Source: Deltaproteobacteria bacterium | GTDB lineage: Bacteria; Myxococcota; Kuafuiibacteriia; Kuafuiibacteriales; Kuafuiibacteriaceae | Assembly: GCA_040218735.1 (NCBI GenBank) | Contig: JAVJQW010000023.1 | Coordinates: 64,001-128,000, forward strand | Direction: 5' to 3' | DNA length: 64,000 nt | Part shown: one piece after another, positions 1 through 64,000 of the stretch | How positions within the stretch are numbered: the first letter of the stretch is position 1 | Layout of the letters: every line of letters begins with the position of its first letter | Position numbers and translations under genes: made by a program | The notes under the pieces: model-generated | Told to the model about the DNA's origin: nothing | Seen by the model: only the letters and a program-made list of their open reading frames with translations | The model's database searches: none

Positions 1-1
1 C

Positions 2-1087
2 GCGCTCCTCGATCACCGCGACGACGGCGCGGAGTCGGAGGCGCTCCTGTTGCACGGCCTCATCGAAGACGCCGAGTTCACATGGTGCGACGGCTCGGCG
101 GACCAGCTGACGTTCCTCCGCCTGCTCGCCGTGCGCGGCGAGGACGCAGCAGTCGAAGCCATGCGTCGCCGCGTCGCGGAGCACGTCGACCACCCGCGCG
201 CCGGATGGTGGGCGTTCTGGGCATTGGAGCGACGCTTCGAACCCGCGGCCGAGCTCATCGTCGCCAGCGATCTCGACGACGCCCAGCGTGACCTGCTCGC
301 CGCCATCTCGGAACGCGAGCTCGACACCCACTTCGTGCGGTTCGGTGTCCCCGACTCCGTCGCCGTGCGTCGACGGTGGCTCGGGCTCGATCCTCCGACA
401 CCGATCGACGCGCCGATGGAAGTCGACGGCGCGACGGTCCCCGCGTGGCAGGCGCGCCTGAAGCTGGGGCTGTCCGACTGGGTCATCGCCGTGCGGGATC
501 AACTCGCGCCGGCCGTGCGGTTGGGCGTGGTCGCCGAGACGTTCGACGGTGTCCATCGCCCGGTCGAGCTGCCCGAGCTCGAGGACGCCGTGCGCACGAC
601 GCCCTCGGTGCGTCGGCTCGCGTGGGCCGAGGCGTTCCTCGACCGGTTCTTCGAAGCGTCGACGCGCGAGGACGTCGAGTCGCAGCGATGGGTCCAGAGC
701 ATGCGTCGCGTCGCGTGCTCTGCGCTCGGCGTCGTCGCCGATCACCTGCCCGACGGCGAGTCGCTCGACGCGTCGAGGCTCGCCGCCTTCACGCTTCACG
801 GGACCGAGACGGCGCGTCACAACGTCGCGAAGGTGATGCCCGAGGCGTGGGTCGAGGCCCATGTGCTGAAGGCGATGAACGACCACCCGCGCCGCACCGA
901 TCTGTCGCTCCAACGGATCGCGCCGATCGTCGAGTACGCGCAGACCCCGACCGTGCTCGAACGCCTCGCGAAGATCCTCGCGGAGGTCACCGGCCCGTAC
1001 GCGATCAAACGCGCCAAGGTGTGGCTCGTCCCGGCCGCGGATCGCCACGACGCCATCGCCGCGATCCTCCCGGACGACTGGCGCTGA
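2..1087 (+). CDS. Hypothetical protein, probably 5'-truncated by the window edge
   Basis: The frame of ORF 50..1087 is open back to base 2 (ALLDHRDDGAESEALLLHG...). Codon usage is GC3-rich. No family recognised. Confidence 0.65.
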   Translation, partial: ALLDHRDDGAESEALLLHGLIEDAEFTWCDGSADQLTFLRLLAVRGEDAAVEAMRRRVAEHVDHPRAGWWAFWALERRFEPAAELIVASDLDDAQRDLLAAISERELDTHFVRFGVPDSVAVRRRWLGLDPPTPIDAPMEVDGATVPAWQARLKLGLSDWVIAVRDQLAPAVRLGVVAETFDGVHRPVELPELEDAVRTTPSVRRLAWAEAFLDRFFEASTREDVESQRWVQSMRRVACSALGVVADHLPDGESLDASRLAAFTLHGTETARHNVAKVMPEAWVEAHVLKAMNDHPRRTDLSLQRIAPIVEYAQTPTVLERLAKILAEVTGPYAIKRAKVWLVPAADRHDAIAAILPDDWR

Positions 1088-1091
1088 CCCC

Positions 1092-4000
1092 TCAGCAGAA
1101 CCGGACGGTGCCCACGCCGAAGAGCTGCTCGACCCGATCGACCACTTCGTCCGTCGGCGCGAGCATGAAGCTCGCGGGCAGCCTCATCTCCACGTCAGCG
1201 GTCTTGTCGAGGTGCACGATGATCTTCACCGAGCAGGTGCCGCGGTGCTCCGTGAGGATCGACTTGAGCTCCACCAAGGTGCGGTCGTCGAAGCGCTTCT
1301 CGTCCGCGGTCACGACGATCGAACGGGTGCGCTCCTCACGCGCGTCCGAGACGCGACGCGCCTCCATGCAGCGGACCCGGAGGCGCTGGTTGCCGTCATC
1401 GTCGGAGCCCATCGAGACGAACGCCTTCACGAGCAGCGGCGCCTCCGACTTGAGCGTCTCCTCGAACTGCGCGAACACCTTCGCGCTCGCCGCCATCTCT
1501 ACGGCGCCCGTCAGATCTTCCACGGTGATGAACGCCATGCGGCCCGAGCCGTCGCGCAGGGGGCGCTCGCGCAGCGCGGTCACGACGCAACCCATGACGA
1601 CCTCGGCCCGGTTCCCCTTCTTCTCGAGCTGCGAGATCGTCGCGTTGGAGAACCGACGCATGTCGTCCTGATAGCGGTCGAGCGGGTGCCCCGTGATGTA
1701 GAAGCTGATCGCCTGCTTCTCGAGCTTCAGACGCTCCAGCTCGGGCCACTCGCGGATCGTGTCGTCGTAGACCTCGCGCGGCTTGATCGCCGCGGCGAGC
1801 TCCGGGGAGCCGAACAAGGACTCCTGCCCCGCCGCCTGCGCGCGCTGCGTGGACTTCGCGGCTTCGATCGCCCCGTCCAACGCGGAGAAGAGCTGCGCGC
1901 GCGGTCGCTCGAAGCAGTCGAACGCGCCCGACTTCACCAACGTCTCGAGCGTCTTCTTGTTGAGCTGCTTCAGCGGGACCCGCTCGCAGAAGTCGTAGAG
2001 CGAAGAGAACGCACCGCGTTCGTCGCGGGCGTCGAGGATCGAGGACAGCGCCGCCCCACCGAGCCCCTTGATCGCGGAGAGCCCGAAACGAATGCGCCCG
2101 TCCGGCACCGAGAACGAGCGCTCCGACTCGTTCACCGTCGGCGGCAGCACCTCGATGCCCATCGACTTCGCGTCCGCGATGTACTTGACGATGTTGTCGG
2201 TGTTGTTGACCTCGGTCGACAACAGCGCCGCCATGAACTCCACCGGGTAGTAAGCCTTGAGGTAGGCCGTGTGGTACGTGATCAGCGCGTACGCGGCGGA
2301 GTGTGACTTGTTGAAGCCGTACCCCGCGAACTTCTCCATCAGGTCGAAGACGCCCTTGGCCTCGTCCTCGGGGATGCCGCGTTCCACACACCCGTCGGTG
2401 AACTTCACGCGCTCCTTGGCCATGACCTCGACCTTCTTCTTACCCATCGCGCGGCGGAGGAGATCCGCGCCGCCGAGTGAGTAGCCGGCCATGACCTGCG
2501 CCGCCTGCATCACCTGCTCCTGGTAGACGAAGCCGCCGTACGTCGGCTTGAGGATCCCCTCCAGCAACGGGTGCGGATACTTCACCTTCCGACGGCCGTT
2601 CTTGCACTCGACGAAGTCGTCGACCATGCCCGTCTGAAGCGGGCCGGGGCGGTAGAGCGCCACCGCCGCGACGATGTCTTCGAAGCAGTCGGCCTTCAGT
2701 CGTTTGAGCAGCTCCTGGAACCCGGTCGACTCGAGCTGGAAGACGCCGAGGGTCTCGCCCTTGCCGATCAGCTTGAAGACCGCCGGATCGTCGAGCGGCA
2801 GCAGGCTACAGCGCAGCGTGAGGTCGATGCCCTCGTCCCGCACCTTCAGACGATCCACGTACGCCGTGCCGTCGTTCACCGCGGCGGTGAGCGCTTCCTT
2901 CGTCTCCAGGGTCTTCCGGACGTGCGGGTGTTTCCAGAGCGCCGCGATGTCCTTCTCGTTCAGCTCCTTCTCGAGCCGCACGTTGGTGTGGCGCTCGGCG
3001 TGATAGATGACGTCGAGGGTCTTGAGGCCGAGGAAGTCGAACTTCACCAGGCCCGCGTCCTCGACGTCCGTCATCGAGAACTGCGTGACGAGCTCGTCGT
3101 CGTTGCCGCGGAAGATCGGCACGACCTCCCACAGGTTGGAGTCCGCGATCACGATTCCCGCGGCGTGCATGCCCGCTTGCCGGTACAGGCCCTCGAGCTT
3201 GCGCGCGATCTCGACGACCTCCTTGTAGACCTCGCTCTCCTCGGTGAGCTGGCGCAGCTTCGGCTCCAGCTCGATCGCCTTCTCCAGGGTGATCGGCTTC
3301 GTGTTGCCCTTCTTGTCCTTGTACGTGTTGGGCAGCAGCTTCGTGAGCGCGTTGACCTCCGCGAACGGGACCTCCAGGCACCGCGCGACGTCCTTGATCA
3401 CCGACTTCGCCTTCATCTGCGCGAACGTCGCGATCTGCCCGACCTGCGTCGCGCCGTACTTGTCCGTGACGTAGTCGATCACTTCGCCGCGCCGCTCCTG
3501 ACAGAAGTCGACATCGAAGTCGGGCATCGACACACGCTCCGGATTCAGGAAGCGTTCGAACAGCAAGTTGTACGGGAGGGGATCCAGATCCGTGATGCGC
3601 AGGCAGTACGCGACGAGCGACCCCGCGCCCGAGCCACGCCCCGGCCCCACCGGGATGTCGTGTTGCTTCGCCCAGTTGATGAAGTCCGCGACGATCAGGA
3701 AGTAGCCGGGGAACTTCATGCCGACGATGATGTCGAGCTCCTCCTTCAGGCGCGCCTTGTACAGGTCACGATCGACCGCGTACGTCATCTCCTTGAAGCG
3801 CTCTTCCAGCCCCTTGTACGAGCGGTCGATCAGGTGGGACGTGAGGTCCGAGCCGTCCTCGGGGACGAACGTCGGCAACATCGGGTTGCCGAGGTTGAGC
3901 TCCAGCTCGATTAGCTCCGTGATGCGCCGCGTGTTGTCGACGGCCTCGGGGACGTCGCGGAACAGCGAGCGCATCTCCTCGGGCGAGCGGATGTAGAGGG

Positions 4001-4715
4001 CGTCCGTCTTGCGCTGAAAGCGCGTCGGGTCGTTGCGCGACTTGCCGTACTGAATCGCCATCAGCACGTCGTGCGCGGCGGCGTCGTCGCGCATCTTGTA
4101 GTGGCAGTTGTTCGTCGCGATGAGCGGCACCTCGCAGTCGCGCGCGAGCTGCTTGAGGTGGTCGTTGGCCATCCGCTGATCCGGGAGCCCGGTGTCCTGC
4201 AGCTCGAGGAAGAACGCCTCGGGATCGAAGATCGACTTGAACTCGAGTGTCGCTTCGCGCGCACGATCGAGATCACCCCGCATCGCCGAGCCGGCGATCT
4301 CTCCGCCGAGGCACCCGGACAACCCGATCAACCCGCGTGACCGCTCGCGGAGGATGTCCTTGTCGATGCGCGGCTTGTAATAGAAGCCCTCCTGGTACCC
4401 CATCGACACGAGGTACATGAGGTTCGAGTACCCTTCGCGATTCTTGGCGAGCAGCACGAGGTGGGTGTTGCGGCCCTTCGTTCGATCGAGGCGCCCCTTC
4501 TCCGCGACCCACATCTCGCAGCCGAGGATCGGCTTGATGCCCGCGCCCTTCGCGCGTCGGTAGAAGTCGATCGCGCCGAAGAGGTTCCCGTGCTCCGTGA
4601 TGGCGCACGCATCCATCCCGAGCTCGGCGATCCGCGGCACGAGCTCCTTCATGTGGATGGCGCCGTCCAGGAAGCTGTACTGGGTGTGCAGGTGGAGGTG
4701 CGTGAAGTCCGCCAC
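1092..4715 (-). CDS. dnaE: DNA polymerase III alpha subunit
   Basis: PHP HLHLHTQYSFLDG, GPGRGSGAGS, catalytic PDFDVDF, VKFDFLGLKTL, YGFNKSH and a C-terminal OB fold. GTG start at 4715 (4733 possible). Confidence 0.97.
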   Translation of the reverse strand: MADFTHLHLHTQYSFLDGAIHMKELVPRIAELGMDACAITEHGNLFGAIDFYRRAKGAGIKPILGCEMWVAEKGRLDRTKGRNTHLVLLAKNREGYSNLMYLVSMGYQEGFYYKPRIDKDILRERSRGLIGLSGCLGGEIAGSAMRGDLDRAREATLEFKSIFDPEAFFLELQDTGLPDQRMANDHLKQLARDCEVPLIATNNCHYKMRDDAAAHDVLMAIQYGKSRNDPTRFQRKTDALYIRSPEEMRSLFRDVPEAVDNTRRITELIELELNLGNPMLPTFVPEDGSDLTSHLIDRSYKGLEERFKEMTYAVDRDLYKARLKEELDIIVGMKFPGYFLIVADFINWAKQHDIPVGPGRGSGAGSLVAYCLRITDLDPLPYNLLFERFLNPERVSMPDFDVDFCQERRGEVIDYVTDKYGATQVGQIATFAQMKAKSVIKDVARCLEVPFAEVNALTKLLPNTYKDKKGNTKPITLEKAIELEPKLRQLTEESEVYKEVVEIARKLEGLYRQAGMHAAGIVIADSNLWEVVPIFRGNDDELVTQFSMTDVEDAGLVKFDFLGLKTLDVIYHAERHTNVRLEKELNEKDIAALWKHPHVRKTLETKEALTAAVNDGTAYVDRLKVRDEGIDLTLRCSLLPLDDPAVFKLIGKGETLGVFQLESTGFQELLKRLKADCFEDIVAAVALYRPGPLQTGMVDDFVECKNGRRKVKYPHPLLEGILKPTYGGFVYQEQVMQAAQVMAGYSLGGADLLRRAMGKKKVEVMAKERVKFTDGCVERGIPEDEAKGVFDLMEKFAGYGFNKSHSAAYALITYHTAYLKAYYPVEFMAALLSTEVNNTDNIVKYIADAKSMGIEVLPPTVNESERSFSVPDGRIRFGLSAIKGLGGAALSSILDARDERGAFSSLYDFCERVPLKQLNKKTLETLVKSGAFDCFERPRAQLFSALDGAIEAAKSTQRAQAAGQESLFGSPELAAAIKPREVYDDTIREWPELERLKLEKQAISFYITGHPLDRYQDDMRRFSNATISQLEKKGNRAEVVMGCVVTALRERPLRDGSGRMAFITVEDLTGAVEMAASAKVFAQFEETLKSEAPLLVKAFVSMGSDDDGNQRLRVRCMEARRVSDAREERTRSIVVTADEKRFDDRTLVELKSILTEHRGTCSVKIIVHLDKTADVEMRLPASFMLAPTDEVVDRVEQLFGVGTVRFC

Positions 4716-4776
4716 GGCCGAATCAGACAGCACAACGGCCCGGCCGGATCAACCGGAGCCCGTTAAACCTGCGTTC

Positions 4777-5184
4777 TCAGCCCGTTCGTGTGCGGCCGGC
4801 GCGCCTTCGGTTCTTCGCCGGCGCCGGGTCCGCGTAGGGGGGGCGCCAAGTCGGCGGCGGGCCGGCCCAGCCGAACACCGCGAGGTTCACACGCCCGCTC
4901 TCGGTGAAGACGATCCCTTCCTTTTCGAGGAGCTTGCGCTGCCGCGTCGGGCGCTCGATGTCGCCGCGCGCGGAGATGCGACCCGAGGCGTTGATCACCC
5001 GCTGCCACGGGACGACCTTCGCGCGCTTTCGGTCGAGGTGCTTCAGGGCGCGACCGACCGCGCGCGCGTAGCGCGGCGAGACCACGTAGGTGGCGACCTG
5101 TCCGTACGTCGCGACCTGCCCCTTCGGGATCATCTGCGTCACGGTGTAGACGGCCTCGATGAAACGGTCGTCGAGCTGAACCAC
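4777..5184 (-). CDS. Alkyltransferase-like (ATL/YbaZ, MGMT family) O6-alkylguanine DNA-binding protein
   Basis: IPKGQVATYGQVA, ARAVGRAL and PWQRVIN (Trp at the AGT catalytic Cys position), QRKLLEKEGI. GTG start inferred at 5184. Confidence 0.88.
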   Translation of the reverse strand: MVQLDDRFIEAVYTVTQMIPKGQVATYGQVATYVVSPRYARAVGRALKHLDRKRAKVVPWQRVINASGRISARGDIERPTRQRKLLEKEGIVFTESGRVNLAVFGWAGPPPTWRPPYADPAPAKNRRRAGRTRTG

Positions 5185-5239
5185 CCGTACGTTGAATGAC
5201 GAAGCGCCAACTTTCGCAAGCGTGCGGTAGACTCTTCGC

Positions 5240-6727
5240 GTGCGCCGCGTCCTCCCGTTTGCCTTGGCCCTCGCCGCGTGCACCGGAGAGTCCGGCGGGC
5301 TGACGCGCGTCGCGGGGAGCGGATACTTCGACCCGCCCAGCATCGACTTCGGCGCGCAGCCGATCGGCGACGTCGCACGAATCCCCGTGCGCTTCACGAA
5401 CTCGAGCGGCACCGGGTTTCAGGTGCTCGACGTGCAGTACGAGCCCCCCGCCGACGGCTTCGGCCTCCGCCTCGAAGGCGGCGGGTCGTTGCGCAACTCG
5501 ATCGTCGGACGCGGCGCGTCGGTCGCGCTGGAGGCGACGTTCGGTCCGGACCGCGAGGGCCCGGTCGAAGTCATGGCGCTCGTACAAACCGAGGACCTGG
5601 AGATCCCGCTCGAGCTCGCCGGCGTCGGCCAGCGCGTCGAGCCCGCGGTGCTCGTCGCGAACCCGACGACGGTCGACTTCGGCGAGGTCGCGGTGGGCGG
5701 GCGGGCCACCCAGCCGCTCACGCTGACCAACGGCGGCGAGCGCGCCGGACGGTTCGCGCGCGCCATCGGCCGCGCCCCCTTCGACGCCTCGCTCGAGAGC
5801 GGCGCAGCGATCCCCGCGACCGATCTCGAGCCCGGCGACACGATCGCCGCGGAGGTCGGCTTCGCCCCGCTGAACGTCGGCGCGTACGACGAGGTCGTGC
5901 GCTTCCTGCTCGACGGCGGCGACCAGACCGTCGTCCAGGTCCGCGGCACGGCGGTCGCGGCCGGCACGTTGAGCTGCGCGGTGACGAGCTTCGCGTTCGG
6001 CCCGGTCGAGCGCGGCGACGAGGCGCGCATCCCGGTGACCTGCACGGCGACCGGCGCGTATCGCGTGGGGAGCATCGTCTCCGACTCCGGCGAGATCGTC
6101 GTCGCCTCGGTGACACCGGCGATCGGGAGCAGCGTGACGACGCTGCAGTTCGAGCTGGTGTTTCGGGCGCGCGGCGTCGCGCACGCGGTGGAGGCCGACA
6201 TCACGATCACCGCGACGCACGGCGAACAAACCGTCCTCTCCGTCACCGCGGAGGTCGTCGACCTCCCGGCGTCGGAGGTCGACCTCGTGGCTGCGATCGA
6301 CTGGGTCGCGTCGGCGGACATCGATCTGCACCTGGTCCGGCAAGGTGGCCTGCCGTTCATGCAGGAGAACGACTGCCACTTCGAAGCGCCCACGATCGAC
6401 TGGAACACCCTCGGCGAGGACGCCGACGATCCGTTCTTGAGCCGGGACGTGACCAACGGTCCGGCCGAGGAGCAGATCTCGATGGAGAACGGCTCGACGG
6501 GGGTCTACGACGTGTTCGTTTTCCTGAACGACGGCGCGCAGCTCGTCGCCGTCGACGCCGAGATCCTGCTGCGAAATCAGGCGCCGATCCCGCTCTCGCG
6601 CACGCTCGATGGGTGCGGCGTGATGTGGCACGTCGGGACGATCCGACACGACTTGGGGCCTCCGCGCTTCGAGGTCGCGGACACCGTGTCGACCAACTAC
6701 ATGGCCTTCGCCGACTGCGCGAACTGA
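5240..6727 (+). CDS. Lipoprotein with tandem Ig-like (choice-of-anchor D/ASH-type) domains and a C-terminal YfaP-like domain
   Basis: Lipobox LAAC; repeated DFG/AFG...TLTN-G units; C-terminal W..ADIDLHL...GPAEEQI...GVYDVFV. Confidence 0.75.
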   Translation: MRRVLPFALALAACTGESGGLTRVAGSGYFDPPSIDFGAQPIGDVARIPVRFTNSSGTGFQVLDVQYEPPADGFGLRLEGGGSLRNSIVGRGASVALEATFGPDREGPVEVMALVQTEDLEIPLELAGVGQRVEPAVLVANPTTVDFGEVAVGGRATQPLTLTNGGERAGRFARAIGRAPFDASLESGAAIPATDLEPGDTIAAEVGFAPLNVGAYDEVVRFLLDGGDQTVVQVRGTAVAAGTLSCAVTSFAFGPVERGDEARIPVTCTATGAYRVGSIVSDSGEIVVASVTPAIGSSVTTLQFELVFRARGVAHAVEADITITATHGEQTVLSVTAEVVDLPASEVDLVAAIDWVASADIDLHLVRQGGLPFMQENDCHFEAPTIDWNTLGEDADDPFLSRDVTNGPAEEQISMENGSTGVYDVFVFLNDGAQLVAVDAEILLRNQAPIPLSRTLDGCGVMWHVGTIRHDLGPPRFEVADTVSTNYMAFADCAN

Positions 6728-6774
6728 ATTCGGCTCGTTTTTTCGGGCGGGATGGCGTTAACGTCCGCGCCGAC

Positions 6775-7527
6775 GTGCTGGGGCTCCTCCTCATCGGGGC
6801 GACCGTCGGGGTCAGCGTGGACGAGGTCCGCGACGTCGAGCCGGCCGTCACGGACCGGATCGTCGAGACGCTCGCACGCCACATCAGCGCGCACAGCGGA
6901 CGCGCCGTGGTTCGCGACACCATGCTGTGGAGCTCGTGCACGCGCGACGACCGTTGCATCGACGCGGTGCGCAGCCGCACCAAGACCGACGACATCGCGT
7001 TCGTGCAGATCTTCGGCGGCGTGCGGCGGGTGCGCGTGCGCGTCGATCACATCGAGGGCAACGGACGGCTACGCTCCGCACGCGCGACGCTCCCCCTCGG
7101 CGAGGACTTCGGGCCTCCGCTGCTGGAGGTCGTGCGCCGCACGTTCGATCCGGGCGTCGCACCGCCGCCCCCGCCTCCGCCCGTCGTCACGGCGCCCCCT
7201 CCCGAGCGCACCACGTGGCCGATCTGGTTGGCGGCCGGGGTGACCGTCGCGGCGAGCGGCGCCGCGATCGGGTTCGGGGTCAGCGCCAACAGCGCCTCGT
7301 CCGAGCTCAACGGACGCATCACCCGCCCGGCGGAGTACGACGCGCTGAGCGACCGAGCCGGTACCCACGGCACGATCTCGAACGTCGCGTGGATCTCCGC
7401 CGCCGTCGCCGCAGGCGCGACGCTGACCCTACTCGTCTTGGAGCTCGCCAATCCCGACGTTGCACCCGAGCGGGTGGGCGTCGAACTCGGCGACGACAAT
7501 CGTAACGGGCTTGGCTATCTCGAATAG
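6775..7527 (+). CDS. Hypothetical exported/membrane protein with Pro-rich linker and two C-terminal hydrophobic segments
   Basis: 3' part of ORF 5278..7527. GTG at 6775 starts a hydrophobic N-terminus; poly-Pro linker; WPIWLAAGVTVAASG and AWISAAVAAGATLTLLV segments. Confidence 0.6.
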   Translation: MLGLLLIGATVGVSVDEVRDVEPAVTDRIVETLARHISAHSGRAVVRDTMLWSSCTRDDRCIDAVRSRTKTDDIAFVQIFGGVRRVRVRVDHIEGNGRLRSARATLPLGEDFGPPLLEVVRRTFDPGVAPPPPPPPVVTAPPPERTTWPIWLAAGVTVAASGAAIGFGVSANSASSELNGRITRPAEYDALSDRAGTHGTISNVAWISAAVAAGATLTLLVLELANPDVAPERVGVELGDDNRNGLGYLE

Positions 7528-8820
7528 AAGGACGCGGTTGCCGACGCGGATGACCTCGTCGATCTCGCTGTCCGCGATGCGGTCGAGCATGCAGTTGTCC
7601 AACCCCTCCACCCAGTAGCGGAAGAAACCCACCGTCGCTCCGAGGACGATCCCGTAATCGAAGTCGTAGATCCACGGTGTCCTGCGCCCGACGTCGGCCT
7701 GCAACGCGATGGCCCAAGTGTCACGGTCGACCTGTCGGACGATCCCGCCGCTCTTGGTCGAAGCCACGAGCCCGTAGCGACGCGTCGGGGTGAAGGCGAT
7801 CGGGGGACCGAGCGGCCCCTCACCGACCGGCGTCGAGGACGGGACACCATCCACGATGCGGTAGACGAACGCGCGACTGTCCATCCCGACGTAGGTCGCC
7901 CCTTCCTCGCGAACGTGATGAACGTCCGCGGAGAGCAGGCGCCCGATCGACGGGATGGGGTCCTCCTGAAAGAGCTCGCGCCACGTGCCGCCGACGTAGT
8001 GGTACATCGTCGCGCTCGACGTGAGCGTCCACAGCTCGAGGTCGTCGCCCGCCCCCACGCCGTCGGCCCACACGCGGCGCTGCGTGTCCCAGGGCCCGTT
8101 GCGGTCGGTCACCTGATACTGCATCTGCCCGTCGAGGTACCCGAACGCCCCGTTGCGACGCATCAACCACACGACGCCGTCGTCATCGATGTGCCCGCCG
8201 ATGAACCGCGTGGGCGACTCGACCACCTTCGTCAGCGTGTACGAATCGAGGTCGAGCGCGTAGCCGTCACCGTTGCCCACGAAGACGAGCGGCGGACGGT
8301 TCGGAGGCTGGAGCACGAACTGAACGGAGTGCGTCGCGGTCGTCGTGTGGCGGGTGATCGTTCGGTCGTACGCGAGGCACGCGTCGTAGCCGTTCCCGAG
8401 CGCGGGGCGCGTGTACGCGGTGGTGTCTTCGACGACCTCGAAGTCGATCGTCTCCCCGGTCCACGCCCCCTCCGCCGCCCACGCCGGCTGCGGCATCTCC
8501 AAGACGGGTGAAGGCGCGACCTGCAGGACGTCATCGTCCGCGGGGACCTCGGCGAGCTCGTAACACGTCGACAGCTGCGCGTCGGTGAACCCGACGAGGC
8601 GCTCGCGAACCCCGTCGGGCTGCACGGCGATCGGCTCGGAGAAGGGGTTCGTCTCGCCGCGCGGGAACAGCGCCGATGCGCGGACCATCGCGCCGGTGTC
8701 GTCCAACGTCACGAGCGCGACCTGCGTGACGTCGTCGGGCGGCGCGGGCGCACGGCCGGCGCCTTCGATGTCGTAGGAGCACGCGGCGAGCCCCGCGGCG
8801 AGCACGACGAACCGCTTCAC
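7429..8820 (-). CDS. Hypothetical lipoprotein, probably beta-propeller-like
   Basis: GTG start overlaps the kinase stop (GTGA). MKRFVVLAAGLAAC lipobox; beta-rich repeats. Confidence 0.7.
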   Translation of the reverse strand: MKRFVVLAAGLAACSYDIEGAGRAPAPPDDVTQVALVTLDDTGAMVRASALFPRGETNPFSEPIAVQPDGVRERLVGFTDAQLSTCYELAEVPADDDVLQVAPSPVLEMPQPAWAAEGAWTGETIDFEVVEDTTAYTRPALGNGYDACLAYDRTITRHTTTATHSVQFVLQPPNRPPLVFVGNGDGYALDLDSYTLTKVVESPTRFIGGHIDDDGVVWLMRRNGAFGYLDGQMQYQVTDRNGPWDTQRRVWADGVGAGDDLELWTLTSSATMYHYVGGTWRELFQEDPIPSIGRLLSADVHHVREEGATYVGMDSRAFVYRIVDGVPSSTPVGEGPLGPPIAFTPTRRYGLVASTKSGGIVRQVDRDTWAIALQADVGRRTPWIYDFDYGIVLGATVGFFRYWVEGLDNCMLDRIADSEIDEVIRVGNRVLLFEIAKPVTIVVAEFDAHPLGCNVGIGELQDE

Positions 8821-10352
8821 GGCGCGGACCTCTCCAGGCGCTTCGTCTCGCGCTCGAGCGTCGTCAACGCGTCGAGGGTGTCCTGCGCCTCGGGGGCCTT
8901 CGTCACCTTCTCGCTCAACGCGAGGTAACGATCCTCGAGCCGTCCGAAGTCGGCCTCGGACAGCTGGTCGACGAGCTTCGACAAACGACGACGCACCACG
9001 CGGAGCCGCTGCTCGGACGAGAGCTTCGGCGTCGGCGGTGCCGGGGGCGCGGTCGTCGTCCGCTTCATCGTCGTGCGCCGCTTCGTCGGGCGGACGACAC
9101 GACGCGGCGGCGGCGCCGGATCCGGTTCGTCGGGCTCCGCGACCTCGGGGGTCTCCACCGGGACCACGCCGGGCCGCACCGCGACCTGCGGCCGAGGCTT
9201 CGGCGGCGTGATCGGAGCGATGCGCGTGGGGGCGGAAGGCTCCCCGACGAACAGACTCACACCCACCGCGACCAAGGCCGTCACCACCACGAACATGAGC
9301 ACGAGCATCGACAGCGGCCAAGGTCGCGCTTCCTTGACCTGCGCGATCACGACCGGAGCGGTCGACGACGGGGTCAGGGAGGGGGTGAGCACCGGCGTTG
9401 GATCCTGCACCAGCGCGGTCGGATCCATCGAGGCGGCGACGGTCGCCCCGTCGAGGCTTTCGAGCGGGAGCGCGATCGTCTCGTCGATCGCGGAGAGCAT
9501 CTGCAGCACCTCCGCCGCCGACGCCGGCCGATCTTCCGGGCGCTTCTGCAGCAGCGTCGTCGCGATCTCGCCGAGCGGCCCATAGCCCGAGAGGTCGGGC
9601 GGTGGCTTCTTCACGTGCGCGCGGAGCACGTCGATCAGCGAACCCGAGAACGGCGGCTTGCCGGTGAGCATGTAACAGATGATCGCGCCGAGCGCGTACA
9701 GGTCGACACCAGGGCCCTGCTCGACCGACGTCACGACCTGCTCGGGCGCCATGTAGTTGGGCGTCCCGGTGAGGCCGTCGCCGGTGAGACGCGTGCGCAT
9801 CTCCTCGCCCTCGTAGGCGCGCGCGATCCCGAAGTCGAGGATGCGAACGAGCTCCCCCTTCGGCGTCCGCGAGATGATCATGTTCAGCGGCTTCAGGTCG
9901 CGGTGGATCAGGCTCGCCTCGTGCGCCGCCGTGAGGGCGCTTGCAATCTGGGTTGCAAAACGTAGCGCGCGACTCGGGAGCAACGATCCCTCGCGCACCA
10001 CGATGTCCCGCATCGTCTCGCCGTCGATGAACGGCATCACGATGTACGGCGCTCCGTCGACCATCCCCGAGTCGACGCCGCTGACGATGTTCGGGTGACG
10101 CAGGCTCATCAGGATGCGCGCCTCCCGCTGGAAGCGCTTCTTCACCACCGTGTTGGCGCGTGACTTCGCGACCTTCACCGCGAGTGTGCCGTCGCGCTCG
10201 GGGTGTCGCGCCCGGTAGACGTCCGCGAGCCCACCGTCACCGATGCGCGACTCCAACACGTACTCCCCGGCGAGCGTACCCGTCCGATCGAGCGCCGGTT
10301 CGTCCGGCGCCGCCTCGTCGAGCGTCGTCGAGTCGTCGAGTCGGTCCGTCAT
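8817..10352 (-). CDS. Membrane Ser/Thr protein kinase (Hanks type)
   Basis: GDGGLADV, AVKV, HRDLKPLN, DFG, GTPNYMAPE; one TM helix and a Pro-rich tail. Confidence 0.93.
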   Translation of the reverse strand: MTDRLDDSTTLDEAAPDEPALDRTGTLAGEYVLESRIGDGGLADVYRARHPERDGTLAVKVAKSRANTVVKKRFQREARILMSLRHPNIVSGVDSGMVDGAPYIVMPFIDGETMRDIVVREGSLLPSRALRFATQIASALTAAHEASLIHRDLKPLNMIISRTPKGELVRILDFGIARAYEGEEMRTRLTGDGLTGTPNYMAPEQVVTSVEQGPGVDLYALGAIICYMLTGKPPFSGSLIDVLRAHVKKPPPDLSGYGPLGEIATTLLQKRPEDRPASAAEVLQMLSAIDETIALPLESLDGATVAASMDPTALVQDPTPVLTPSLTPSSTAPVVIAQVKEARPWPLSMLVLMFVVVTALVAVGVSLFVGEPSAPTRIAPITPPKPRPQVAVRPGVVPVETPEVAEPDEPDPAPPPRRVVRPTKRRTTMKRTTTAPPAPPTPKLSSEQRLRVVRRRLSKLVDQLSEADFGRLEDRYLALSEKVTKAPEAQDTLDALTTLERETKRLERSAP

Positions 10353-10353
10353 C

Positions 10354-13300
10354 TCATTCCTTGGGAACGATCCGCATGCCTTCCAGTTGTACTCCGTACG
10401 TCTCGATTGCTGCCGTGAGCCGTTTGTCCCGCTCGGAGCTCACATCGACGAGTGACCATACGCGTACCGACGCGTCCTGCGCGACCGACACCAGGACCAA
10501 ACCATCCTCCGCGAACGCGAGGTCCTCGATCCCCGCCGCGTGCGCGTCGCGGATCCGCGCGACCGGTGCATGCCGCGCTGCGTCCCAGACGATGAGCGTG
10601 CGGTCCTCCCCACCGCTCGCGACGTACCGACCGTCCGCCGACACCGCGAGCGCCTTCGCGCGGCCGTCGTGGGCGCGCTGGTCCGCGACCGCGCGCCCGG
10701 TCTTTCGATCGTAGAACCGAACGTGCCCGTCGCGCCCCGCCGAGACGAGCACCGTGTCGCCCGCGCCGACCGCGAGGACCCCGCCTTCGTGTTGCCCGAG
10801 GCGCGTGGGCTGCGCGCCCCGACCGACCGCGAGTCGCTGCACCACGCCGTCGAAGCCGCCGGTCACGACGTGTTCGCCGTCGGGCGTGAACGCCAGCGCG
10901 TCGACCGAGCCGTCGTGCACGCGGACGACCTCGTCCTCGGCGTCACCTTCGACGCGGCGGAGGTGCACGAACCCGTCCGCCGACCCCGCGGCGATCTGCT
11001 TCGCGTCGCGTGAGAACGCGACGACGCCGACGGGAGCTCCGGAGGTCCGAAGGGTCCCGACGCCACCGTTCAGGTCGCGCACGACGATCGTGTTCTCGGT
11101 GAAGCCGGCGAGGTGCTCGCCGTCCTCCGCGAGCGCGACGCCGCGATCTTCGTCCACCGGGAGTCGACGCCGGACCTTTCTTTCGAGGAGATCCCAAACC
11201 ACGATCTCCCGGTCCGTCGCGACGGTGAGCCCCTCCGCTCCGCCGACGAAGCGCACCGCGGCGCCCTCCCCCGGGAGGTCGAAGATCTGCGCGCGGCGCT
11301 CCTCGTCGGGCCTCGCCTCGAAGCGCCGGACGGCGCGATCGTCTCCCGCGGCGAACATCGCGCCGTCGACGGAGAGCACGTCGCGCACCTTCCTCGCGGA
11401 GACGATCGTCCGCCCCTCGAGCGCGGCCTTCTCGACATCGTAGCGTTCGATCTCTCCGTCGTCGTTCCCCGCGAGGAGCCAACGACCGTCCGCCGAGAAC
11501 ACGAGCGAAGTGATCTCCTCGACCCCGCGTGGGAGGCGGGCGAGGTGGAGCATCGACTTGGGATCCCAGAGCACCAACGAGCGGTCGCGCCCCGCGCTCG
11601 CGAAGAGCTCTCCGCTCGGTGAGAACGCCACCGCCGTCACCGCACGATCGTGCGCGGACTCGTTGGTGACGAACTCCCCGTCGTAGACCGAGAGGCCGCC
11701 GTCGTCGTCGCCGATCACGAGGCGCCGGCCGAACACGTCGAGCGACGTGAGCGCGACGTCGCGCGCGAAACGAACGCCGAGCGGTCGCAGCTCGTCCGCG
11801 AACCACGCGCGCACCGCACCGTCCGCGCCCGCGGTGTAGACCTCAGCGCCGTCGCGCGAGAAGCGCACCGCGCGGACCCCGCCGGGATGCGCGAACGCCT
11901 GCGCCGTGACCTTGCGCTGCGCGCGCGACAGCAGCCACAGCCGACCGCCGTCGTCGCCCGCGACGACCCACGTCCCCGCAGGGGACATCGCGAGCGCGGT
12001 GATCCAGCCCCCCTTCGTCTCGATGCGCCCCACCGGATCGCCGGTCTTCCGCGACAGCAGCTCCACGCCGAAGCTCGTGCCACACGCGACCTCGTCGAGG
12101 TCCGGCACCGAGTCCAGATCGAGGCAGCCGGCGAACGTCCGTGCGCTCCATTCGAGGCGCGGGCGGAACCGGCCTTCGGCGTCGGCGAGTAGACCGCGCG
12201 CGTCGGCGTGCTCCTCGTGGCGCAACGCGGCGGCGGCCTCCAACGTGACACCGACCCAGCTCTTCTGCGCCGCGAGGACGCGCGCCTTCTCCACGTACGC
12301 GTCGGCGAGGTTGGCGAGGCTGCGTTTCTCCGCCGCGAGCGCGCGGTCGCGTTCGTCGAGCACCGAGAAGTACGCCCCTACGCCGAGCACGACGAGCAGC
12401 ACCACGCCGACCAGCGACGCAAACACCGCGGGCCGGTTGCGATCGAGGAAGCGGCGAACGAGCTCCAGGCTCGAGTAGTCGTACGCGTCCACCTTGGAGC
12501 CGGAGCGGTACGCTTCGATCTCGTCGGCGAGCTCCTTCGCGCTCTGGTAACGATCGGTCGGGTCCTTCGCGAGCGCGCGCTCCACCACCGCGGCGAGCTC
12601 CGCGGGGGCCTCGGGCGCGACCTCGCGGATCGGCGGCGTGTCCCCGCGCGCGACGTTCATCAACACCATCGCGAGGTTGTTGCCGGTGATCGGGAGCTTG
12701 CCGGTGAGGAGCTGGAACAGGACGACGCCGAGGCTCCAGACGTCGGAGCGTTCGTCGATGTCGTCGATGCGCCCCTCCGCCTGCTCCGGGCTCATGTACG
12801 CCGGCGTCCCGAACGCGGCGCCCGGGAGGGTCTCGGCGGCGGAGCTCTGCTCCTGTAGCAGCTCGATCTCGCGCACGAGCTCGCGCCCGCGGATGTCGGC
12901 CTTGCCGCGGACCTTGGCGACGCCCCAGTCGAGCACCATCGTCTCGCCGAACTCACCGATCATCACATTGTCGGGTTTGATGTCGCGGTGGATGACGCCG
13001 CGGCTGTGCGCGTACGCGATGGCCTGACAGAGGTCGACGAAGTGACCGAGGAGCGCGAGGCGCTCCGACAGATCCATGGCGTCGTGCAGCGCGCTCTTGA
13101 GCGTGCGCCCGCGGACGAGGCGCATCGTGTAGTAGAGCGTCCCGTCCTCGCGTCGGCCCAGCTCGTACACCGGGACGATGTTGGGGTGCTCGATCTGCGC
13201 CGTGACGCGCGCCTCGCGCATGAAGCGCGCGACCATCTCGGAGGTGGAGCCCGTCGCCGGGGTCCCGGCCGCGGTCTTCGTGCCCTTCGTGAGGAGCTCC

Positions 13301-13758
13301 TTCACCGCGACCTCGCGCCCGAGGTGACGATCGAACGCGGAGCGCACGACGCCGAGGCCTCCGCGACCGACCTCCGCGTCACGGCGGTAGCGACCGAGCT
13401 GCTCCTGCGTGACACCCTCCGCGGTCGGGCTGGACGGGACGCGCTCCTCGATCGGGCGTCCCCGCGACGGGAGCGTCTCGGCGATCATCGACGGCGCGGC
13501 GCCCATGCGCAGGAGGGTGTCCTCGAGGCCGGTCTCCTCCGGTTCGTGCGCGAGCGTGCCGACGACGATCTCTTCGAGCGCCCGACGCTGCGTGGGAGAG
13601 AGGAGGCCGTCGGCTTCGAGGCGATCAGCAAGTGTCAGCTCACCGGTGGTCATCGTGTCGGCGACGGCCGCGACGGCGGACGGATCCGCGAGCCCGAGCT
13701 GGACGGTGAGCACCCCGAACAGGACGTCGTGGTCGCTTCGCCCCACGGGCGGGAGCAT
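10354..13758 (-). CDS. Ser/Thr protein kinase with TM segment and WD40 repeats
   Basis: GRGGLGVV, AVKE, HRDIKPDN, DWG, GTPAYMSPE; many H...VAFSP.G...SAG.D...W WD40 units. Confidence 0.94.
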   Translation of the reverse strand: MLPPVGRSDHDVLFGVLTVQLGLADPSAVAAVADTMTTGELTLADRLEADGLLSPTQRRALEEIVVGTLAHEPEETGLEDTLLRMGAAPSMIAETLPSRGRPIEERVPSSPTAEGVTQEQLGRYRRDAEVGRGGLGVVRSAFDRHLGREVAVKELLTKGTKTAAGTPATGSTSEMVARFMREARVTAQIEHPNIVPVYELGRREDGTLYYTMRLVRGRTLKSALHDAMDLSERLALLGHFVDLCQAIAYAHSRGVIHRDIKPDNVMIGEFGETMVLDWGVAKVRGKADIRGRELVREIELLQEQSSAAETLPGAAFGTPAYMSPEQAEGRIDDIDERSDVWSLGVVLFQLLTGKLPITGNNLAMVLMNVARGDTPPIREVAPEAPAELAAVVERALAKDPTDRYQSAKELADEIEAYRSGSKVDAYDYSSLELVRRFLDRNRPAVFASLVGVVLLVVLGVGAYFSVLDERDRALAAEKRSLANLADAYVEKARVLAAQKSWVGVTLEAAAALRHEEHADARGLLADAEGRFRPRLEWSARTFAGCLDLDSVPDLDEVACGTSFGVELLSRKTGDPVGRIETKGGWITALAMSPAGTWVVAGDDGGRLWLLSRAQRKVTAQAFAHPGGVRAVRFSRDGAEVYTAGADGAVRAWFADELRPLGVRFARDVALTSLDVFGRRLVIGDDDGGLSVYDGEFVTNESAHDRAVTAVAFSPSGELFASAGRDRSLVLWDPKSMLHLARLPRGVEEITSLVFSADGRWLLAGNDDGEIERYDVEKAALEGRTIVSARKVRDVLSVDGAMFAAGDDRAVRRFEARPDEERRAQIFDLPGEGAAVRFVGGAEGLTVATDREIVVWDLLERKVRRRLPVDEDRGVALAEDGEHLAGFTENTIVVRDLNGGVGTLRTSGAPVGVVAFSRDAKQIAAGSADGFVHLRRVEGDAEDEVVRVHDGSVDALAFTPDGEHVVTGGFDGVVQRLAVGRGAQPTRLGQHEGGVLAVGAGDTVLVSAGRDGHVRFYDRKTGRAVADQRAHDGRAKALAVSADGRYVASGGEDRTLIVWDAARHAPVARIRDAHAAGIEDLAFAEDGLVLVSVAQDASVRVWSLVDVSSERDKRLTAAIETYGVQLEGMRIVPKE

Positions 13759-13883
13759 AGGCCGGATCCGGTTTCAGGTCCCCCCCAACGTGTGGACCCG
13801 ACGTTCACGCTGTGGACGCGAGACCACGTGTTCGAAAGATCGCGCGTTGTAGACCCTACGGGCCACCGGTACACGCGATCGAC

Positions 13884-15647
13884 ATGAAGACGCGATGGTG
13901 TACGGCGCTGTTCCTGCTCGCGGCCTGTGTCCCGGACGGACACGACGGGAGCGCGGCGCTCTCGGTCGAGGACGCGCCGCCGGCGTTCTTCGCGCAGGAC
14001 GACGCGCTGCTCGAAGCGCTCTCCGCGCCGGATGAAGAGGGCTGGCGCGACAGCCCCGTCATCGAGGCGACGAACCTCTTCTCACGCGCGGGCGTACGTT
14101 TCGACGCCGACCTGGGCGCGGGGATCGAGATCCGCGCGTCGGTCGACGGCGAGATGTTCACGGCGTGGCGGCCCGCGGCGATCACGTTCGTCGAGTCGAA
14201 CGCGCACAACGCCCAGGCGGACTTCGAAGGTGAGTACACGTTCGTGCAACTTCGCTTGCGCTTCGACGAAGAACACCCGGTGACGTTCCTCGCGGTCGAC
14301 ACCGTGGTGCCGATGGCGATCGTCGAAGACGAGGCCGACTTCGAGACGACCTCGTCGGGGCTCGCGACCGACGGCGTCGCCGTTTCCCGGTCGGCGTGGG
14401 GCGCGCGGGCGAGCCGCTGCACGTCGCGGCACACGCCGAACCGCATCTCCGTGCACCACACCGTCACGCCGAACAACGACAGCGCTTCGATGCCGGCGCG
14501 CGTGCGCCAGATCCAGGCGTACCACATGGACGTGCGCGGCTGGTGCGACGTCGGCTACCACTTCCTCGTCGGGCAGGACGGGCGTGTGTACCAGGGCCGC
14601 CCCGAGAACCGCATCGGCGCGCACGTCGCGGGCGCGAACACGAACAACGCGGGCGTGAGCTTCGTCGGCAACTTCGAGACGACGGTGCCGAGCGCCGCGA
14701 TGATGAGCGCCGGCGCGCGGATCCTCGCGTCGCTCTCGCGCACCTACGGCATCGCGCTGAACCGCACGCGCGTGCGCGGCCACCGCGAGCAGGGGCAGAC
14801 CGCTTGCCCCGGCCAGCACCTCTTCGCGCGCCTCGGCACGCTCGTGAACCTCGCCGCCGGCGTGAACGCGCCGCCGCCCGCGCCGCCTCCTCCGCCGCCG
14901 AGCGGGCCGACGGCGTCGTGCGGGCGCGTGTCGTCGAACCAGCTCCTCGCGCGCGGGCAGAGCATGCCGTCTTGCAACGGTCGCTACCGGCTCGTGCACC
15001 AGGGCGACGGCAACGTCGTCCTCTACAACACGTACTCCGGCGTCGCGGTGTGGTCGACGGGGACGCACGGGCGCGCCACTTCGGCGTTCGTGATGCAGAG
15101 CGACGGCAACCTCGTCCTCTACAACGGGTCACGCGCGCTGTGGGCGAGCGGGACGAACCGCGGCGGTTCCTTCCTGGCGGTGCAGGACGACGGCAACGTC
15201 GTGATCTACGCACCCGGCGCGGTCGCGGTGTGGTCGACCGGGACGGTCGGAGCGGGCGGAGCCCCGCCGCCTCCGCCGCCACCTCCTCCGCCGCCGCCGC
15301 CGCCGACCTCGTGCGGGCGTCTGGCGTCCGGCGCCGCGCTCTCCCCGGGACAGAGCGTTCGTTCGTGCGGAGGGCGCTTCCTCTTCGCGCACCAGACCGA
15401 CGGCAACGTCGTCCTCTACGACGGCGGCCGCGCGTTGTGGTCGACCGGAACCCACGGCCGCTCGACCCGCACGCTCGCGATGCAGGGCGACGGCAACCTC
15501 GTGCTCTACGCGCCGTCGAACGCCGCGATGTTCTCGACCGGCACGCACGGCCACGGCGGCGCGTGGCTCGCGGTGCAGGACGACGGCAACGTGGTCGTGT
15601 ACGCCGCGAACAACCGCCCCCTGTGGGCGACGAACACGGTGCGTTGA
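13884..15647 (+). CDS. Lipoprotein: PGRP-type N-acetylmuramoyl-L-alanine amidase plus two bulb-type (B-) lectin domains
   Basis: Lipobox LLAAC; Amidase_2 motifs VHHT, DVGYHFLV, GAH, GHRE..TACPG; six QxDGNxVxY lectin motifs; poly-Pro linkers. Confidence 0.9.
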   Translation: MKTRWCTALFLLAACVPDGHDGSAALSVEDAPPAFFAQDDALLEALSAPDEEGWRDSPVIEATNLFSRAGVRFDADLGAGIEIRASVDGEMFTAWRPAAITFVESNAHNAQADFEGEYTFVQLRLRFDEEHPVTFLAVDTVVPMAIVEDEADFETTSSGLATDGVAVSRSAWGARASRCTSRHTPNRISVHHTVTPNNDSASMPARVRQIQAYHMDVRGWCDVGYHFLVGQDGRVYQGRPENRIGAHVAGANTNNAGVSFVGNFETTVPSAAMMSAGARILASLSRTYGIALNRTRVRGHREQGQTACPGQHLFARLGTLVNLAAGVNAPPPAPPPPPPSGPTASCGRVSSNQLLARGQSMPSCNGRYRLVHQGDGNVVLYNTYSGVAVWSTGTHGRATSAFVMQSDGNLVLYNGSRALWASGTNRGGSFLAVQDDGNVVIYAPGAVAVWSTGTVGAGGAPPPPPPPPPPPPPPTSCGRLASGAALSPGQSVRSCGGRFLFAHQTDGNVVLYDGGRALWSTGTHGRSTRTLAMQGDGNLVLYAPSNAAMFSTGTHGHGGAWLAVQDDGNVVVYAANNRPLWATNTVR

Positions 15648-15667
15648 GCTCTCGAAGCCTCCGGCGC

Positions 15668-16822
15668 TCAGCGACGATCCACCCACGTCCGTAGCGACGC
15701 CGCGTACGGGCCGTTCGGCGCACGGTCGAGGTAACGATACGCCCACCGCGCCGCGCGCTCGCGGTGTCCGCCGCGCCGGTAACTCTCGGCGGCCCGCGCC
15801 ATCGCGACGTCCTCCCCCCCATCGCCGAGGCCGAGCTCCAGCGCGAGCTCGAACGCGTCTCCGGCGGCGACGTAGTCGGCGAGCTCGTCGAAGAGGATGC
15901 GCCCCGCGCTGAACGCCGCCGAAGACGCCCGCTCGCGCGACAACGTCATTCGCGCCCCGCGCAGGTAGAGCTTCGCCGCGAGGCGAAAGTCACCGCGCTC
16001 CCGCGCCGCGTCAGCGAGGTCGAGCTCGGTGCGACCCGGCGCTTCCGAATCCTCGCCCATCGCCAAGCGCGGCGCGCCGCCGGGCACGTCAGCGTCGGTC
16101 TCCTCCGGCGAGGGCCCGCCCGAGAGGGAGGCCGCGGGCGAGGTGCCCAGGGGGCGCGGCGGAGCCGCGGCGCCGGCCAAAGACGTGACGGGCGCTTCGC
16201 CCCTCGGTTCGACGCGCGCGCCCTGGGGCGGACCTGCGATCCGCGGCACCTCGGCCTGCGCCTCGGCGACCTCCTCGGTCGCCGGCGCGGTAACGACCAG
16301 CCGCCCGCCGGCGAGCAGCCGCAGCGCGCCGGGATCGTACTTGCGGTAGACGACGGCTTCGCCGCGCTCCAGCTCGATCGTCAGCGCGTCATCGGTGTGC
16401 GTCACGGAGAAGCGCGAACCGACGATCTCGATCCGCGCGAGCTCGCTATCGAGCACCCACGGCTCCCCCGGCGCTGCGTCGACCGTTACCCGCCCGGACC
16501 TCAGCGCAAAGCGCGCGCGCCCCTGCGCGTCCTCGACCGGCGTGAGCAAGCCATCTTGCAGCTCCACCACCGACCCGTCCGCGAACCGTTGGTGCGTCGA
16601 GCCTTCGAGCTGCGCGACCGCGTGTCCTTCGACCGTCCGCGGCGGGACGCGCGCGCGGCCGAGCGCCCACGCCGCGATCCACACCACAGCGACGACGGCG
16701 GCGTACGAGGCCCACCGACGTCGACGCACACGCGCCGCCCGACGCACGGACATCAACGCGAGCGTCCCCTGCCACATGCGCTCGACGTCGTTCGGGCGCA
16801 GCTCGTGATCCGGCGCTCTCAT
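15668..16822 (-). CDS. FecR-domain anti-sigma factor with C-terminal TPR-like helices
   Basis: TM helix after RRRRW, F.DGS.VEL...LRSGRV...VGSRFSV FecR pattern, C-terminal YLDRAPNGPY. Start overlaps the sigma stop. Confidence 0.82.
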   Translation of the reverse strand: MRAPDHELRPNDVERMWQGTLALMSVRRAARVRRRRWASYAAVVAVVWIAAWALGRARVPPRTVEGHAVAQLEGSTHQRFADGSVVELQDGLLTPVEDAQGRARFALRSGRVTVDAAPGEPWVLDSELARIEIVGSRFSVTHTDDALTIELERGEAVVYRKYDPGALRLLAGGRLVVTAPATEEVAEAQAEVPRIAGPPQGARVEPRGEAPVTSLAGAAAPPRPLGTSPAASLSGGPSPEETDADVPGGAPRLAMGEDSEAPGRTELDLADAARERGDFRLAAKLYLRGARMTLSRERASSAAFSAGRILFDELADYVAAGDAFELALELGLGDGGEDVAMARAAESYRRGGHRERAARWAYRYLDRAPNGPYAASLRTWVDRR

Positions 16823-17400
16823 CGTGTCCTCCGATCCAACGCACCGACCGCCGACCGCACGTACCGCTTCACCGACGCGACGGACACCTCCATCGCGGCG
16901 GCGACCTCGGCGATCTGCAGGCCGTCGACGAACCGCAGCGTCCACGCGATGCGCTGCTTCGCCGGCAGCCGCTCCACGCGACGTGCGACCCACGTCAGCT
17001 CCGCCGCGCGCTCCGGGCTGATGTCCGGACTGATCAAACTCTCGAGGGGGAGATCAATCTCCTCGACCGGGCGCCCGACGATCTGCAGGAACAGGCGCCG
17101 CCGGTGGAAGCGCCGAAGCCGGTTGATCGCGATGCGCAGCACCCACGGCTTGAACGCGGAGTGATCCTCCAGCGTCGGCAACTTCTCGAGCGCGATCGCG
17201 AAGGCCTCCTGGACGATGTCCTCGGTCTCCTCGCGACGACCGCTGATCCTCGAAATCGTCCGGTGGATCGACGTCGCGTGCCGCCGGAAGAGCGCGGCCT
17301 GGGCGGCCCGCTCGCCGTCCTTCGCACACGCGACGAGCTCGGCGTCGGAGCGCGGACCGTTGGCCTTCGCGGCCCCTTCGACTCCGCTCGCTCTTCGTCC
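16819..17400 (-). CDS. ECF RNA polymerase sigma factor, 5' end without a canonical start codon
   Basis: Extending ORF 16819..17181 upstream in frame gives SDAELVACAKDGERAAQAALFRRH...EDIVQEAF...FKPWVLRIAIN (region 2); region 4 is LRFVDGLQIAEVAAAMEVSVASVKR. In-frame TGA at 17407-17409. Confidence 0.82.
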   Translation of the reverse strand, partial: GRRASGVEGAAKANGPRSDAELVACAKDGERAAQAALFRRHATSIHRTISRISGRREETEDIVQEAFAIALEKLPTLEDHSAFKPWVLRIAINRLRRFHRRRLFLQIVGRPVEEIDLPLESLISPDISPERAAELTWVARRVERLPAKQRIAWTLRFVDGLQIAEVAAAMEVSVASVKRYVRSAVGALDRRTR

Positions 17401-17402
17401 TC

Positions 17403-17810
17403 GTGCTCACGTTCGCAGGCTGCGGTTCCGCGGAGGTGATCGCCCTCGAGGCCCCCTCGCCTGACGGGGACGTCCTCGCCCCGTACGATGGAGGCCCGCG
17501 CGACGCCGGGCCGCGCGACGCCGGGCCCTGCTACGACTGGGCGTCGGTGCAGCCCATCTTCGCGGACGCCTGCGCGACGCTGTGCCACACGAACCCGCCG
17601 CGGTTCTCGGCGCCGATCGCGCTCGTGACATACGCCGACTTCCAGCACATCACGCACGGCGATCGCGTTTACGAGCGCGTCGCGTTCCGAATCACCGCGC
17701 CGTCCGGCCGGATGCCGCCGTCTTCCCATCGGCGGCAGCTCACACCGAACGAGATCGAGCGCATCGAGCTGTGGGTCGCGGCGGACGCCCCGTTCGACTG
17801 CTTGGACTGA
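17403..17810 (+). CDS. Small c-type cytochrome-like lipoprotein (CX3CH)
   Basis: FAGC lipobox, RDAG linker, VQPIF...CATLCH, distal RMPP and LT..E...I..W...AP. Paralog of 40132..40527. Confidence 0.72.
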   Translation: MLTFAGCGSAEVIALEAPSPDGDVLAPYDGGPRDAGPRDAGPCYDWASVQPIFADACATLCHTNPPRFSAPIALVTYADFQHITHGDRVYERVAFRITAPSGRMPPSSHRRQLTPNEIERIELWVAADAPFDCLD

Positions 17811-17858
17811 CCTACGGACGTCCGGACCTACGGGCGTCGGGTCTTACGGGCGTCCGGT
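17811..17858. repeat. Three degenerate 16-bp tandem units between convergent genes
   Basis: cctacggacgtccgga / cctacgggcgtcgggt / cttacgggcgtccggt. Confidence 0.8.
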
Positions 17859-18626
17859 CGGGATGATCCGCGGCGCGGGCGTCCGCGGCGCCGGGCGCAC
17901 GCTCACGTTCCCGCGGTTGATCACCCCTCGCCTCGGCGTGGGTGAGAACGCCGGGCGCGTGCCGACCTGCCCGGGCACCCAGCCCCAGCCATTCCAGCCC
18001 CAGTTGAACCCACCGAAGAAGCGCAGCGACTCACGCTCCTTCGCGGCCTCCTCGGCGGCGCGCTTCGCGGCCTCCGCCCTTTCGGCGGCGCGCTCGGCGC
18101 GTTCGGCGGCCTCACGGGTCTCGCGGGCTTCGCGGCGCGCCGCGAGCTTCTCGTCCCGCGCCGCGGCTTCGTCGCGCGTGACCCACTCGCCGCCGTAGTT
18201 CACGTGGCCCGTCGCGCGCAGGTAGGCGGTCTCGTCGAGCCACTGGCCTTCGTGCTGGCGGTGGCCGAGCGCTCGGTGCGCCTCGTCGAGGTTCGGCGAC
18301 AGCCGGAGCGCCTGGCGGTAGAGGCTCCGCGCGCCGCCCGATAGCCCCTTCGAGCTCGCCCACCGCGCGAGCGCGAGGGTGCCTTGGAGATCGTTCGCCG
18401 AGAGCGCGGCGCGGCGCTGCTCGAGCTCGTGCAGCGGGGTCGCCTGGCGCTCGATCGTCTTCACCGCGGAGCGATCGAACCCGACCGTGCCGATCGCCAT
18501 GCGCACTTCGACGGTGTCGCCCTGCTCGGTCACGACCCCCTCGAAGCGCTGGCCGTCCTCCAGCACGACGACGTCCGCGAAGGCCGTCGAGGGGACGAGA
18601 GCCAGAGCCAGAACCCAGATGCGCAT
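17844..18626 (-). CDS. Secreted hypothetical protein with TPR-like and coiled-coil segments
   Basis: Signal MRIWVLALALVPSTAFA, DVVVLEDG..FEG, AHRALGH...GQW and an E/A/R coiled coil. Confidence 0.75.
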   Translation of the reverse strand: MRIWVLALALVPSTAFADVVVLEDGQRFEGVVTEQGDTVEVRMAIGTVGFDRSAVKTIERQATPLHELEQRRAALSANDLQGTLALARWASSKGLSGGARSLYRQALRLSPNLDEAHRALGHRQHEGQWLDETAYLRATGHVNYGGEWVTRDEAAARDEKLAARREARETREAAERAERAAERAEAAKRAAEEAAKERESLRFFGGFNWGWNGWGWVPGQVGTRPAFSPTPRRGVINRGNVSVRPAPRTPAPRIIPTGRP

Positions 18627-18671
18627 GGCCTCACCATGCGGGGTGGGGCGCGCTCCGATCAACCGTCGGCG

Positions 18672-19142
18672 CTAACTGTCAGGGACGGTGGCCGTGAACG
18701 TCACGAGCTGTCCCGGATCGATGCCCAGGGACTTGGCGAGGCCTCCGTTGATCTCCAGGACGAACTGGCTGTCCCCGGGCACGCTCCGGCGCAGCGTGGT
18801 GTTCGGCTCCGCCTCGTCGACGATGCCGAGGATCCGGCGGTCGGCGCGGATGAAGATCATGTCGAGGGAGATGGGGGTGTCCTTCATCCAGAAGGCGCGC
18901 GGCTCTTCGTCGGGGAAGACGAACAACATGCCGTGGTCGGGCTCCAGGTGCGCTCGGCCCATCAAACCGACCTGACGTTCGCGCGTCGTGTCCGCGACCT
19001 CGGCGAGGAAGGTCACGGGGTCGGGCGCAGCGACGGTCACCTCGATGCGGTCCCGACCGTCGTCCTCGGTGCCGGCGCACGCCGTGAGGAGCAACGCGAC
19101 GACCCAAGCGTGACCCAGGCCACATGTCCGTTCTGCGGACAT
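18672..19142 (-). CDS. DUF192 family protein
   Basis: AEVADT..ERQVGLMGR, GMLFVF, FWMKDTPISLDMIFI, VLEINGG. Confidence 0.92.
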   Translation of the reverse strand: MSAERTCGLGHAWVVALLLTACAGTEDDGRDRIEVTVAAPDPVTFLAEVADTTRERQVGLMGRAHLEPDHGMLFVFPDEEPRAFWMKDTPISLDMIFIRADRRILGIVDEAEPNTTLRRSVPGDSQFVLEINGGLAKSLGIDPGQLVTFTATVPDS

Positions 19143-19190
19143 CTCCCTCCATTCTATCACCGACCTCGGCCCGCTAAGATTTTATGCGCG

Positions 19191-20603
19191 GTGTTCGCGT
19201 CCACCAAATCGCTCGGGCGTTACACGTTACTCGAACAGATCGCGCGCGGCGGGATGGCGCAGGTCTTTCTTGCGCAGCGAGACGGCGCCGCGACGCCGTG
19301 TGTGCTCAAGCAGCTGCACGTCGAGCTCGAAGACAACCCCACCGCCGGCAAACGTTTTCAGCGCGAAGCGAACATCGCTTCGCGCCTTCGACACACCAAC
19401 ATCGCCTCGGTGATCAGCGCCGGCATCGAGGACGGCACGTTTTGCATCGGCATGGAGCTCATCGCCGGGCAGACCGTCGAGGCGCTGGTGGTCGAGCTCG
19501 CGCGACGCAACGAACGCGTCCCGGCCGACGTCACGATCCGCATCCTCCTCGAAGTCCTCGACGGCGCGGCCTACGCGCACGCGCTCACCGACGAGGACGG
19601 GACCGCGCTCAACATCGTGCACCGCGACCTGTCGCCGCGAAACATCATGGTCGCGTTCGACGGGGCGGTGAAGATCATCGACTTCGGCGTCGCGCGCGGG
19701 CGCATCGACGCGTTCCAAACGGCACCCGGCATGATGGTCGGTACGTTACGCTACATGTCGCCCGAGCAGGCGATGGCCGAGGGCGTGGATCGGCGCAGCG
19801 ACCTGTACACCCTCGGCGTCGTGCTCCACGAGATGTTGTCGGGGGCGCCGGCGATCACCAACACCCGGGCGGTCGACGTCCTCAACCGCGTCATCGCGGA
19901 GCCCCTCCCGCCGCTGAGTGAGGTCGCGCCGCACGTCCCGGCCGCGGTGGGGGACGTCGTCGCGAAGGCCACCGCCAAGAACCCGGACGACCGGTTCGCC
20001 GACGCGGATCAGATGCGCGCCGCGCTCGCTGCGGCGTTCGACGCGCCGGCGGACGACGCCGCGCTCGGCGCGCTCGTGCGACGGCTGTTCCCCGAGCACG
20101 TGAAACGAACGCAAGGGTGGGCCGACGAGGCGCGCGCGTCGGCGCGGATGTCGGACGCGCTCGAACACGACACACTCACGGAGGCGACGGCCCCTTCGCT
20201 CAACCACGAGACCCTCCCCATGATCACGCCGCCGCCGCGCGTGGAGTCGGTGCGCAACCGTCGGACGAGCACGCCGCGGATCGAGCGGCGGTCGAGCACG
20301 CCGAAGATCGCGGACCTCGGATCCGATCCGCCGCCGCGGGGGACCTCGAAGGGCCCGTCGCTCCCGACGCCCGTCCCGGACCCTGCGTCGGGTCCGCCGT
20401 CGAACGCGATCACCGTCTCGGATGCGCCGACGCCGCGGGGCGTGAGTCGAGTCCGACCGACGAGTCGCCTCGACGCGAGCTCCGATGCGCGGATCCGAGC
20501 TCTGGAGAAGGAGGTCCACCGGTGGCGCAACGCGTTCGTGCTGCTGCTCCTCGTCGTGACGGGCGCGCTCAGTGTGCTCGCGTGGATCGTCTCCAGGTCG
20601 TAG
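19191..20603 (+). CDS. Ser/Thr protein kinase with C-terminal TM anchor
   Basis: LGRYTLLEQIARGGMAQV, HRDLSPRN, DFG, GTLRYMSPE; C-terminal hydrophobic helix. Confidence 0.92.
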   Translation: MFASTKSLGRYTLLEQIARGGMAQVFLAQRDGAATPCVLKQLHVELEDNPTAGKRFQREANIASRLRHTNIASVISAGIEDGTFCIGMELIAGQTVEALVVELARRNERVPADVTIRILLEVLDGAAYAHALTDEDGTALNIVHRDLSPRNIMVAFDGAVKIIDFGVARGRIDAFQTAPGMMVGTLRYMSPEQAMAEGVDRRSDLYTLGVVLHEMLSGAPAITNTRAVDVLNRVIAEPLPPLSEVAPHVPAAVGDVVAKATAKNPDDRFADADQMRAALAAAFDAPADDAALGALVRRLFPEHVKRTQGWADEARASARMSDALEHDTLTEATAPSLNHETLPMITPPPRVESVRNRRTSTPRIERRSSTPKIADLGSDPPPRGTSKGPSLPTPVPDPASGPPSNAITVSDAPTPRGVSRVRPTSRLDASSDARIRALEKEVHRWRNAFVLLLLVVTGALSVLAWIVSRS

Positions 20604-20652
20604 TCCATCGTCGGTTGACGTCGCGAACCCCGAAAACGTACCCGGCGAGGCG

Positions 20653-21654
20653 ATGAAGATCTTCGTCACGGGAGGCCACGGGTTCATCGGATCGCGCGTC
20701 GTCGAGCGGCTGCTCGAAGGCGGGCACGAGGTCCGGTGCCTGGTCCGCGAGAGCAGCAAGACCCACCGCATCGACCACCTCGAATGGGAGCGGCACGTCG
20801 GCGATGTCCGCGATCGCGCTTCGCTCGAGGCGGGGATGCAGGGCACCGAGGCGGTCATCCACCTCGCGAGTGTTTCGTCGTGGGCGGACATGCGGTCGTC
20901 GGTCCTCGAAGACGTCGTGCAGACCGGGACGGAGAACGTCGTCGAGGCCGCGAAGTCGAGCGGCGTGAAGCGCGTGGTGTTCGTGTCGTCGTCGATGGCG
21001 GTCAACGCGACGCCGACGCCGATCGTCTTCGACGAGGCGTCGGCCTTCGAGCTCACGGATCCCAAGTACCGCTACCCGCTCGCGAAGCACCGCGCGGAGA
21101 AGCGCGCGCTCGAGGTGGCGGGGGACGACGTCGAGCTCGTCATCGTGAACCCCGCGGAGGTCTACGGCCCGAACGACGACGCGATGGTCACCGCGGGGAA
21201 CCTGCGCGACGCGCTGAACGACTGGCCGGCGCTCGCGTGCACGGGCGGCTCCGCGATCACCCACGTGGACGACGTCGCGGACGGCATGGTGCGTGCGCTC
21301 GAGAAGGGCCGGCACGGCGAGCGTTACATCCTCGGCGGCGACAACCTGCACGTCGAAGAGCTCATCCGCCTCACGCTCGAGATCGCCGCCCAGAAGAAGC
21401 CGGTCATGAAGCTACCCAACGGCCTGCTCAAGGTCGCGATCGGTGCGCTCGACAAGCTGGGCCTGCCCTCCCCGGTCGAGCCGGAGGTCGTCACCTACGC
21501 GACGCTCTACTGGTTCATGGACAGCACGAAGGCGAAGAACGAGCTGGGCTACGCGCCGCGCCCGGCGCGCGAGGTCCTCGAGCCGACGATCGCGTGGCTG
21601 TACGACAACGGCCACATCAAGACGCCACGCGCCGCGGACGCGGCGACGGCGTAG
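20653..21654 (+). CDS. NAD-dependent epimerase/dehydratase (extended SDR, dihydroflavonol-reductase/HpnA-like)
   Basis: FVTGGHGFIG, YPLAK (YxxxK), NPAEVYGP, HVDDVADG. Confidence 0.9.
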   Translation: MKIFVTGGHGFIGSRVVERLLEGGHEVRCLVRESSKTHRIDHLEWERHVGDVRDRASLEAGMQGTEAVIHLASVSSWADMRSSVLEDVVQTGTENVVEAAKSSGVKRVVFVSSSMAVNATPTPIVFDEASAFELTDPKYRYPLAKHRAEKRALEVAGDDVELVIVNPAEVYGPNDDAMVTAGNLRDALNDWPALACTGGSAITHVDDVADGMVRALEKGRHGERYILGGDNLHVEELIRLTLEIAAQKKPVMKLPNGLLKVAIGALDKLGLPSPVEPEVVTYATLYWFMDSTKAKNELGYAPRPAREVLEPTIAWLYDNGHIKTPRAADAATA

Positions 21655-21728
21655 AGCCGAGGCTACGGCCACCGACGCCTCAGGGAAGAACACCACCACT
21701 GTCTGCATACGAATCCGCGGTGCAGGTC
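21644..21728 (-). ncRNA. Candidate sigma54-dependent small RNA
   Basis: Lies downstream of a minus-strand -24/-12 site. Three possible stem-loops; the last pairs fully (G-U) only on the minus strand. Confidence 0.3.
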
Positions 21729-21738
21729 CGACGCAAAT

Positions 21739-21754
21739 CGCACGGGCCGTGCCA
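21739..21754 (-). promoter_or_regulatory. Sigma54 (-24/-12) promoter
   Basis: Minus strand TGGCACGGCCCGTGCG: GG-N10-GC spacing with TGGCACG. Confidence 0.6.
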
Positions 21755-21769
21755 TGCTGACGTCGAGCG

Positions 21770-22117
21770 ATGAACGTCGTGGCTCTCGTCTTCCTGATCG
21801 TGTCGACCGGCGCGCTGATCGCGGCCGTGTCGGTCGCCGTTTGGCTTCAACGCCTGGGCGGAAACCGCCTGCTCCTCGCAGCCCCCTTCGGGGTGCTCGG
21901 GCTCGCCGCGCTGGCCGCGTTGTTCCTCGATCCGGACGTGGCCTTCGGCGTCTGGGCGACCCGTCCGGGGTTGATGCTCCACGCGAGCGACGCCGCGATC
22001 GTCTGGACGCTCATGCTCTCGCTGACGGGTTTTGGCTACCTGCTGCGGCCGCGCGACGTCACGGTGCGCACGCCCGCGTGGTCCGACCGCTCGGACGTCA
22101 CGCCGAGCCGCATGTAG
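21770..22117 (+). CDS. Small membrane protein (about 3 TM)
   Basis: 115 aa with three hydrophobic stretches. Confidence 0.7.
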   Translation: MNVVALVFLIVSTGALIAAVSVAVWLQRLGGNRLLLAAPFGVLGLAALAALFLDPDVAFGVWATRPGLMLHASDAAIVWTLMLSLTGFGYLLRPRDVTVRTPAWSDRSDVTPSRM

Positions 22118-22178
22118 CGCTCCACCGGCTAGACCCAGCTGGTGATCACTCGCGGCACCTCCTAGTCTCGGCGACACG

Positions 22179-23162
22179 ATGGCCGAGACCACCGCGATTC
22201 GAATCCACGAGACGGGCGGGCCCGAAGCGCTGCGCGTCGAGACGATCGAAGTCGGCGCGCCGGGCGCAGGTGAAGCGCAGATCCGGCACACCGCGATCGG
22301 CGTGAACTTCATCGACACCTACCACCGCAGCGGCCTGTATCCGCTCCCGCGCATGCCGCACGGGCTCGGGCAGGAGGCCGCGGGCGTCGTGGAGGCGGTT
22401 GGCGAGGGGGTCACGGAGGTCGCGGTCGGCGATCGCGTCACGTACTTCGGCGGAGGCCCGGGCTCGTACTGCGGCCTGCGCAACGTGAAGTCACACCTGC
22501 TCATCCAGCTCCCGGACGCCGTGTCCGACGAGGTCGCGGCGGCTTCGCTGCTGAAGGGGATGACGGTGGAGTATCTCGTCCGCCGGACCTTCCCGCTGCA
22601 ACGCGGTCAGACGGTGTTGTGGCACGCGGCGGCGGGGGGCGTCGGTCTCATCGCCTGTCAGTGGCTGCGGCACCTCGGTGTCGAGATGATCGGCACCGTG
22701 AGCTCCGACGAGAAGGCGGCGCTCGCCGCGGAGAACGGGTGCACCCACCCGATCGTCTACACGCGCGAAGACTTCGTCGAACGCACGAAGGCGATCACCG
22801 ACGGCGCGGGCGTCCCGGTGGTCTACGACTCGGTCGGGCGCGACACGTTCGAGCGTTCGCTGAAGTGCCTCGCGCGGCGCGGAACGTTCGTGGGCTTCGG
22901 GAACGCGTCCGGCAAACCGGACCTGTTCGACCTCGCGAAGCTCGCCCAGGGCGGCTCGCTGTACGCGACCCGGCCGACGTTGTTCGACTACGTCGCCACG
23001 CGCGAGGAGCTGCTCGAATCGTCCGGCGCCCTGTTCGACGTCATCGCGAGCGGCGCCGTGAAGATCGACATCCGGCAGCGCTTCCCCCTCGCCGAGGCCG
23101 CGGAAGCGCACCGCGCGCTGGAGTCGAGGGCGACGACGGGGTCGACTGTGTTGGTTCCGTAG
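22179..23162 (+). CDS. qor: NADPH:quinone oxidoreductase (zeta-crystallin/MDR)
   Basis: AIGVNFIDTYHRSGLY, HAAAGGVG, VYDSVG, FGNASG, HRALESRATTGS. Confidence 0.93.
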   Translation: MAETTAIRIHETGGPEALRVETIEVGAPGAGEAQIRHTAIGVNFIDTYHRSGLYPLPRMPHGLGQEAAGVVEAVGEGVTEVAVGDRVTYFGGGPGSYCGLRNVKSHLLIQLPDAVSDEVAAASLLKGMTVEYLVRRTFPLQRGQTVLWHAAAGGVGLIACQWLRHLGVEMIGTVSSDEKAALAAENGCTHPIVYTREDFVERTKAITDGAGVPVVYDSVGRDTFERSLKCLARRGTFVGFGNASGKPDLFDLAKLAQGGSLYATRPTLFDYVATREELLESSGALFDVIASGAVKIDIRQRFPLAEAAEAHRALESRATTGSTVLVP

Positions 23163-23166
23163 CGGT

Positions 23167-24315
23167 TCAGGACTTCCAGAGGCGTCTGGACGCGATCGCT
23201 GCGCCCTCGGCGACGGCGGCGAGCTTGCCCCAAACGATCTCCGGTTCGACGGCGGCCTGTCCGACCCACGTGCCGAAGCCGCAGTCACTCCCGGCCATCA
23301 CACGCTCGCGCCCGACGCGGGTGGCGTAGCGCTCGATGCGCTGGGCGATGAGCTCGGGGTGCTCGATGAAGTTCGACTTCGACTCGATGACGCCGGGGAT
23401 GAGGACGAAGTCGTCGGGGAGCGCGACGTCGTCGAACACGACGTACTCGTGGGCGTGTCGCGGGTTCGCGGCTTCGAACGCGATGCCGGAGACCTTCGCG
23501 CGGAAGACGACGTCGAGGATGTCGCGGATCGGCACGTCGCAGTGGTGCGGTCCGTCGTAGTTGCCCCAGCACAGGTGAATGCGCGCTTGCTCGCGCGGGA
23601 CGTCCTGCAGCGCGTGGTTCAACGCGTCGACGTGCATCGCGACGCGGCTCTTGAAGTCCGGGAGATCGAGCTCGCGGTACATCATGTGGCGACCCATCGC
23701 GAGGTCGGGGCAGTCGACCTGCACCATGAGGCCGGCCTTCGCGATCGCCTCGTACTCGAACCGCATCGCGTCCGCGACCGCGAACAAGTAGCGCTCGAAG
23801 TCGCCGTAGTACTGGTCGTGGAAGAAGAGCGTCACCACGCCGGGCGACGCCGCGGTGAGGAACTGGCCCGCCGCGCCACAGTCCTCGGAGGCAGCCTGCA
23901 GGTTGGCGATGTCCGCGTAGACCGAGTCGTGGTCGGCGACGGTGACTTCACCGTCGCAGCCGGGGGTCTTGCGGCGTGAACGACCAGGATCGCCGAACAC
24001 ACGCTGCGCCATCGTCGGGTACTCGACGAGGTCCTGGTACGGCACCGGCACGCTCTCCCCGCCGAAGCCCGTGAGACGATCCTTGATGTACGTCGCGTAG
24101 CTCGGCTTCGACATCTCGCCGTCGTTGACGATGTCGATCCCGGCCTTGCGTTGCTTCGCGACGATCTCTCGCACGGCGTCGCGGATGTCCGTGGCGAGGC
24201 GACCGCGGTCGACCGGCACACCCTCCTCCTTCGCGAACATCGTGCGAATGAGATCCTCGGGGCGAGGCAGGCTGCCGGTGTGAGTCGTGAGGATGCGGTC
24301 TTGGCTCAGGATCAT
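23167..24315 (-). CDS. Cobalamin-independent methionine synthase II / epoxyalkane:CoM transferase-like Zn thiol transferase
   Basis: ILTTHTGSLPRP, DIVNDGE, Zn ligands HLC(WGNY) and SDCGFGT. Single catalytic barrel, 382 aa. Confidence 0.9.
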   Translation of the reverse strand: MILSQDRILTTHTGSLPRPEDLIRTMFAKEEGVPVDRGRLATDIRDAVREIVAKQRKAGIDIVNDGEMSKPSYATYIKDRLTGFGGESVPVPYQDLVEYPTMAQRVFGDPGRSRRKTPGCDGEVTVADHDSVYADIANLQAASEDCGAAGQFLTAASPGVVTLFFHDQYYGDFERYLFAVADAMRFEYEAIAKAGLMVQVDCPDLAMGRHMMYRELDLPDFKSRVAMHVDALNHALQDVPREQARIHLCWGNYDGPHHCDVPIRDILDVVFRAKVSGIAFEAANPRHAHEYVVFDDVALPDDFVLIPGVIESKSNFIEHPELIAQRIERYATRVGRERVMAGSDCGFGTWVGQAAVEPEIVWGKLAAVAEGAAIASRRLWKS

Positions 24316-24968
24316 GCGTTGGGTCTCTCTGTAACGTTGCCGTGCAAGCTAGGTTGCGGCGCTCCCTCGACGATCGGGAGACAGTCTTCCGGCAGGGTGT
24401 CGGTGAATTCGTGTCCGCGCGCTTCGAGCTCCGTGAGGAAGCCGTCGAGGCGCTGCATGGCGTCCGGGAGGATGTCGTGCAGGACGACGACGGTGTGGGC
24501 TTGGCGGTCGGCGTCGGCGAGCGCGTTCGCAACCCAGCCTTCGGCGTCGAGCCAGTCGCCCGGCACCGAATTCCACAGCGCGCACGTGTAACCGCCGGCC
24601 CGGAGGAACTCGACGCTCGCCCCGGAGAAGAGGTGCGGCCCGAGCTTCCCGCCCCCGCCGAACGGACGGAACCACCGGGGCCCCGTCCATACACGATCGA
24701 GGAGCGCCTCGGTCCGACCGAGCTCCAGGGCGACGTGGTCTTCGCGCGCGTCGTCGCCGAGCGGCGTCTCGTGGCTGTACGAGTGATTGCCGAGGACGTG
24801 GCCGGCATCCCGAATCTGCCGCGCGAGGTCGAGCCCGCCCGGCGCGTCGAGGCACTTGCCGCAGACGAAGAACATCGCGGACGCGCGGTGACGCGCGAGC
24901 ACGTCGAGGACGTGCGGCGTCACCGCGGGATCCGGTCCGTTGTCGAAGGTGAGGGTGACTCGGCCCAT
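24312..24968 (-). CDS. CE4/NodB polysaccharide-deacetylase-family hydrolase, cytoplasmic, with atypical motifs
   Basis: TLTFDNGP, GNHSYSH, FRPFGG, DW, VVLHD; no signal peptide. Stop overlaps the next start. Confidence 0.88.
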   Translation of the reverse strand: MGRVTLTFDNGPDPAVTPHVLDVLARHRASAMFFVCGKCLDAPGGLDLARQIRDAGHVLGNHSYSHETPLGDDAREDHVALELGRTEALLDRVWTGPRWFRPFGGGGKLGPHLFSGASVEFLRAGGYTCALWNSVPGDWLDAEGWVANALADADRQAHTVVVLHDILPDAMQRLDGFLTELEARGHEFTDTLPEDCLPIVEGAPQPSLHGNVTERPNA

Positions 24969-24975
24969 GGACGGG

Positions 24976-25563
24976 TCAGGACGCCTCGGTGCGGAGCTTG
25001 CGGAACTTGTTGTTCGCTTCGGTCACGCCGGCCAGCCACTTCTTCAGATCTTCGTGCGCCGTCTGCGCGGCGGCTTCGAGGACCTCCTCGGACTTGTCGA
25101 CGCGCGAGGTGAGCTCGACCTGCATCCCGTTCGGGTCGTGCATGTACACGGAGTAGCAGTAGCCGTGATCGATCAGCATGCAGTCGACGCCAGCCGCTTC
25201 GACCTTCTCCTTGAACTTCAGGACGTCGTCCTTGGTGTCGACCTCGAGCGCGACGTGGTGGTCGAAGGGATCCTGATTCCCCTGGATGGCCGTCTCCTTG
25301 TAGAGGCCCTCCTGGAACTGGAAGAACGCGAGCGCGTTGCCATCGCCGAGCTCGAAGAACGCGTGCATATAGTTCGACGGCTTCTCCGTGACGGGGTCCG
25401 TCGTCTCCACGAAGACACCGATCAGCGGCATGCCGAGGAGGTCCTCCCAGAACTTGCGGGTCGCCTCCATGTCGTTGGTGCGGAACGCGTGGTGATGGAC
25501 GCAGCGGATCGGGTTGCTGGAGCGACGCTGCTCGGTTGTCTTGGAAATCGGCTTCGAAAGCAT
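24976..25563 (-). CDS. VOC/glyoxalase-bleomycin resistance-dioxygenase family protein
   Basis: VHHHAFRTND...FWEDLLG, YMHAFFELGDGNALAFF, HHVAL, SVYMHDPNGMQVE. ATG at 25563. Confidence 0.9.
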   Translation of the reverse strand: MLSKPISKTTEQRRSSNPIRCVHHHAFRTNDMEATRKFWEDLLGMPLIGVFVETTDPVTEKPSNYMHAFFELGDGNALAFFQFQEGLYKETAIQGNQDPFDHHVALEVDTKDDVLKFKEKVEAAGVDCMLIDHGYCYSVYMHDPNGMQVELTSRVDKSEEVLEAAAQTAHEDLKKWLAGVTEANNKFRKLRTEAS

Positions 25564-25592
25564 GAGTTGGTCTCCTAGTTCTCTTCGAAAAG

Positions 25593-26495
25593 TCAGGCGT
25601 GGTTCGCCGCGGCGGCGGCGACGGGTTGGTGGCCTTCGACGACCTCGTCGACGACCGGGTTGGACATCTCCCCGACGCCCTCGATCGCGACACGGCACGT
25701 CTCCCCCGCGCGCATGTAGCGCGGCGGGTTCCGCGCGTGGCCGATGCCGGAAGGCGTACCCATCGCGATGACGTCTCCGGGCTCGAGCACGAGCGCCTCG
25801 GACAACAGCGCGACGGTCTTGGCGACACCGAACACCATCTTGCCGGTGTCGCCGTCCTGCATGAGCTCGTCGTCGACGTGGGTCGTCATGCGGAGCCCGG
25901 CGGCGCCCGGGGGGAGCTCGTCGGGCGTGACGAGATCGGGTCCGAGCGCTCCGGTGCCGTGGAAGTTCTTGCCGATCGTCCACTGCGGCGTGCGGGTCTG
26001 GTAGTCGCGGATCGAGCCGTCGTTGAACACGGCGTAGCCGGCGACGTGATCGAGCGCGTCGGCTTCTGCGATGCGTCGGCCACCGCGCCCGATGACCACG
26101 GCGAGCTCGACCTCGAAGTCGAGTTTGTCGGACTCGGGGGGACGAAGCATGGGCTCGCCGTGTCCGATGAGCGACGAGGCGACGCGCGCGAACATCGCGG
26201 GGTAGTCGGGCACCGGAAGGCCGGCCTCCGCGGCGTGGTCGACGTCGTTGAGGCCGAGGCAGATGAACTTCGGCGGGCTCGGCACGAGCGGGCGGAAACC
26301 GAAGCCGGCGCCGACCGGGGCGGCGGACGACAGCGCGGCCGCGGCGCGCGCGCGCCAGTCTTGGCCGCCCGCGATGAGCTGTCCGACGTCGGTGCCGAGG
26401 CCGGGGTCGACCGCGGTCAGGTCGACGTACGCGCCGTCGGCGCGGCGCGCGGCGAGTCGGGGTCCTTGGGGAGTTCGTAGGGAGCTGAGGCGCAT
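25593..26495 (-). CDS. Fumarylacetoacetate (FAH) hydrolase family protein
   Basis: KFICLGLN, LDFEVELAVVIG, GYAVFNDGSIRDYQ, WTIGKNF, LEPGDVIAMGTPSGIG. Confidence 0.93.
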   Translation of the reverse strand: MRLSSLRTPQGPRLAARRADGAYVDLTAVDPGLGTDVGQLIAGGQDWRARAAAALSSAAPVGAGFGFRPLVPSPPKFICLGLNDVDHAAEAGLPVPDYPAMFARVASSLIGHGEPMLRPPESDKLDFEVELAVVIGRGGRRIAEADALDHVAGYAVFNDGSIRDYQTRTPQWTIGKNFHGTGALGPDLVTPDELPPGAAGLRMTTHVDDELMQDGDTGKMVFGVAKTVALLSEALVLEPGDVIAMGTPSGIGHARNPPRYMRAGETCRVAIEGVGEMSNPVVDEVVEGHQPVAAAAANHA

Positions 26496-26512
26496 CGTGG
26501 GTGCTTTCCGAT

Positions 26513-26529
26513 AAAATGTCGGCAAAAAT
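26513..26529. promoter_or_regulatory. Putative GntR/FCD operator (AAAATGTCGGCAAAAAT)
   Basis: Imperfect copy of the palindrome at 27299-27314, placed just downstream of the leftward promoter. Confidence 0.6.
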
Positions 26530-26534
26530 ACGAA

Positions 26535-26574
26535 TTGACGACGAAACCGTAGAGCCGTACTTTCGCACTGTCAA
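26535..26574. promoter_or_regulatory. Overlapping divergent sigma70 promoters
   Basis: Plus: TTGACG (26535) N17 TACTTT (26558) toward gntR. Minus: TTGACA (26574-26569) N17 TACGGT (26551-26546) toward the FAH operon. Confidence 0.65.
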
Positions 26575-26580
26575 CCGACC

Positions 26581-27285
26581 ATGCCGCCGAACGCCGACGA
26601 CGCCCGCACCGACGCCACCGTCGTGACCCGCCGACTCCGCGCGGAGATCGTGGAGGGGGTGGTCCCCCCGGGGTCGAAGCTGAAGCTCGTCCCCCTCGCG
26701 CAGCGCTACCAAGTCGGACGTGGCCCGCTCCGCGAGGCCGCCTGTCGGCTCGCGGCGGAGGGGTTGGTGCTGATCGAGGACCAGCGCGGTTTCCGCGTCG
26801 CCCCCATCTCCCGCACGGACCTCATCGACGTGACGCGCACCCGCCAGCGGATCGAGGCGCTCGCGCTCCGTGACGCGATCCTACACGGCGACGACGAGTG
26901 GGAGGGCAAGGTCCTGGCCGCGCTCCACGTGCTGGAGCGCGTGTCCTCGCCGGACGCTTCGGAGGCGCGCCGCGCCCAGTTCCAAGAGCGGCACCAGGCG
27001 TTCCACGACATCCTTTGCGCACCCGGGCCGTCCGCCTACATCCGGCAGTTCCGCGACACCCTCTACGCGCACAGCGAGCGCTACCGTTGCCTCGCGGCCG
27101 ACCGCTACATCCAGCAGATCACGCACCGCGACATCGCGGCCGAGCACGAAGCCCTCGCTCGCGCCGCGCTCGACCGCGACGCGGACCTGGCGTGCCGACG
27201 CCTCGAGAACCACCTCGAGCGCACCCTGGAGACGCTGCTCGACGGCTACCCGATCCTCTTCGGCGAGGCCGAGGGCGCCGCCTGA
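26581..27285 (+). CDS. GntR family (FCD domain) transcriptional regulator
   Basis: LRAEIVEG..PPGSKL..LAQRYQVGRGPLREA..RLAAEGLV, RGFRVAP; FCD H..FH and AEHEAL. Confidence 0.94.
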   Translation: MPPNADDARTDATVVTRRLRAEIVEGVVPPGSKLKLVPLAQRYQVGRGPLREAACRLAAEGLVLIEDQRGFRVAPISRTDLIDVTRTRQRIEALALRDAILHGDDEWEGKVLAALHVLERVSSPDASEARRAQFQERHQAFHDILCAPGPSAYIRQFRDTLYAHSERYRCLAADRYIQQITHRDIAAEHEALARAALDRDADLACRRLENHLERTLETLLDGYPILFGEAEGAA

Positions 27286-27298
27286 GGCGCAGCTCGGA

Positions 27299-27329
27299 AT
27301 TTTGTCGACAAAATATTGGTTTGCCGACA
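27299..27329. promoter_or_regulatory. Putative GntR operator: perfect 16-bp palindrome ATTTTGTCGACAAAAT plus second site TTTGCCGACA
   Basis: Palindrome at 27299-27314 and second site at 27320-27329; AT-rich island upstream of yceI. Confidence 0.7.
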
Positions 27330-27410
27330 CGACGCTTGAGTGCGGACGACGTTGGTGGGAGGCTCCGTCCGTCCCTCATGAGACGACCGTTCCGGGAGAA
27401 CGATTCCAAA

Positions 27411-27992
27411 ATGAAGAAGCAGATCAAGACACAGCTCACCACCCTCGCCCTCGCAAGCGGACTCGCGTTCGCTACCGTCGCCGCGCCGAACGCCGCGACC
27501 GCCGCCGAGTTCGACATCGATTCGGGCCACACGTTCGTGGTCTTCAACGTCGGACACTTCGGCGTCGGCAAGGCCTACGGCATGTTCCTCAAGACGACGG
27601 GGAGCTTCGACACCTCGGCCAACAAACTCGACGTCACCATCGACGCCAACAGCGTCTTCACCGGCGACAAGAAGCGGGACGACCACCTCAAGGGCCCCGA
27701 CTTCTTCAACGCGAAGCAGTTCCCGAAGATCACCTTCAAGAGCAAGAAGGTCGCCGCGAAGGGCAACAAGCTCACGATCACCGGCGACCTCAGCATCAAG
27801 GGCAAGACCCAGAGCGTCACGTTCGAGATGACGAAGATCGGCGAAGGCAAGGATCCCTTCGGCAACATCCGCGCGGGCTACGAAGGCAAGCTGACGATCA
27901 ACCGAATGGACTTCGGCATGAACTACATGCCGGACGGCCTCTCGAAGGACGTCACCCTCGCGCTCGCCGTCGAGGGCATCAAGAAGAAGTAG
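27411..27992 (+). CDS. YceI family periplasmic lipid/polyisoprenoid-binding protein
   Basis: Signal peptide, IDSGHT, IDANSVFTG..KRDDHLKGPDFFNAKQFP.ITF, GDLSIKG, INRMDFGM. Confidence 0.93.
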   Translation: MKKQIKTQLTTLALASGLAFATVAAPNAATAAEFDIDSGHTFVVFNVGHFGVGKAYGMFLKTTGSFDTSANKLDVTIDANSVFTGDKKRDDHLKGPDFFNAKQFPKITFKSKKVAAKGNKLTITGDLSIKGKTQSVTFEMTKIGEGKDPFGNIRAGYEGKLTINRMDFGMNYMPDGLSKDVTLALAVEGIKKK

Positions 27993-27996
27993 ACCG

Positions 27997-28899
27997 ATGC
28001 TCCTCGCGCTCGTCCTCTCCGTCGTCGCGCCCGCGGTCGTCGCGGTCGTGCTCCTCGCGGTCGGTCACCGACCTTGGGGAGAGATGAAGGACGGGCGCTG
28101 GTCCCTCGCGCTCGCGATCCCCGCCTGCGCGTTCGCCGCCTACTTCGCCGTGCGCGGCGCCCCCGCCTTCCCGCCGACGGACGCCGGCGTCTGGCCTCTC
28201 TGGATCGGCATCCTCGCCGCGGCCCTCGCCATCCTCGAGTCGAAGGTCGAGTTACCCCGCGTCGCACGCGGCGTGGCGTGGCTCGCACTCGCGTTCGTCA
28301 CCGCGTACCTCGTTTCGCGTCCACGCATCGAGTTCGCGTGGGACACCGGCGGCACCGTCGCGTGGCTCTTCGGCGCGACGCTCGCGATCGCGGTCGTGTG
28401 GGTCGCGCTCGAGGTTCGCGCGGAGCGCGTCACGGGCTCCGCCGTCCCCCTCGCAATGACAATCTGGGGCGCCAGCGTCGCGACGGTGCTCGGCCTCTCC
28501 GGCACGGCGCTCCTCGCGCAGACCGCGGGCGGCGTCGCTGCGGCGCTCGGCGTCGCGACCGCGCTCGGCGTGTGGCGCCAGTCGCTCCCCGTCGCGCGCG
28601 CGATCGTCGGACCGAGCGTGATCGTGCTGGGCGGTCTGTTACTCGGCGGCGTGCACTACGCCGACGTCGGCTTCGCGAGCGTCGGCCTCGTCGTATTCGG
28701 CGCCGTGCTCGTCGGGCTACTCTCCTTGCCCGCGCTCTCCACGGCGGGCCTCCGCACCACCGCCACGCTGGGTATCGTCGTTCTCATCGCGAGCGGCGCC
28801 GCGGTCATGACCACGGTGTGGCCCGCAGACGACGCGGCTGCAGATTCAGCATCCACTGAAGCGAACGACGACTCGGACTACGGCTACGGATACGACTGA
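27997..28899 (+). CDS. Polytopic membrane protein (about 9-10 TM), function unknown
   Basis: Continuous hydrophobic helices and an acidic DDSDYGYGYD tail; starts 4 bp after yceI. Confidence 0.8.
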   Translation: MLLALVLSVVAPAVVAVVLLAVGHRPWGEMKDGRWSLALAIPACAFAAYFAVRGAPAFPPTDAGVWPLWIGILAAALAILESKVELPRVARGVAWLALAFVTAYLVSRPRIEFAWDTGGTVAWLFGATLAIAVVWVALEVRAERVTGSAVPLAMTIWGASVATVLGLSGTALLAQTAGGVAAALGVATALGVWRQSLPVARAIVGPSVIVLGGLLLGGVHYADVGFASVGLVVFGAVLVGLLSLPALSTAGLRTTATLGIVVLIASGAAVMTTVWPADDAAADSASTEANDDSDYGYGYD

Positions 28900-28994
28900 G
28901 TCCGAAGCTGCTCCGACATTGTCCGTCCCATGTCGCCGACGTAGGCGCGGCGCCGCGTTGCTGCCGCCCAAGGCCCACGCTAGACCCGAACGAC

Positions 28995-31900
28995 GTGGAC
29001 ACGGGAGCGGGCCTGCACCTCACCAAGATGATGCACGAAGTCGTGCGCGAAGATCCCTCGCGCCCACGACTCATCGACGCGACGAGCGGACGTGCGATCA
29101 GCGGCGACGCGCTGTACCAGACGAGCGCGCGCTTCGCGTCGTTGCTCGTGCAGCGCGGGCTCGCCGTCGGCTCCCGCGTGCTCACCTTGCTCCCCGACGG
29201 TGTGGATCTCGTCGCGGTGTACGCCGGCATCTGGCAGGCGGGCGGCGTCCTCGTTCCGCAGCACCCGAACACCCCCGCCGCGCAGCTCACCGAGATGTTC
29301 CGGCTCGTCGCTCCGCGTGTGGTCGTCACCTCTCCCGAGGGTGCGGAGCGCGTGCGCGCGGCCGCCGAGGACGCGCACTTCGAGATCATCGTCCTCACCC
29401 CGCCCGACGCCACGCCCGCGCACCCCACACCCGACGAACGGACGCCGGTGCTCGGTGACTTCTTCGCGCTCATCGAGGACGAGCGTCCCCTCGAGACCTA
29501 CCACGGTGGCGGTGACCTCCTCGCGATCATCGGATTCACCAGCGGATCGACCGGCACGCCGAAGGGCGTCGTTCACGCGCACGACTCGTTGGGGGCCGCG
29601 CAATACTACTTGCGCGACCGCAAGCCGGTGCGAACCGTCTGGGGCTTCCCGCTCGACAGCGTCGGCGGCACCTCGTTGCTCCTGAGTCAGCTCCACACGG
29701 GGTACACGATCTGCTTCCCGAAGAGCCTCAACCCGGTCGACATCCTCGACGCGATCCAGGGCCACCGCTGCAACGTCATCTTCACCGGCCCGACGGTGCT
29801 CTCCGCGATCATCGCGTTCCGCGACGTGGATCGTTACGACCTGTCGACGATGCACCGCTGGGAGTACGCGGGCGGACCGCTCGGCGATCAGCTCGCGCGC
29901 GAGCTCGTCTCGGGCAAGCTCCCCGGACGACTCCACTGCACCTACGGCCTGTCGGAGCTGGTCATCCTGACGCGGACCATCGACAGCGAGCCGCTGAAGA
30001 TCGGCAGCATCGGCCGCCCGTACGGCGAAGGCACCGCCGTGCGCATCGTGAAGACCGACGGCACGGAGGCCGGCGTCGACGAAGTCGGCGAGCTGCTCGC
30101 GCAGGGCCCCTCGCTCTTCCGCGGCTACTACCAACGCCCCGACGAGACCGCCGAGATCATCCAGAACAACTGGCTGCACTCCGGCGACCTGGTCCGGCGC
30201 GACGCGGACGGCGACATCTTCATCGTTGGCCGCATCAAGGACCTGATCATCCGCGGCGGAAAGAACGTCGTCCCCAGCGACGTCGAAGCCGTCGTGCGGA
30301 GGCACCCCGCGGTCCTCGACGTCGCGGTGGTGGGCGTCGAGAACGAGCTCTTGGGCGAAGAGGTCGTCGCGTTCACCGTCCTCAGGCCCGAGACCGAGGA
30401 CGCCGAAAAGACCGTCGCCGAGATCGACGCGCTCTGCGAGGCCGACCTTCACCCCGGCCAACGCCCCCGCGTTCGCCTCCTCGACGAGCTCCCCTCGAAC
30501 GATCGCAACAAGGTCGACAAGTTCGCGCTCAAACGGCTCGGACGTGACGGCTTCGACGCCGGCGAAGAAACCGAGCTCACCGCGACGATCCGCAAGGCGC
30601 CGGCCAAGACTCAGCTCGGCCTCGTCACGCGCGAGGTCCGCCAACTCATCGCGGAGCACCTCGAAGAACCCGAGTCGTCGATCCGTGAAGAGGCGCTCCT
30701 GACCGAGCTGGGGATGGAGTCACGGCACGCCGTGGAGCTCAGCCAACACCTCGGCGCGCGCTTTGGTCTCCGCGTCAACGCGACGTTTGTCTTCAACCAC
30801 CCCACCGTCCACGCGATCTCCACGGAGCTCACGGAGCGCATCACGTCGTCCGCGCGCGTGAAGAAGGCAGCGAAACAAACCGAAGGGCTCGACGACGATC
30901 CCGTCGTCGTGGTCGGCCTCGGCGTGCGCCTCCCCGGCGGCATCGAAAACGAAGACGACTTCTGGCTCGCGCTCCAGACCGCCTCCGATCTGCGGTCGCC
31001 GTTCCCCGAGGATCGTTACGACGTCGCCGCCCTCACCGCGCCCGAGTCCGCGAACGTCGCGACCCGCGGCGGCTTCATCGACGACATCCAAGAGTTCGAC
31101 GCCGGACTGTTCCGCATCAGCCCGATCGAAGCGGCCGCGATGGACCCCAACCAACGCCTGCTCCTCGAGACCTGCTGGGCCGCGCTCGAGAACGCCGGCA
31201 TCGCCCCCGAGCGCCTCGCCGGGACCCGCTCCGGCGCGTTGTTCGGCATCGGCAACCCCGACTTCCTGATGGACTTCCTCCCCTCCCCCGCGTTCGCGGG
31301 CGGCATCGGCGGCATGCACTCGGTCGCCGTGGGACGCATCAGCTTCGTGCTCGGGCTTCGTGGCCTCAGCTTCGCGCTCGACACCGCGTGTTCGTCGGGC
31401 CTCGTTGCATGCCACCTTGCGGCGCGCGCGATCCGGAGCGGCGATCTCGACCTCGCGCTCGTCGGCGGCGTGAACGTCGCGCTCTCCGATCTCCCGTGGC
31501 TCAACCTATCGGCGATGGGTGCGCTCAGCCCGACGAGCCAGTGCCACACCTTCGACGCGTCGGCGGACGGGTACGCGCGCGGCGAGGGCTGCGGCGTCCT
31601 CGTATTGATGCGTCGCTCGAAGGCGATCCGCGACGGCCACACCATCCGCGCCGTCGTGTCCGGCTCCGCGGTCAACCACGACGGCTTCTCCACCGCGATC
31701 ACCGCGCCCAACGGCACCGCGCAGCAGGAGCTGATCGTCGAAGCGCTCACGGACGCCGGCCTCGAACCGAGCGACGTCGGCTACGTCGAAGCCCACGGCA
31801 CCGGGACCCCGCTCGGCGACCCCATCGAGATCGCGGCGATCACGAAGGTCCTCGCCGGGCACTACCGACAGACCGAGCCCCTCCGCATCACCTCGGTGAA

Positions 31901-34900
31901 GACGAACATCGGCCACCTCGAGATGGCCGCCGGAGCGATCGGCCTGATTCGCATCGTGCTGTCCGTCGAGCGCGCGGAGATCACACCGAACGTCGGACTC
32001 ACGCAGCTCAACCCGCACATCGAAGCGGCGAACGCCGCTGTCACCTTCCCGGTGCGCTCCATACCTTGGACCGCACCGCGGCGCGTCGCGGGCGTGAGCT
32101 CGTTCGGATTCAGCGGAACGAACGGCCACGTCATCGTCGAGTCCACGCCGGAGGAGCTCATCGAACGCAGCGACGTCCGCTCGCCGTGGGAGACCTGCTT
32201 CGTCCCGATCTCCGCGCCGACCGACTCCGGCCTGCGCGCCCTCGCGGGGCGCCTCGGCGAGCACCTCGAAACGCACCCCTCGACGCGCCTCCCGGACTTC
32301 ATGTTCACGATCGGCGCGGGGCGAAGCCACGGCTTCCGACACCGCGCCGCTATCCGCGCGAAGGATCGCGAAGAGCTCACCCACGCGCTCGCGACGCTCG
32401 CCGACGGCGAGGAACACAAGACGGTCCTGCGTGGGCACGGTCCCGGCCAACGCCCCGGGAAGGTCGCGCTGATGTTCACCGGGCAAGGCGCCCAGTACGT
32501 GTCGATGGGGCGCGAGCTCTACGCCAAGAACGCCGTGTTCCGGCGCGCGCTCGACGCGTGCCAGGAAGCGGGCCGCCCGTTCCTCGACCGACCGCTCCTC
32601 GACGTCATGCACGGCGAAGGCGACGGCCCGATCGCCGAGACCGAGTGGACCCAACCCACCGCCTTCGCGGTGAGTTACGCGCTCGCCGAGTTGTGGCGCT
32701 CGGTCGGCGTCGAACCCGAGGCGGTCATCGGCCACAGCATCGGTGAGTACGTCGCCGCCTGCCGCGCCGACGTCATGGATCTCGAGAGCGCGATGCGCTT
32801 GGTCGCCGCGCGCGGACAACTCATGCAGCGCCTCCCCGCGGGCGGCGCGATGGCGTCCATCTCCGACGCACCCGACGTCGTCGCGCAGACGATCCGCGAC
32901 ACCAACAGCGCCGCCGTCATCGCCGGTTACAACGGCCCACGATCCACCGTCGTGTCGGGCCCCGAAGCCGCCGTGGACGCGCTCGTCGAAGCGCTCACCT
33001 CCAGGTCCGTGAAGGCGACCAAGCTGAAGGTCTCGCACGCGTTCCACTCCCCCTTGATGGAGCCGATGCTCGACGCGTTCCGCGAGGTCGCCGACCAGGT
33101 CCGCTTCCGCCCCGCGTCGATCCCCGTTGCGTCGAACGTCACCGGGCGCCTCTACGAGACCGGGTGGGCGCCCGACGCCAAGTACTGGGTCGACCACATC
33201 CGCTCCGCGGTTCGTTTCCAGCCCGGGCTCGAGGCGCTCTACGCCGACGGCGCGCGCATCTTCGTGGAAGCGGGCCCGCACCCCGTGCTCCTCGGCCTGG
33301 GGCGCTCGTTCATCGAAGACGCCGCGTGTGTATGGTCGCCGTCCCTCCGCCGCAGCGCCGGCGAAGAACGCACGTTCCTGCAGAGCGCCGCGGAGCTGTA
33401 CGCCGCAGGCGTCGAGCTCGACTTCGAGCAGCTCCTCGCCGGCGACGGCGTGCGCCGCATCCCCCTGCCCTCGTACCCGTTCGAGCGCAAATACTACTGG
33501 CCGAAGGTCGACGCGAAGGCCGCGTCGAGCGGGGGACGACCGATCCAGCACCCGCTCGTCGTCGAAGCCAGCGACGCACCGCCGCTCGGGATGCGCTGCC
33601 GCATCGATCTCGCCTCGGAGCACACCGCGTACCTCGAGGACCACCAGGTGCACGACGTCCCGGTCTTCCCGGCGACGGGCTACGTCGAGGCGGCGATCGC
33701 CGCCGTGGGTGCAGTATTCGAGAGCGACGTGCGCCAGCTCGAGGACGTCGAGCTGATGCACCCGCTGCGAATCGCCGACGACAAAGAGGTCTACGTGATC
33801 GTGTCGACCGAGTCCGCGGACCGCCCCGCGTTCTCCGTCGTGTCCGGCGTAAAGGCGGACCGCAAGCAGTGGACGACACACTGTCGCGGCGTCGCCGTCC
33901 TCACACCGCCGAACGAACCGGAGCGCGCGCGCCTGTCGCGGCTGCGCGAGCCGATGGTCCACGACGTCGATCCCGACGCGCTCTACGGCTTCCTCGACGC
34001 GATGGGGCTCGACTACCAAGCCGCGTTCCAGAACGTGACCGAGCTCGGCCGCGCCGCCGACGGGCGCCAGTCCCTCGGGCGCGTCAAACTCTCGCAGAGC
34101 GAAGCCGTCGATGCGAAGGACTACGCGGTGCACCCGGCGCTCCTCGACGCCGCCCTGCACTGCCTCGCGACACCGACCGACGAAGCGAGCCCGGACGCCG
34201 AGATGCCGGTGCGCATCGACCGACTCGTCGTCCACCGCGGCGGCGAGCGTGAAGCGTGGGTCCACACCCAACGACGCGACGACGACGCGATGAACGTGAC
34301 GTTGATCGATCCGGACGGCGAGATCATCGCGGAGCTGACCGGGCTGCACACCGCGACGGTGAGTCGCGCGCTGCTCGAGAAGATGGTCGGCGCCGAGAAA
34401 CCCGAAATGATCTACGCGCCGACCTGGCAGGAGACGCAGGCGGGTGAGTCCAAGGATCGACGCTGGATCGTGATCGGCGACGCGGCCTACGCGAACGAGC
34501 TCGGGGCGAAGGCCGTGTCGGTCGACGACGGCTTCGCGGCGCTCGACGCCGCGTTGGAAGACGTGGACGGTGTGCTCGATCTTCGTGCGCTCGGTCTGAC
34601 GGATGCAGACGCGCCACCGCCGTCCGTCCTCGCCGCGAACGTCGCGCGACTCGAGCTCGTCAAACACCTCCTCGAACGAAACGAGAAGCTCCACCTCGTC
34701 CTCGCGACGCGCGGAGCGACGCGCATCGAGAGCGGGGAGCGCGTCCTTCCGTTGCAAGCTGCCTTGCTCGGACAGGCGCGGACGATGATCGGTGAAGCCG
34801 TCGGCGTAGCCGTGTCCGCGATCGACCTCGAAGACGCCGAGCTCTCCCCCGCGCAGGCCGTCGAACAGCTACGGCGCGCGCTGACGGTGACCGAGCCCGA

Positions 34901-37900
34901 GGTCGCGTGTCGACAGGATCGTCTCTACGTCCCGCGCGTCGACAAGTGGACTAAGCAACGTGCGTTGACGATCCCCGAGGGGGAGTCGTTCGAGCTCGTC
35001 ACGCGCGCCGCGGGCATCCTCGAGAACCTGGAGCTCGTCGAGCGCGAGCGTCGCGCTCCGAAGGACGACGAAGTCGAGCTTGAGGTTACCGCGGTCGGGC
35101 TCAACTTCCGCGACGTCATGAACGCGATGGGCGCCTACCCCGGCGGCGTCGAGCCAATCGGCTCGGAGTGCGCCGGCGTCGTGACCGCGGTGGGATCCGC
35201 GGTGAAGTCGGTGAAGGTCGGCGACGCGATCGTCTGCCTCGTCGCGGACGGCGCGTTCCGCCGCTACGCGATCGCCCAGGAGACCTTCGTGGCTCCGGTG
35301 CGCGCGCCTGTGGCGCTGACGGGGGCGGTGACGCTCCCGATCACGATGATGACGGCGCTCCACGGCTTGGAGACCTTGGCCGACCTGAAGCCGGGTGAAG
35401 TCGCGCTGATTCACGCGGGCGCCGGTGGTGTCGGCCTCGCCGCAATCCAGCTTGCGCTGCGAACGAAGGCGAAGATCATCGCGACCGCGGGGAGCCCGCG
35501 CAAACGCGACTACCTGCGGCGCCTCGGCGTCGAGCACGTGTTCGACTCGCGGAGCCTCTCTTTCGCGGATGACGTTCGTGCGCTCGTCGGCGAGCGCGGC
35601 GTCGACCTCGTCCTGAACTCACTCGCCGGTGAGTTCATCGACGCGAGCCTCGCCCTCCTCCGCGAAGGCGGACGCTTCGTGGAGATCGGCAAGGTGCGCG
35701 TGCTGAAGCCGGACGAGGTCCCGGCGGGGGTGCGTTACTTCCACTTCGACACCGGCCTCGAGTGCCTCGAGAAGCCGGGGCTGTTCGCCGAGATGTGGGC
35801 GACCATCGAGTCGCGCATCGCGGAGGGCTCGGTACGCCCGCTCGCGCACGAGACGTACCGCCTCGAAGCGACCGTCGACGCGTTCCGCACGATGGCGCGC
35901 GGCGCCCACGTCGGGAAGAACGTCATCGTCGTCGACCCGGACTACGAGGTCGGCCCGCGCGAAGACGGCACCTACCTGGTCACCGGCGGAACCGGAGCGC
36001 TCGGACTGACCTGTGCGGCGTGGCTCCTCGAACGCGGAGCCGGGCACGTCGTGCTCATGAGCCGGCGCGGCGTCACCCCCGAGACCGAGGCCGCCGTGCG
36101 CGACCTCGACCCGGACGGCCGCCGCGTCTCGGTGGTTCGCGGCGACACGTCGAGCGCCGACGACGTCACGCAGCTCGTCGCGGGGATCGAGAAACGGCAC
36201 CCGCCGCTGCGCGGTGTGCTGCACGCCGCCGGGCTCCTCCGCGACGGCATGGCCGCGTCGCAAGACGAGGGGACCTTCGCGGCGGTCTTCGCACCCAAGG
36301 TCGACGGGACGTTCCACCTCGGGCGCGCCACCGAGTCGTGTGACCTCGACTTCTTCGTCGTGTTCTCGAGCATCGCGGCGCGCTTCGGAAACCCGGGGCA
36401 GAGCAACTACGCCGCCGCAAACGCGTACATGGACGGCTGGGTCGCGCAGGCCCGCGAAGCCGGCCGCGCCGCGCAGACGATCGCGTGGGGTCCGTGGGGT
36501 GAGATCGGCATGGCCGCCGACGAAGCGGCCCTCCGCGGCCTCACCGCGGCGGGCCTCGTCCCGATCGCTCCCGCCGATGGCGTCGCCGCGCTCGCGCAGC
36601 TGATCCGCGGCGGCCGCGAGGCCTCCGTCGTCCTCGGCGTCGACTGGTCCAAGTTCGTCGACGGCCCGCTCGGCGCGCTGCCGGTGTGGTCGAAGCTTAC
36701 GGCGACACGACAGAAGAAGACGTCCGCGCGCGCGAAGGACGGCGCGCTCGACGCCGCGCGCGCCGCGAGCGGCGAGGCGCGGCAAGCCGCCGTCGTCGAC
36801 TTCCTCCGCGACCAGGTGCGCTCGCTCCTCGGCGCCGAGGACGACTACACGATCGACGAGGCGGCCGAGCTGCGCGACGTCGGTGTCGACTCGCTCATGG
36901 CCACCGAGCTGAGGAACCGCCTGTCGACCGCGGTCGGCGCGTCGCTGCCCGGCGCGGCCATGATGGAGCACCCGACGCTCGGCGGCCTCGCCGGATACCT
37001 CGGCGGCATGCTCGGCGAGGGGCACAGCGAAGAGCCTCGGTCCCAAGCCCCTCAGCCCGAGGCACCGACCGCGACGGCAGCGCTGCAGGTGGACATCGTC
37101 GACCTCACCGCCCCCGCCGCACCGCTGTTCTGTTTCCCGCCCGCGGGCGCCGACGCGGCCGTGTTCACGCCGCTCGCTGCGCGGCTGAAACCGTGGCGCA
37201 TCGCCGTCGTGGAGGCCGCGACCTCCGCGTCGAACGAGGCCCCGACCTCGCTCGACGCGCTCGTCGCCGCCGCGATCGGAGCGGTGCGCGCCGTGCAGCC
37301 GCGAGGTCCGTACCGTTTGTTCGGCCACTCCTTCGGCGGGATGATCGCGCAGGAGGTCGCCGCCGCGCTCGAACGTGACGGCGACGAGGTCGCGTTCCTC
37401 TGGAAACTCGAAGCGCCGGTGAGTTTCTCGGACGACCCGCTGCGCGAGGTTGGACAGGCGCGAGCGACGAGTGGCTTCGCGCAGCGCGTCGGGGTCGCGG
37501 CGGCGGACCTCGACGGCGTCTTCCGCGAGATGGGCGCGTTCGCCGTGGCCTTCGACGCCATGGTCTTCGACAGGCTCACGACCATGAGCCCCGAGACGTT
37601 CCAGCGAATGTTCCCGCGCGTGCGTGACCTCGAAGGCGACGACTTCACCCGCGAGCTCGCCCGGTGGACTCACGAAGAAGGCTGGCTCCCCGCTGCGCTC
37701 TCGCCCGACGTTTGTGTCGACCGGGTCCGCAAGGTCCGCCAGACACTCGCGTGGGTCGCGGGCTACCGGCCGTCGTCGGTGAACGCACGACAAGTCACGG
37801 GGCGCGCGACGGTCGGCGCACCGTTCGGTACCGGCGACTGGAGCGACTACGCCACCGGCGCCTTCGAACAGATCGACGTCGAGGGCGACCACATCTCCTG

Positions 37901-37970
37901 CGTCATGTCGCCGGGGATCGACGCCGTCGCCCGCAGCCTCGACGCGCTGCTGCGCGAGGCAGGAGTTTGA
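28995..37970 (+). CDS. Type I polyketide synthase: acyl-CoA-ligase/adenylation-ACP-KS-AT-DH-ER-KR-ACP-TE
   Basis: A domain: FTSGSTGTPKG, YGLSE, SGDL, GRIKD. ACP: LGMES. KS: DTACSS, EAHGTGT, NIGHLE. AT: GHSIG, HAFH. DH: LEDHQVHDVPVFP, HPALLDA. ER: HAGAGGVG. KR: GGTGALG, LRD, NYAAAN. ACP: GVDSL. TE: GHSFG, GDH. Confidence 0.96.
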   Translation: MDTGAGLHLTKMMHEVVREDPSRPRLIDATSGRAISGDALYQTSARFASLLVQRGLAVGSRVLTLLPDGVDLVAVYAGIWQAGGVLVPQHPNTPAAQLTEMFRLVAPRVVVTSPEGAERVRAAAEDAHFEIIVLTPPDATPAHPTPDERTPVLGDFFALIEDERPLETYHGGGDLLAIIGFTSGSTGTPKGVVHAHDSLGAAQYYLRDRKPVRTVWGFPLDSVGGTSLLLSQLHTGYTICFPKSLNPVDILDAIQGHRCNVIFTGPTVLSAIIAFRDVDRYDLSTMHRWEYAGGPLGDQLARELVSGKLPGRLHCTYGLSELVILTRTIDSEPLKIGSIGRPYGEGTAVRIVKTDGTEAGVDEVGELLAQGPSLFRGYYQRPDETAEIIQNNWLHSGDLVRRDADGDIFIVGRIKDLIIRGGKNVVPSDVEAVVRRHPAVLDVAVVGVENELLGEEVVAFTVLRPETEDAEKTVAEIDALCEADLHPGQRPRVRLLDELPSNDRNKVDKFALKRLGRDGFDAGEETELTATIRKAPAKTQLGLVTREVRQLIAEHLEEPESSIREEALLTELGMESRHAVELSQHLGARFGLRVNATFVFNHPTVHAISTELTERITSSARVKKAAKQTEGLDDDPVVVVGLGVRLPGGIENEDDFWLALQTASDLRSPFPEDRYDVAALTAPESANVATRGGFIDDIQEFDAGLFRISPIEAAAMDPNQRLLLETCWAALENAGIAPERLAGTRSGALFGIGNPDFLMDFLPSPAFAGGIGGMHSVAVGRISFVLGLRGLSFALDTACSSGLVACHLAARAIRSGDLDLALVGGVNVALSDLPWLNLSAMGALSPTSQCHTFDASADGYARGEGCGVLVLMRRSKAIRDGHTIRAVVSGSAVNHDGFSTAITAPNGTAQQELIVEALTDAGLEPSDVGYVEAHGTGTPLGDPIEIAAITKVLAGHYRQTEPLRITSVKTNIGHLEMAAGAIGLIRIVLSVERAEITPNVGLTQLNPHIEAANAAVTFPVRSIPWTAPRRVAGVSSFGFSGTNGHVIVESTPEELIERSDVRSPWETCFVPISAPTDSGLRALAGRLGEHLETHPSTRLPDFMFTIGAGRSHGFRHRAAIRAKDREELTHALATLADGEEHKTVLRGHGPGQRPGKVALMFTGQGAQYVSMGRELYAKNAVFRRALDACQEAGRPFLDRPLLDVMHGEGDGPIAETEWTQPTAFAVSYALAELWRSVGVEPEAVIGHSIGEYVAACRADVMDLESAMRLVAARGQLMQRLPAGGAMASISDAPDVVAQTIRDTNSAAVIAGYNGPRSTVVSGPEAAVDALVEALTSRSVKATKLKVSHAFHSPLMEPMLDAFREVADQVRFRPASIPVASNVTGRLYETGWAPDAKYWVDHIRSAVRFQPGLEALYADGARIFVEAGPHPVLLGLGRSFIEDAACVWSPSLRRSAGEERTFLQSAAELYAAGVELDFEQLLAGDGVRRIPLPSYPFERKYYWPKVDAKAASSGGRPIQHPLVVEASDAPPLGMRCRIDLASEHTAYLEDHQVHDVPVFPATGYVEAAIAAVGAVFESDVRQLEDVELMHPLRIADDKEVYVIVSTESADRPAFSVVSGVKADRKQWTTHCRGVAVLTPPNEPERARLSRLREPMVHDVDPDALYGFLDAMGLDYQAAFQNVTELGRAADGRQSLGRVKLSQSEAVDAKDYAVHPALLDAALHCLATPTDEASPDAEMPVRIDRLVVHRGGEREAWVHTQRRDDDAMNVTLIDPDGEIIAELTGLHTATVSRALLEKMVGAEKPEMIYAPTWQETQAGESKDRRWIVIGDAAYANELGAKAVSVDDGFAALDAALEDVDGVLDLRALGLTDADAPPPSVLAANVARLELVKHLLERNEKLHLVLATRGATRIESGERVLPLQAALLGQARTMIGEAVGVAVSAIDLEDAELSPAQAVEQLRRALTVTEPEVACRQDRLYVPRVDKWTKQRALTIPEGESFELVTRAAGILENLELVERERRAPKDDEVELEVTAVGLNFRDVMNAMGAYPGGVEPIGSECAGVVTAVGSAVKSVKVGDAIVCLVADGAFRRYAIAQETFVAPVRAPVALTGAVTLPITMMTALHGLETLADLKPGEVALIHAGAGGVGLAAIQLALRTKAKIIATAGSPRKRDYLRRLGVEHVFDSRSLSFADDVRALVGERGVDLVLNSLAGEFIDASLALLREGGRFVEIGKVRVLKPDEVPAGVRYFHFDTGLECLEKPGLFAEMWATIESRIAEGSVRPLAHETYRLEATVDAFRTMARGAHVGKNVIVVDPDYEVGPREDGTYLVTGGTGALGLTCAAWLLERGAGHVVLMSRRGVTPETEAAVRDLDPDGRRVSVVRGDTSSADDVTQLVAGIEKRHPPLRGVLHAAGLLRDGMAASQDEGTFAAVFAPKVDGTFHLGRATESCDLDFFVVFSSIAARFGNPGQSNYAAANAYMDGWVAQAREAGRAAQTIAWGPWGEIGMAADEAALRGLTAAGLVPIAPADGVAALAQLIRGGREASVVLGVDWSKFVDGPLGALPVWSKLTATRQKKTSARAKDGALDAARAASGEARQAAVVDFLRDQVRSLLGAEDDYTIDEAAELRDVGVDSLMATELRNRLSTAVGASLPGAAMMEHPTLGGLAGYLGGMLGEGHSEEPRSQAPQPEAPTATAALQVDIVDLTAPAAPLFCFPPAGADAAVFTPLAARLKPWRIAVVEAATSASNEAPTSLDALVAAAIGAVRAVQPRGPYRLFGHSFGGMIAQEVAAALERDGDEVAFLWKLEAPVSFSDDPLREVGQARATSGFAQRVGVAAADLDGVFREMGAFAVAFDAMVFDRLTTMSPETFQRMFPRVRDLEGDDFTRELARWTHEEGWLPAALSPDVCVDRVRKVRQTLAWVAGYRPSSVNARQVTGRATVGAPFGTGDWSDYATGAFEQIDVEGDHISCVMSPGIDAVARSLDALLREAGV

Positions 37971-37972
37971 CG

Positions 37973-38764
37973 ATGGGACGCACCAACCGCTTTCAATTCT
38001 GGCTCAACGGCGACCCGCCCAAGAGCCTCGGCACCACCGCCAACGGTGACGTCGAACGCCCGGCGCACGATCGGTGGATGGCGCGCCCCCTCGACCGCCA
38101 GCTCGAAGACGAGCAGCTCACAGCGCTCGTCCCGGCGATCGTCGAAGGCGACTTCCCCGGCCTGTCGCTCTCCGGCTTCCGGCGCCTCACCTCGGGAGCG
38201 GTCGAAGCCCTCGCGCCGTGCACTCGACTCCGGCACCTCGACCTCTCGGGCACGAAGGTCGACGACGGCGCGGCGCCCGCGCTCGCCGCGCTCGACAACC
38301 TCGCGACACTCACCCTCGCGGGCACACGCGTTGGTCTCGAAACCGCGCGCGCCGTCGCGCGGCTCCCGAAGCTCGAGGCCCTCGACCTCGGCTGGACGCG
38401 CGTCCCCGAGGCCGGGATCGTCGAGCTCGCGGGGTGTTCGTCGCTGACGTCGCTCCGACTCTGCGGCCTCTCGGTGCGCGCCGACGCGATGAAGGTGATC
38501 GCATCGCTCCCCGCGCTCCGTTCGCTCGACCTCCAGGAGGCGCGCTTCGACGACCTCTCCGCGCTCAGCGCGTGCACGCAGCTCGAATCGCTGTCGATCG
38601 GCTACACCAGCGTCGATGACGACGCGGTCGAAGGCCTCGCGAAGCTCACCGGCCTCCGCACGCTCATGGTGCGCGCGACGCGGTTGACCGACGCGGCCTT
38701 GGATCGACTGAGCCGAGCGCTCCCCGCGCTCGGTGCGAAGAACGCGGCGGGGCTCCAGCGCTGA
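37973..38764 (+). CDS. Leucine-rich repeat protein
   Basis: Repeated LxxLxLxxTxV units (LRHLDLSGTKV, LATLTLAGTRV, LEALDLGWTRV...). ATG lies 2 bp after the PKS stop. Confidence 0.88.
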   Translation: MGRTNRFQFWLNGDPPKSLGTTANGDVERPAHDRWMARPLDRQLEDEQLTALVPAIVEGDFPGLSLSGFRRLTSGAVEALAPCTRLRHLDLSGTKVDDGAAPALAALDNLATLTLAGTRVGLETARAVARLPKLEALDLGWTRVPEAGIVELAGCSSLTSLRLCGLSVRADAMKVIASLPALRSLDLQEARFDDLSALSACTQLESLSIGYTSVDDDAVEGLAKLTGLRTLMVRATRLTDAALDRLSRALPALGAKNAAGLQR

Positions 38765-40135
38765 TCAGAACCAAGCGTGGAGTTGAACGAGGGTCTCGTT
38801 GTTGAAGGCCTTCGCGACCTCGTCGTTGAAACGCACCTGCGCGATCACTTCGATCGACGTGAACGGGTGCGCGACGATGCCCACGGTGTATCGATGGATG
38901 TGGTCGTCGGCGTTCGAGATGTCCGGGTCCATCCAGTCGTAGCGCATCTGGAGGAACAGCCCCTCCACCACCAGGAAGTCCACCTCATGGAACGAAGTCA
39001 GCGAGGTCTTCGACCCCGCCGCGTCGTCCGTGGTGTGTCTCAGATCGTACTCACCGAGATAGACGACCGGCGCGACCCCGACGGGTGACCACGGATGCCT
39101 GGCCTCGTGTAAGTTCAGCGCCCAGTTCGCGCCGACCCACAGGTCACTCCTCCCGTCGCGCGACTCGAACATGAACGAACCTCCGGCTTGCCACCACAAG
39201 TCACGATAACCGGCGGTGAGCGCGGTCCCGAAGCCGTTGTCGAAGTCGAGCACGGAGAAGCGCTCCGTCCCCGTCCTCGACCGAGTCACCGGTGGCCCGG
39301 GTATGAACAGCGAGGCGTTTGCGTAGAGGTAGTTGGGATTGAGCCCGACCTCGAACCCGGTGACTTGCCGTTCGTTGTCGAAGGTTTGGTTCTGCCGAAT
39401 GAAGGCCGTGTGATCGTCGAGCCTCCACCCGAACGCCGGGAGGAACTGACCGAGCTTTCCGTAGAGTTGATACGGCAAGTTGTCGAACAGCGCCCAGTAC
39501 TCACGAACGAACGCGCGATCCACGAACCCATCGAACTCTTCGGACCGGCTCCCGAGGAACCCACCGTTGACCAGGAACGTCAGCCGCCCGCCCGTCGGGT
39601 CACCCGGGTTGTACGGTGACGCCGCGAGGTAGAGGTCGGTCTGCATCGGGAAGAACGCGTTATCGGCATCCTCGGGGAAGTAACCCATCACCCGGACGTC
39701 GAAGCCGACCCGGAAGTACGGCGTCGGATCCATGCCCGCGTAGCGCGCGGCGCTCAGCGGACCGGGCGGCTCCGAGTGCGGGGGGACCTCCGCGGTGACG
39801 TCCTCGTCTTCTCCGGGCATCGACGCCGGGCGCGACGACGGCGCGTTCGGCTGCCAGTCGTCCGTCGGACGCGGACCGAACATCGCGAGGATCTCACGCC
39901 CGTAGAAGACACCAGCGGTGTTCCGCATCCCGCCGCCCGTGGGGTTCACGTGGCACGTGCTGCAGTTCAGGCTGCACTTCCGCTCCGGGAGCTCCGGGTT
40001 CTTCCAGTCGAACGGCTCGACGTGGCAGTTGTCGCACTGTCGCGCGGACAGCGCCGCGAACTGGGGCAACGCAAACGCCGTGGACGGAAGCGCGAGCGCG
40101 ACGACGACGAGGAGGAGGGGCAGACGACGAATCAT
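38765..40135 (-). CDS. Diheme c-type cytochrome fused to an outer-membrane beta-barrel (Cyc2-like architecture)
   Basis: Signal peptide, LPQFAA...CDNCH...CSTCHVNPTGGG, amphipathic beta-strands and C-terminal QLHAWF. Confidence 0.75.
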   Translation of the reverse strand: MIRRLPLLLVVVALALPSTAFALPQFAALSARQCDNCHVEPFDWKNPELPERKCSLNCSTCHVNPTGGGMRNTAGVFYGREILAMFGPRPTDDWQPNAPSSRPASMPGEDEDVTAEVPPHSEPPGPLSAARYAGMDPTPYFRVGFDVRVMGYFPEDADNAFFPMQTDLYLAASPYNPGDPTGGRLTFLVNGGFLGSRSEEFDGFVDRAFVREYWALFDNLPYQLYGKLGQFLPAFGWRLDDHTAFIRQNQTFDNERQVTGFEVGLNPNYLYANASLFIPGPPVTRSRTGTERFSVLDFDNGFGTALTAGYRDLWWQAGGSFMFESRDGRSDLWVGANWALNLHEARHPWSPVGVAPVVYLGEYDLRHTTDDAAGSKTSLTSFHEVDFLVVEGLFLQMRYDWMDPDISNADDHIHRYTVGIVAHPFTSIEVIAQVRFNDEVAKAFNNETLVQLHAWF

Positions 40136-40527
40136 GGTGCGTCCTCCGTGATCCGGGGCGCGCCGGCGGCGATCCACGCGCCGAGGATCGCCTTCTCCTC
40201 CGGCGTCAGCGGCGTGACGGACGAGGGGGGCATCGAGCTCGCGTCGACGGCGCGCGCCTGAATGCGATCGAGCTTCTCCAGCGCGCCGTCCAGGCCCCCG
40301 TCGTCGAGGTCGGCGACCGTGTACTTGTCGAGCCGGAACCCGCTCGGCGCGAAGTTCTCCGGCGGGTCGGTGTGGCAGTACGCGCATCGCTGCGCGAGGA
40401 TGCCTTCGACCTCGTTGTCCCAGCTCGGCGCCACCTCGATGGGCTCCGGAGCGCTCCCGAAGCCCGGACACCCCGCGAGCAGCAACATGAAAACGCCGAG
40501 GATCGGCGCGTAGCTCCGCTTCGACAC
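40132..40527 (-). CDS. Monoheme c-type cytochrome lipoprotein
   Basis: LLLAGC lipobox, CAYCH and distal SMPP. Stop overlaps the start of the cytochrome-porin. Confidence 0.82.
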   Translation of the reverse strand: MSKRSYAPILGVFMLLLAGCPGFGSAPEPIEVAPSWDNEVEGILAQRCAYCHTDPPENFAPSGFRLDKYTVADLDDGGLDGALEKLDRIQARAVDASSMPPSSVTPLTPEEKAILGAWIAAGAPRITEDAP

Positions 40528-40611
40528 GTCTCGTCCCCCTACCGTCTATCGGATCCGAACACCAGGCAGAGGGGGTGACGGATGCGTTTGCACGGACCAC
40601 AATCCGGCGCC

Positions 40612-41004
40612 GTGCCCGAGGTCGGTCCCGTCCACCACGTCGCCGTGAAGACGAAGCGCGTCGAAGCGCTCACATCGTTCTACCGGGACGTGCTGGGTCT
40701 CGCGGAGAACACGCGCCACGAGGACGAGCGCGGGCTCCGCAGTGTCTGGCTCGATGCCCACGGCACCACGCTGATGATCGAACGCAGCGACACCGACGGC
40801 CACCGACCGCACTTCGCCGCCGACCCGCCTGGCCTCCACCTCCTCGCGTTCGAGATCCCCGCGGACGCCCATGACGCCTGGCGCGATCACCTCGCGGCCC
40901 ACGAGGTCGCGGTCGTGCATACCAGCCCCTTCACGCTCTACGTTACGGACCCCGACGGGAATCGGATCGGCCTCTCCTCGCACCCGGAGCGGCGACAACC
41001 GTGA
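40612..41004 (+). CDS. VOC/glyoxalase family protein
   Basis: VHHVAVKT...FYRDVLGL, HLLAF, LYVTDPDGNRIGL. Start could be 40582. Confidence 0.88.
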   Translation: MPEVGPVHHVAVKTKRVEALTSFYRDVLGLAENTRHEDERGLRSVWLDAHGTTLMIERSDTDGHRPHFAADPPGLHLLAFEIPADAHDAWRDHLAAHEVAVVHTSPFTLYVTDPDGNRIGLSSHPERRQP

Positions 41005-43286
41005 GCTCGGTCGGCCACCTGCTCGACGCCACGAAACGCACGGCCGTCCGCGCGACGTTCGCCGCCCACGTGATCGTCGCGGTCGTCCTCGCGTTCGTCC
41101 CGCTCTTCGACGCGCTCGGCTTCGAGCGAGCGTTCGTCTCCGGGCTCCTCACGGCGCTGACGAGCCCGATCGTCGCGAGCTCACTGCTACGACGCGCGCG
41201 CGACCGTGGCGGCGAAGACCCGGCGCGGGTGTTCTTCCACGCGCTGCTCGTCAACGCGTTCATGCTGCTCCCCACCGTCGTCGCGGGGTACCTCGTGGAG
41301 TGGGTCGCCCAGCCCTGTGACCCCGAGGAGGGCCTGGCGTTCGTCGTCCTCGTCGCGGGCGGGAACGCCGTGATGGGCACGGCGCTCGGCGTCGCCGGCG
41401 GCGCGCTCGCCTACCGACGCGGCGTTCCCTTCCTCGCGATCACCGCAACCCTACTTGCGTTCCTCTTCGCCGCGCTGTCGCGGCTCTACGATCAACCGCA
41501 GATCTTCGTGTACAGCGCTCCGTTCGGATACTGGCCGGGCTCGATCTACGACGAGGAGCTCGCCGTCGATCCGAGGCTCGTGGGTTTCCGCGTCTACTCC
41601 ACACTCCTCGCCTTCACGATCCTCGCGACGGCCCGGCTCTTCATCGATCGTCGAACCCTCCTCGTCACGACGCAGCGGCTCCCGCTCCTCACGCTGCTCG
41701 GCGCGGTCACGCTGGGTGTGCTGACCTACCGCGCACACGACGCGGGTGATGCGCTCGGGTTCGATCTCGACCGGCGCTCGATCGAGCAACGCCTCTCCCA
41801 CGTGGAACGGACGGAGCACTTCGTCATCCACATCGACCCGACCGTCACGAGCACGCAGGCCCGACTCATTCGCGAGGACCACGAGTTCCGGTACGCGCAG
41901 CTCGAGACGTTCTTCGGCGGCGGGCCCGACGGAAAGATCAAGAGCTTCGTCTACCGCGACACCCAGCAGAAGGCGGCGTTGATGGGCGCGGGGCGGACCC
42001 AAGTGGCGCGGCCGTGGGAGCGCGAGATCCACCTCAACGGGTTCGACTTCCCGCACGGCGTCGTCAAACACGAGCTCGCCCACGTCTTCGCCGGGCGCAT
42101 CGCGAGTGGGCCCTTCAAGGTGCCGACCACCAGCGTCGTCTTCGTGAACATCGGCATCGTGGAGGGCATCGCCGTCGCCGCCGACTGGCGCGTGAACGAG
42201 CTGACCGTGCACGGGTGGACCCGCGCGATGAAGGAGCTCGACCTGCTCCCGGATCTCCGTCGCGGCCTCGACGTCGCCGGGTTCTGGTCGCTGTCGTCCT
42301 CGCGCGCGTACACGGCGGCGGGGTCGTTCGTCCGCTACCTCGTCGACACGTACGGCATGGAGAAGTTCGCGGTGCTCTACCGCGACAACGACTTCGACCG
42401 GGCCTACGGCCGCTCCCTCGACGCGCTCGTCACGGAGTGGGAAGGCTTCGTCGAACAGCTCCCCCTGTCACCCGACGATCTGCTGATCGCGGAGCACCGC
42501 TTTCGACGACCGAGCATCTTCCAGAAGGTCTGCGCGCACCGCGCCGCGAACCTCGCCAGCTCCGGTTACGCGAAGCTCGGCTCGGGCGACGTCGACGGCG
42601 GCATCGAAGATCTGGAAGCGCTCGTGCGCTACGCGCCGGGGAGCACGCGACCGCTCCTCGCGATCAGCGCCGCGCTCGCGACGAAGTCACGTCTCGACGA
42701 GGCCGAAGCCTACGCGCAGCGCGCGCTCGACGCGGAGGGCACCACCGAGAAGTCGCGCGCCCAGGCGAAGGAGACCCTCGGAGCGCTCGCCTGGCGCAGG
42801 GGTCGGATCGAGGACGCGCGCGGGCGGTTCGAAGAGGTCCTCCGCCTCCACCTGTCGACCCCGTCGGATCGACTCCAGGCCGCGCGCCTGCACGCGCTCG
42901 AACGACCGCCCGATGTGCAAGCTGTCTTGCGCGACTACTTGACCCAAGGCCTATCGCCGGCCGCCGCGCTGGTGCGGCTCGGGGCGTTGGTCCGTTTGTA
43001 CCCGGACGACCCTCTGGCGGCGTACCTGTACACCCGCGCGTTGGAGAACGCGGACCTGCACGAGGAGGCGCTGGCGCAGATCGAGTCGGTCGGGCCGGAT
43101 CTCGCGCCGCCCCTCGCGGTCGAAGCGCGGCTGACCCGGGGGCGGCTCTTGTTCGGGACCGGGCGCTTCGAGGCGGCCCAGAGCGCCTTCGATGCGGTCG
43201 CGGCGGACGCCGAGAGCCCCGGCATCGCTCAGATGGCTCGGGACTGGTCCGCGCGCAGTCGGTTCGCCCGGGGGGACCCGGAATAG
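41001..43286 (+). CDS. Multi-TM membrane protein with gluzincin (peptidase MA-like) domain and TPRs
   Basis: About 7 N-terminal TM helices, HELAH plus downstream EGIAV, AYTAAGSFVRYL..YG, TPR-like C-terminus. Confidence 0.8.
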   Translation: MSSVGHLLDATKRTAVRATFAAHVIVAVVLAFVPLFDALGFERAFVSGLLTALTSPIVASSLLRRARDRGGEDPARVFFHALLVNAFMLLPTVVAGYLVEWVAQPCDPEEGLAFVVLVAGGNAVMGTALGVAGGALAYRRGVPFLAITATLLAFLFAALSRLYDQPQIFVYSAPFGYWPGSIYDEELAVDPRLVGFRVYSTLLAFTILATARLFIDRRTLLVTTQRLPLLTLLGAVTLGVLTYRAHDAGDALGFDLDRRSIEQRLSHVERTEHFVIHIDPTVTSTQARLIREDHEFRYAQLETFFGGGPDGKIKSFVYRDTQQKAALMGAGRTQVARPWEREIHLNGFDFPHGVVKHELAHVFAGRIASGPFKVPTTSVVFVNIGIVEGIAVAADWRVNELTVHGWTRAMKELDLLPDLRRGLDVAGFWSLSSSRAYTAAGSFVRYLVDTYGMEKFAVLYRDNDFDRAYGRSLDALVTEWEGFVEQLPLSPDDLLIAEHRFRRPSIFQKVCAHRAANLASSGYAKLGSGDVDGGIEDLEALVRYAPGSTRPLLAISAALATKSRLDEAEAYAQRALDAEGTTEKSRAQAKETLGALAWRRGRIEDARGRFEEVLRLHLSTPSDRLQAARLHALERPPDVQAVLRDYLTQGLSPAAALVRLGALVRLYPDDPLAAYLYTRALENADLHEEALAQIESVGPDLAPPLAVEARLTRGRLLFGTGRFEAAQSAFDAVAADAESPGIAQMARDWSARSRFARGDPE

Positions 43287-43326
43287 AAGTCGACAGGATG
43301 GCGTTTGGGCGTTAGTGGTACCCACG

Positions 43327-43791
43327 ATGAAGCGGTGGTCGATCCTGGCTTCCTTCGCCCTCCTGAGCGCCTGCGCGCACGCGAAGATTCCGCGCACGAA
43401 CATCGACGACACCGAAGCCAACCGCGAGATCATCGCCTTGGTGGAGCGCTACCACGAGGCGCTCGAGTCGCTCGACGCGGACGCCGTGCTCTCGATGGTG
43501 AGCCCGAGGTTCTACGAGGACAACGGCAACACCAACGACGCGGACGACTACGACTACAACGGCCTCAAGATGCAGTTGGTCGAAGACTTCAAGCGGACGC
43601 GCGCGCTGCAGCTCGACGTTCGTGTCGACGCGGTCGAGGTCAAGGAGAGCGAGGCGTACGCCGAGCTGTACTACCGAATCCGCGCGCAGAACGAGTACCC
43701 GTCCGGCGTAAAGTGGGAGACGGGTAGCGACCGCACCCGGCTCCGCTTCGAGCGCGCCGACGGCAAGTGGCTCATCGTCGCCGGCCTCTGA
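43327..43791 (+). CDS. Lipoprotein, NTF2/SnoaL-like fold
   Basis: LLSAC lipobox, YHEALESLD.DAVL, FERADGKWLIV. Confidence 0.8.
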   Translation: MKRWSILASFALLSACAHAKIPRTNIDDTEANREIIALVERYHEALESLDADAVLSMVSPRFYEDNGNTNDADDYDYNGLKMQLVEDFKRTRALQLDVRVDAVEVKESEAYAELYYRIRAQNEYPSGVKWETGSDRTRLRFERADGKWLIVAGL

Positions 43792-43915
43792 AACATCCCA
43801 GTGCGTTTCGTTCGAGTCCGCTCGCGGGCTCGCCGGAGAGCTCCACGTCCTCGCCGCGCACGCCCGCGACGCACACGGGCGCCCTGGGGCGCCGCAGAAG
43901 CTGCGGGCCCCGGTT

Positions 43916-43934
43916 GATTTTGAGAACTACTATC
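43916..43934. promoter_or_regulatory. Putative Fur box
   Basis: GATTTTGAGAACTACTATC matches GATAATGATAATCATTATC at 13/19; AT-rich island about 75 bp upstream of the TonB operon. Confidence 0.65.
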
Positions 43935-44009
43935 AAACTCGTTTACTGAGCAACCCCGATCTCGTTGACTTGGGCCCGGCCGCGCACCCGGCGGGCCACA
44001 CGAGGGATC

Positions 44010-44729
44010 ATGATCATCCAGTTGCTCGCGCTGACGCTTACGATGACTTCCGCACCGGGAGCGGGGCGCCCCGAGGCCGCGCTCGAAGCGCTCCGCGCCG
44101 CCAATACCGTCCGGTCTGAAGACGCCCAAGAAGCCGCGGCCCACCAACGTGAAGCGGCGGAGCTCGAGCTGCTCAGGACAACCCTCGAACAAGAGGCCGA
44201 GCGTCTTCGCTCCGAGCGCCGCCGACGCGCAGAACGAATCGCGACGCTCGAAGCACGCCGGTCCGCGCTCGAACCAAAGCAAGACGGGGCGGGCGCGCTC
44301 CGAAGGCTGCTCATCGCCCAGGCCGAGCGACTCGAAGCGGCGCTGGACCGCATGGCCCGCGCGACCTTTCCCGGCGTCGTCCCCGAGCAGCGACGCGCCG
44401 TCGGCGCCGTCGCACGGTTCGAAGCCGCCTCCGCCCGCCTCGACGCCGCGGAGCGCAACGCGACGCGCGCCGGCGTCGAGATCGCGACTGGTCAGCTCGA
44501 AGGTAACGACCGGTCGGTCGAGCTCCTTCGCCTCGGCGGCGTCGCGGGTTGGTGGCGCGGGCTCGACGGCGACCAGGTCGGCATCGCCAAGATGGTCGAC
44601 GGCCGACTCGTCCTGGGCGTCGTCACGGGACCGGACGCCGAAGCCATTCGCCGCGCGATGACGGTCGCGAAGGGGCGCGCCACGCCTCAGCTCGTGCTGC
44701 TCCCCTTCGACCACGCGAGGACGCCGTGA
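44010..44729 (+). CDS. DUF3450-like (TtpB-like) periplasmic coiled-coil protein
   Basis: Signal peptide, coiled coil, VELLRLGGV.GWW, IRRA...AKGRATPQLVLLP; first gene of the TonB operon. Confidence 0.72.
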   Translation: MIIQLLALTLTMTSAPGAGRPEAALEALRAANTVRSEDAQEAAAHQREAAELELLRTTLEQEAERLRSERRRRAERIATLEARRSALEPKQDGAGALRRLLIAQAERLEAALDRMARATFPGVVPEQRRAVGAVARFEAASARLDAAERNATRAGVEIATGQLEGNDRSVELLRLGGVAGWWRGLDGDQVGIAKMVDGRLVLGVVTGPDAEAIRRAMTVAKGRATPQLVLLPFDHARTP

Positions 44730-45988
44730 TGCGCAGCGCGATGTTGCTCCTCCTGCTCCTCGTCCCCAACCTCGCGACCGCCGACGTGTTCGGCGAAGCC
44801 AAGAAGCGACAGACGGAAGCCGAGCGCCGACTCGCCGCGAACCGCCAGACACGCGCGGACCAACGCGCCGAAACCCAGCGGCGACTGACCGCGGCCTACG
44901 ACGCCATCGCGGAGCAGCGACGCGCCATCGAAGCACTCGAAGCGCGCGAGAAGAACCTCGCGGACGAGCTCGTCGAGCTGGAGCGCAGCGCGACGCGCGC
45001 CGACCGCGAAGCCGCGCGCATCCGACGCGTCCTCGAGATCGCGGCGCGCCGAACGATGGAGGACGAAGCGGACATCGCGGCGGGCCTCGACCAACGGCTC
45101 GGCGCGCTCGAGTCGACACTCGTCTTCAGACGCGAACAGACCGAGGTCATCGATCGTAGCGGCGCGTCGGTCACGGCGACCGTCCTGCGCGCCGGCGGCG
45201 CCGTCTACGCGGTCGGGGCACCCGAGGCGACGGGCCTCGTCACCCAGGAGGGCGGTCGACTCCTCGTCACCGGTCCGGACCTCGACCAAGCCACGCGCGC
45301 TGCGCTGGCGGACGCCGCCGCGGGACGAGGCGCGAAGCTCCCGATCGACTTCGGCGGTTCGATGTCGAAGCGGCGCACCCGCCCGAAGACGATCGCGACC
45401 TGGCTCGAAGACGGCGGCCCGTTCGTCATCCCGATCCTCTTGGTCGGGCTGCTCGGCCTGATGCTCCTCGTCGAGCGCCTGGTCTACCTGTTCGCGCGTC
45501 GCCCGAGCCCAACACTGCTCGGGCGGGTCATCAGCCACCTCGAAGCCGGTCGCGTCGAAGCAGCGCGCGAGGCCGTCGGCACACCGCAGTGCGACCTCGA
45601 CCGTGTCGTCGCCGTCGCCGTGGACGGCTTCGGCCGCGAACGCGCGCAGCGCGAAGCGGACCTGGAGACCGCGCTCCTCGCGGAGGAGCCGCGGCTGGAG
45701 CGCTCGCTCGCGCTCATCGCCGCGACGGCGGCCGTCGCCCCCCTCCTCGGGCTGCTCGGGACGGTGACGGGGATGATCACGACCTTCGAGGTGATCACGG
45801 TCTTCGGCACCGGCAACCCGCGCCTGCTCTCGGGCGGCATCTCGGTCGCGCTGATCACGACGCAGCTCGGGCTCATGGTCGCGATACCGCTCGTGCTGGG
45901 GCACGCGTTCGTGAGTCGTGCGGTCGAGCGACGACAGGCGTTGCTCGAAGAGGCGCGCAGCGCGCTGCTCGGTGAGGACCCGTCGTGA
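44729..45988 (+). CDS. Large MotA/TolQ/ExbB proton channel protein (TtpC-like)
   Basis: Periplasmic N-domain, then GGPFVIPIL and APLLGLLGTVTGMITTF, SGGISVALITTQLGL. Confidence 0.9.
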   Translation: MRSAMLLLLLLVPNLATADVFGEAKKRQTEAERRLAANRQTRADQRAETQRRLTAAYDAIAEQRRAIEALEAREKNLADELVELERSATRADREAARIRRVLEIAARRTMEDEADIAAGLDQRLGALESTLVFRREQTEVIDRSGASVTATVLRAGGAVYAVGAPEATGLVTQEGGRLLVTGPDLDQATRAALADAAAGRGAKLPIDFGGSMSKRRTRPKTIATWLEDGGPFVIPILLVGLLGLMLLVERLVYLFARRPSPTLLGRVISHLEAGRVEAAREAVGTPQCDLDRVVAVAVDGFGRERAQREADLETALLAEEPRLERSLALIAATAAVAPLLGLLGTVTGMITTFEVITVFGTGNPRLLSGGISVALITTQLGLMVAIPLVLGHAFVSRAVERRQALLEEARSALLGEDPS

Positions 45989-46377
45989 TCGATCGCGCCA
46001 TGACCTGGTTCGAGGGGGGCGGCCCGATCATGGTGATGATCCTCGCCGTGGGCCTCGTCCTGTACGCGGTGCTCACGGAGCGAATCTTCGCGCTCTACTT
46101 CGCGACGCCCGAGACCGCCGACGATCGCAGGAAGAGCCTCCTCATCGTCCGCGCCCTCGTCGCCGCGGCGCCGCTCCTCGGGTTGCTCGGCACCGTGTCC
46201 GGGATGATCGACAGCTTCGACGGCCTCGTCGGCGGCGGGCAGATCAACAGCATCGGTCGCGGCATCGGCTACGCGCTGCGCACGACACAGTACGGCCTCG
46301 CGATCGCCGCGCCCGGGGTGATCCTGGAGCGGATCATCTCGCGCCGCAGCGCGCGCCTGGAGGTCGCGGCGCGATGA
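45985..46377 (+). CDS. exbB: Short MotA/TolQ/ExbB protein
   Basis: GGPIM, APLLGLLGTVSGMIDSF, GIGYALRTTQYGL. Confidence 0.85.
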   Translation: MIDRAMTWFEGGGPIMVMILAVGLVLYAVLTERIFALYFATPETADDRRKSLLIVRALVAAAPLLGLLGTVSGMIDSFDGLVGGGQINSIGRGIGYALRTTQYGLAIAAPGVILERIISRRSARLEVAAR

Positions 46378-46784
46378 GACGTGTGCTCGGCGGGAAGAAG
46401 GAGCGCCGCGGCGCCGGGGTCGACATGGCCCCGCTGATCGACATGGTGTTCATCCTCCTGATCTTCTTCATGGTCACGACGAGCTTCGTGCAGGAGACGG
46501 GGGTCGACATCTCGCGCCCCGAGAGCGCGACCGCGACCTCGATCGAGCAGGGCTTCGTCCCCATCACCATCGACGCCTCGGGCGCCGTCCACGTCGCCGG
46601 CCGCGCGATCCCCGCCGACTCCGTGCGCGGCGTCCGCACCGCCCTCGAAGACAGCGGCAAACGCCGCATCGTGATCCAGGCCGACAAGGACGTCCGCACC
46701 CAGCTCCTCCTCACGGTGCTCGACACCTGCAGGATCGCCGGCGCCGAGCAGGTCGACGTCGCAGCCATCCGGGACGGTTCGTGA
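46374..46784 (+). CDS. exbD: Biopolymer transport protein ExbD/TolR
   Basis: DMAPLIDMVFILLIFFMVTTSF and IVIQADK. Confidence 0.94.
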   Translation: MRRVLGGKKERRGAGVDMAPLIDMVFILLIFFMVTTSFVQETGVDISRPESATATSIEQGFVPITIDASGAVHVAGRAIPADSVRGVRTALEDSGKRRIVIQADKDVRTQLLLTVLDTCRIAGAEQVDVAAIRDGS

Positions 46785-47428
46785 TGAAGAGCCTGTTCGC
46801 CGCCGCGCTGAGCGTCGCTCTCAACGGAGGGATCGTCGTCGCACTCGCCAACGCGAGCGGCTCGGCGACGGACCGCGAAGCGCCGCCCCGCCCGGTCACC
46901 CTCTCGACGATCGAGCCCCCGCCGCCACCGCCGCCGCCCGTCGAGCGCGACACTGCGGCCCCCTCCACCGCGATCCCGCTCCCGACCGCCGGGAAGCCGC
47001 CGCCGCTGGAGCTGCCGCCGATGGCGTCGGGCTCCGAAGGCATCGCGCTCGAGATGGCGAGCGGCGCTCAGTTCGACTGGGGGATGGGGTTCGAGCTCCC
47101 GAAGTACTCGGCGGAGGCCCTCGCGGCGGAGTCCGAAGGCGACCTCGGCCGCGAGCCCCCCGTCGCCGTGTTCCAGCCGGATCTGGAGCGTCACTACCCG
47201 CGCAACGCGATGCAGGCCCGGGTCGAAGGGCGCACGGTGGTGCAGATGAAGATCGACGCGCGCGGGCGCGTCACCCAGGTCATCGTCCTGAAGAGCGAGC
47301 CGAAGGGTGTCTTCGAACGCGCCGCCGCGAGCGCCGCACGTGAGATTCGCTTCCAGCCCGCGAAGAAGAACGGCCGACCGATCGTATCGAGGGTGAAGTT
47401 GGAGTTTGTGTGGACACTCGACAAGTGA
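46781..47428 (+). CDS. tonB: Energy transducer TonB
   Basis: N-terminal TM, Pro-rich spacer, YPRNAMQARVEGRTVV, FERAA...IRFQPA. Confidence 0.9.
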   Translation: MMKSLFAAALSVALNGGIVVALANASGSATDREAPPRPVTLSTIEPPPPPPPPVERDTAAPSTAIPLPTAGKPPPLELPPMASGSEGIALEMASGAQFDWGMGFELPKYSAEALAAESEGDLGREPPVAVFQPDLERHYPRNAMQARVEGRTVVQMKIDARGRVTQVIVLKSEPKGVFERAAASAAREIRFQPAKKNGRPIVSRVKLEFVWTLDK

Positions 47429-48684
47429 AACGAAGCCTGCTGTCGGCCGCCCTCACGTTGTGTTGCGTCGCGGCCCCGGTCGTGGCGCGCGCCGACGACG
47501 AAGCCGAACCGCGCGAGGTCCCGGAGGCGCTGCTCCTGTACCTCTCGGCCGCGGAGAAGTCGCTCGCCGCCAACAAACCGAAGGAGGCGCTGGCTTATCT
47601 GCTGAAATACGACGGCGAGGACGACGCCCTCCGTCAGCTGCTGATCGGCCACGCGCGCTACGCGCTGCGCGACTACCGGCGAGCGGAGGGTGCGTACAAG
47701 AAGGCGCTCGACCTGGACGGAGCGCTCAAACCCGCCGCCCTCGGGCTCGCGCGTTCCTACGTCGAGCGTCAGGTGTGGCCGGCGGCGGCCGAGGTGCTCG
47801 GGAAACACGTCGACGTCGGCGCCGACCCGGCGCCGTACGTCGGGCTCTACGCGCGCGTCGCGTACGAGATGGGTGACCACCGACTCGCGACCGTGTTGAT
47901 CGAACGCGGCATCGTTCGGTTCCCGAGCGATCAGATCTTCCGCCGCCTCGATGTGGCGCTCCAGATCGAACGCCGCGACTGGCCGCGGGCCTACGAAGGC
48001 GCGATGGATCTGTTGCGCAAGAGCCCGAACGACGGCACGGCGTGGCGACAGCTCGCCGCGGCGAGCCAACGCGACGGCCGCGACGGCGTCGACGAGCTCG
48101 CGACGCTCGAAGCCGCCACGATCGCCAATCCGAAGGACGAAGCGCTCCTCCGGCAGCACCTCTTCGCGCAGTACGCCGCCGGTCACTTCGACCACGCGCT
48201 GACCTCGGTGGGGCGCCTGATCAAAAACGCGGACGTGAGGACGCTCGAGCTCGCGGTGCGGATCGCGGACGCCGCCGGCGAGACCAAGCGTGGCCGCGAG
48301 TGGCTCGCGCGCATCGCAGCGAAGGATCGAAGCCGAACGGTGGAGCTGCTCGACGCACGCCTCTCCGCACGCGACGGCGACCCGGCGCAGGCGCAGCAAG
48401 CGCTCGAACGCCTCATTCAGCGCGGTGACGCCGACACGCGCGTGCTGCTCTGGGCCGGACAGATCGCGGAGTCGGCCGGAGACCTCGCGAAGGCCGAGGC
48501 GCGCTTCAGCCAAGCGCGCGACGTCGGTGGGCCGGACGTCGGCGTGGCCACGATGCACCTCGCTCGGCTCTACCACCGGCTCGAGCAATCGGACCGGGCG
48601 CTCGAGCTCCTCGCGACCTACCTCGCGGCGTACCCCGGTGACACCGCCGCGCGGCGACTGCTCGGCGCGCTTCGAACGCGCTGA
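47410..48684 (+). CDS. Periplasmic TPR protein (TtpD-like)
   Basis: Signal peptide and many TPR helices; last gene of the TonB operon. Start may be 47425. Confidence 0.82.
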   Translation: MDTRQVKRSLLSAALTLCCVAAPVVARADDEAEPREVPEALLLYLSAAEKSLAANKPKEALAYLLKYDGEDDALRQLLIGHARYALRDYRRAEGAYKKALDLDGALKPAALGLARSYVERQVWPAAAEVLGKHVDVGADPAPYVGLYARVAYEMGDHRLATVLIERGIVRFPSDQIFRRLDVALQIERRDWPRAYEGAMDLLRKSPNDGTAWRQLAAASQRDGRDGVDELATLEAATIANPKDEALLRQHLFAQYAAGHFDHALTSVGRLIKNADVRTLELAVRIADAAGETKRGREWLARIAAKDRSRTVELLDARLSARDGDPAQAQQALERLIQRGDADTRVLLWAGQIAESAGDLAKAEARFSQARDVGGPDVGVATMHLARLYHRLEQSDRALELLATYLAAYPGDTAARRLLGALRTR

Positions 48685-48695
48685 CCGCGCCCGCG

Positions 48696-49715
48696 TCAAC
48701 CGAAGATACGTTCGACGAGCGCCTCGGCGCCGCCGTCGGCGAGCGCCTCCAGGCGCGCCGTGTAGTGGCGGTAGTCCTTGTACACGCGACGCGACGCGGG
48801 GAGACGCTTCAGCTCGAAGTCGACGATGCGCGTGATCGCGAAGCGCGCCGCGGCGAGCCGCAGCTCGTGGGGGAGCGCTCGGCGCTCGGCCTTCGTCAAC
48901 GGGCGCGTGCGATCGTAGGCCTCGAGGAACGCGCGCACGCGTCCGAGGTGGAAGCGCCCGGCCGGGCCGCCCATCTGTTTGGTGGTCGGTTGCCAGCACC
49001 AGTCGTTGAGCGTGACCGCGACGTCCCAGACGAGGCGCTCGGTCGACGCCATCTCGAAGTCGATGCACCCGACGAGGTCGTCGTCGCGGAACTTCGCGTT
49101 GTCGATGAACAGGTCGCCGTGCACGGTTCCGACGGGGAGGTCGTCCAGCCGGCGCTTCTTCTGGCGGGTGATCTCGGCGGTGAGCGCGGTGACGTCGTCC
49201 GTGAAGCGCTTCGCGAGGCGCTTCTTCTGGAGTGCGCGCTGGATGCGGCGCATCTTGGCGTCGAGCGAAGCGAGGTTGAACTCGTTGTGGCGCGTCCGCA
49301 CGAAGGTCTTGGTCGACGTGTGGAGCGCGCCCGCGTAGCGGCCAATCTTCGTGACGTGGCGCGGCCGCACTTCGAAGACCCCGAGCTCACGCCCCGGCAT
49401 GTACTCGAAGAGCGAGACGTAACGACCGCGCGAAGCCCACGGCGTGAACGTCCCGCGCGCGACGTTCTTGATGAGTCGAGGGACCGCGACCCCTTGGCGA
49501 TCGAGGTGAAGGAGGAGCTCCTTCTCGTAGATCATGTCGTCGACGCGTTTCTTCTCCGTGATGCGGAGGAAGTAGCGGCGACCGTTCACCTGCACCCAGT
49601 ACGACGTGTTGATCGATCCTTCGGCGATGCCGCCGAAGTCCTCGAGGTCATCGAGGTGATAGAGAGACAAGATCGATCGGATCTGGTCTCGGTCTAGAAC
49701 GACGTGCACGGCCAC
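48696..49715 (-). CDS. thrB: Homoserine kinase type II (APH/choline-kinase fold)
   Basis: GIAEGSINTSY, VHGDLFIDNAKF, IDFE, D.AV.LNDWC, AAARFAITR. Confidence 0.82.
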   Translation of the reverse strand: MAVHVVLDRDQIRSILSLYHLDDLEDFGGIAEGSINTSYWVQVNGRRYFLRITEKKRVDDMIYEKELLLHLDRQGVAVPRLIKNVARGTFTPWASRGRYVSLFEYMPGRELGVFEVRPRHVTKIGRYAGALHTSTKTFVRTRHNEFNLASLDAKMRRIQRALQKKRLAKRFTDDVTALTAEITRQKKRRLDDLPVGTVHGDLFIDNAKFRDDDLVGCIDFEMASTERLVWDVAVTLNDWCWQPTTKQMGGPAGRFHLGRVRAFLEAYDRTRPLTKAERRALPHELRLAAARFAITRIVDFELKRLPASRRVYKDYRHYTARLEALADGGAEALVERIFG

Positions 49716-49785
49716 GGCTGGTCGTCCGACTGTAGCGCTCGCAACCGCGCGGGTCGACAACGCGCGCTCGCGTGAGGATTGGGGT

Positions 49786-50694
49786 ATGCTCGTCGGCGTG
49801 GCGGACCTGCGTCTCGGTGCTCTCCTCCTGAAGGCGCAAATCTTGTCCCCCGCTCAGCTTCAGGAGGCGGAGGCGGAGCAGATCAGGACCGGGGTTCGGC
49901 TCGGCCAGATCGTCGTGGAGCGCGGGTGGGTGCGGGAGCGCTCGTTCTACGACGCGCTCGCGAAGGCGGCGCGTATCCGGCGCCTCGATCTCGCAACCGT
50001 CCGTACGGACAGGCGGGCCATCCGCGCCGTCGATTCGATCTGGGCGCTCGACCACGGGATGGTGCCGCTGTTCGTGGACGGGGCACAGCGCACGCTGGAG
50101 GTCGCCGTCACGGATCCGACCGTGCGGGAGCCGCTCGTCGAGTTGGAGCAAAAGACCGGCCTCGCGGTCGTCCCCATCCTGGGAAGCGAAGGGGAGATCG
50201 GCCAGCTGATCCGACACCAGTTCTTCGAGGAGCCGCTCGACGGTCGCCCGGAGGCGTTGTCCGAGGCCCCCACGGAGGGCCGCCCCGCCGCCCAACCGCC
50301 GCAGAGCCCCCGCCTTCGCTCACCCCACGAGGCGGAGGCCGGTGCGCCGGCGTGGGGCAACCCGCCGAGTCACCCCACCCAGCCCCCCGCGTGGGGCAAC
50401 CCGTCCACGCAGCCGGGTCCCGCGCAGGCCGCGCAGCAGGCGCCGAACTGGGGCAACCCGTCCACGCTCGCCGGCACGAAGGCCGTGCCGGGTGCACCGT
50501 CTTGGGGCAACCCACCGACGGCTTCGGGCGCGCGTGACGCTCAGGACGCCGAGCTCCTCAACCAGCTCCGGCCGGTGTTCGAGGGGCACCAGGAGAACGC
50601 GCGCATCCTGCAGGCGGTGTTCGAGCTGTGTGTTCGTCGCGGGGTGATCACGCGCGAGGAGTACCTCCGCCGACTCGCCGCCGCGGATGACTGA
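49786..50694 (+). CDS. MshEN/GspE N-terminal domain protein without ATPase, with WGNP repeats
   Basis: RLGALLLKAQILSPAQLQEAEAEQ...RLGQIVVERGWV, VAVTDP, four PxWGNP units, C-terminal RGVITREEY. Confidence 0.82.
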   Translation: MLVGVADLRLGALLLKAQILSPAQLQEAEAEQIRTGVRLGQIVVERGWVRERSFYDALAKAARIRRLDLATVRTDRRAIRAVDSIWALDHGMVPLFVDGAQRTLEVAVTDPTVREPLVELEQKTGLAVVPILGSEGEIGQLIRHQFFEEPLDGRPEALSEAPTEGRPAAQPPQSPRLRSPHEAEAGAPAWGNPPSHPTQPPAWGNPSTQPGPAQAAQQAPNWGNPSTLAGTKAVPGAPSWGNPPTASGARDAQDAELLNQLRPVFEGHQENARILQAVFELCVRRGVITREEYLRRLAAADD

Positions 50695-50721
50695 CGCGCC
50701 CTCCCCTGCTAAGCCGGCGCG

Positions 50722-51759
50722 GTGGTCGTCGCCTTCCAGCAGCTCGTCGGACAAGACGAAGCGACGCGACGGCTGACGGCGCTCGCGAGCTCCGGTCGAG
50801 TCCCGCACGCGCTGCTGTTCATCGGTCAGAACAGCGTCGGCAAACGCACCGCCGCGCGCATCCTCGCGCAGGTGTTGCTGTGTACGGGAGATCGATCGCC
50901 GGGGACGGCGTGTGGTGTGTGCCCGGGTTGTCAGAAGTTCGAAGGTGGCAACCACGGCGACTACACCGAGGTCGCGACCGAGGAGCGCAACCTGAAGATC
51001 GCCGCGATCCGCGACGCGACCCGACAGCTCGCGCTGCGCCCCGTCGAAGGCGGCAAGAAGGTGCTGCTGATCGACGACGCCGAGAAGATGGTGTGGCAGG
51101 CGCAGAACGCGCTCCTCAAGACGCTCGAAGAGCCTCCGGGCGACGCGCACCTCATCCTCGTGACGTCACGCCTTCGTTCGATCCTCCCGACGGTCGTCTC
51201 GCGGTGTCAGCGGATCGCGTTCAAGCCGATCCCCACCGAGCGCGTGGCGCAGATGGTCGCGGAGCGCCTCGGGGTCGACGAGCGGCAAGCCATGTTGCTC
51301 GCGGCGCTCGCGTCGGGATCCCTCGGGCGTGCGGTCGAGCTCGATCCGACGGAGGTCATCGAGCGGCGCGACCAGGTCGCGGAGCTGGACGAGAAGCTGG
51401 AGCCGAACCGCGCGAAGAGCGCGATCGAAGCGCTGGAGGGAGCGTCGACGATCGCGAGCGACCGCGCCGAGCTCCTCGCGTGCCTGCCGGTGCTCGAGAC
51501 GTGGCTGCACGACCAGATGTTGATCGCCGCGGGGCCGCGCGGTCGGAGCGTGGCGAACCTGGACCGCGAGGCGGATCTGGTGCGCCTCGCCGAGCGGCGC
51601 GGGTTGCCGCGGATCCTGCGCAGGCTCGACACGGTGCTGGAGGCACGGCGCCAGCTGGAGCTCCCGTACAACTTCAACCCGCTGATGATCGCGGAGCAGA
51701 TGTGCCTGCAGCTCGCGGGGCACGTGCCATTCGAGGTCGCCGACCGGCAGGCGTTGTGA
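50722..51759 (+). CDS. holB: DNA polymerase III delta' subunit
   Basis: PHALLFIG..GK, CGVCPGC, KVLLIDDAEKM..AQNALLKTLEEPP, LPTVVSRC. Confidence 0.95.
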   Translation: MVVAFQQLVGQDEATRRLTALASSGRVPHALLFIGQNSVGKRTAARILAQVLLCTGDRSPGTACGVCPGCQKFEGGNHGDYTEVATEERNLKIAAIRDATRQLALRPVEGGKKVLLIDDAEKMVWQAQNALLKTLEEPPGDAHLILVTSRLRSILPTVVSRCQRIAFKPIPTERVAQMVAERLGVDERQAMLLAALASGSLGRAVELDPTEVIERRDQVAELDEKLEPNRAKSAIEALEGASTIASDRAELLACLPVLETWLHDQMLIAAGPRGRSVANLDREADLVRLAERRGLPRILRRLDTVLEARRQLELPYNFNPLMIAEQMCLQLAGHVPFEVADRQAL

Positions 51760-51774
51760 CACTCTCCCGCGGTC

Positions 51775-53802
51775 ATGAGCGATCGCACCATCGTCACCGC
51801 GGCGCTCCCGTACGCGAACGGGAGCATCCACATCGGGCACCTCGTCGAGTACACGATGACCGACGTGTACGTGCGGGCGCTTCGCCTCTCCGGTGAAGAC
51901 GCGTACTACATCTGCGCGGACGACACGCACGGAACCCCCATCGAGCTCAACGCACGCAAGGCGGGTGTCACGCCGGAGGAGTTCGTGGCGCGGTTTGCGG
52001 AGGAGCACGTCCGCGATCTCGAAGCGTTCGGGATCGAGTTTGCGAGCTTCTATTCGACCAACGCCCCCGAGAACAAGAAGTGGGCGGAGGAGATCTACGG
52101 GAAGCTGAAGGACGGTGGGTACGTCGAGAAGCGGACGCTGAAGCAGCTCTACGACGAGGAGGCGAAGCGGTTCCTCCCCGATCGTTTCGTGAAGGGCACG
52201 TGCCCGAACTGCAAGACGCCGGACCAGTACGGGGACGTGTGTGAGTCGTGCAAGAAGACGTACGACCCGACGGATCTGATCGACCCGTATAGCGTGATCA
52301 CCAAGACGACGCCGGTGCTGAAGGACTCGGAGCACCTGTTCGTCTCACTCGCGAAGTTCGAGGACTTCCTCCGGACGTGGTCGTCGACCGAGGGGCGCCT
52401 CCAGCCGGACGTGAAGAAGTTCATCGACACGTGGTTGGAGGGGGGCCTCGCGGACTGGTGCATCTCGCGAGACGCGCCGTACTTCGGGTTCGAGATCCCC
52501 GGCGAGCCGGGCAAGTACTTCTACGTGTGGTTGGACGCGCCGGTCGGGTACATCTCCTCGACGGAGAACTGGGCGAACACCAGCGGTCAGCCGGCGGCGG
52601 TCGACGAGGTGTGGCGGGAGAAGAAGGGGCGTGTCGTCCACGTCATCGGGAAGGACATCATCTACTTCCACACGCTCTTCTGGCCCGCGATGTTGCAGGC
52701 GGCCGGGCTGAAGACACCGGACCAAGTGCACGTGCACGGCATGTTGATGGTCGACGGCGTGAAGATGTCGAAGTCGCGCGGCACGTTCATCAACGCGGCG
52801 ACGTACCTGGAGCACCTCGATGCGATCTATCTTCGTTACTACTTCGCGTCGAAGATCGGCGCGTCGAGTGACGACATCGATCTGAACCTCGAGGAGTTCG
52901 TGAACCGCGTGAATGCGGAGCTCGTGAACACCCTCGCGAACCTGGTGTCGCGCGGGGCTTCGTTCCTCGTGAACAAACTCGGCGGCAAGTACGGGAAGCT
53001 CCCGGCGGATGCGGGTCCGCACGTCGAAGAGGTGAAGCGGCTCCTCGGTGAGGCGGAGGCGGCGTACAAGGCGTTCGATCTCGCGCGCGGCGTGCGCGCG
53101 GGTGTCGAGATCGCGGTGCTCGGCAACAAACTCTTCCAGGACGGCGCGCCGTGGAAGCTCATCAAGGAGGACGAGGCGAAGACGCTGGAGCTCGTCACGC
53201 TGTGCCTCAACATCGCGCGGGCGGCGACGGTCGCCGTCGCGCCAGCGGTGCCGATGTTCGCGGACAAGGTGTACGGGGTGCTCGGGCTCGAGGGCGCGCC
53301 GAAGTCGTTCGCGGAGGGGGCGAGCTTCGATCTGGTGGAGCGCGCGGCGGGGACGCCGGAGCGCCTCGTGGATCGCATCGACCTGAAGACGGTGAACAAG
53401 ATCGTGGATGCGTCGAAGGTCGAGGAGGCGCCGAAGGGTCCGGTGCTCCGCGAGGGCGTGGAGCCGATCGCCGAGGAGATCACGATCGACGACTTCATGA
53501 AGATCGATCTGCGCGTCGGGTTGGTGCAGAACGCCGAGCACGTCGAGGGCGCGAAGAAGCTGCTGCGCCTGACCATCGACGTCGGCGAGGATCGGCCGCG
53601 CAACGTCTTCGCGGGGATCCGCGAGGCGTACGAGCCCGAAGAGCTCATCGGGAAGAAGGTCGCCGTCGTCGCGAACCTCGCGCCGCGCAAGATGAAGTTC
53701 GGGATGAGCGAGGGCATGGTCATCGCGGCGGGGCCCGGCAAGAAGGAGATCTGGGTGTTGAACGTGCCGGACGACGCGCCGCCCGGATCGCGCATCCGCT
53801 AG
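51775..53802 (+). CDS. metG: Methionine--tRNA ligase with C-terminal tRNA-binding domain
   Basis: [13 protein letters not shown], Zn knuckle [28 protein letters not shown]. Confidence 0.98.
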
Positions 53803-54773
53803 TGGCCGAAGAGGCACCCATCGCGGAGCGCGTCCGCAGCGGTTCGGCCGAAGCCCGCCTCGAGGCGCTCCTCGCGGCGATGGAGCAACCGCCCGACGAA
53901 GCGCTCGTCGCGGCGGTGACCGCCACCCTCGACGACGAACACCCCGGGCTCCGACAGGCGGCGCTCGAAGCGGTCGGTCGCTTCGCGACGTTCGGGGGCC
54001 ACACGTTCGAGCTCGCGGTCCTCGAACGCGCGGTGCAGCTCACGATGGACGACAGCGCGCGCGTGCGCGCCGAGGCGGCGTCGACACTCGCGCAGCTTCA
54101 CGACGATTTGGACCACGCGCCTCGCCTCCAAGCGCTCCGGCGACTGCTGCGCGACGACGAGCCTGGCGTCCGACAGGAAGCCGCCGCTGCGCTCGGCGAT
54201 CTGCGCGATGCGGAGGCAGCGGATGCGCTCGCAGAGCGACTGGAGGACTCCGACGCGGGCGTGCGCTTCGAGGCCGCGTTTGCGCTGGCGGGGCTCCGCG
54301 ACGCACGCGCCCGACCGCACCTCGAGGGCGCGCTTCGCCAGACGCGGGTTCGACTCGACGCGATGAAGGCGTTGGGGATGCTCGGCGACGAAGCTTCGAT
54401 CGATCCTCTCGAGCGATTCGCGTCGCGGTGGTTCCTGGGCTGGGCGGATCGCCTGACGGCGTACGCAACGCTCTACCGGCTGGGGCGCCGTGGCTACGCC
54501 GAGAAGATCCTCGCGCGGACGTCATCGCGCAACGTCCAGGAGCGCACGTACGCGGTCGCGCTGATCGGATCGCACACGATCGAAGAGGGCGCGACGTTGT
54601 TGGTCACGTTGGCCGAGGACCCGGCGGCGCCCCTACGCGAGACGGCGATCGATGCGCTCGGCGCTCTGGGTCGCGAGGAGCACGCCGGCGTCCTGGAGCG
54701 GATCGCCCGAGACGACTCCGCCGATCCCACGACCCGACGCGTCGCACAGGACGCGCTACTGAAGCTGAGCTAG
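53802..54773 (+). CDS. HEAT repeat protein
   Basis: GTG overlaps the metG stop; repeats D....VR.EAA.ALG. Confidence 0.87.
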   Translation: MAEEAPIAERVRSGSAEARLEALLAAMEQPPDEALVAAVTATLDDEHPGLRQAALEAVGRFATFGGHTFELAVLERAVQLTMDDSARVRAEAASTLAQLHDDLDHAPRLQALRRLLRDDEPGVRQEAAAALGDLRDAEAADALAERLEDSDAGVRFEAAFALAGLRDARARPHLEGALRQTRVRLDAMKALGMLGDEASIDPLERFASRWFLGWADRLTAYATLYRLGRRGYAEKILARTSSRNVQERTYAVALIGSHTIEEGATLLVTLAEDPAAPLRETAIDALGALGREEHAGVLERIARDDSADPTTRRVAQDALLKLS

Positions 54774-57700
54774 CGGCGACGCCGCAGGAAGATCGGCGCG
54801 AGCAACAACACCACCCACAGACCACCGCGGTCCTGCGCCGTGGCGTTGCACCCGCAGCCGCCGTCGTCGTCTCGTGTGCCGATCATGCCCCCGCCGTCCG
54901 GGCTGACGCCCGCGTCGGGCTCGTCGCCGGCGACCATCAAGATCACCGAGTCGCTCTCGTCGCCGGGTCCGGCTTCGTCGCTGTCGCTGGTGACGGAGCC
55001 CGAGAACGTGAGCGCGCCCGACGCGTCGTCGTCGACGGTGAAGTCGAAGCGCACAGGTCGGTTGCGGTCGGGGTTGAGCAGCCCGATCGTGCACGTGTCG
55101 GTGGCCGACGGATCTTCGAAGCAGCCGCGGGACTCCACGATCGTGACGCCGTCCGGCAGCGTCACCGCGACGACGACGTTGGTGGCGGCGCCCGGCCCGG
55201 CGTTGGCCGGCGTCAGCGTGAGCGTGCCGGTGTCGCCGGGCTCGGCCTCGGTCGCGTCGAGCTCGGCGACGAGCGACAGATCGACGTCCGTCGGCGGCAA
55301 GACCTGAAGCGTCACCGTACCGCTGTCGTTGGTCGTGTCGTTTCCGTCGCTCGACGTCGTGGCGACGACACTCACCGTCACCTCGGTGTCCGTCGCGACC
55401 TCGCCGCCGACGAGGACCAACGTGACGTCGGTCGCGACCGATGCGCTGACCGTGCCGAGCTCGCAGCGCGGCGCGCCGTTCGGATCGTTGTCACAACCCG
55501 CGGTGTTCATCAGGGTGAGCTCGTCGGGGAGCGTGAACGTCGCGACGACGTCGGCGGCGTCGGCCGGACCGGCTTCGACGCGGAGGTTGAACGTGGCGGC
55601 GTCGCCGGTCTCGACCGCGGCCGGGCCGGTGAGCGTCACGACGACGTCGGAGCGGATCGTCGGCGTCAGCGTCATCGTGTTCGTATTGCTCCCGGGGAGC
55701 GGGTCGACGGCGTCCGCACTCGCGGTGAGCCGCGTCGTGAAGTCGGCCGTCGCTGATCCCGCGACCATGCCCGTGAACTCGATGCGGCTCCGTTCGCCGG
55801 GGAGCATCGTGCCGAGGCCGCAGGTCGGTGCGCCCGCCGGGTCCTCGTTACAACCCACCGTCGTGACCATCGTGAGCTCGGGCGGCGCGTTCAGCGCGAC
55901 GCTGACGTTCGTCGCGTCCGAGGGCCCGTTGTTCGTCACGAGCACCTCGAAGGTGACCGGACCGCCGGAGACCACCTCTTCGCGCGGCGGCACGATCCCC
56001 AGGAGCAAGTCGGATTGCGGAACGAGAGGGATCGTCCCGCCCGCGGTGTCGTTGCCCGCGTTGCCGTCCGTGTCGTTGCTCACGACGACGACGTTGAAGC
56101 TCGGGCTCCCCGTCGCACCGGAGGGGACGTCGTCGGTGATCGTGAACTGCGTCGAGCTCCCGGCCGCCGACGGCGCGTTGGCCAACGTGCAGGTCGGGAC
56201 GCCCTGCGGGTCCTCGACACAGCCGCTCGTCACGGGGGACGTGAGCTCGGAGGGGAGCGTCGTCGTCACGACGCCGCCGCTCGACGCGGACGGGCCTTGG
56301 TTGGTGACGACGACCGTGAACACCACCGGGTCGCCGCCCGGGACGATCGTCGAAGGCGCGCTGCTCACCGCGATGGAGAGATCCGAGATGAGCTCGATGA
56401 ACCGCGTGATGCTCCCGGTGTCGTTGCCGGGGACGGACTCGGGGGAGTCGGACTGCGCCGTGCCCGAGAGCGTCACGGTTCCGGTGGTGTCGTCGTTGGT
56501 CGTGGCCACCACCGTCACGGTCTGGGAGCCCCCCGCCGGGATGTTGCCGAGCGAACAGCTCGGGACGCCGGCGGGATCCTCGGCGCAGCCGGTGGTCGTC
56601 GCGCCGGTGAAGAGCGGATCGAGCGGGAGCGCGAGCGTCGTGTTGACGGCCTCGCCGGGGCCGGCGTTGGTGACGATGACGTCGTAGCTCAGCGGCAAGC
56701 CACCTTGCGCGCTGGTCGACGACGTGACCTGCACCGAGAGATCGACCGGCTCCACGACGGGCACCATCACCGTCGCGCCGTTGTTGGTTCCGTCGGGGTC
56801 GGTCTCGGTCGTCGTCGCGTCGATGTTGAACGCGAGGAGCGCGGGGCCCGCGTAGTTGGCGGGGACGGCGTAGGTCGAGTCGATCGTCGCGGTGGTGTTC
56901 CCGTCCATGTTGCCGAGCGCGCAGGGGAACGGCGTGTTGCACCCGCCGGTGTTCGATACGAAGTTGAGCCCGGCGGGCGGCGTCGCGGTGACGTTGACGG
57001 AGGTCGCGATGTCCGGCCCGAGGTTGTCGATCTGCGAGGACAGCGTGACGGTGCCGCCGCGGAAGGTCGTGGGGGGACCGACCGCCGTGACCTGGAGGTC
57101 CGCCATACAGGCGTTCGGGTCCACGTCGACGACCACGGAGGTGCGCTCGTCGGCGCACCCCTCTGTTCCGAGCTGCCAGTCGAAGAACCAGTAGTAGTAG
57201 GTGTTGGTGGTGTTGAAGGTCTGGCCGGTGATGACCAGGTTCCCGTCGGTCGAAGTCATCGGGTAGGTCACGCCGGAGTTGATGCGGAAGACGGTGGGCA
57301 CGGTCCCGAGGAGATCGAGCACGTACCCCGTGCCCGGCGGGATGGTGAAGTTGAGCGGAATCGTCACGGCGCCCGCGGCCGGCGCGACCGCGTTCGCAGT
57401 CTGGAGGACGGTGCCGCCCTGCGGGACGCGGTCGCTCAACAACCGGACGACGACGTTGCCGGCGCCGTTGGTGTAGATCGTCACCGACGTGAGCGTGACG
57501 GTGTTGATGACGTTGAAGATCAACCCGTAGGGATCCGTGGATCGAAGATCCGGCGACAGGTATGCGCCCGTGCCCGCCGACATGTTGGGCAACCCGACCG
57601 TCGCGATGTTGTTGAGGCGTTCGACGTAGTACGTCGACATCGCCGTCAACGCGGGCGTCGTGAAGCTCGCCCCCATCGCGACCGCGGCGCCGCCGGTCGC

Positions 57701-58192
57701 GACGTTGAACCACGCGTACGCCGACGAGGGTTCGGGCCCGACCTGGATGGTGGCGGTCGTGCCGGGGCAGACCGCCGGCATGGCCACGATCGGGACGCGC
57801 CCGGGACTGATCGGGATCGACACGGCGACGTTGTCGTTCGCGGGGTTCGTGTCGTTGGGGAGCGCCGTGGTGACGTCGATGCCGACCGTGCCGCCGTTGA
57901 AGGTGTCGATCGGACCGATCGTCGCGTCGAGCGTGCCGTTGGCCGGGACGGGCCCGGCGACGGTCGCCGAGAGCATCGCCGGTGTCGCGCCGGTGATCAC
58001 GGCGCTCACCGGGACGTTCGTGATCGCGGACTGCGTCGGGTTGGTCAGCGTGACGACGACGTCCTGCTGCGAAACACCGCACGCGTCGGGCGCGGGCATG
58101 GCCACGCCGCTGACCCCGATGTCCTGAGCGTAAGTTTCGAGCGGCAGTGCGAAGACGAGCGCCGCGAATCCGAGGAGGGGAGAAGTCCGCAT
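54770..58192 (-). CDS. Large surface protein: Ig-like domains, six DUF11-type repeats and a MYXO-CTERM-like anchor
   Basis: Signal peptide; six DL...VTN.GP..A units; C-terminus GGCGC...LWVVLLLAPIFLRRRR. Confidence 0.87.
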   Translation of the reverse strand: MRTSPLLGFAALVFALPLETYAQDIGVSGVAMPAPDACGVSQQDVVVTLTNPTQSAITNVPVSAVITGATPAMLSATVAGPVPANGTLDATIGPIDTFNGGTVGIDVTTALPNDTNPANDNVAVSIPISPGRVPIVAMPAVCPGTTATIQVGPEPSSAYAWFNVATGGAAVAMGASFTTPALTAMSTYYVERLNNIATVGLPNMSAGTGAYLSPDLRSTDPYGLIFNVINTVTLTSVTIYTNGAGNVVVRLLSDRVPQGGTVLQTANAVAPAAGAVTIPLNFTIPPGTGYVLDLLGTVPTVFRINSGVTYPMTSTDGNLVITGQTFNTTNTYYYWFFDWQLGTEGCADERTSVVVDVDPNACMADLQVTAVGPPTTFRGGTVTLSSQIDNLGPDIATSVNVTATPPAGLNFVSNTGGCNTPFPCALGNMDGNTTATIDSTYAVPANYAGPALLAFNIDATTTETDPDGTNNGATVMVPVVEPVDLSVQVTSSTSAQGGLPLSYDVIVTNAGPGEAVNTTLALPLDPLFTGATTTGCAEDPAGVPSCSLGNIPAGGSQTVTVVATTNDDTTGTVTLSGTAQSDSPESVPGNDTGSITRFIELISDLSIAVSSAPSTIVPGGDPVVFTVVVTNQGPSASSGGVVTTTLPSELTSPVTSGCVEDPQGVPTCTLANAPSAAGSSTQFTITDDVPSGATGSPSFNVVVVSNDTDGNAGNDTAGGTIPLVPQSDLLLGIVPPREEVVSGGPVTFEVLVTNNGPSDATNVSVALNAPPELTMVTTVGCNEDPAGAPTCGLGTMLPGERSRIEFTGMVAGSATADFTTRLTASADAVDPLPGSNTNTMTLTPTIRSDVVVTLTGPAAVETGDAATFNLRVEAGPADAADVVATFTLPDELTLMNTAGCDNDPNGAPRCELGTVSASVATDVTLVLVGGEVATDTEVTVSVVATTSSDGNDTTNDSGTVTLQVLPPTDVDLSLVAELDATEAEPGDTGTLTLTPANAGPGAATNVVVAVTLPDGVTIVESRGCFEDPSATDTCTIGLLNPDRNRPVRFDFTVDDDASGALTFSGSVTSDSDEAGPGDESDSVILMVAGDEPDAGVSPDGGGMIGTRDDDGGCGCNATAQDRGGLWVVLLLAPIFLRRRR

Positions 58193-58263
58193 GGCGGACA
58201 GCATAAGGGGGAACGTGAGCGCACGACACGGGGCGGCGGTGCGCACATGTGGGAGGTGATCGC

Positions 58264-59739
58264 TCAGTCGATCGCGAAGCAGTAGATGCGACCGATCGCG
58301 AGCGTGCCCGCGAGGCTCGTCTCGTCGCAGCCGATCGTGGGGTGCGCGTCGTTCCACGTCCCCTGGTTCTTCGGCGAGTCCGTGTCCTCGTGACCGACCC
58401 ACGCGGTGTCGTTCGGTGAGCTCGACGTCCAGTCCGCGCAGGTCTGCGGCGGGTCGGTCTTGTCCGACGCGCCGACGAGCCGGCCACCGCTGTCGGAGCC
58501 GGTGAAGATGTCGTGCGCGCGATCGAACAGCGTGGCGTTCGGGTTGATCGCGTCGACCTCGAATCCACACGCCGACTTCATGAGCGGCGCCGCGATCCCG
58601 GTGCCGCCGTTTTCGTGGTGGATGAACGCGAGGTCACCCACGGACGTGCCGTCGTAGTTGAACCAGGGGCCCGCGCCGATGCGATCCCGCGCGTCGACGC
58701 GCCCGAACGTCGGGTCCGCGAGCGCCGAGAGGTACGCGCGCCACGTGCGCCCACCCGCGCCGGCCGCGGAGGCCGCCGCCTGACAGATCGCGTCGGCGCC
58801 GGCGAGGCCGCCGAGGTTGCCGCCCATCGGGCCGCTCCCCTGCTCCGTCATGAAGAACGACATGTTCGCGGCGGGTGTGCACTCCCGCATCTCGCCGCCG
58901 TCGCGCGGGCCGCCGTCGCGGAAGCCGGCGTCGCGAACGCCGCCGTCGCGGAAGCCGGCGTCGCGCACGCCGCCGTCGCGCGGGGGCGGCGTCTCGGTGG
59001 AGAAGCAGTAGATGCGACCGATCGCGAGCGTCTCGCCGAGGCTCGTCTCGTCGCAGCCGGTCGTCGGGTGCGCGTCGTTCCAGGCGCCGGTGTTCGTCGG
59101 GTTGTCGGTGTCCTCGTGGCCGACCCACGCGGTGTCACTCGCCGCGCTCGACGTCCAGTCGGCGCAGGTCTGCGGCGGATCGTCGGGGCCGTTGCCGCCG
59201 ACGAGCCCACCCGACACGTCGGTGCCGGTGAAGATGTCGTGCGCGCGGTTGAACAACGTCGCGTTCGGGTTCTCGGCGTCGATCTGATAGCCGTCTTCGG
59301 CGAACATCAGCTCGCCGCGGATGCCGCCGTTGTGGATGGAGGCGCCGTCGCCGATCTGCTCGCCGCAGTAGTTGAACCACGGTCCCTGCCCGATGCGATC
59401 GCGTGCGTCGATGCGGCCGAAGGTGGGGTCGTCGAGCGCCGAAAGGTACGCGACCCATCCGCCTCGTGTGCTGCCGGCCGCGCTGGCTGCGGCCGCGCAT
59501 ATCGCGTCGGCGCCGGCGAGGCCGCCGAAGTCACCGCTGCGGTTGCCTTCGCGCGTGAAGAAGAACGTCATGTTCGGCGACTGCTGCGAGCAGTCGACGC
59601 CGGGCCCCGCGTCGCGCGGACCGCCGTCGCGCCCGGGCGGGCCCGCGTCGCGTTCCGGAAAACCGCCCGCGCTTCCGCAGGCGACGAGCAGTGCTGAGGA
59701 GGAGAGCAGGAAGAGGTGTCGTCGCACTGAAAGGATCAT
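58264..59739 (-). CDS. Lipoprotein with two tandem endostatin/NC10-like (DUF1554-like) domains
   Basis: LVAC lipobox; two copies of GG LAGADAIC...W.AYLS...ARDRIG.GPWFN...HDIFTG...TCADWTS...GRIYCF. Confidence 0.8.
   Translation of the reverse strand: MILSVRRHLFLLSSSALLVACGSAGGFPERDAGPPGRDGGPRDAGPGVDCSQQSPNMTFFFTREGNRSGDFGGLAGADAICAAAASAAGSTRGGWVAYLSALDDPTFGRIDARDRIGQGPWFNYCGEQIGDGASIHNGGIRGELMFAEDGYQIDAENPNATLFNRAHDIFTGTDVSGGLVGGNGPDDPPQTCADWTSSAASDTAWVGHEDTDNPTNTGAWNDAHPTTGCDETSLGETLAIGRIYCFSTETPPPRDGGVRDAGFRDGGVRDAGFRDGGPRDGGEMRECTPAANMSFFMTEQGSGPMGGNLGGLAGADAICQAAASAAGAGGRTWRAYLSALADPTFGRVDARDRIGAGPWFNYDGTSVGDLAFIHHENGGTGIAAPLMKSACGFEVDAINPNATLFDRAHDIFTGSDSGGRLVGASDKTDPPQTCADWTSSSPNDTAWVGHEDTDSPKNQGTWNDAHPTIGCDETSLAGTLAIGRIYCFAID
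58900..58985. repeat. Coding tandem repeat (RDGGV/RDAGF linker)
   Basis: Repeated gccgtcgcggaagccggcgtcgcg units encoding PPRDGGVRDAGFRDGGVRDAGFRDGGPRDGG. Confidence 0.8.
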
Positions 59740-60710
59740 AGCCCATCGCGCCACCAGGCGGCGACGCGGTCTGCGACGTGCGCGTGACTCGGCGCACTCG
59801 GGTGGAAATCACCCGGGATGTACCAGGTCTCCCAACCCTCGGGGGGATCGTCGCGACCGGGGCGAATCAGGTCGATGTCGAGGTCGGCGAGCGGGTCGTT
59901 GGCGCACAGCGCGGGGGTGCCGCGGATCGCCCAGTCGACGACGGCGAAGCGGGCATCGCGCGCTTCGGCCTCGCGCTGCATCTCGGTGATGAGCGCGCGC
60001 GTGAGCTTCGGGGTCGGCGGCGGGCCGCGGTGGGTTCGGACGAGGCGAACGTAGGCCCACAGGTGTGAGTAGCTCCGGTCGGCGCTGCGGACGGGCCGGT
60101 GCACTTGTTTGACACCGTCGGGGCTCAGCGCGAACGCGGGCTTGGTGCCGGGGAAGCGACGCTCCGGCATCCACAGGCGACGGTCTTCGTTGGCGTTGCG
60201 ACGGATGTGATCACACACGAAGCCGTACACGACGGCGCGTGTGTCGAACCGATCGGCGAAACGACGGAGCTGCACGAGCGCCTGGTCGGTGCCGAAGCCC
60301 TGGACCGCGACGTTCACGATCTGCAGATCGAGGCGCCGCTCGAGCTGGCCCGCGATCGATGCTTCGTAGGAGACACCGTGTCCGAACATGAACGAGCCGC
60401 CGATCAGCAGCATCGTCGGGCGCTTCGGATCGAGCGCGGTCGTCGCCGTAGGGACGCGGATGCCCGCGGCGTCGAAGTACATCGTGACCTCGACCCCCGC
60501 GTCGCCGAAGGCGAGCGTCGCCGAGTTGTCGGGGACGTAGGACCAGCCGGTCGCGTCGTCGAACTGGGCGATCGTCTCTTCGTCCGCGGCGAGCACGCCC
60601 TTGAACGGGCGGCCCGTCACGCGGAGCGCCACTTCGAAGACGAGGGCGCCCAACGCGAACGTCAAGATGACGATCGCCGCCGAAGCAAGAGCGGCTCGGG
60701 CACGGCCCAC
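59736..60710 (-). CDS. Membrane-anchored SGNH/GDSL hydrolase-like protein
   Basis: N-terminal TM, LLIGGSFMFG, NVAVQGFGTDQ, DFHPS. Confidence 0.78.
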   Translation of the reverse strand: MGRARAALASAAIVILTFALGALVFEVALRVTGRPFKGVLAADEETIAQFDDATGWSYVPDNSATLAFGDAGVEVTMYFDAAGIRVPTATTALDPKRPTMLLIGGSFMFGHGVSYEASIAGQLERRLDLQIVNVAVQGFGTDQALVQLRRFADRFDTRAVVYGFVCDHIRRNANEDRRLWMPERRFPGTKPAFALSPDGVKQVHRPVRSADRSYSHLWAYVRLVRTHRGPPPTPKLTRALITEMQREAEARDARFAVVDWAIRGTPALCANDPLADLDIDLIRPGRDDPPEGWETWYIPGDFHPSAPSHAHVADRVAAWWRDGL

Positions 60711-60753
60711 CGCGGATCTGTTTGCCGCCGATCGAGCCGGCGTGCAACCGGGC

Positions 60754-63339
60754 TCAGCTCACGCCGACCTGGGCGTCCGAGAGCTTCGCGTACACGTCGG
60801 CTCCGATGCGGTCCTTGACCTCGGCGATGTTGCGCCAGTTGCCGGCGAGCTCGTGCGGCGTGCGCTCGTGCTCCGCGTGCAGGACGGCCGACAGGTCGCG
60901 GTAACCGATCCCGTCCGGGTAGTTGTGTCGCTCGAGGAGCGCGTCGAAGACCCGGTCGTCGTACCAGCCGTTGTCGTACTCGAGCGAGGCTGCCGTGAAG
61001 AGGAGCGCCATCGTTTTGCGTTCCGCCGGGTCGAGGCCCCGGACGCGGCGGTTCGTCGACTGCGCCATCACGGCGTTGATGAACTCGTAGTGCAGCTCGG
61101 CGCGGAACGCCTCGATGCTCGCGTGGGAGAAGTGCGGGTTGAACGCAAACGTCCACGCGCCGGCGCGGTCCTTCGCGATCTTCACCATTGGATCGTCGGG
61201 ACCGAGGTTCTCCGAGAAGCCGTTCGAGGTGAGCGTCCGGACCTGGTAGCCGCCGTGGGTGATCGGGTTGTAACGACCGAACGTGTCGAGCGACTGCACC
61301 GCCGCGAAGAGCTTCGTCCCGTCGAGGCGATCGACCGGCACCGAGGGCGCCTTGGGACGGAACTCGTTACGGACGTCTTCCTCCGCCTTGATGCGACCGC
61401 CGTCCCAGACCGCCTGACCGCCGTCGGGGACGCCGTTGGCGTCGAGGTCCCAGAGCATGAGCTGCTCGAGGCGACCGGGGTTCGTGTAGTTGATGTCGAC
61501 CGTGTGGCTCCACGAATCGGTCGCGCGGTCGAGCGCCTTGCCGATGCTGTCCGTGCCCGTCCACGGCTTCAGCTTCACCATCGCGTCCATCATGCCGGTC
61601 ATCAGCATCATGTTCTCGGAGTAGTTCATGACCTTCGGACCGCCGTCGCGGTTGTAGTTGAAGTAGGTCGACTCGTACGTGTTGATCAGCTGCGCCGACT
61701 GCGGGTTCGGGTAGCGGTTGCGGATCATGAACGAGCGGTCGGTGGTGGCGCACGCGCCGATCGAGAGGATTTTGCTCCCCACCATCTCCGGTGCGTTGGC
61801 GATGCTGTTCTCGATGTTGCGGCCGAGGTTCGAGTGGCCGTCGTACTGGATGACGTCGATGTCCGGATCGTCCGCGGCCTGGAACATGTTTCGGCCGTTC
61901 ATCGGCGCGACGTAGACCTTGACCTGCTTGCAGATCGCGTCGGCGTCGCCCTGGTTCACGTCCTTCACGAACATCGCGTAGCCGCGTTTGTCGGAGGTCG
62001 CCTCGCGGAAGCCGTGTTTCTCGACGAGCATCTTCTTCGAGCCGACGTGGATGAGGTCGTCCTCCTCGTGACCGCACATCAGCACGAAGTTGAGCGAATT
62101 CTTCGCCGCCTGCGGCTGCCCGTTGGCGTCGTAGGAGATCTGGAAGATCGAGTCGTAGTCCGGCGTCTCGGGCGCCACCAACGGGACGAGCTCCTTCTCG
62201 AAGCGCGTCTTGTCGGCCGGCTCGAGCTGGTCCTTGCCCTGGTTGAGGCCCGACACGAGGATGCTGCGCACGTCGAAGTACGGGCTCGTCTTGACGAGGT
62301 CCGCCGTGAAGTCGAACGCGGCGCGCTTCGTCGCGGCGTCACCGACCGTCGCGAGGCGACGACCGAGCGCACCGGCGCCGGCGTAGAGCGCCTTCTTCTT
62401 GGCCTCGCCGTACGTCTGCGCGGACTGCGTCGAGCCGCGGGTCGACACGTCGATCTTCCAGTTGTTGAGCGTGCCGACGTCCTGGCCGGCCTGGTCGATG
62501 ATGCGGATGCGCCAACGGCCGTTGACCTCTTTGCCTTCGAGCGCGCGCATCTGCGTGTCGTCGAGCGTGAACGTCTTCTTGATGTCGTCGGAGCTCCCGC
62601 CGCCGCGCGCGTGGAGCTGCACCGCGCTGCGGTCCGGCGCGACGAGCTCGACCGTGAGGTCGCCGACGTAGGTGTGCGAGATGTCGAGGTCGACCTTGAT
62701 GTCGGCGAGGCGGCCGCTCGCGTCGATCTCGATCGCGTCGCTGACCCAGCCGCCGTTGTCCGGGATGGAGAGGTTCGGCGCGCTCGCTTTCGTCTCGGAC
62801 TGACCCGGGAGCTGAACCGTGAGGACCTCGGTCTTCAGGTTGTCGAGCGCAGCGAGGAGGTGCGTGCGCGTGTCCGCCGGGAGGTCCGCGATCGGGTCGC
62901 CGCCGAGCTTCGTCAGCGCGAGCGCGAGCTGGTGGACGTTGTCGATCTTCACCGACGGATCCGACGGCGGGTCCTGGTTCGGGTGCGTGAGGATGTCGCC
63001 GCTCGGCGTGACGTAGAACGGCTCGACCGCGTTGTTCTGGAGGAGCTGATAACTACCGGCGCGTGAGACGAGCGCATCGAGTGTCTTCAGTCCCGCGGCG
63101 GCGTCCGCGCGCGAGATGCCGTTCGCGGCGAGGCGGTCGGCGAGCGCGTCCATGCCCTGCGACTGGAGCGCGGCGTAGACGTCGGCGATGCTGCCGCTGC
63201 CGATCCGTTTGGCGGCGGCCTCGAAGCCGGCCTCCAGTCCGTCGAGCGCCGCGACGCCGAGCTGGCTCCGGGAGACGGGGTCGTTCGGGACGGTGATGTT
63301 GCGATCGAAGACGTTCGACTTGAGGGCCAGATTCGGCAT
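60754..63339 (-). CDS. Proprotein-convertase P-domain protein with a putative clan CD (caspase/gingipain-like) peptidase region
   Basis: P-domain IPDN...VDLDISHTYVGDLTVELVAPD...GRWRIRIIDQAGQDVGTLNNW; VIQYDGHS and ILSIGAC; no signal peptide. Confidence 0.75.
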   Translation of the reverse strand: MPNLALKSNVFDRNITVPNDPVSRSQLGVAALDGLEAGFEAAAKRIGSGSIADVYAALQSQGMDALADRLAANGISRADAAAGLKTLDALVSRAGSYQLLQNNAVEPFYVTPSGDILTHPNQDPPSDPSVKIDNVHQLALALTKLGGDPIADLPADTRTHLLAALDNLKTEVLTVQLPGQSETKASAPNLSIPDNGGWVSDAIEIDASGRLADIKVDLDISHTYVGDLTVELVAPDRSAVQLHARGGGSSDDIKKTFTLDDTQMRALEGKEVNGRWRIRIIDQAGQDVGTLNNWKIDVSTRGSTQSAQTYGEAKKKALYAGAGALGRRLATVGDAATKRAAFDFTADLVKTSPYFDVRSILVSGLNQGKDQLEPADKTRFEKELVPLVAPETPDYDSIFQISYDANGQPQAAKNSLNFVLMCGHEEDDLIHVGSKKMLVEKHGFREATSDKRGYAMFVKDVNQGDADAICKQVKVYVAPMNGRNMFQAADDPDIDVIQYDGHSNLGRNIENSIANAPEMVGSKILSIGACATTDRSFMIRNRYPNPQSAQLINTYESTYFNYNRDGGPKVMNYSENMMLMTGMMDAMVKLKPWTGTDSIGKALDRATDSWSHTVDINYTNPGRLEQLMLWDLDANGVPDGGQAVWDGGRIKAEEDVRNEFRPKAPSVPVDRLDGTKLFAAVQSLDTFGRYNPITHGGYQVRTLTSNGFSENLGPDDPMVKIAKDRAGAWTFAFNPHFSHASIEAFRAELHYEFINAVMAQSTNRRVRGLDPAERKTMALLFTAASLEYDNGWYDDRVFDALLERHNYPDGIGYRDLSAVLHAEHERTPHELAGNWRNIAEVKDRIGADVYAKLSDAQVGVS

Positions 63340-63405
63340 GAGGGGTTTATCGGCGAGAAGCCCCTACAGTTGCGCCGGATGTAGACGCGAATCGCGTCGG
63401 ATGAC

Positions 63406-63675
63406 TCAGTCGTCGGAGAGCGTGGGGATCGGCGAAATCGTTGATGTTTTCACCCGCGAGTGGCCGCTCGGGCACTGCGCCATCGCCTGCTGGTAACGCG
63501 CCCGACACATCTGCTGCTCGTCGGAGGTCTCGAGCAGCTCCGACTCGGGGTCACCGGTAGGCTGGAAGGGCTGCTGCTGACACATCCTGTACGCCTCGTC
63601 GGCGCGCTGCGCGCAGGTCTGGTTCGTGGCGCAGCCGGCGAGACCGGCGAACAGCAGCAGGGCGAGCCATCGCAT
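63406..63675 (-). CDS. Small Cys-rich lipoprotein
   Basis: MRWLALLLFAGLAGC lipobox; two CX10C helical motifs. Confidence 0.72.
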   Translation of the reverse strand: MRWLALLLFAGLAGCATNQTCAQRADEAYRMCQQQPFQPTGDPESELLETSDEQQMCRARYQQAMAQCPSGHSRVKTSTISPIPTLSDD

Positions 63676-63703
63676 CGGGCCGGACTGTAGGGGACGTTTT
63701 GGG

Positions 63704-63864
63704 TCGAGTCACGGACCGGAACCGAAAACCCTCCGCGGCACGATGGGAGAGCACCCGACCCCGGTCCGAGACTCTTGGGTCGAACCGTGATTCGTTAGTT
63801 CGGTCCGACGTAAGAGCACGGTGGGTACCGCGGAACATCACTCGGGTTTCGGGGCGGATGACGA
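63704..63864. ncRNA. Candidate structured RNA or palindromic element
   Basis: Nested inverted repeats form a rod of about 130-160 nt (see findings). Confidence 0.35.
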
Positions 63865-63885
63865 CAACTGGTGAGGGCCGCGGCA

Positions 63886-63923
63886 ACGAGTTGTCACCCC
63901 AAACGGTTGACGAACTGTCACCC
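63886..63923. promoter_or_regulatory. Direct repeat ACGAGTTGTCACCC / ACGAACTGTCACCC, possible regulator site
   Basis: 12/14 identity at 63886 and 63910 (24-bp period) in a divergent intergenic region. Confidence 0.45.
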
Positions 63924-63944
63924 GGGGCTTTGGCATCCGCCGCG

Positions 63945-64000
63945 ATGACCGGCGCCTTCTTCGACACGCACGCGCACATCGACGGCCCCGAGTTCGACGA
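63945..64000 (+). CDS. tatD: TatD family hydrolase, N-terminal fragment
   Basis: MTGAFFDTHAHIDGPEFD matches the TatD DTHxH start; downstream of holB-metG. Confidence 0.8.
   Translation, partial: MTGAFFDTHAHIDGPEFD

Follow-up and report, generated by a model that had tools for sequence, protein, structure and literature searches.

A conserved GntR/FCD regulon with a FAH-VOC-CE4 enzyme trio, probably unrelated to the species-specific polyketide synthase-LRR gene pair beside it

The locus described here lies in a window of 64,000 nt, the whole stretch of DNA that was analysed, and all coordinates are positions in that window; the genome from which it comes is referred to as G000. A leftward FAH-VOC-CE4-MetE-like operon diverges from a GntR/FCD regulator gene, which is followed in its own direction by yceI, a membrane protein gene, a polyketide synthase (PKS) gene and an LRR gene. 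The gene positions given in a preliminary description of this locus hold with small corrections only, and the features are as follows.

22179-23162, plus strand: qor, NADPH:quinone reductase (Pfam ADH_N/ADH_zinc_N)
23167-24315, minus strand: MetE-like gene, 382 aa, cobalamin-independent methionine synthase II family (PF01717); ends the leftward operon
24312-24968, minus strand: CE4, NodB-fold deacetylase-like (PF01522, 67 bits); core gene
24976-25563, minus strand: VOC, VOC-fold protein of 195 aa (PF00903); core gene
25593-26495, minus strand: FAH, FAH-family hydrolase of 300 aa (PF01557, 212.7 bits, E 6.6e-63); first in the leftward operon, core gene
26513-26528: O1, candidate operator AAAATGTCGGCAAAAA, 21-30 nt 5' of the FAH start codon, within the 85-bp FAH-GntR divergent spacer
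26581-27285, plus strand: GntR/FCD regulator, 234 aa (PF00392 and PF07729)
27300-27313: O2, candidate operator, perfect palindrome TTTTGTCGACAAAA, 15 nt past the GntR stop and about 100 nt 5' of yceI
27321-27329: O3, third candidate site TTGCCGACA, matching 9/10 core positions, 19 bp from O2
27411-27992, plus strand: yceI, YceI-family periplasmic protein with a signal peptide (PF04264)
27997-28899, plus strand: membrane protein gene, 300 aa, about 10 TM segments by hydropathy
28995-37970, plus strand: PKS, 2991 aa, single-module fully reducing type I
37973-38764, plus strand: LRR gene, 263 aa (LRR Pfam families)

At the left end of the operon, where the preliminary description had placed it, qor is convergent with the MetE-like gene, and it has its own transcript. 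Its product scores 395.5 bits against the NCBIfam model NF008024, above the cut-off of 348. A qor ortholog (84%) also adjoins the locus in G001, a genome of the same genus, and no qor match was found in the G018 locus L012; the adjacency to the operon is restricted to this genus. Within the operon, the MetE-like gene and the CE4 stop overlap by 4 nt, and for VOC the start codon was fixed and the ribosome-binding site located. On the rightward side, the membrane protein gene begins 4 nt past the yceI stop. The YceI protein scores 149.7 bits against NF002994, under the cut-off, while Pfam and NCBIfam searches with the membrane protein gave no match and the ESM Atlas yielded hypothetical proteins only. 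An Rfam search of positions 21000-41000 returned zero matches.

The regulator exceeds the cut-offs of both PF00392 (55.5 bits) and PF07729 (49.7 bits), and therefore carries a GntR wHTH and an FCD domain. Its best NCBIfam match is the CsiR model NF008576; as the score of 155.1 bits misses the equivalog cut-off of 218, identity with CsiR was rejected. The TTGYCGACA-type sites reported to flank this gene, one before the leftward operon and the rest before yceI, were found as described, and they are conserved in related genomes. Their number is far beyond chance: TTGYCGACA has four strand matches at three places (26517-26525, 27302-27311 and 27321-27329) against 0.68 expected, and none of 100 shuffled controls reached four. 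In the 11.6-Mb genome, the sole perfect copy of the 14-mer palindrome TTTTGYCGRCAAAA is O2 itself, at 27300-27313. The 11-mer TGYCGRCAAAA has six strand matches across the same 11.6 Mb, three of which, at two places, belong to the present locus. Each of the remaining three is a half site without the palindrome, placed within an open frame or at its end, so that no further members of the regulon were found; the rest of the genome is practically free of this operator.

Operators of FadR/FCD regulators are palindromes with a GT-N-AC core near the regulator's own promoter, and the WTGYCGRCAA sites fit this pattern. The regulator resembles FadR-subfamily GntR proteins with an FCD domain, CsiR for example, in its wHTH and FCD domains, its palindromic GT...AC operator and a divergent layout of the autoregulatory kind. 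It differs from CsiR-type regulators in its target genes and in a fixed second predicted operator that lies right after the regulator stop.

The conservation of this arrangement was followed in a phylum sample of 401 genomes (400 other than G000). The VOC gene is present in 26 of them, and in 21 of the 26 VOC loci GntR adjoins FAH; in these 21 genomes the GntR/FCD gene is divergent from FAH-VOC-CE4, with WTGYCGRCAA between. The spacer site was recognised by script in 20 of the 21 loci and by eye, as ATGTCTGCAA, in the last, G001. In G001 the position of O2 holds TTTTGCCGACAAAA, and O3 is not kept. Sites lie on both sides of GntR in all 16 loci of family f9, as well as in G000 and G001; in the f9 loci the second predicted operator follows the GntR stop and precedes a variable downstream gene, which in G002 and G174 encodes an alpha/beta hydrolase, the place being taken here by yceI and the membrane protein. 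CE4 comes straight after VOC in 20 of the 21 FAH-GntR loci, the exception being G018, where it follows the membrane gene. The MetE-like gene, by comparison, occurs in only 3/26 VOC loci; like yceI and the membrane protein, it is an addition confined to particular lineages. FAH-VOC-CE4 together with GntR therefore appears, on gene order and shared sites, to be the core of a small conserved regulon.

The position of the predicted operators supports control of the leftward FAH-VOC-CE4-MetE-like operon by GntR/FCD, and the regulon very probably takes in yceI and the membrane protein as well. Control by GntR, as first put forward, is thereby upheld for a regulon with predicted operators on either side of the regulator gene, but not for a single system centred on the PKS. 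Orthologs of yceI were found only in G001 (73%) and G018 (68%), and those of the membrane protein share 57% and 35% identity, respectively. Because both genes are kept in these two genomes, where the PKS is absent, they are not carriers dedicated to the PKS product, and the role of product carriage once suggested for them is not borne out.

The PKS has the domain order acyl/aryl-acid ligase-ACP-KS-AT(malonyl)-DH-ER-KR-ACP-TE. Every catalytic motif is present (DTACSS796, HGTGT934, NIGH971, GHSIGE1246, HAFH1348, H1550, GGVG2144, TGGTGALG2330, YAAAN2472, GVDSL2630 and GHSFGG2777), these being the KS Cys-His-His set, the AT GHSxG, the ACP serines, the DH histidine, the NADPH sites of ER and KR, and the TE GxSxG. 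The ligase is best matched in NCBIfam by a long-chain-fatty-acid-CoA ligase model, at 245 against a cut-off of 476, and its PDB matches are a mixture in which ligases for fatty acids, aryl acids and malonate score much alike. In two regional searches the closest homologs shared 34% identity with the loading part (among 5.8 billion proteins) and 49% with the KS part. The loading didomain had no match at E<=1e-60 in the 400 other genomes of the phylum, and no ortholog of the PKS was found among 40 relatives. The LRR gene starts 2 nt after the PKS stop and is translationally coupled to it; it is single copy, with one tblastn match in G000 at E<=1e-8, and was not found in the G001 and G018 loci. 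PKS and LRR, as judged from these searches, appear to be a species-specific pair. A search for direct or inverted repeats flanking the pair gave GC-rich chance matches only.

A literature search by domain architecture found no description of this PKS architecture in bacteria. The cyanobacterial olefin synthase is given, in a passage of PMC11730487, as FAAL-ACP-KS-AT-KR-ACP-ST-TE. The present PKS shares with olefin synthases and with CoL-loaded modular PKSs a ligase-ACP loading didomain and a single KS-AT module ending in ACP-TE. Unlike Ols/CurM, it has a full DH-ER-KR loop, lacks the sulfotransferase and is followed by a coupled LRR gene; identity as an olefin synthase was rejected on the absent sulfotransferase domain and the presence of DH and ER.

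As the preliminary description stated, PKS (28995-37970) and LRR (37973-38764) lie downstream of yceI and the membrane gene on the same strand, the PKS beginning 95 nt after the membrane protein gene. An independent 43-kb contig from another study's run carries 210 differences over the part it spans, 22000-40997; a further contig, of 1.5 kb and from another study, bridges the membrane gene to the PKS. Short joints, with sides of about 20 nt and from mixed metagenomes, were set aside in this comparison. Since independent contigs span it, the junction is real. In G001, PKS and LRR are replaced in the slot after the membrane gene by two other genes, one DUF2306-like and one for a LytTR response regulator, 275 nt from the membrane gene, and homologs of these two genes are found in G000 on contig C20.

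The core occurs in 20 other genomes, none of which has an ortholog of the present PKS. In the 20-kb loci of G018, G004, G174, G344 and 12 further core loci a PKS domain is absent. PKS-like genes lie within the 20-kb locus (10 kb) in 3/20 other core loci, those of G002 and the related pair G223/G201. These genes vary in type, position and orientation (29-38% identity); they are non-orthologous, convergent, or separated from the core by unrelated genes such as OmpA, and their genomes hold 8-37 KS domains. In G000, stretches that have a KS or AT at a distance of 10 kb or less make up only 1.6% of the genome. Three PKS-like neighbours in 20 loci somewhat exceed chance expectation, and core loci and PKS-like genes may be loosely associated. 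The proposal that the PKS is the centre of one biosynthetic or detoxification system is thus not supported, with a core that is present in 20 other genomes without a PKS ortholog and a loading didomain found in 0/400. Co-occurrence of operon and PKS in other genomes, the check then suggested, proved largely lacking, with only the non-orthologous PKS-like genes of the 3/20 loci. Better supported is the alternative offered at that time, a PKS with no relation to the regulon, and the G001 slot with its other genes is in keeping with it.

A PKS foreign to the regulon might nevertheless have come under its control. The promoter governed by O2/O3 would then drive PKS and LRR along with yceI and the membrane gene, and GntR with its acid ligand would switch the PKS on. 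The shared strand and the short gap are in favour of such capture, as is the stability of the arrangement in the strains of other studies. A promoter and terminator scan of 26300-29200 gave zero promoter calls and found no terminator between membrane gene and PKS, leaving the gap with neither a terminator-like hairpin nor a called promoter; its predicted fold is unremarkable, being no stronger than that of shuffles (z = -0.39). Conversely, no operator was found in the gap, which tolerates indels between strains as untranslated spacer does, and the corresponding genes in G001 are different ones at a distance of 275 nt. Regulatory capture of the PKS is therefore entertained here as a possibility, albeit a doubtful one.

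What the core itself does is suggested by the nearest relatives of its enzymes. The nearest solved chain to VOC is 9U42, at E 3.3e-21 with the single sequence and 7.3e-22 with profile A2, the runner-up standing at 4e-9. Foldseek, run with a VOC model of mean pLDDT 69, likewise matches 9U42 (E 7e-12, TM 0.64/0.72, identity about 28%), and identity to this one solved homolog, on which the substrate assignment depends, is about 28-37%. Residues H23/H24, H102/H103, H133, Y135 and E150 are invariant, and five VOC sequences of family f1 fit an extradiol-dioxygenase signature. The PDB title of 9U42 is homogentisate 1,2-dioxygenase (glyoxalase-like, Acinetobacter), and a passage of PMC13572102 describes a glyoxalase-annotated homolog in A. 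baumannii that acts as homogentisate dioxygenase. VOC is thus a probable ring-cleaving dioxygenase for a hydroquinone-type acid. FAH aligns over its full length with 6J57/6J5X (E 4.3e-52), its best solved match, and 6J5X is cgFPH1, a fumarylpyruvate hydrolase (PMC13669639). It misses every NCBIfam cut-off (L-KDR hydrolase 185.8 against 500, HpaG C-terminal 155 against 276). As VOC is nearest to 9U42 and FAH to fumarylpyruvate hydrolase, the core most likely cleaves, and so breaks down, a hydroquinone-type aromatic acid.

The other two enzymes are less readily placed. CE4, whose PDB relatives are peptidoglycan and xylan deacetylases, carries FDNGP where an FDDG motif is usual, and FDNGP and HSxxH are kept in 21/21 orthologs; the canonical CE4 motif 1 is TFDDG (Asp-Asp), from which the present protein departs. 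In the MetE-like protein, which has the catalytic Meth_synt_2 barrel, H247, C249, E281 and C345 are invariant across 14 sequences; in MetE such a His-Cys-Glu-Cys set provides the Zn ligands. A true MetE was rejected, since the protein has 382 aa against about 750 aa for the two-barrel enzyme and scores 22.7 against 930 with TIGR01371, its best model giving 91.5 against 406. Among 80 proteobacterial loci the MetE-like gene was linked to VOC or CE4 in none, and the most shared neighbouring family reached at most 19 loci; with no widely shared neighbour, a clue to function is absent. Any roles given to CE4 and the MetE-like protein are guesses.

With the Acinetobacter enzyme 9U42 the locus shares a small VOC protein of about 180 aa, and with the HMG cluster, as far as a passage of PMC13572102 describes it, a VOC gene beside a hydrolase of the FAH superfamily, both within a catabolic cluster under regulation. 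That cluster is given there as containing HPD, MaiA, FahA, ScoAB, AroP and an IclR repressor, whereas the present locus is without HPPD, maleylacetoacetate isomerase or CoA-transferase and has a GntR/FCD regulator, a hydrolase nearer to fumarylpyruvate hydrolase, and CE4 as a fixed member. HPPD, the isomerase and a ring hydroxylase were all sought in the cluster and not found, nor was an HPPD match above cut-off found in G000. G174 carries a canonical HppD-HmgA pair elsewhere in its genome, which makes homogentisate itself an improbable substrate in that genome; the canonical homogentisate pathway was rejected on these grounds, the missing HPPD and isomerase here and the canonical genes elsewhere in G174. 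To the gentisate-pathway cgFPH1/NagK type (6J57, 6J5X) the likeness lies in the full-length alignment and the FAH C-terminal fold, while neither a cupin gentisate dioxygenase nor a maleylpyruvate isomerase lies near the locus.

A different chemistry would make the core a module for thiol or dicarbonyl detoxification, with VOC of the glyoxalase I/FosA-like kind, FAH an acylpyruvase or oxaloacetate decarboxylase, the MetE-like enzyme alkylating a thiol, and CE4 a (thio)ester hydrolase. The Foldseek matches below 9U42 are indeed glyoxalase I and fosfomycin thiol transferases (FosA/B/X), NCBIfam matches VOC weakly to its Fos and glyoxalase I models, the PDB matches of FAH include FAHD1-type acylpyruvases, and a database record of a MetE-like homolog (P0080) is named 'epoxyalkane--coenzyme M transferase'. 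However, the E-value of 9U42 is 12-13 orders of magnitude ahead of any glyoxalase or Fos chain, and by its PDB title and the citing passage (PMC13572102) 9U42 is a dioxygenase despite its glyoxalase look. The MetE-like gene, moreover, is missing from 23/26 VOC loci, and the extradiol signature of the five f1 sequences noted above points the same way. Detoxification of this kind is consequently considered unlikely.

A bolder combination, which appears improbable, would make the regulon an undescribed funnel for substituted hydroquinone or quinone acids. The MetE-like Zn enzyme, as a demethylase or a processor of thiol adducts, the Asp-Asn CE4 and an esterase would strip substituents, after which the VOC-type dioxygenase and the FAH hydrolase would cleave the ring; the acid signal would also switch on the PKS by read-through, and the PKS ligase would load the acid. 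If so, the cell would either burn the acid or build on it.

Very unlikely, finally, is the original model, a single system with the operon as the source of an acid starter, made or salvaged, the PKS as the enzyme that activates and elongates it, and YceI and the membrane protein as carriers of what results: shared location and orientation in G000, reducing PKS-like genes near 3/20 other core loci, and ligase scores about equal for aryl-acid and fatty-acid ligases, which would allow an aromatic acid starter, speak for it, but core, operators, yceI and membrane gene persist in genomes without this PKS, no PKS ortholog was found in any genome or protein set searched, the PKS-like neighbours elsewhere are not equivalent to it, and the core enzymes have their nearest relatives among enzymes of catabolic ring cleavage.

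Together, these observations suggest that the locus probably comprises two unrelated neighbours, a conserved GntR aromatic-acid regulon and a species-specific PKS-LRR cassette. In the regulon, the GntR/FCD repressor would occupy two operators, the WTGYCGRCAA(AA) palindrome where the FAH and GntR promoters diverge and another one past its own stop codon, thereby controlling FAH-VOC-CE4 and the variable downstream gene, and its FCD domain would sense the acid. The chemistry is most likely catabolism or detoxification of a homogentisate- or gentisate-type hydroquinone acid: VOC would open the ring, like the Acinetobacter glyoxalase-like homogentisate dioxygenase, and the maleyl- or fumaryl-diketo acid so formed would be split by the FAH-family enzyme. 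Release of the substrate might fall to CE4, acting as a peripheral de-acylase along with the alpha/beta hydrolase in other genomes or the MetE-like Zn enzyme here. The MetE-like gene, yceI and the 10-TM protein would have been recruited in this genus, perhaps to bind or take up a substrate that is hydrophobic and quinone-like. The PKS-LRR cassette would occupy the variable slot downstream, and its PKS would load a carboxylic acid and, by adding malonyl units, build it into a saturated chain for release by the TE.

The analysis thereby sets apart from its PKS neighbour, which had seemed to be the centre, a real, conserved and testable regulon whose operator is defined, whose regulator gene has a site on each side and whose enzyme trio is fixed. 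As an orphan without a close relative in the databases searched, the PKS may merit expression, the PKS-LRR pair being best mined as a stand-alone gene pair. The MetE-like proteins are flagged as members of a very large family. For the recently recognised glyoxalase-like ring-cleaving dioxygenases, the regulon would mean an extension beyond Acinetobacter, in a new gene context and with an unusual CE4 variant at their side.

All of the genes named in the preliminary description were found in the window of this 11.6-Mb genome (G+C about 69%), where they are arranged as follows:

22179-23162, + strand, qor
23167-24315, leftward operon, MetE-like gene (cobalamin-independent methionine synthase II family)
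24312-24968, leftward operon, CE4
24976-25563, leftward operon, VOC
25593-26495, leftward operon, FAH
26581-27285, + strand, GntR/FCD regulator
27411-27992, + strand, yceI
27997-28899, + strand, membrane protein of about 10 transmembrane segments and without any family, beginning 4 nt past yceI
28995-37970, + strand, PKS of 2991 aa
37973-38764, + strand, LRR gene, its ATG 2 nt past the PKS stop

The leftward operon is compact, with spacings from FAH to the MetE-like gene of 29 nt, 7 nt, and then a 4-nt overlap. Farther out lie a Ser/Thr protein kinase gene upstream (18384-20603, +) and a gene for a TPR protein with a peptidase MA-like region downstream (41001-43286, +), both characteristic of large myxobacteria-like genomes and unconnected with the finding.

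The sequence TTGYCGACA occurs at three places in the window, and its four strand matches, against 0.68 expected and reached in none of 100 shuffles, confirm the combination of genes and sites that had been described. Across the genome, the longer TGYCGRCAAAA has six strand matches, three of which (two places) are at the GntR locus, and TTTTGTCGACAAAA at 27300-27313, past the GntR stop, is the sole perfect genomic copy of a 14-mer palindrome. The remaining three 11-mer matches are non-palindromic and lie within or at the ends of open frames, and the regulon therefore looks local.

The VOC protein was searched over 401 genomes of the phylum (E<=1e-25), and 3.5-kb loci around the matches were then compared. 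VOC is present in 26 of the genomes; FAH has GntR as its neighbour in 21 of the 26 loci, and in 20 of these 21 CE4 directly follows VOC, the same-family genome G018 instead carrying it after the membrane gene. In 20 of the 21 loci the FAH-GntR spacer contains WTGYCGRCAA, either exactly or with a single mismatch, while the 21st, from the same-genus genome G001, has AAAATGTCTGCAAAAA at the equivalent position; core columns 1-2, 4-5, 7, and 9 are invariant across the spacer sites. When contexts of 20 kb were examined, all 16 loci of the f9 family, this genome, and G001 proved to have a second site, located at the GntR stop or immediately beyond it; G018 and two other genomes of the phylum, G002 and G004, have the first site only. 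Its retention in f9, this genome, and G001 indicates that a regulator gene with predicted operators of its own on either side is an old, conserved architecture. A third site, at 27321-27329, is specific to this genome. The gene past the second site differs among genomes: downstream of GntR, G174 and G002 have an alpha/beta hydrolase with weak PcaD-like matches, and this genome, G001, and G018 have yceI and the membrane gene. Separately, a CTGTCAACC motif distinct from the operator lies just 5' of the GntR start codon (26566-26576) and is conserved here, in G001 (L013), and in G018 (L012); a promoter element and an additional binding site are both conceivable.

Among PDB chains, 9U42, titled a homogentisate 1,2-dioxygenase, stands out as the match to VOC (E 3.3e-21 from VOC by itself, 7.3e-22 from the profile built on the 21 orthologs; the next chain 4e-9), and it also ranks first by Foldseek (E 7e-12), for which the VOC model was of modest quality (mean pLDDT 69). 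According to PMC13572102, which cites Seo et al. 2025, the glyoxalase-annotated gene of the Acinetobacter homogentisate cluster has been demonstrated to encode a homogentisate 1,2-dioxygenase. Invariant in the 21 VOC orthologs are His23/24, His102/103, His133, Tyr135, and Glu150. The five sequences of the f1 family match an extradiol-dioxygenase signature, which serves as a lead only. FAH can be aligned over its whole length with 6J57/6J5X (E 4.3e-52), the latter being, according to PMC13669639, the fumarylpyruvate hydrolase cgFPH1. VOC would thus be a ring-opening dioxygenase acting on a 2,5-dihydroxy aromatic acid, and FAH would then hydrolyse the resulting maleyl- or fumaryl-diketo acid; we infer this sequence of dioxygenase and diketo-acid hydrolase as the simplest reading of the core. 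Regulators of the FCD type are typically carboxylate sensors. Homogentisate itself is argued against as the substrate by a canonical HppD-HmgA pair elsewhere in G174, by the absence of HPPD above cut-off in this genome, and by the lack of an isomerase in the cluster. In all 21 CE4 orthologs HSxxH is kept and FDNGP replaces the usual Asp-Asp motif; our guess is that CE4 is a de-acylase freeing the substrate.

The MetE-like gene occurs in only three of the 26 VOC loci. Its family is very large (at least 8000 proteins at E<=1e-20), and the His-Cys-Glu-Cys set is invariant. Among the matches listed, it is 66-75% identical to homologs whose named records come from Pseudomonadota, whereas its identity to the G018 copy is just 55%; this suggests that the gene was acquired horizontally. 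Across 80 MetE-like loci (L021-L100, mostly Alpha- and Betaproteobacteria), it adjoins a FAH homolog in three and VOC or CE4 in none, and no steady neighbour was found. The MetE-like protein is a lineage-specific recruit to the operon. G018 has two tandem MetE-like genes after VOC (L012:11614-12507 and 12546-13667), the first being a shorter relative of the archaeal-type 'core MetE' (NF006589, 209 bits, below cut-off).

The PKS has the domain order acid ligase-ACP-KS-AT-DH-ER-KR-ACP-TE, with all checked catalytic motifs intact, and the HAFH of its AT domain presumably specifies malonyl units. Fatty-acid, aryl-acid, and malonate ligases all match the ligase part about equally well, so that no single starter class is favoured. 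Beyond its own 90% cluster, the loading part has no match above 34% identity, and its remaining matches are NRPS adenylation domains; for the KS part, identity tops out at 49%, with ordinary modular PKSs. No PKS ortholog was found in 40 relatives.

In G001, the order is downstream gene, LytTR regulator, DUF2306-like gene, membrane gene, yceI, GntR / FAH-VOC-CE4-MetE-like, qor, and the PKS and LRR gene are absent from the slot in this 75% complete, fragmented assembly. Homologs of both G001 slot genes lie together on another contig of the present genome (G000:C20:14356-18245; DUF2306-like 78%, LytTR response regulator 55% identity), and the slot therefore differs by rearrangement, not by insertion alone; no repeats were found flanking the PKS-LRR cassette. 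A 43-kb contig of another study spans 22000-40997 with 210 differences and 9 gaps, and a 1.5-kb contig of a third bridges 28572-30077, so the arrangement is not an assembly artefact. The downstream gene (38765-40600, -), a 78% ortholog of that in G001, has a likely internal start at MIRRLPLLL..., a signal-peptide-like segment, two CxxCH motifs (CDNCH, CSTCH), and a long motif-free region; Pfam and NCBIfam searches gave no match, and it may encode an uncharacterised haem-binding envelope protein.

The PKS and LRR genes form a species-specific orphan pair whose position downstream of the regulon is fortuitous. At most, the pair may have come under the regulon's promoter in this species. Terminator and promoter scans made no call in the 95-nt gap between the membrane gene and the PKS, across which transcription might read through.

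PKS-like domains occur near three of the 20 other core loci (20-kb contexts). In G002, a reducing PKS (AT-DH-ER-KR-ACP; 31% identical) is convergent, and between it and the core stand genes for an alpha/beta hydrolase and an OmpA-family protein as well as an unknown gene. G223 and G201, which are related, have a KS-KS gene array with a separate AT. That array (G223:C50:207546-227820 and G201:C29:318760-338980; L135, L136) covers roughly 20 kb a few kb from the GntR/FAH-VOC-CE4 core, has two KS-like domains per gene besides a 540-aa gene and the AT-like gene, and resembles a synthase of the secondary-lipid or polyene type. Only 1.6% of the present genome is within 10 kb of a KS or AT; the other genomes with nearby PKS-like genes have 8 to 37 KS domains each. 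These genes are not orthologs of one another and differ in position, and related genomes do not count as independent cases. Proximity in three or four of 21 loci, about three independent events, is somewhat above chance, an open hint.

The unified GntR-controlled biosynthetic or detoxification system centred on the PKS that had been proposed is not supported, given the slot of G001 and a PKS ortholog in none of 400 other genomes of the phylum (E<=1e-60, best three candidates per genome scored). The regulon itself is real and conserved; most likely it is a module for cleaving a hydroquinone-type acid, to which lineage-specific genes have been added.
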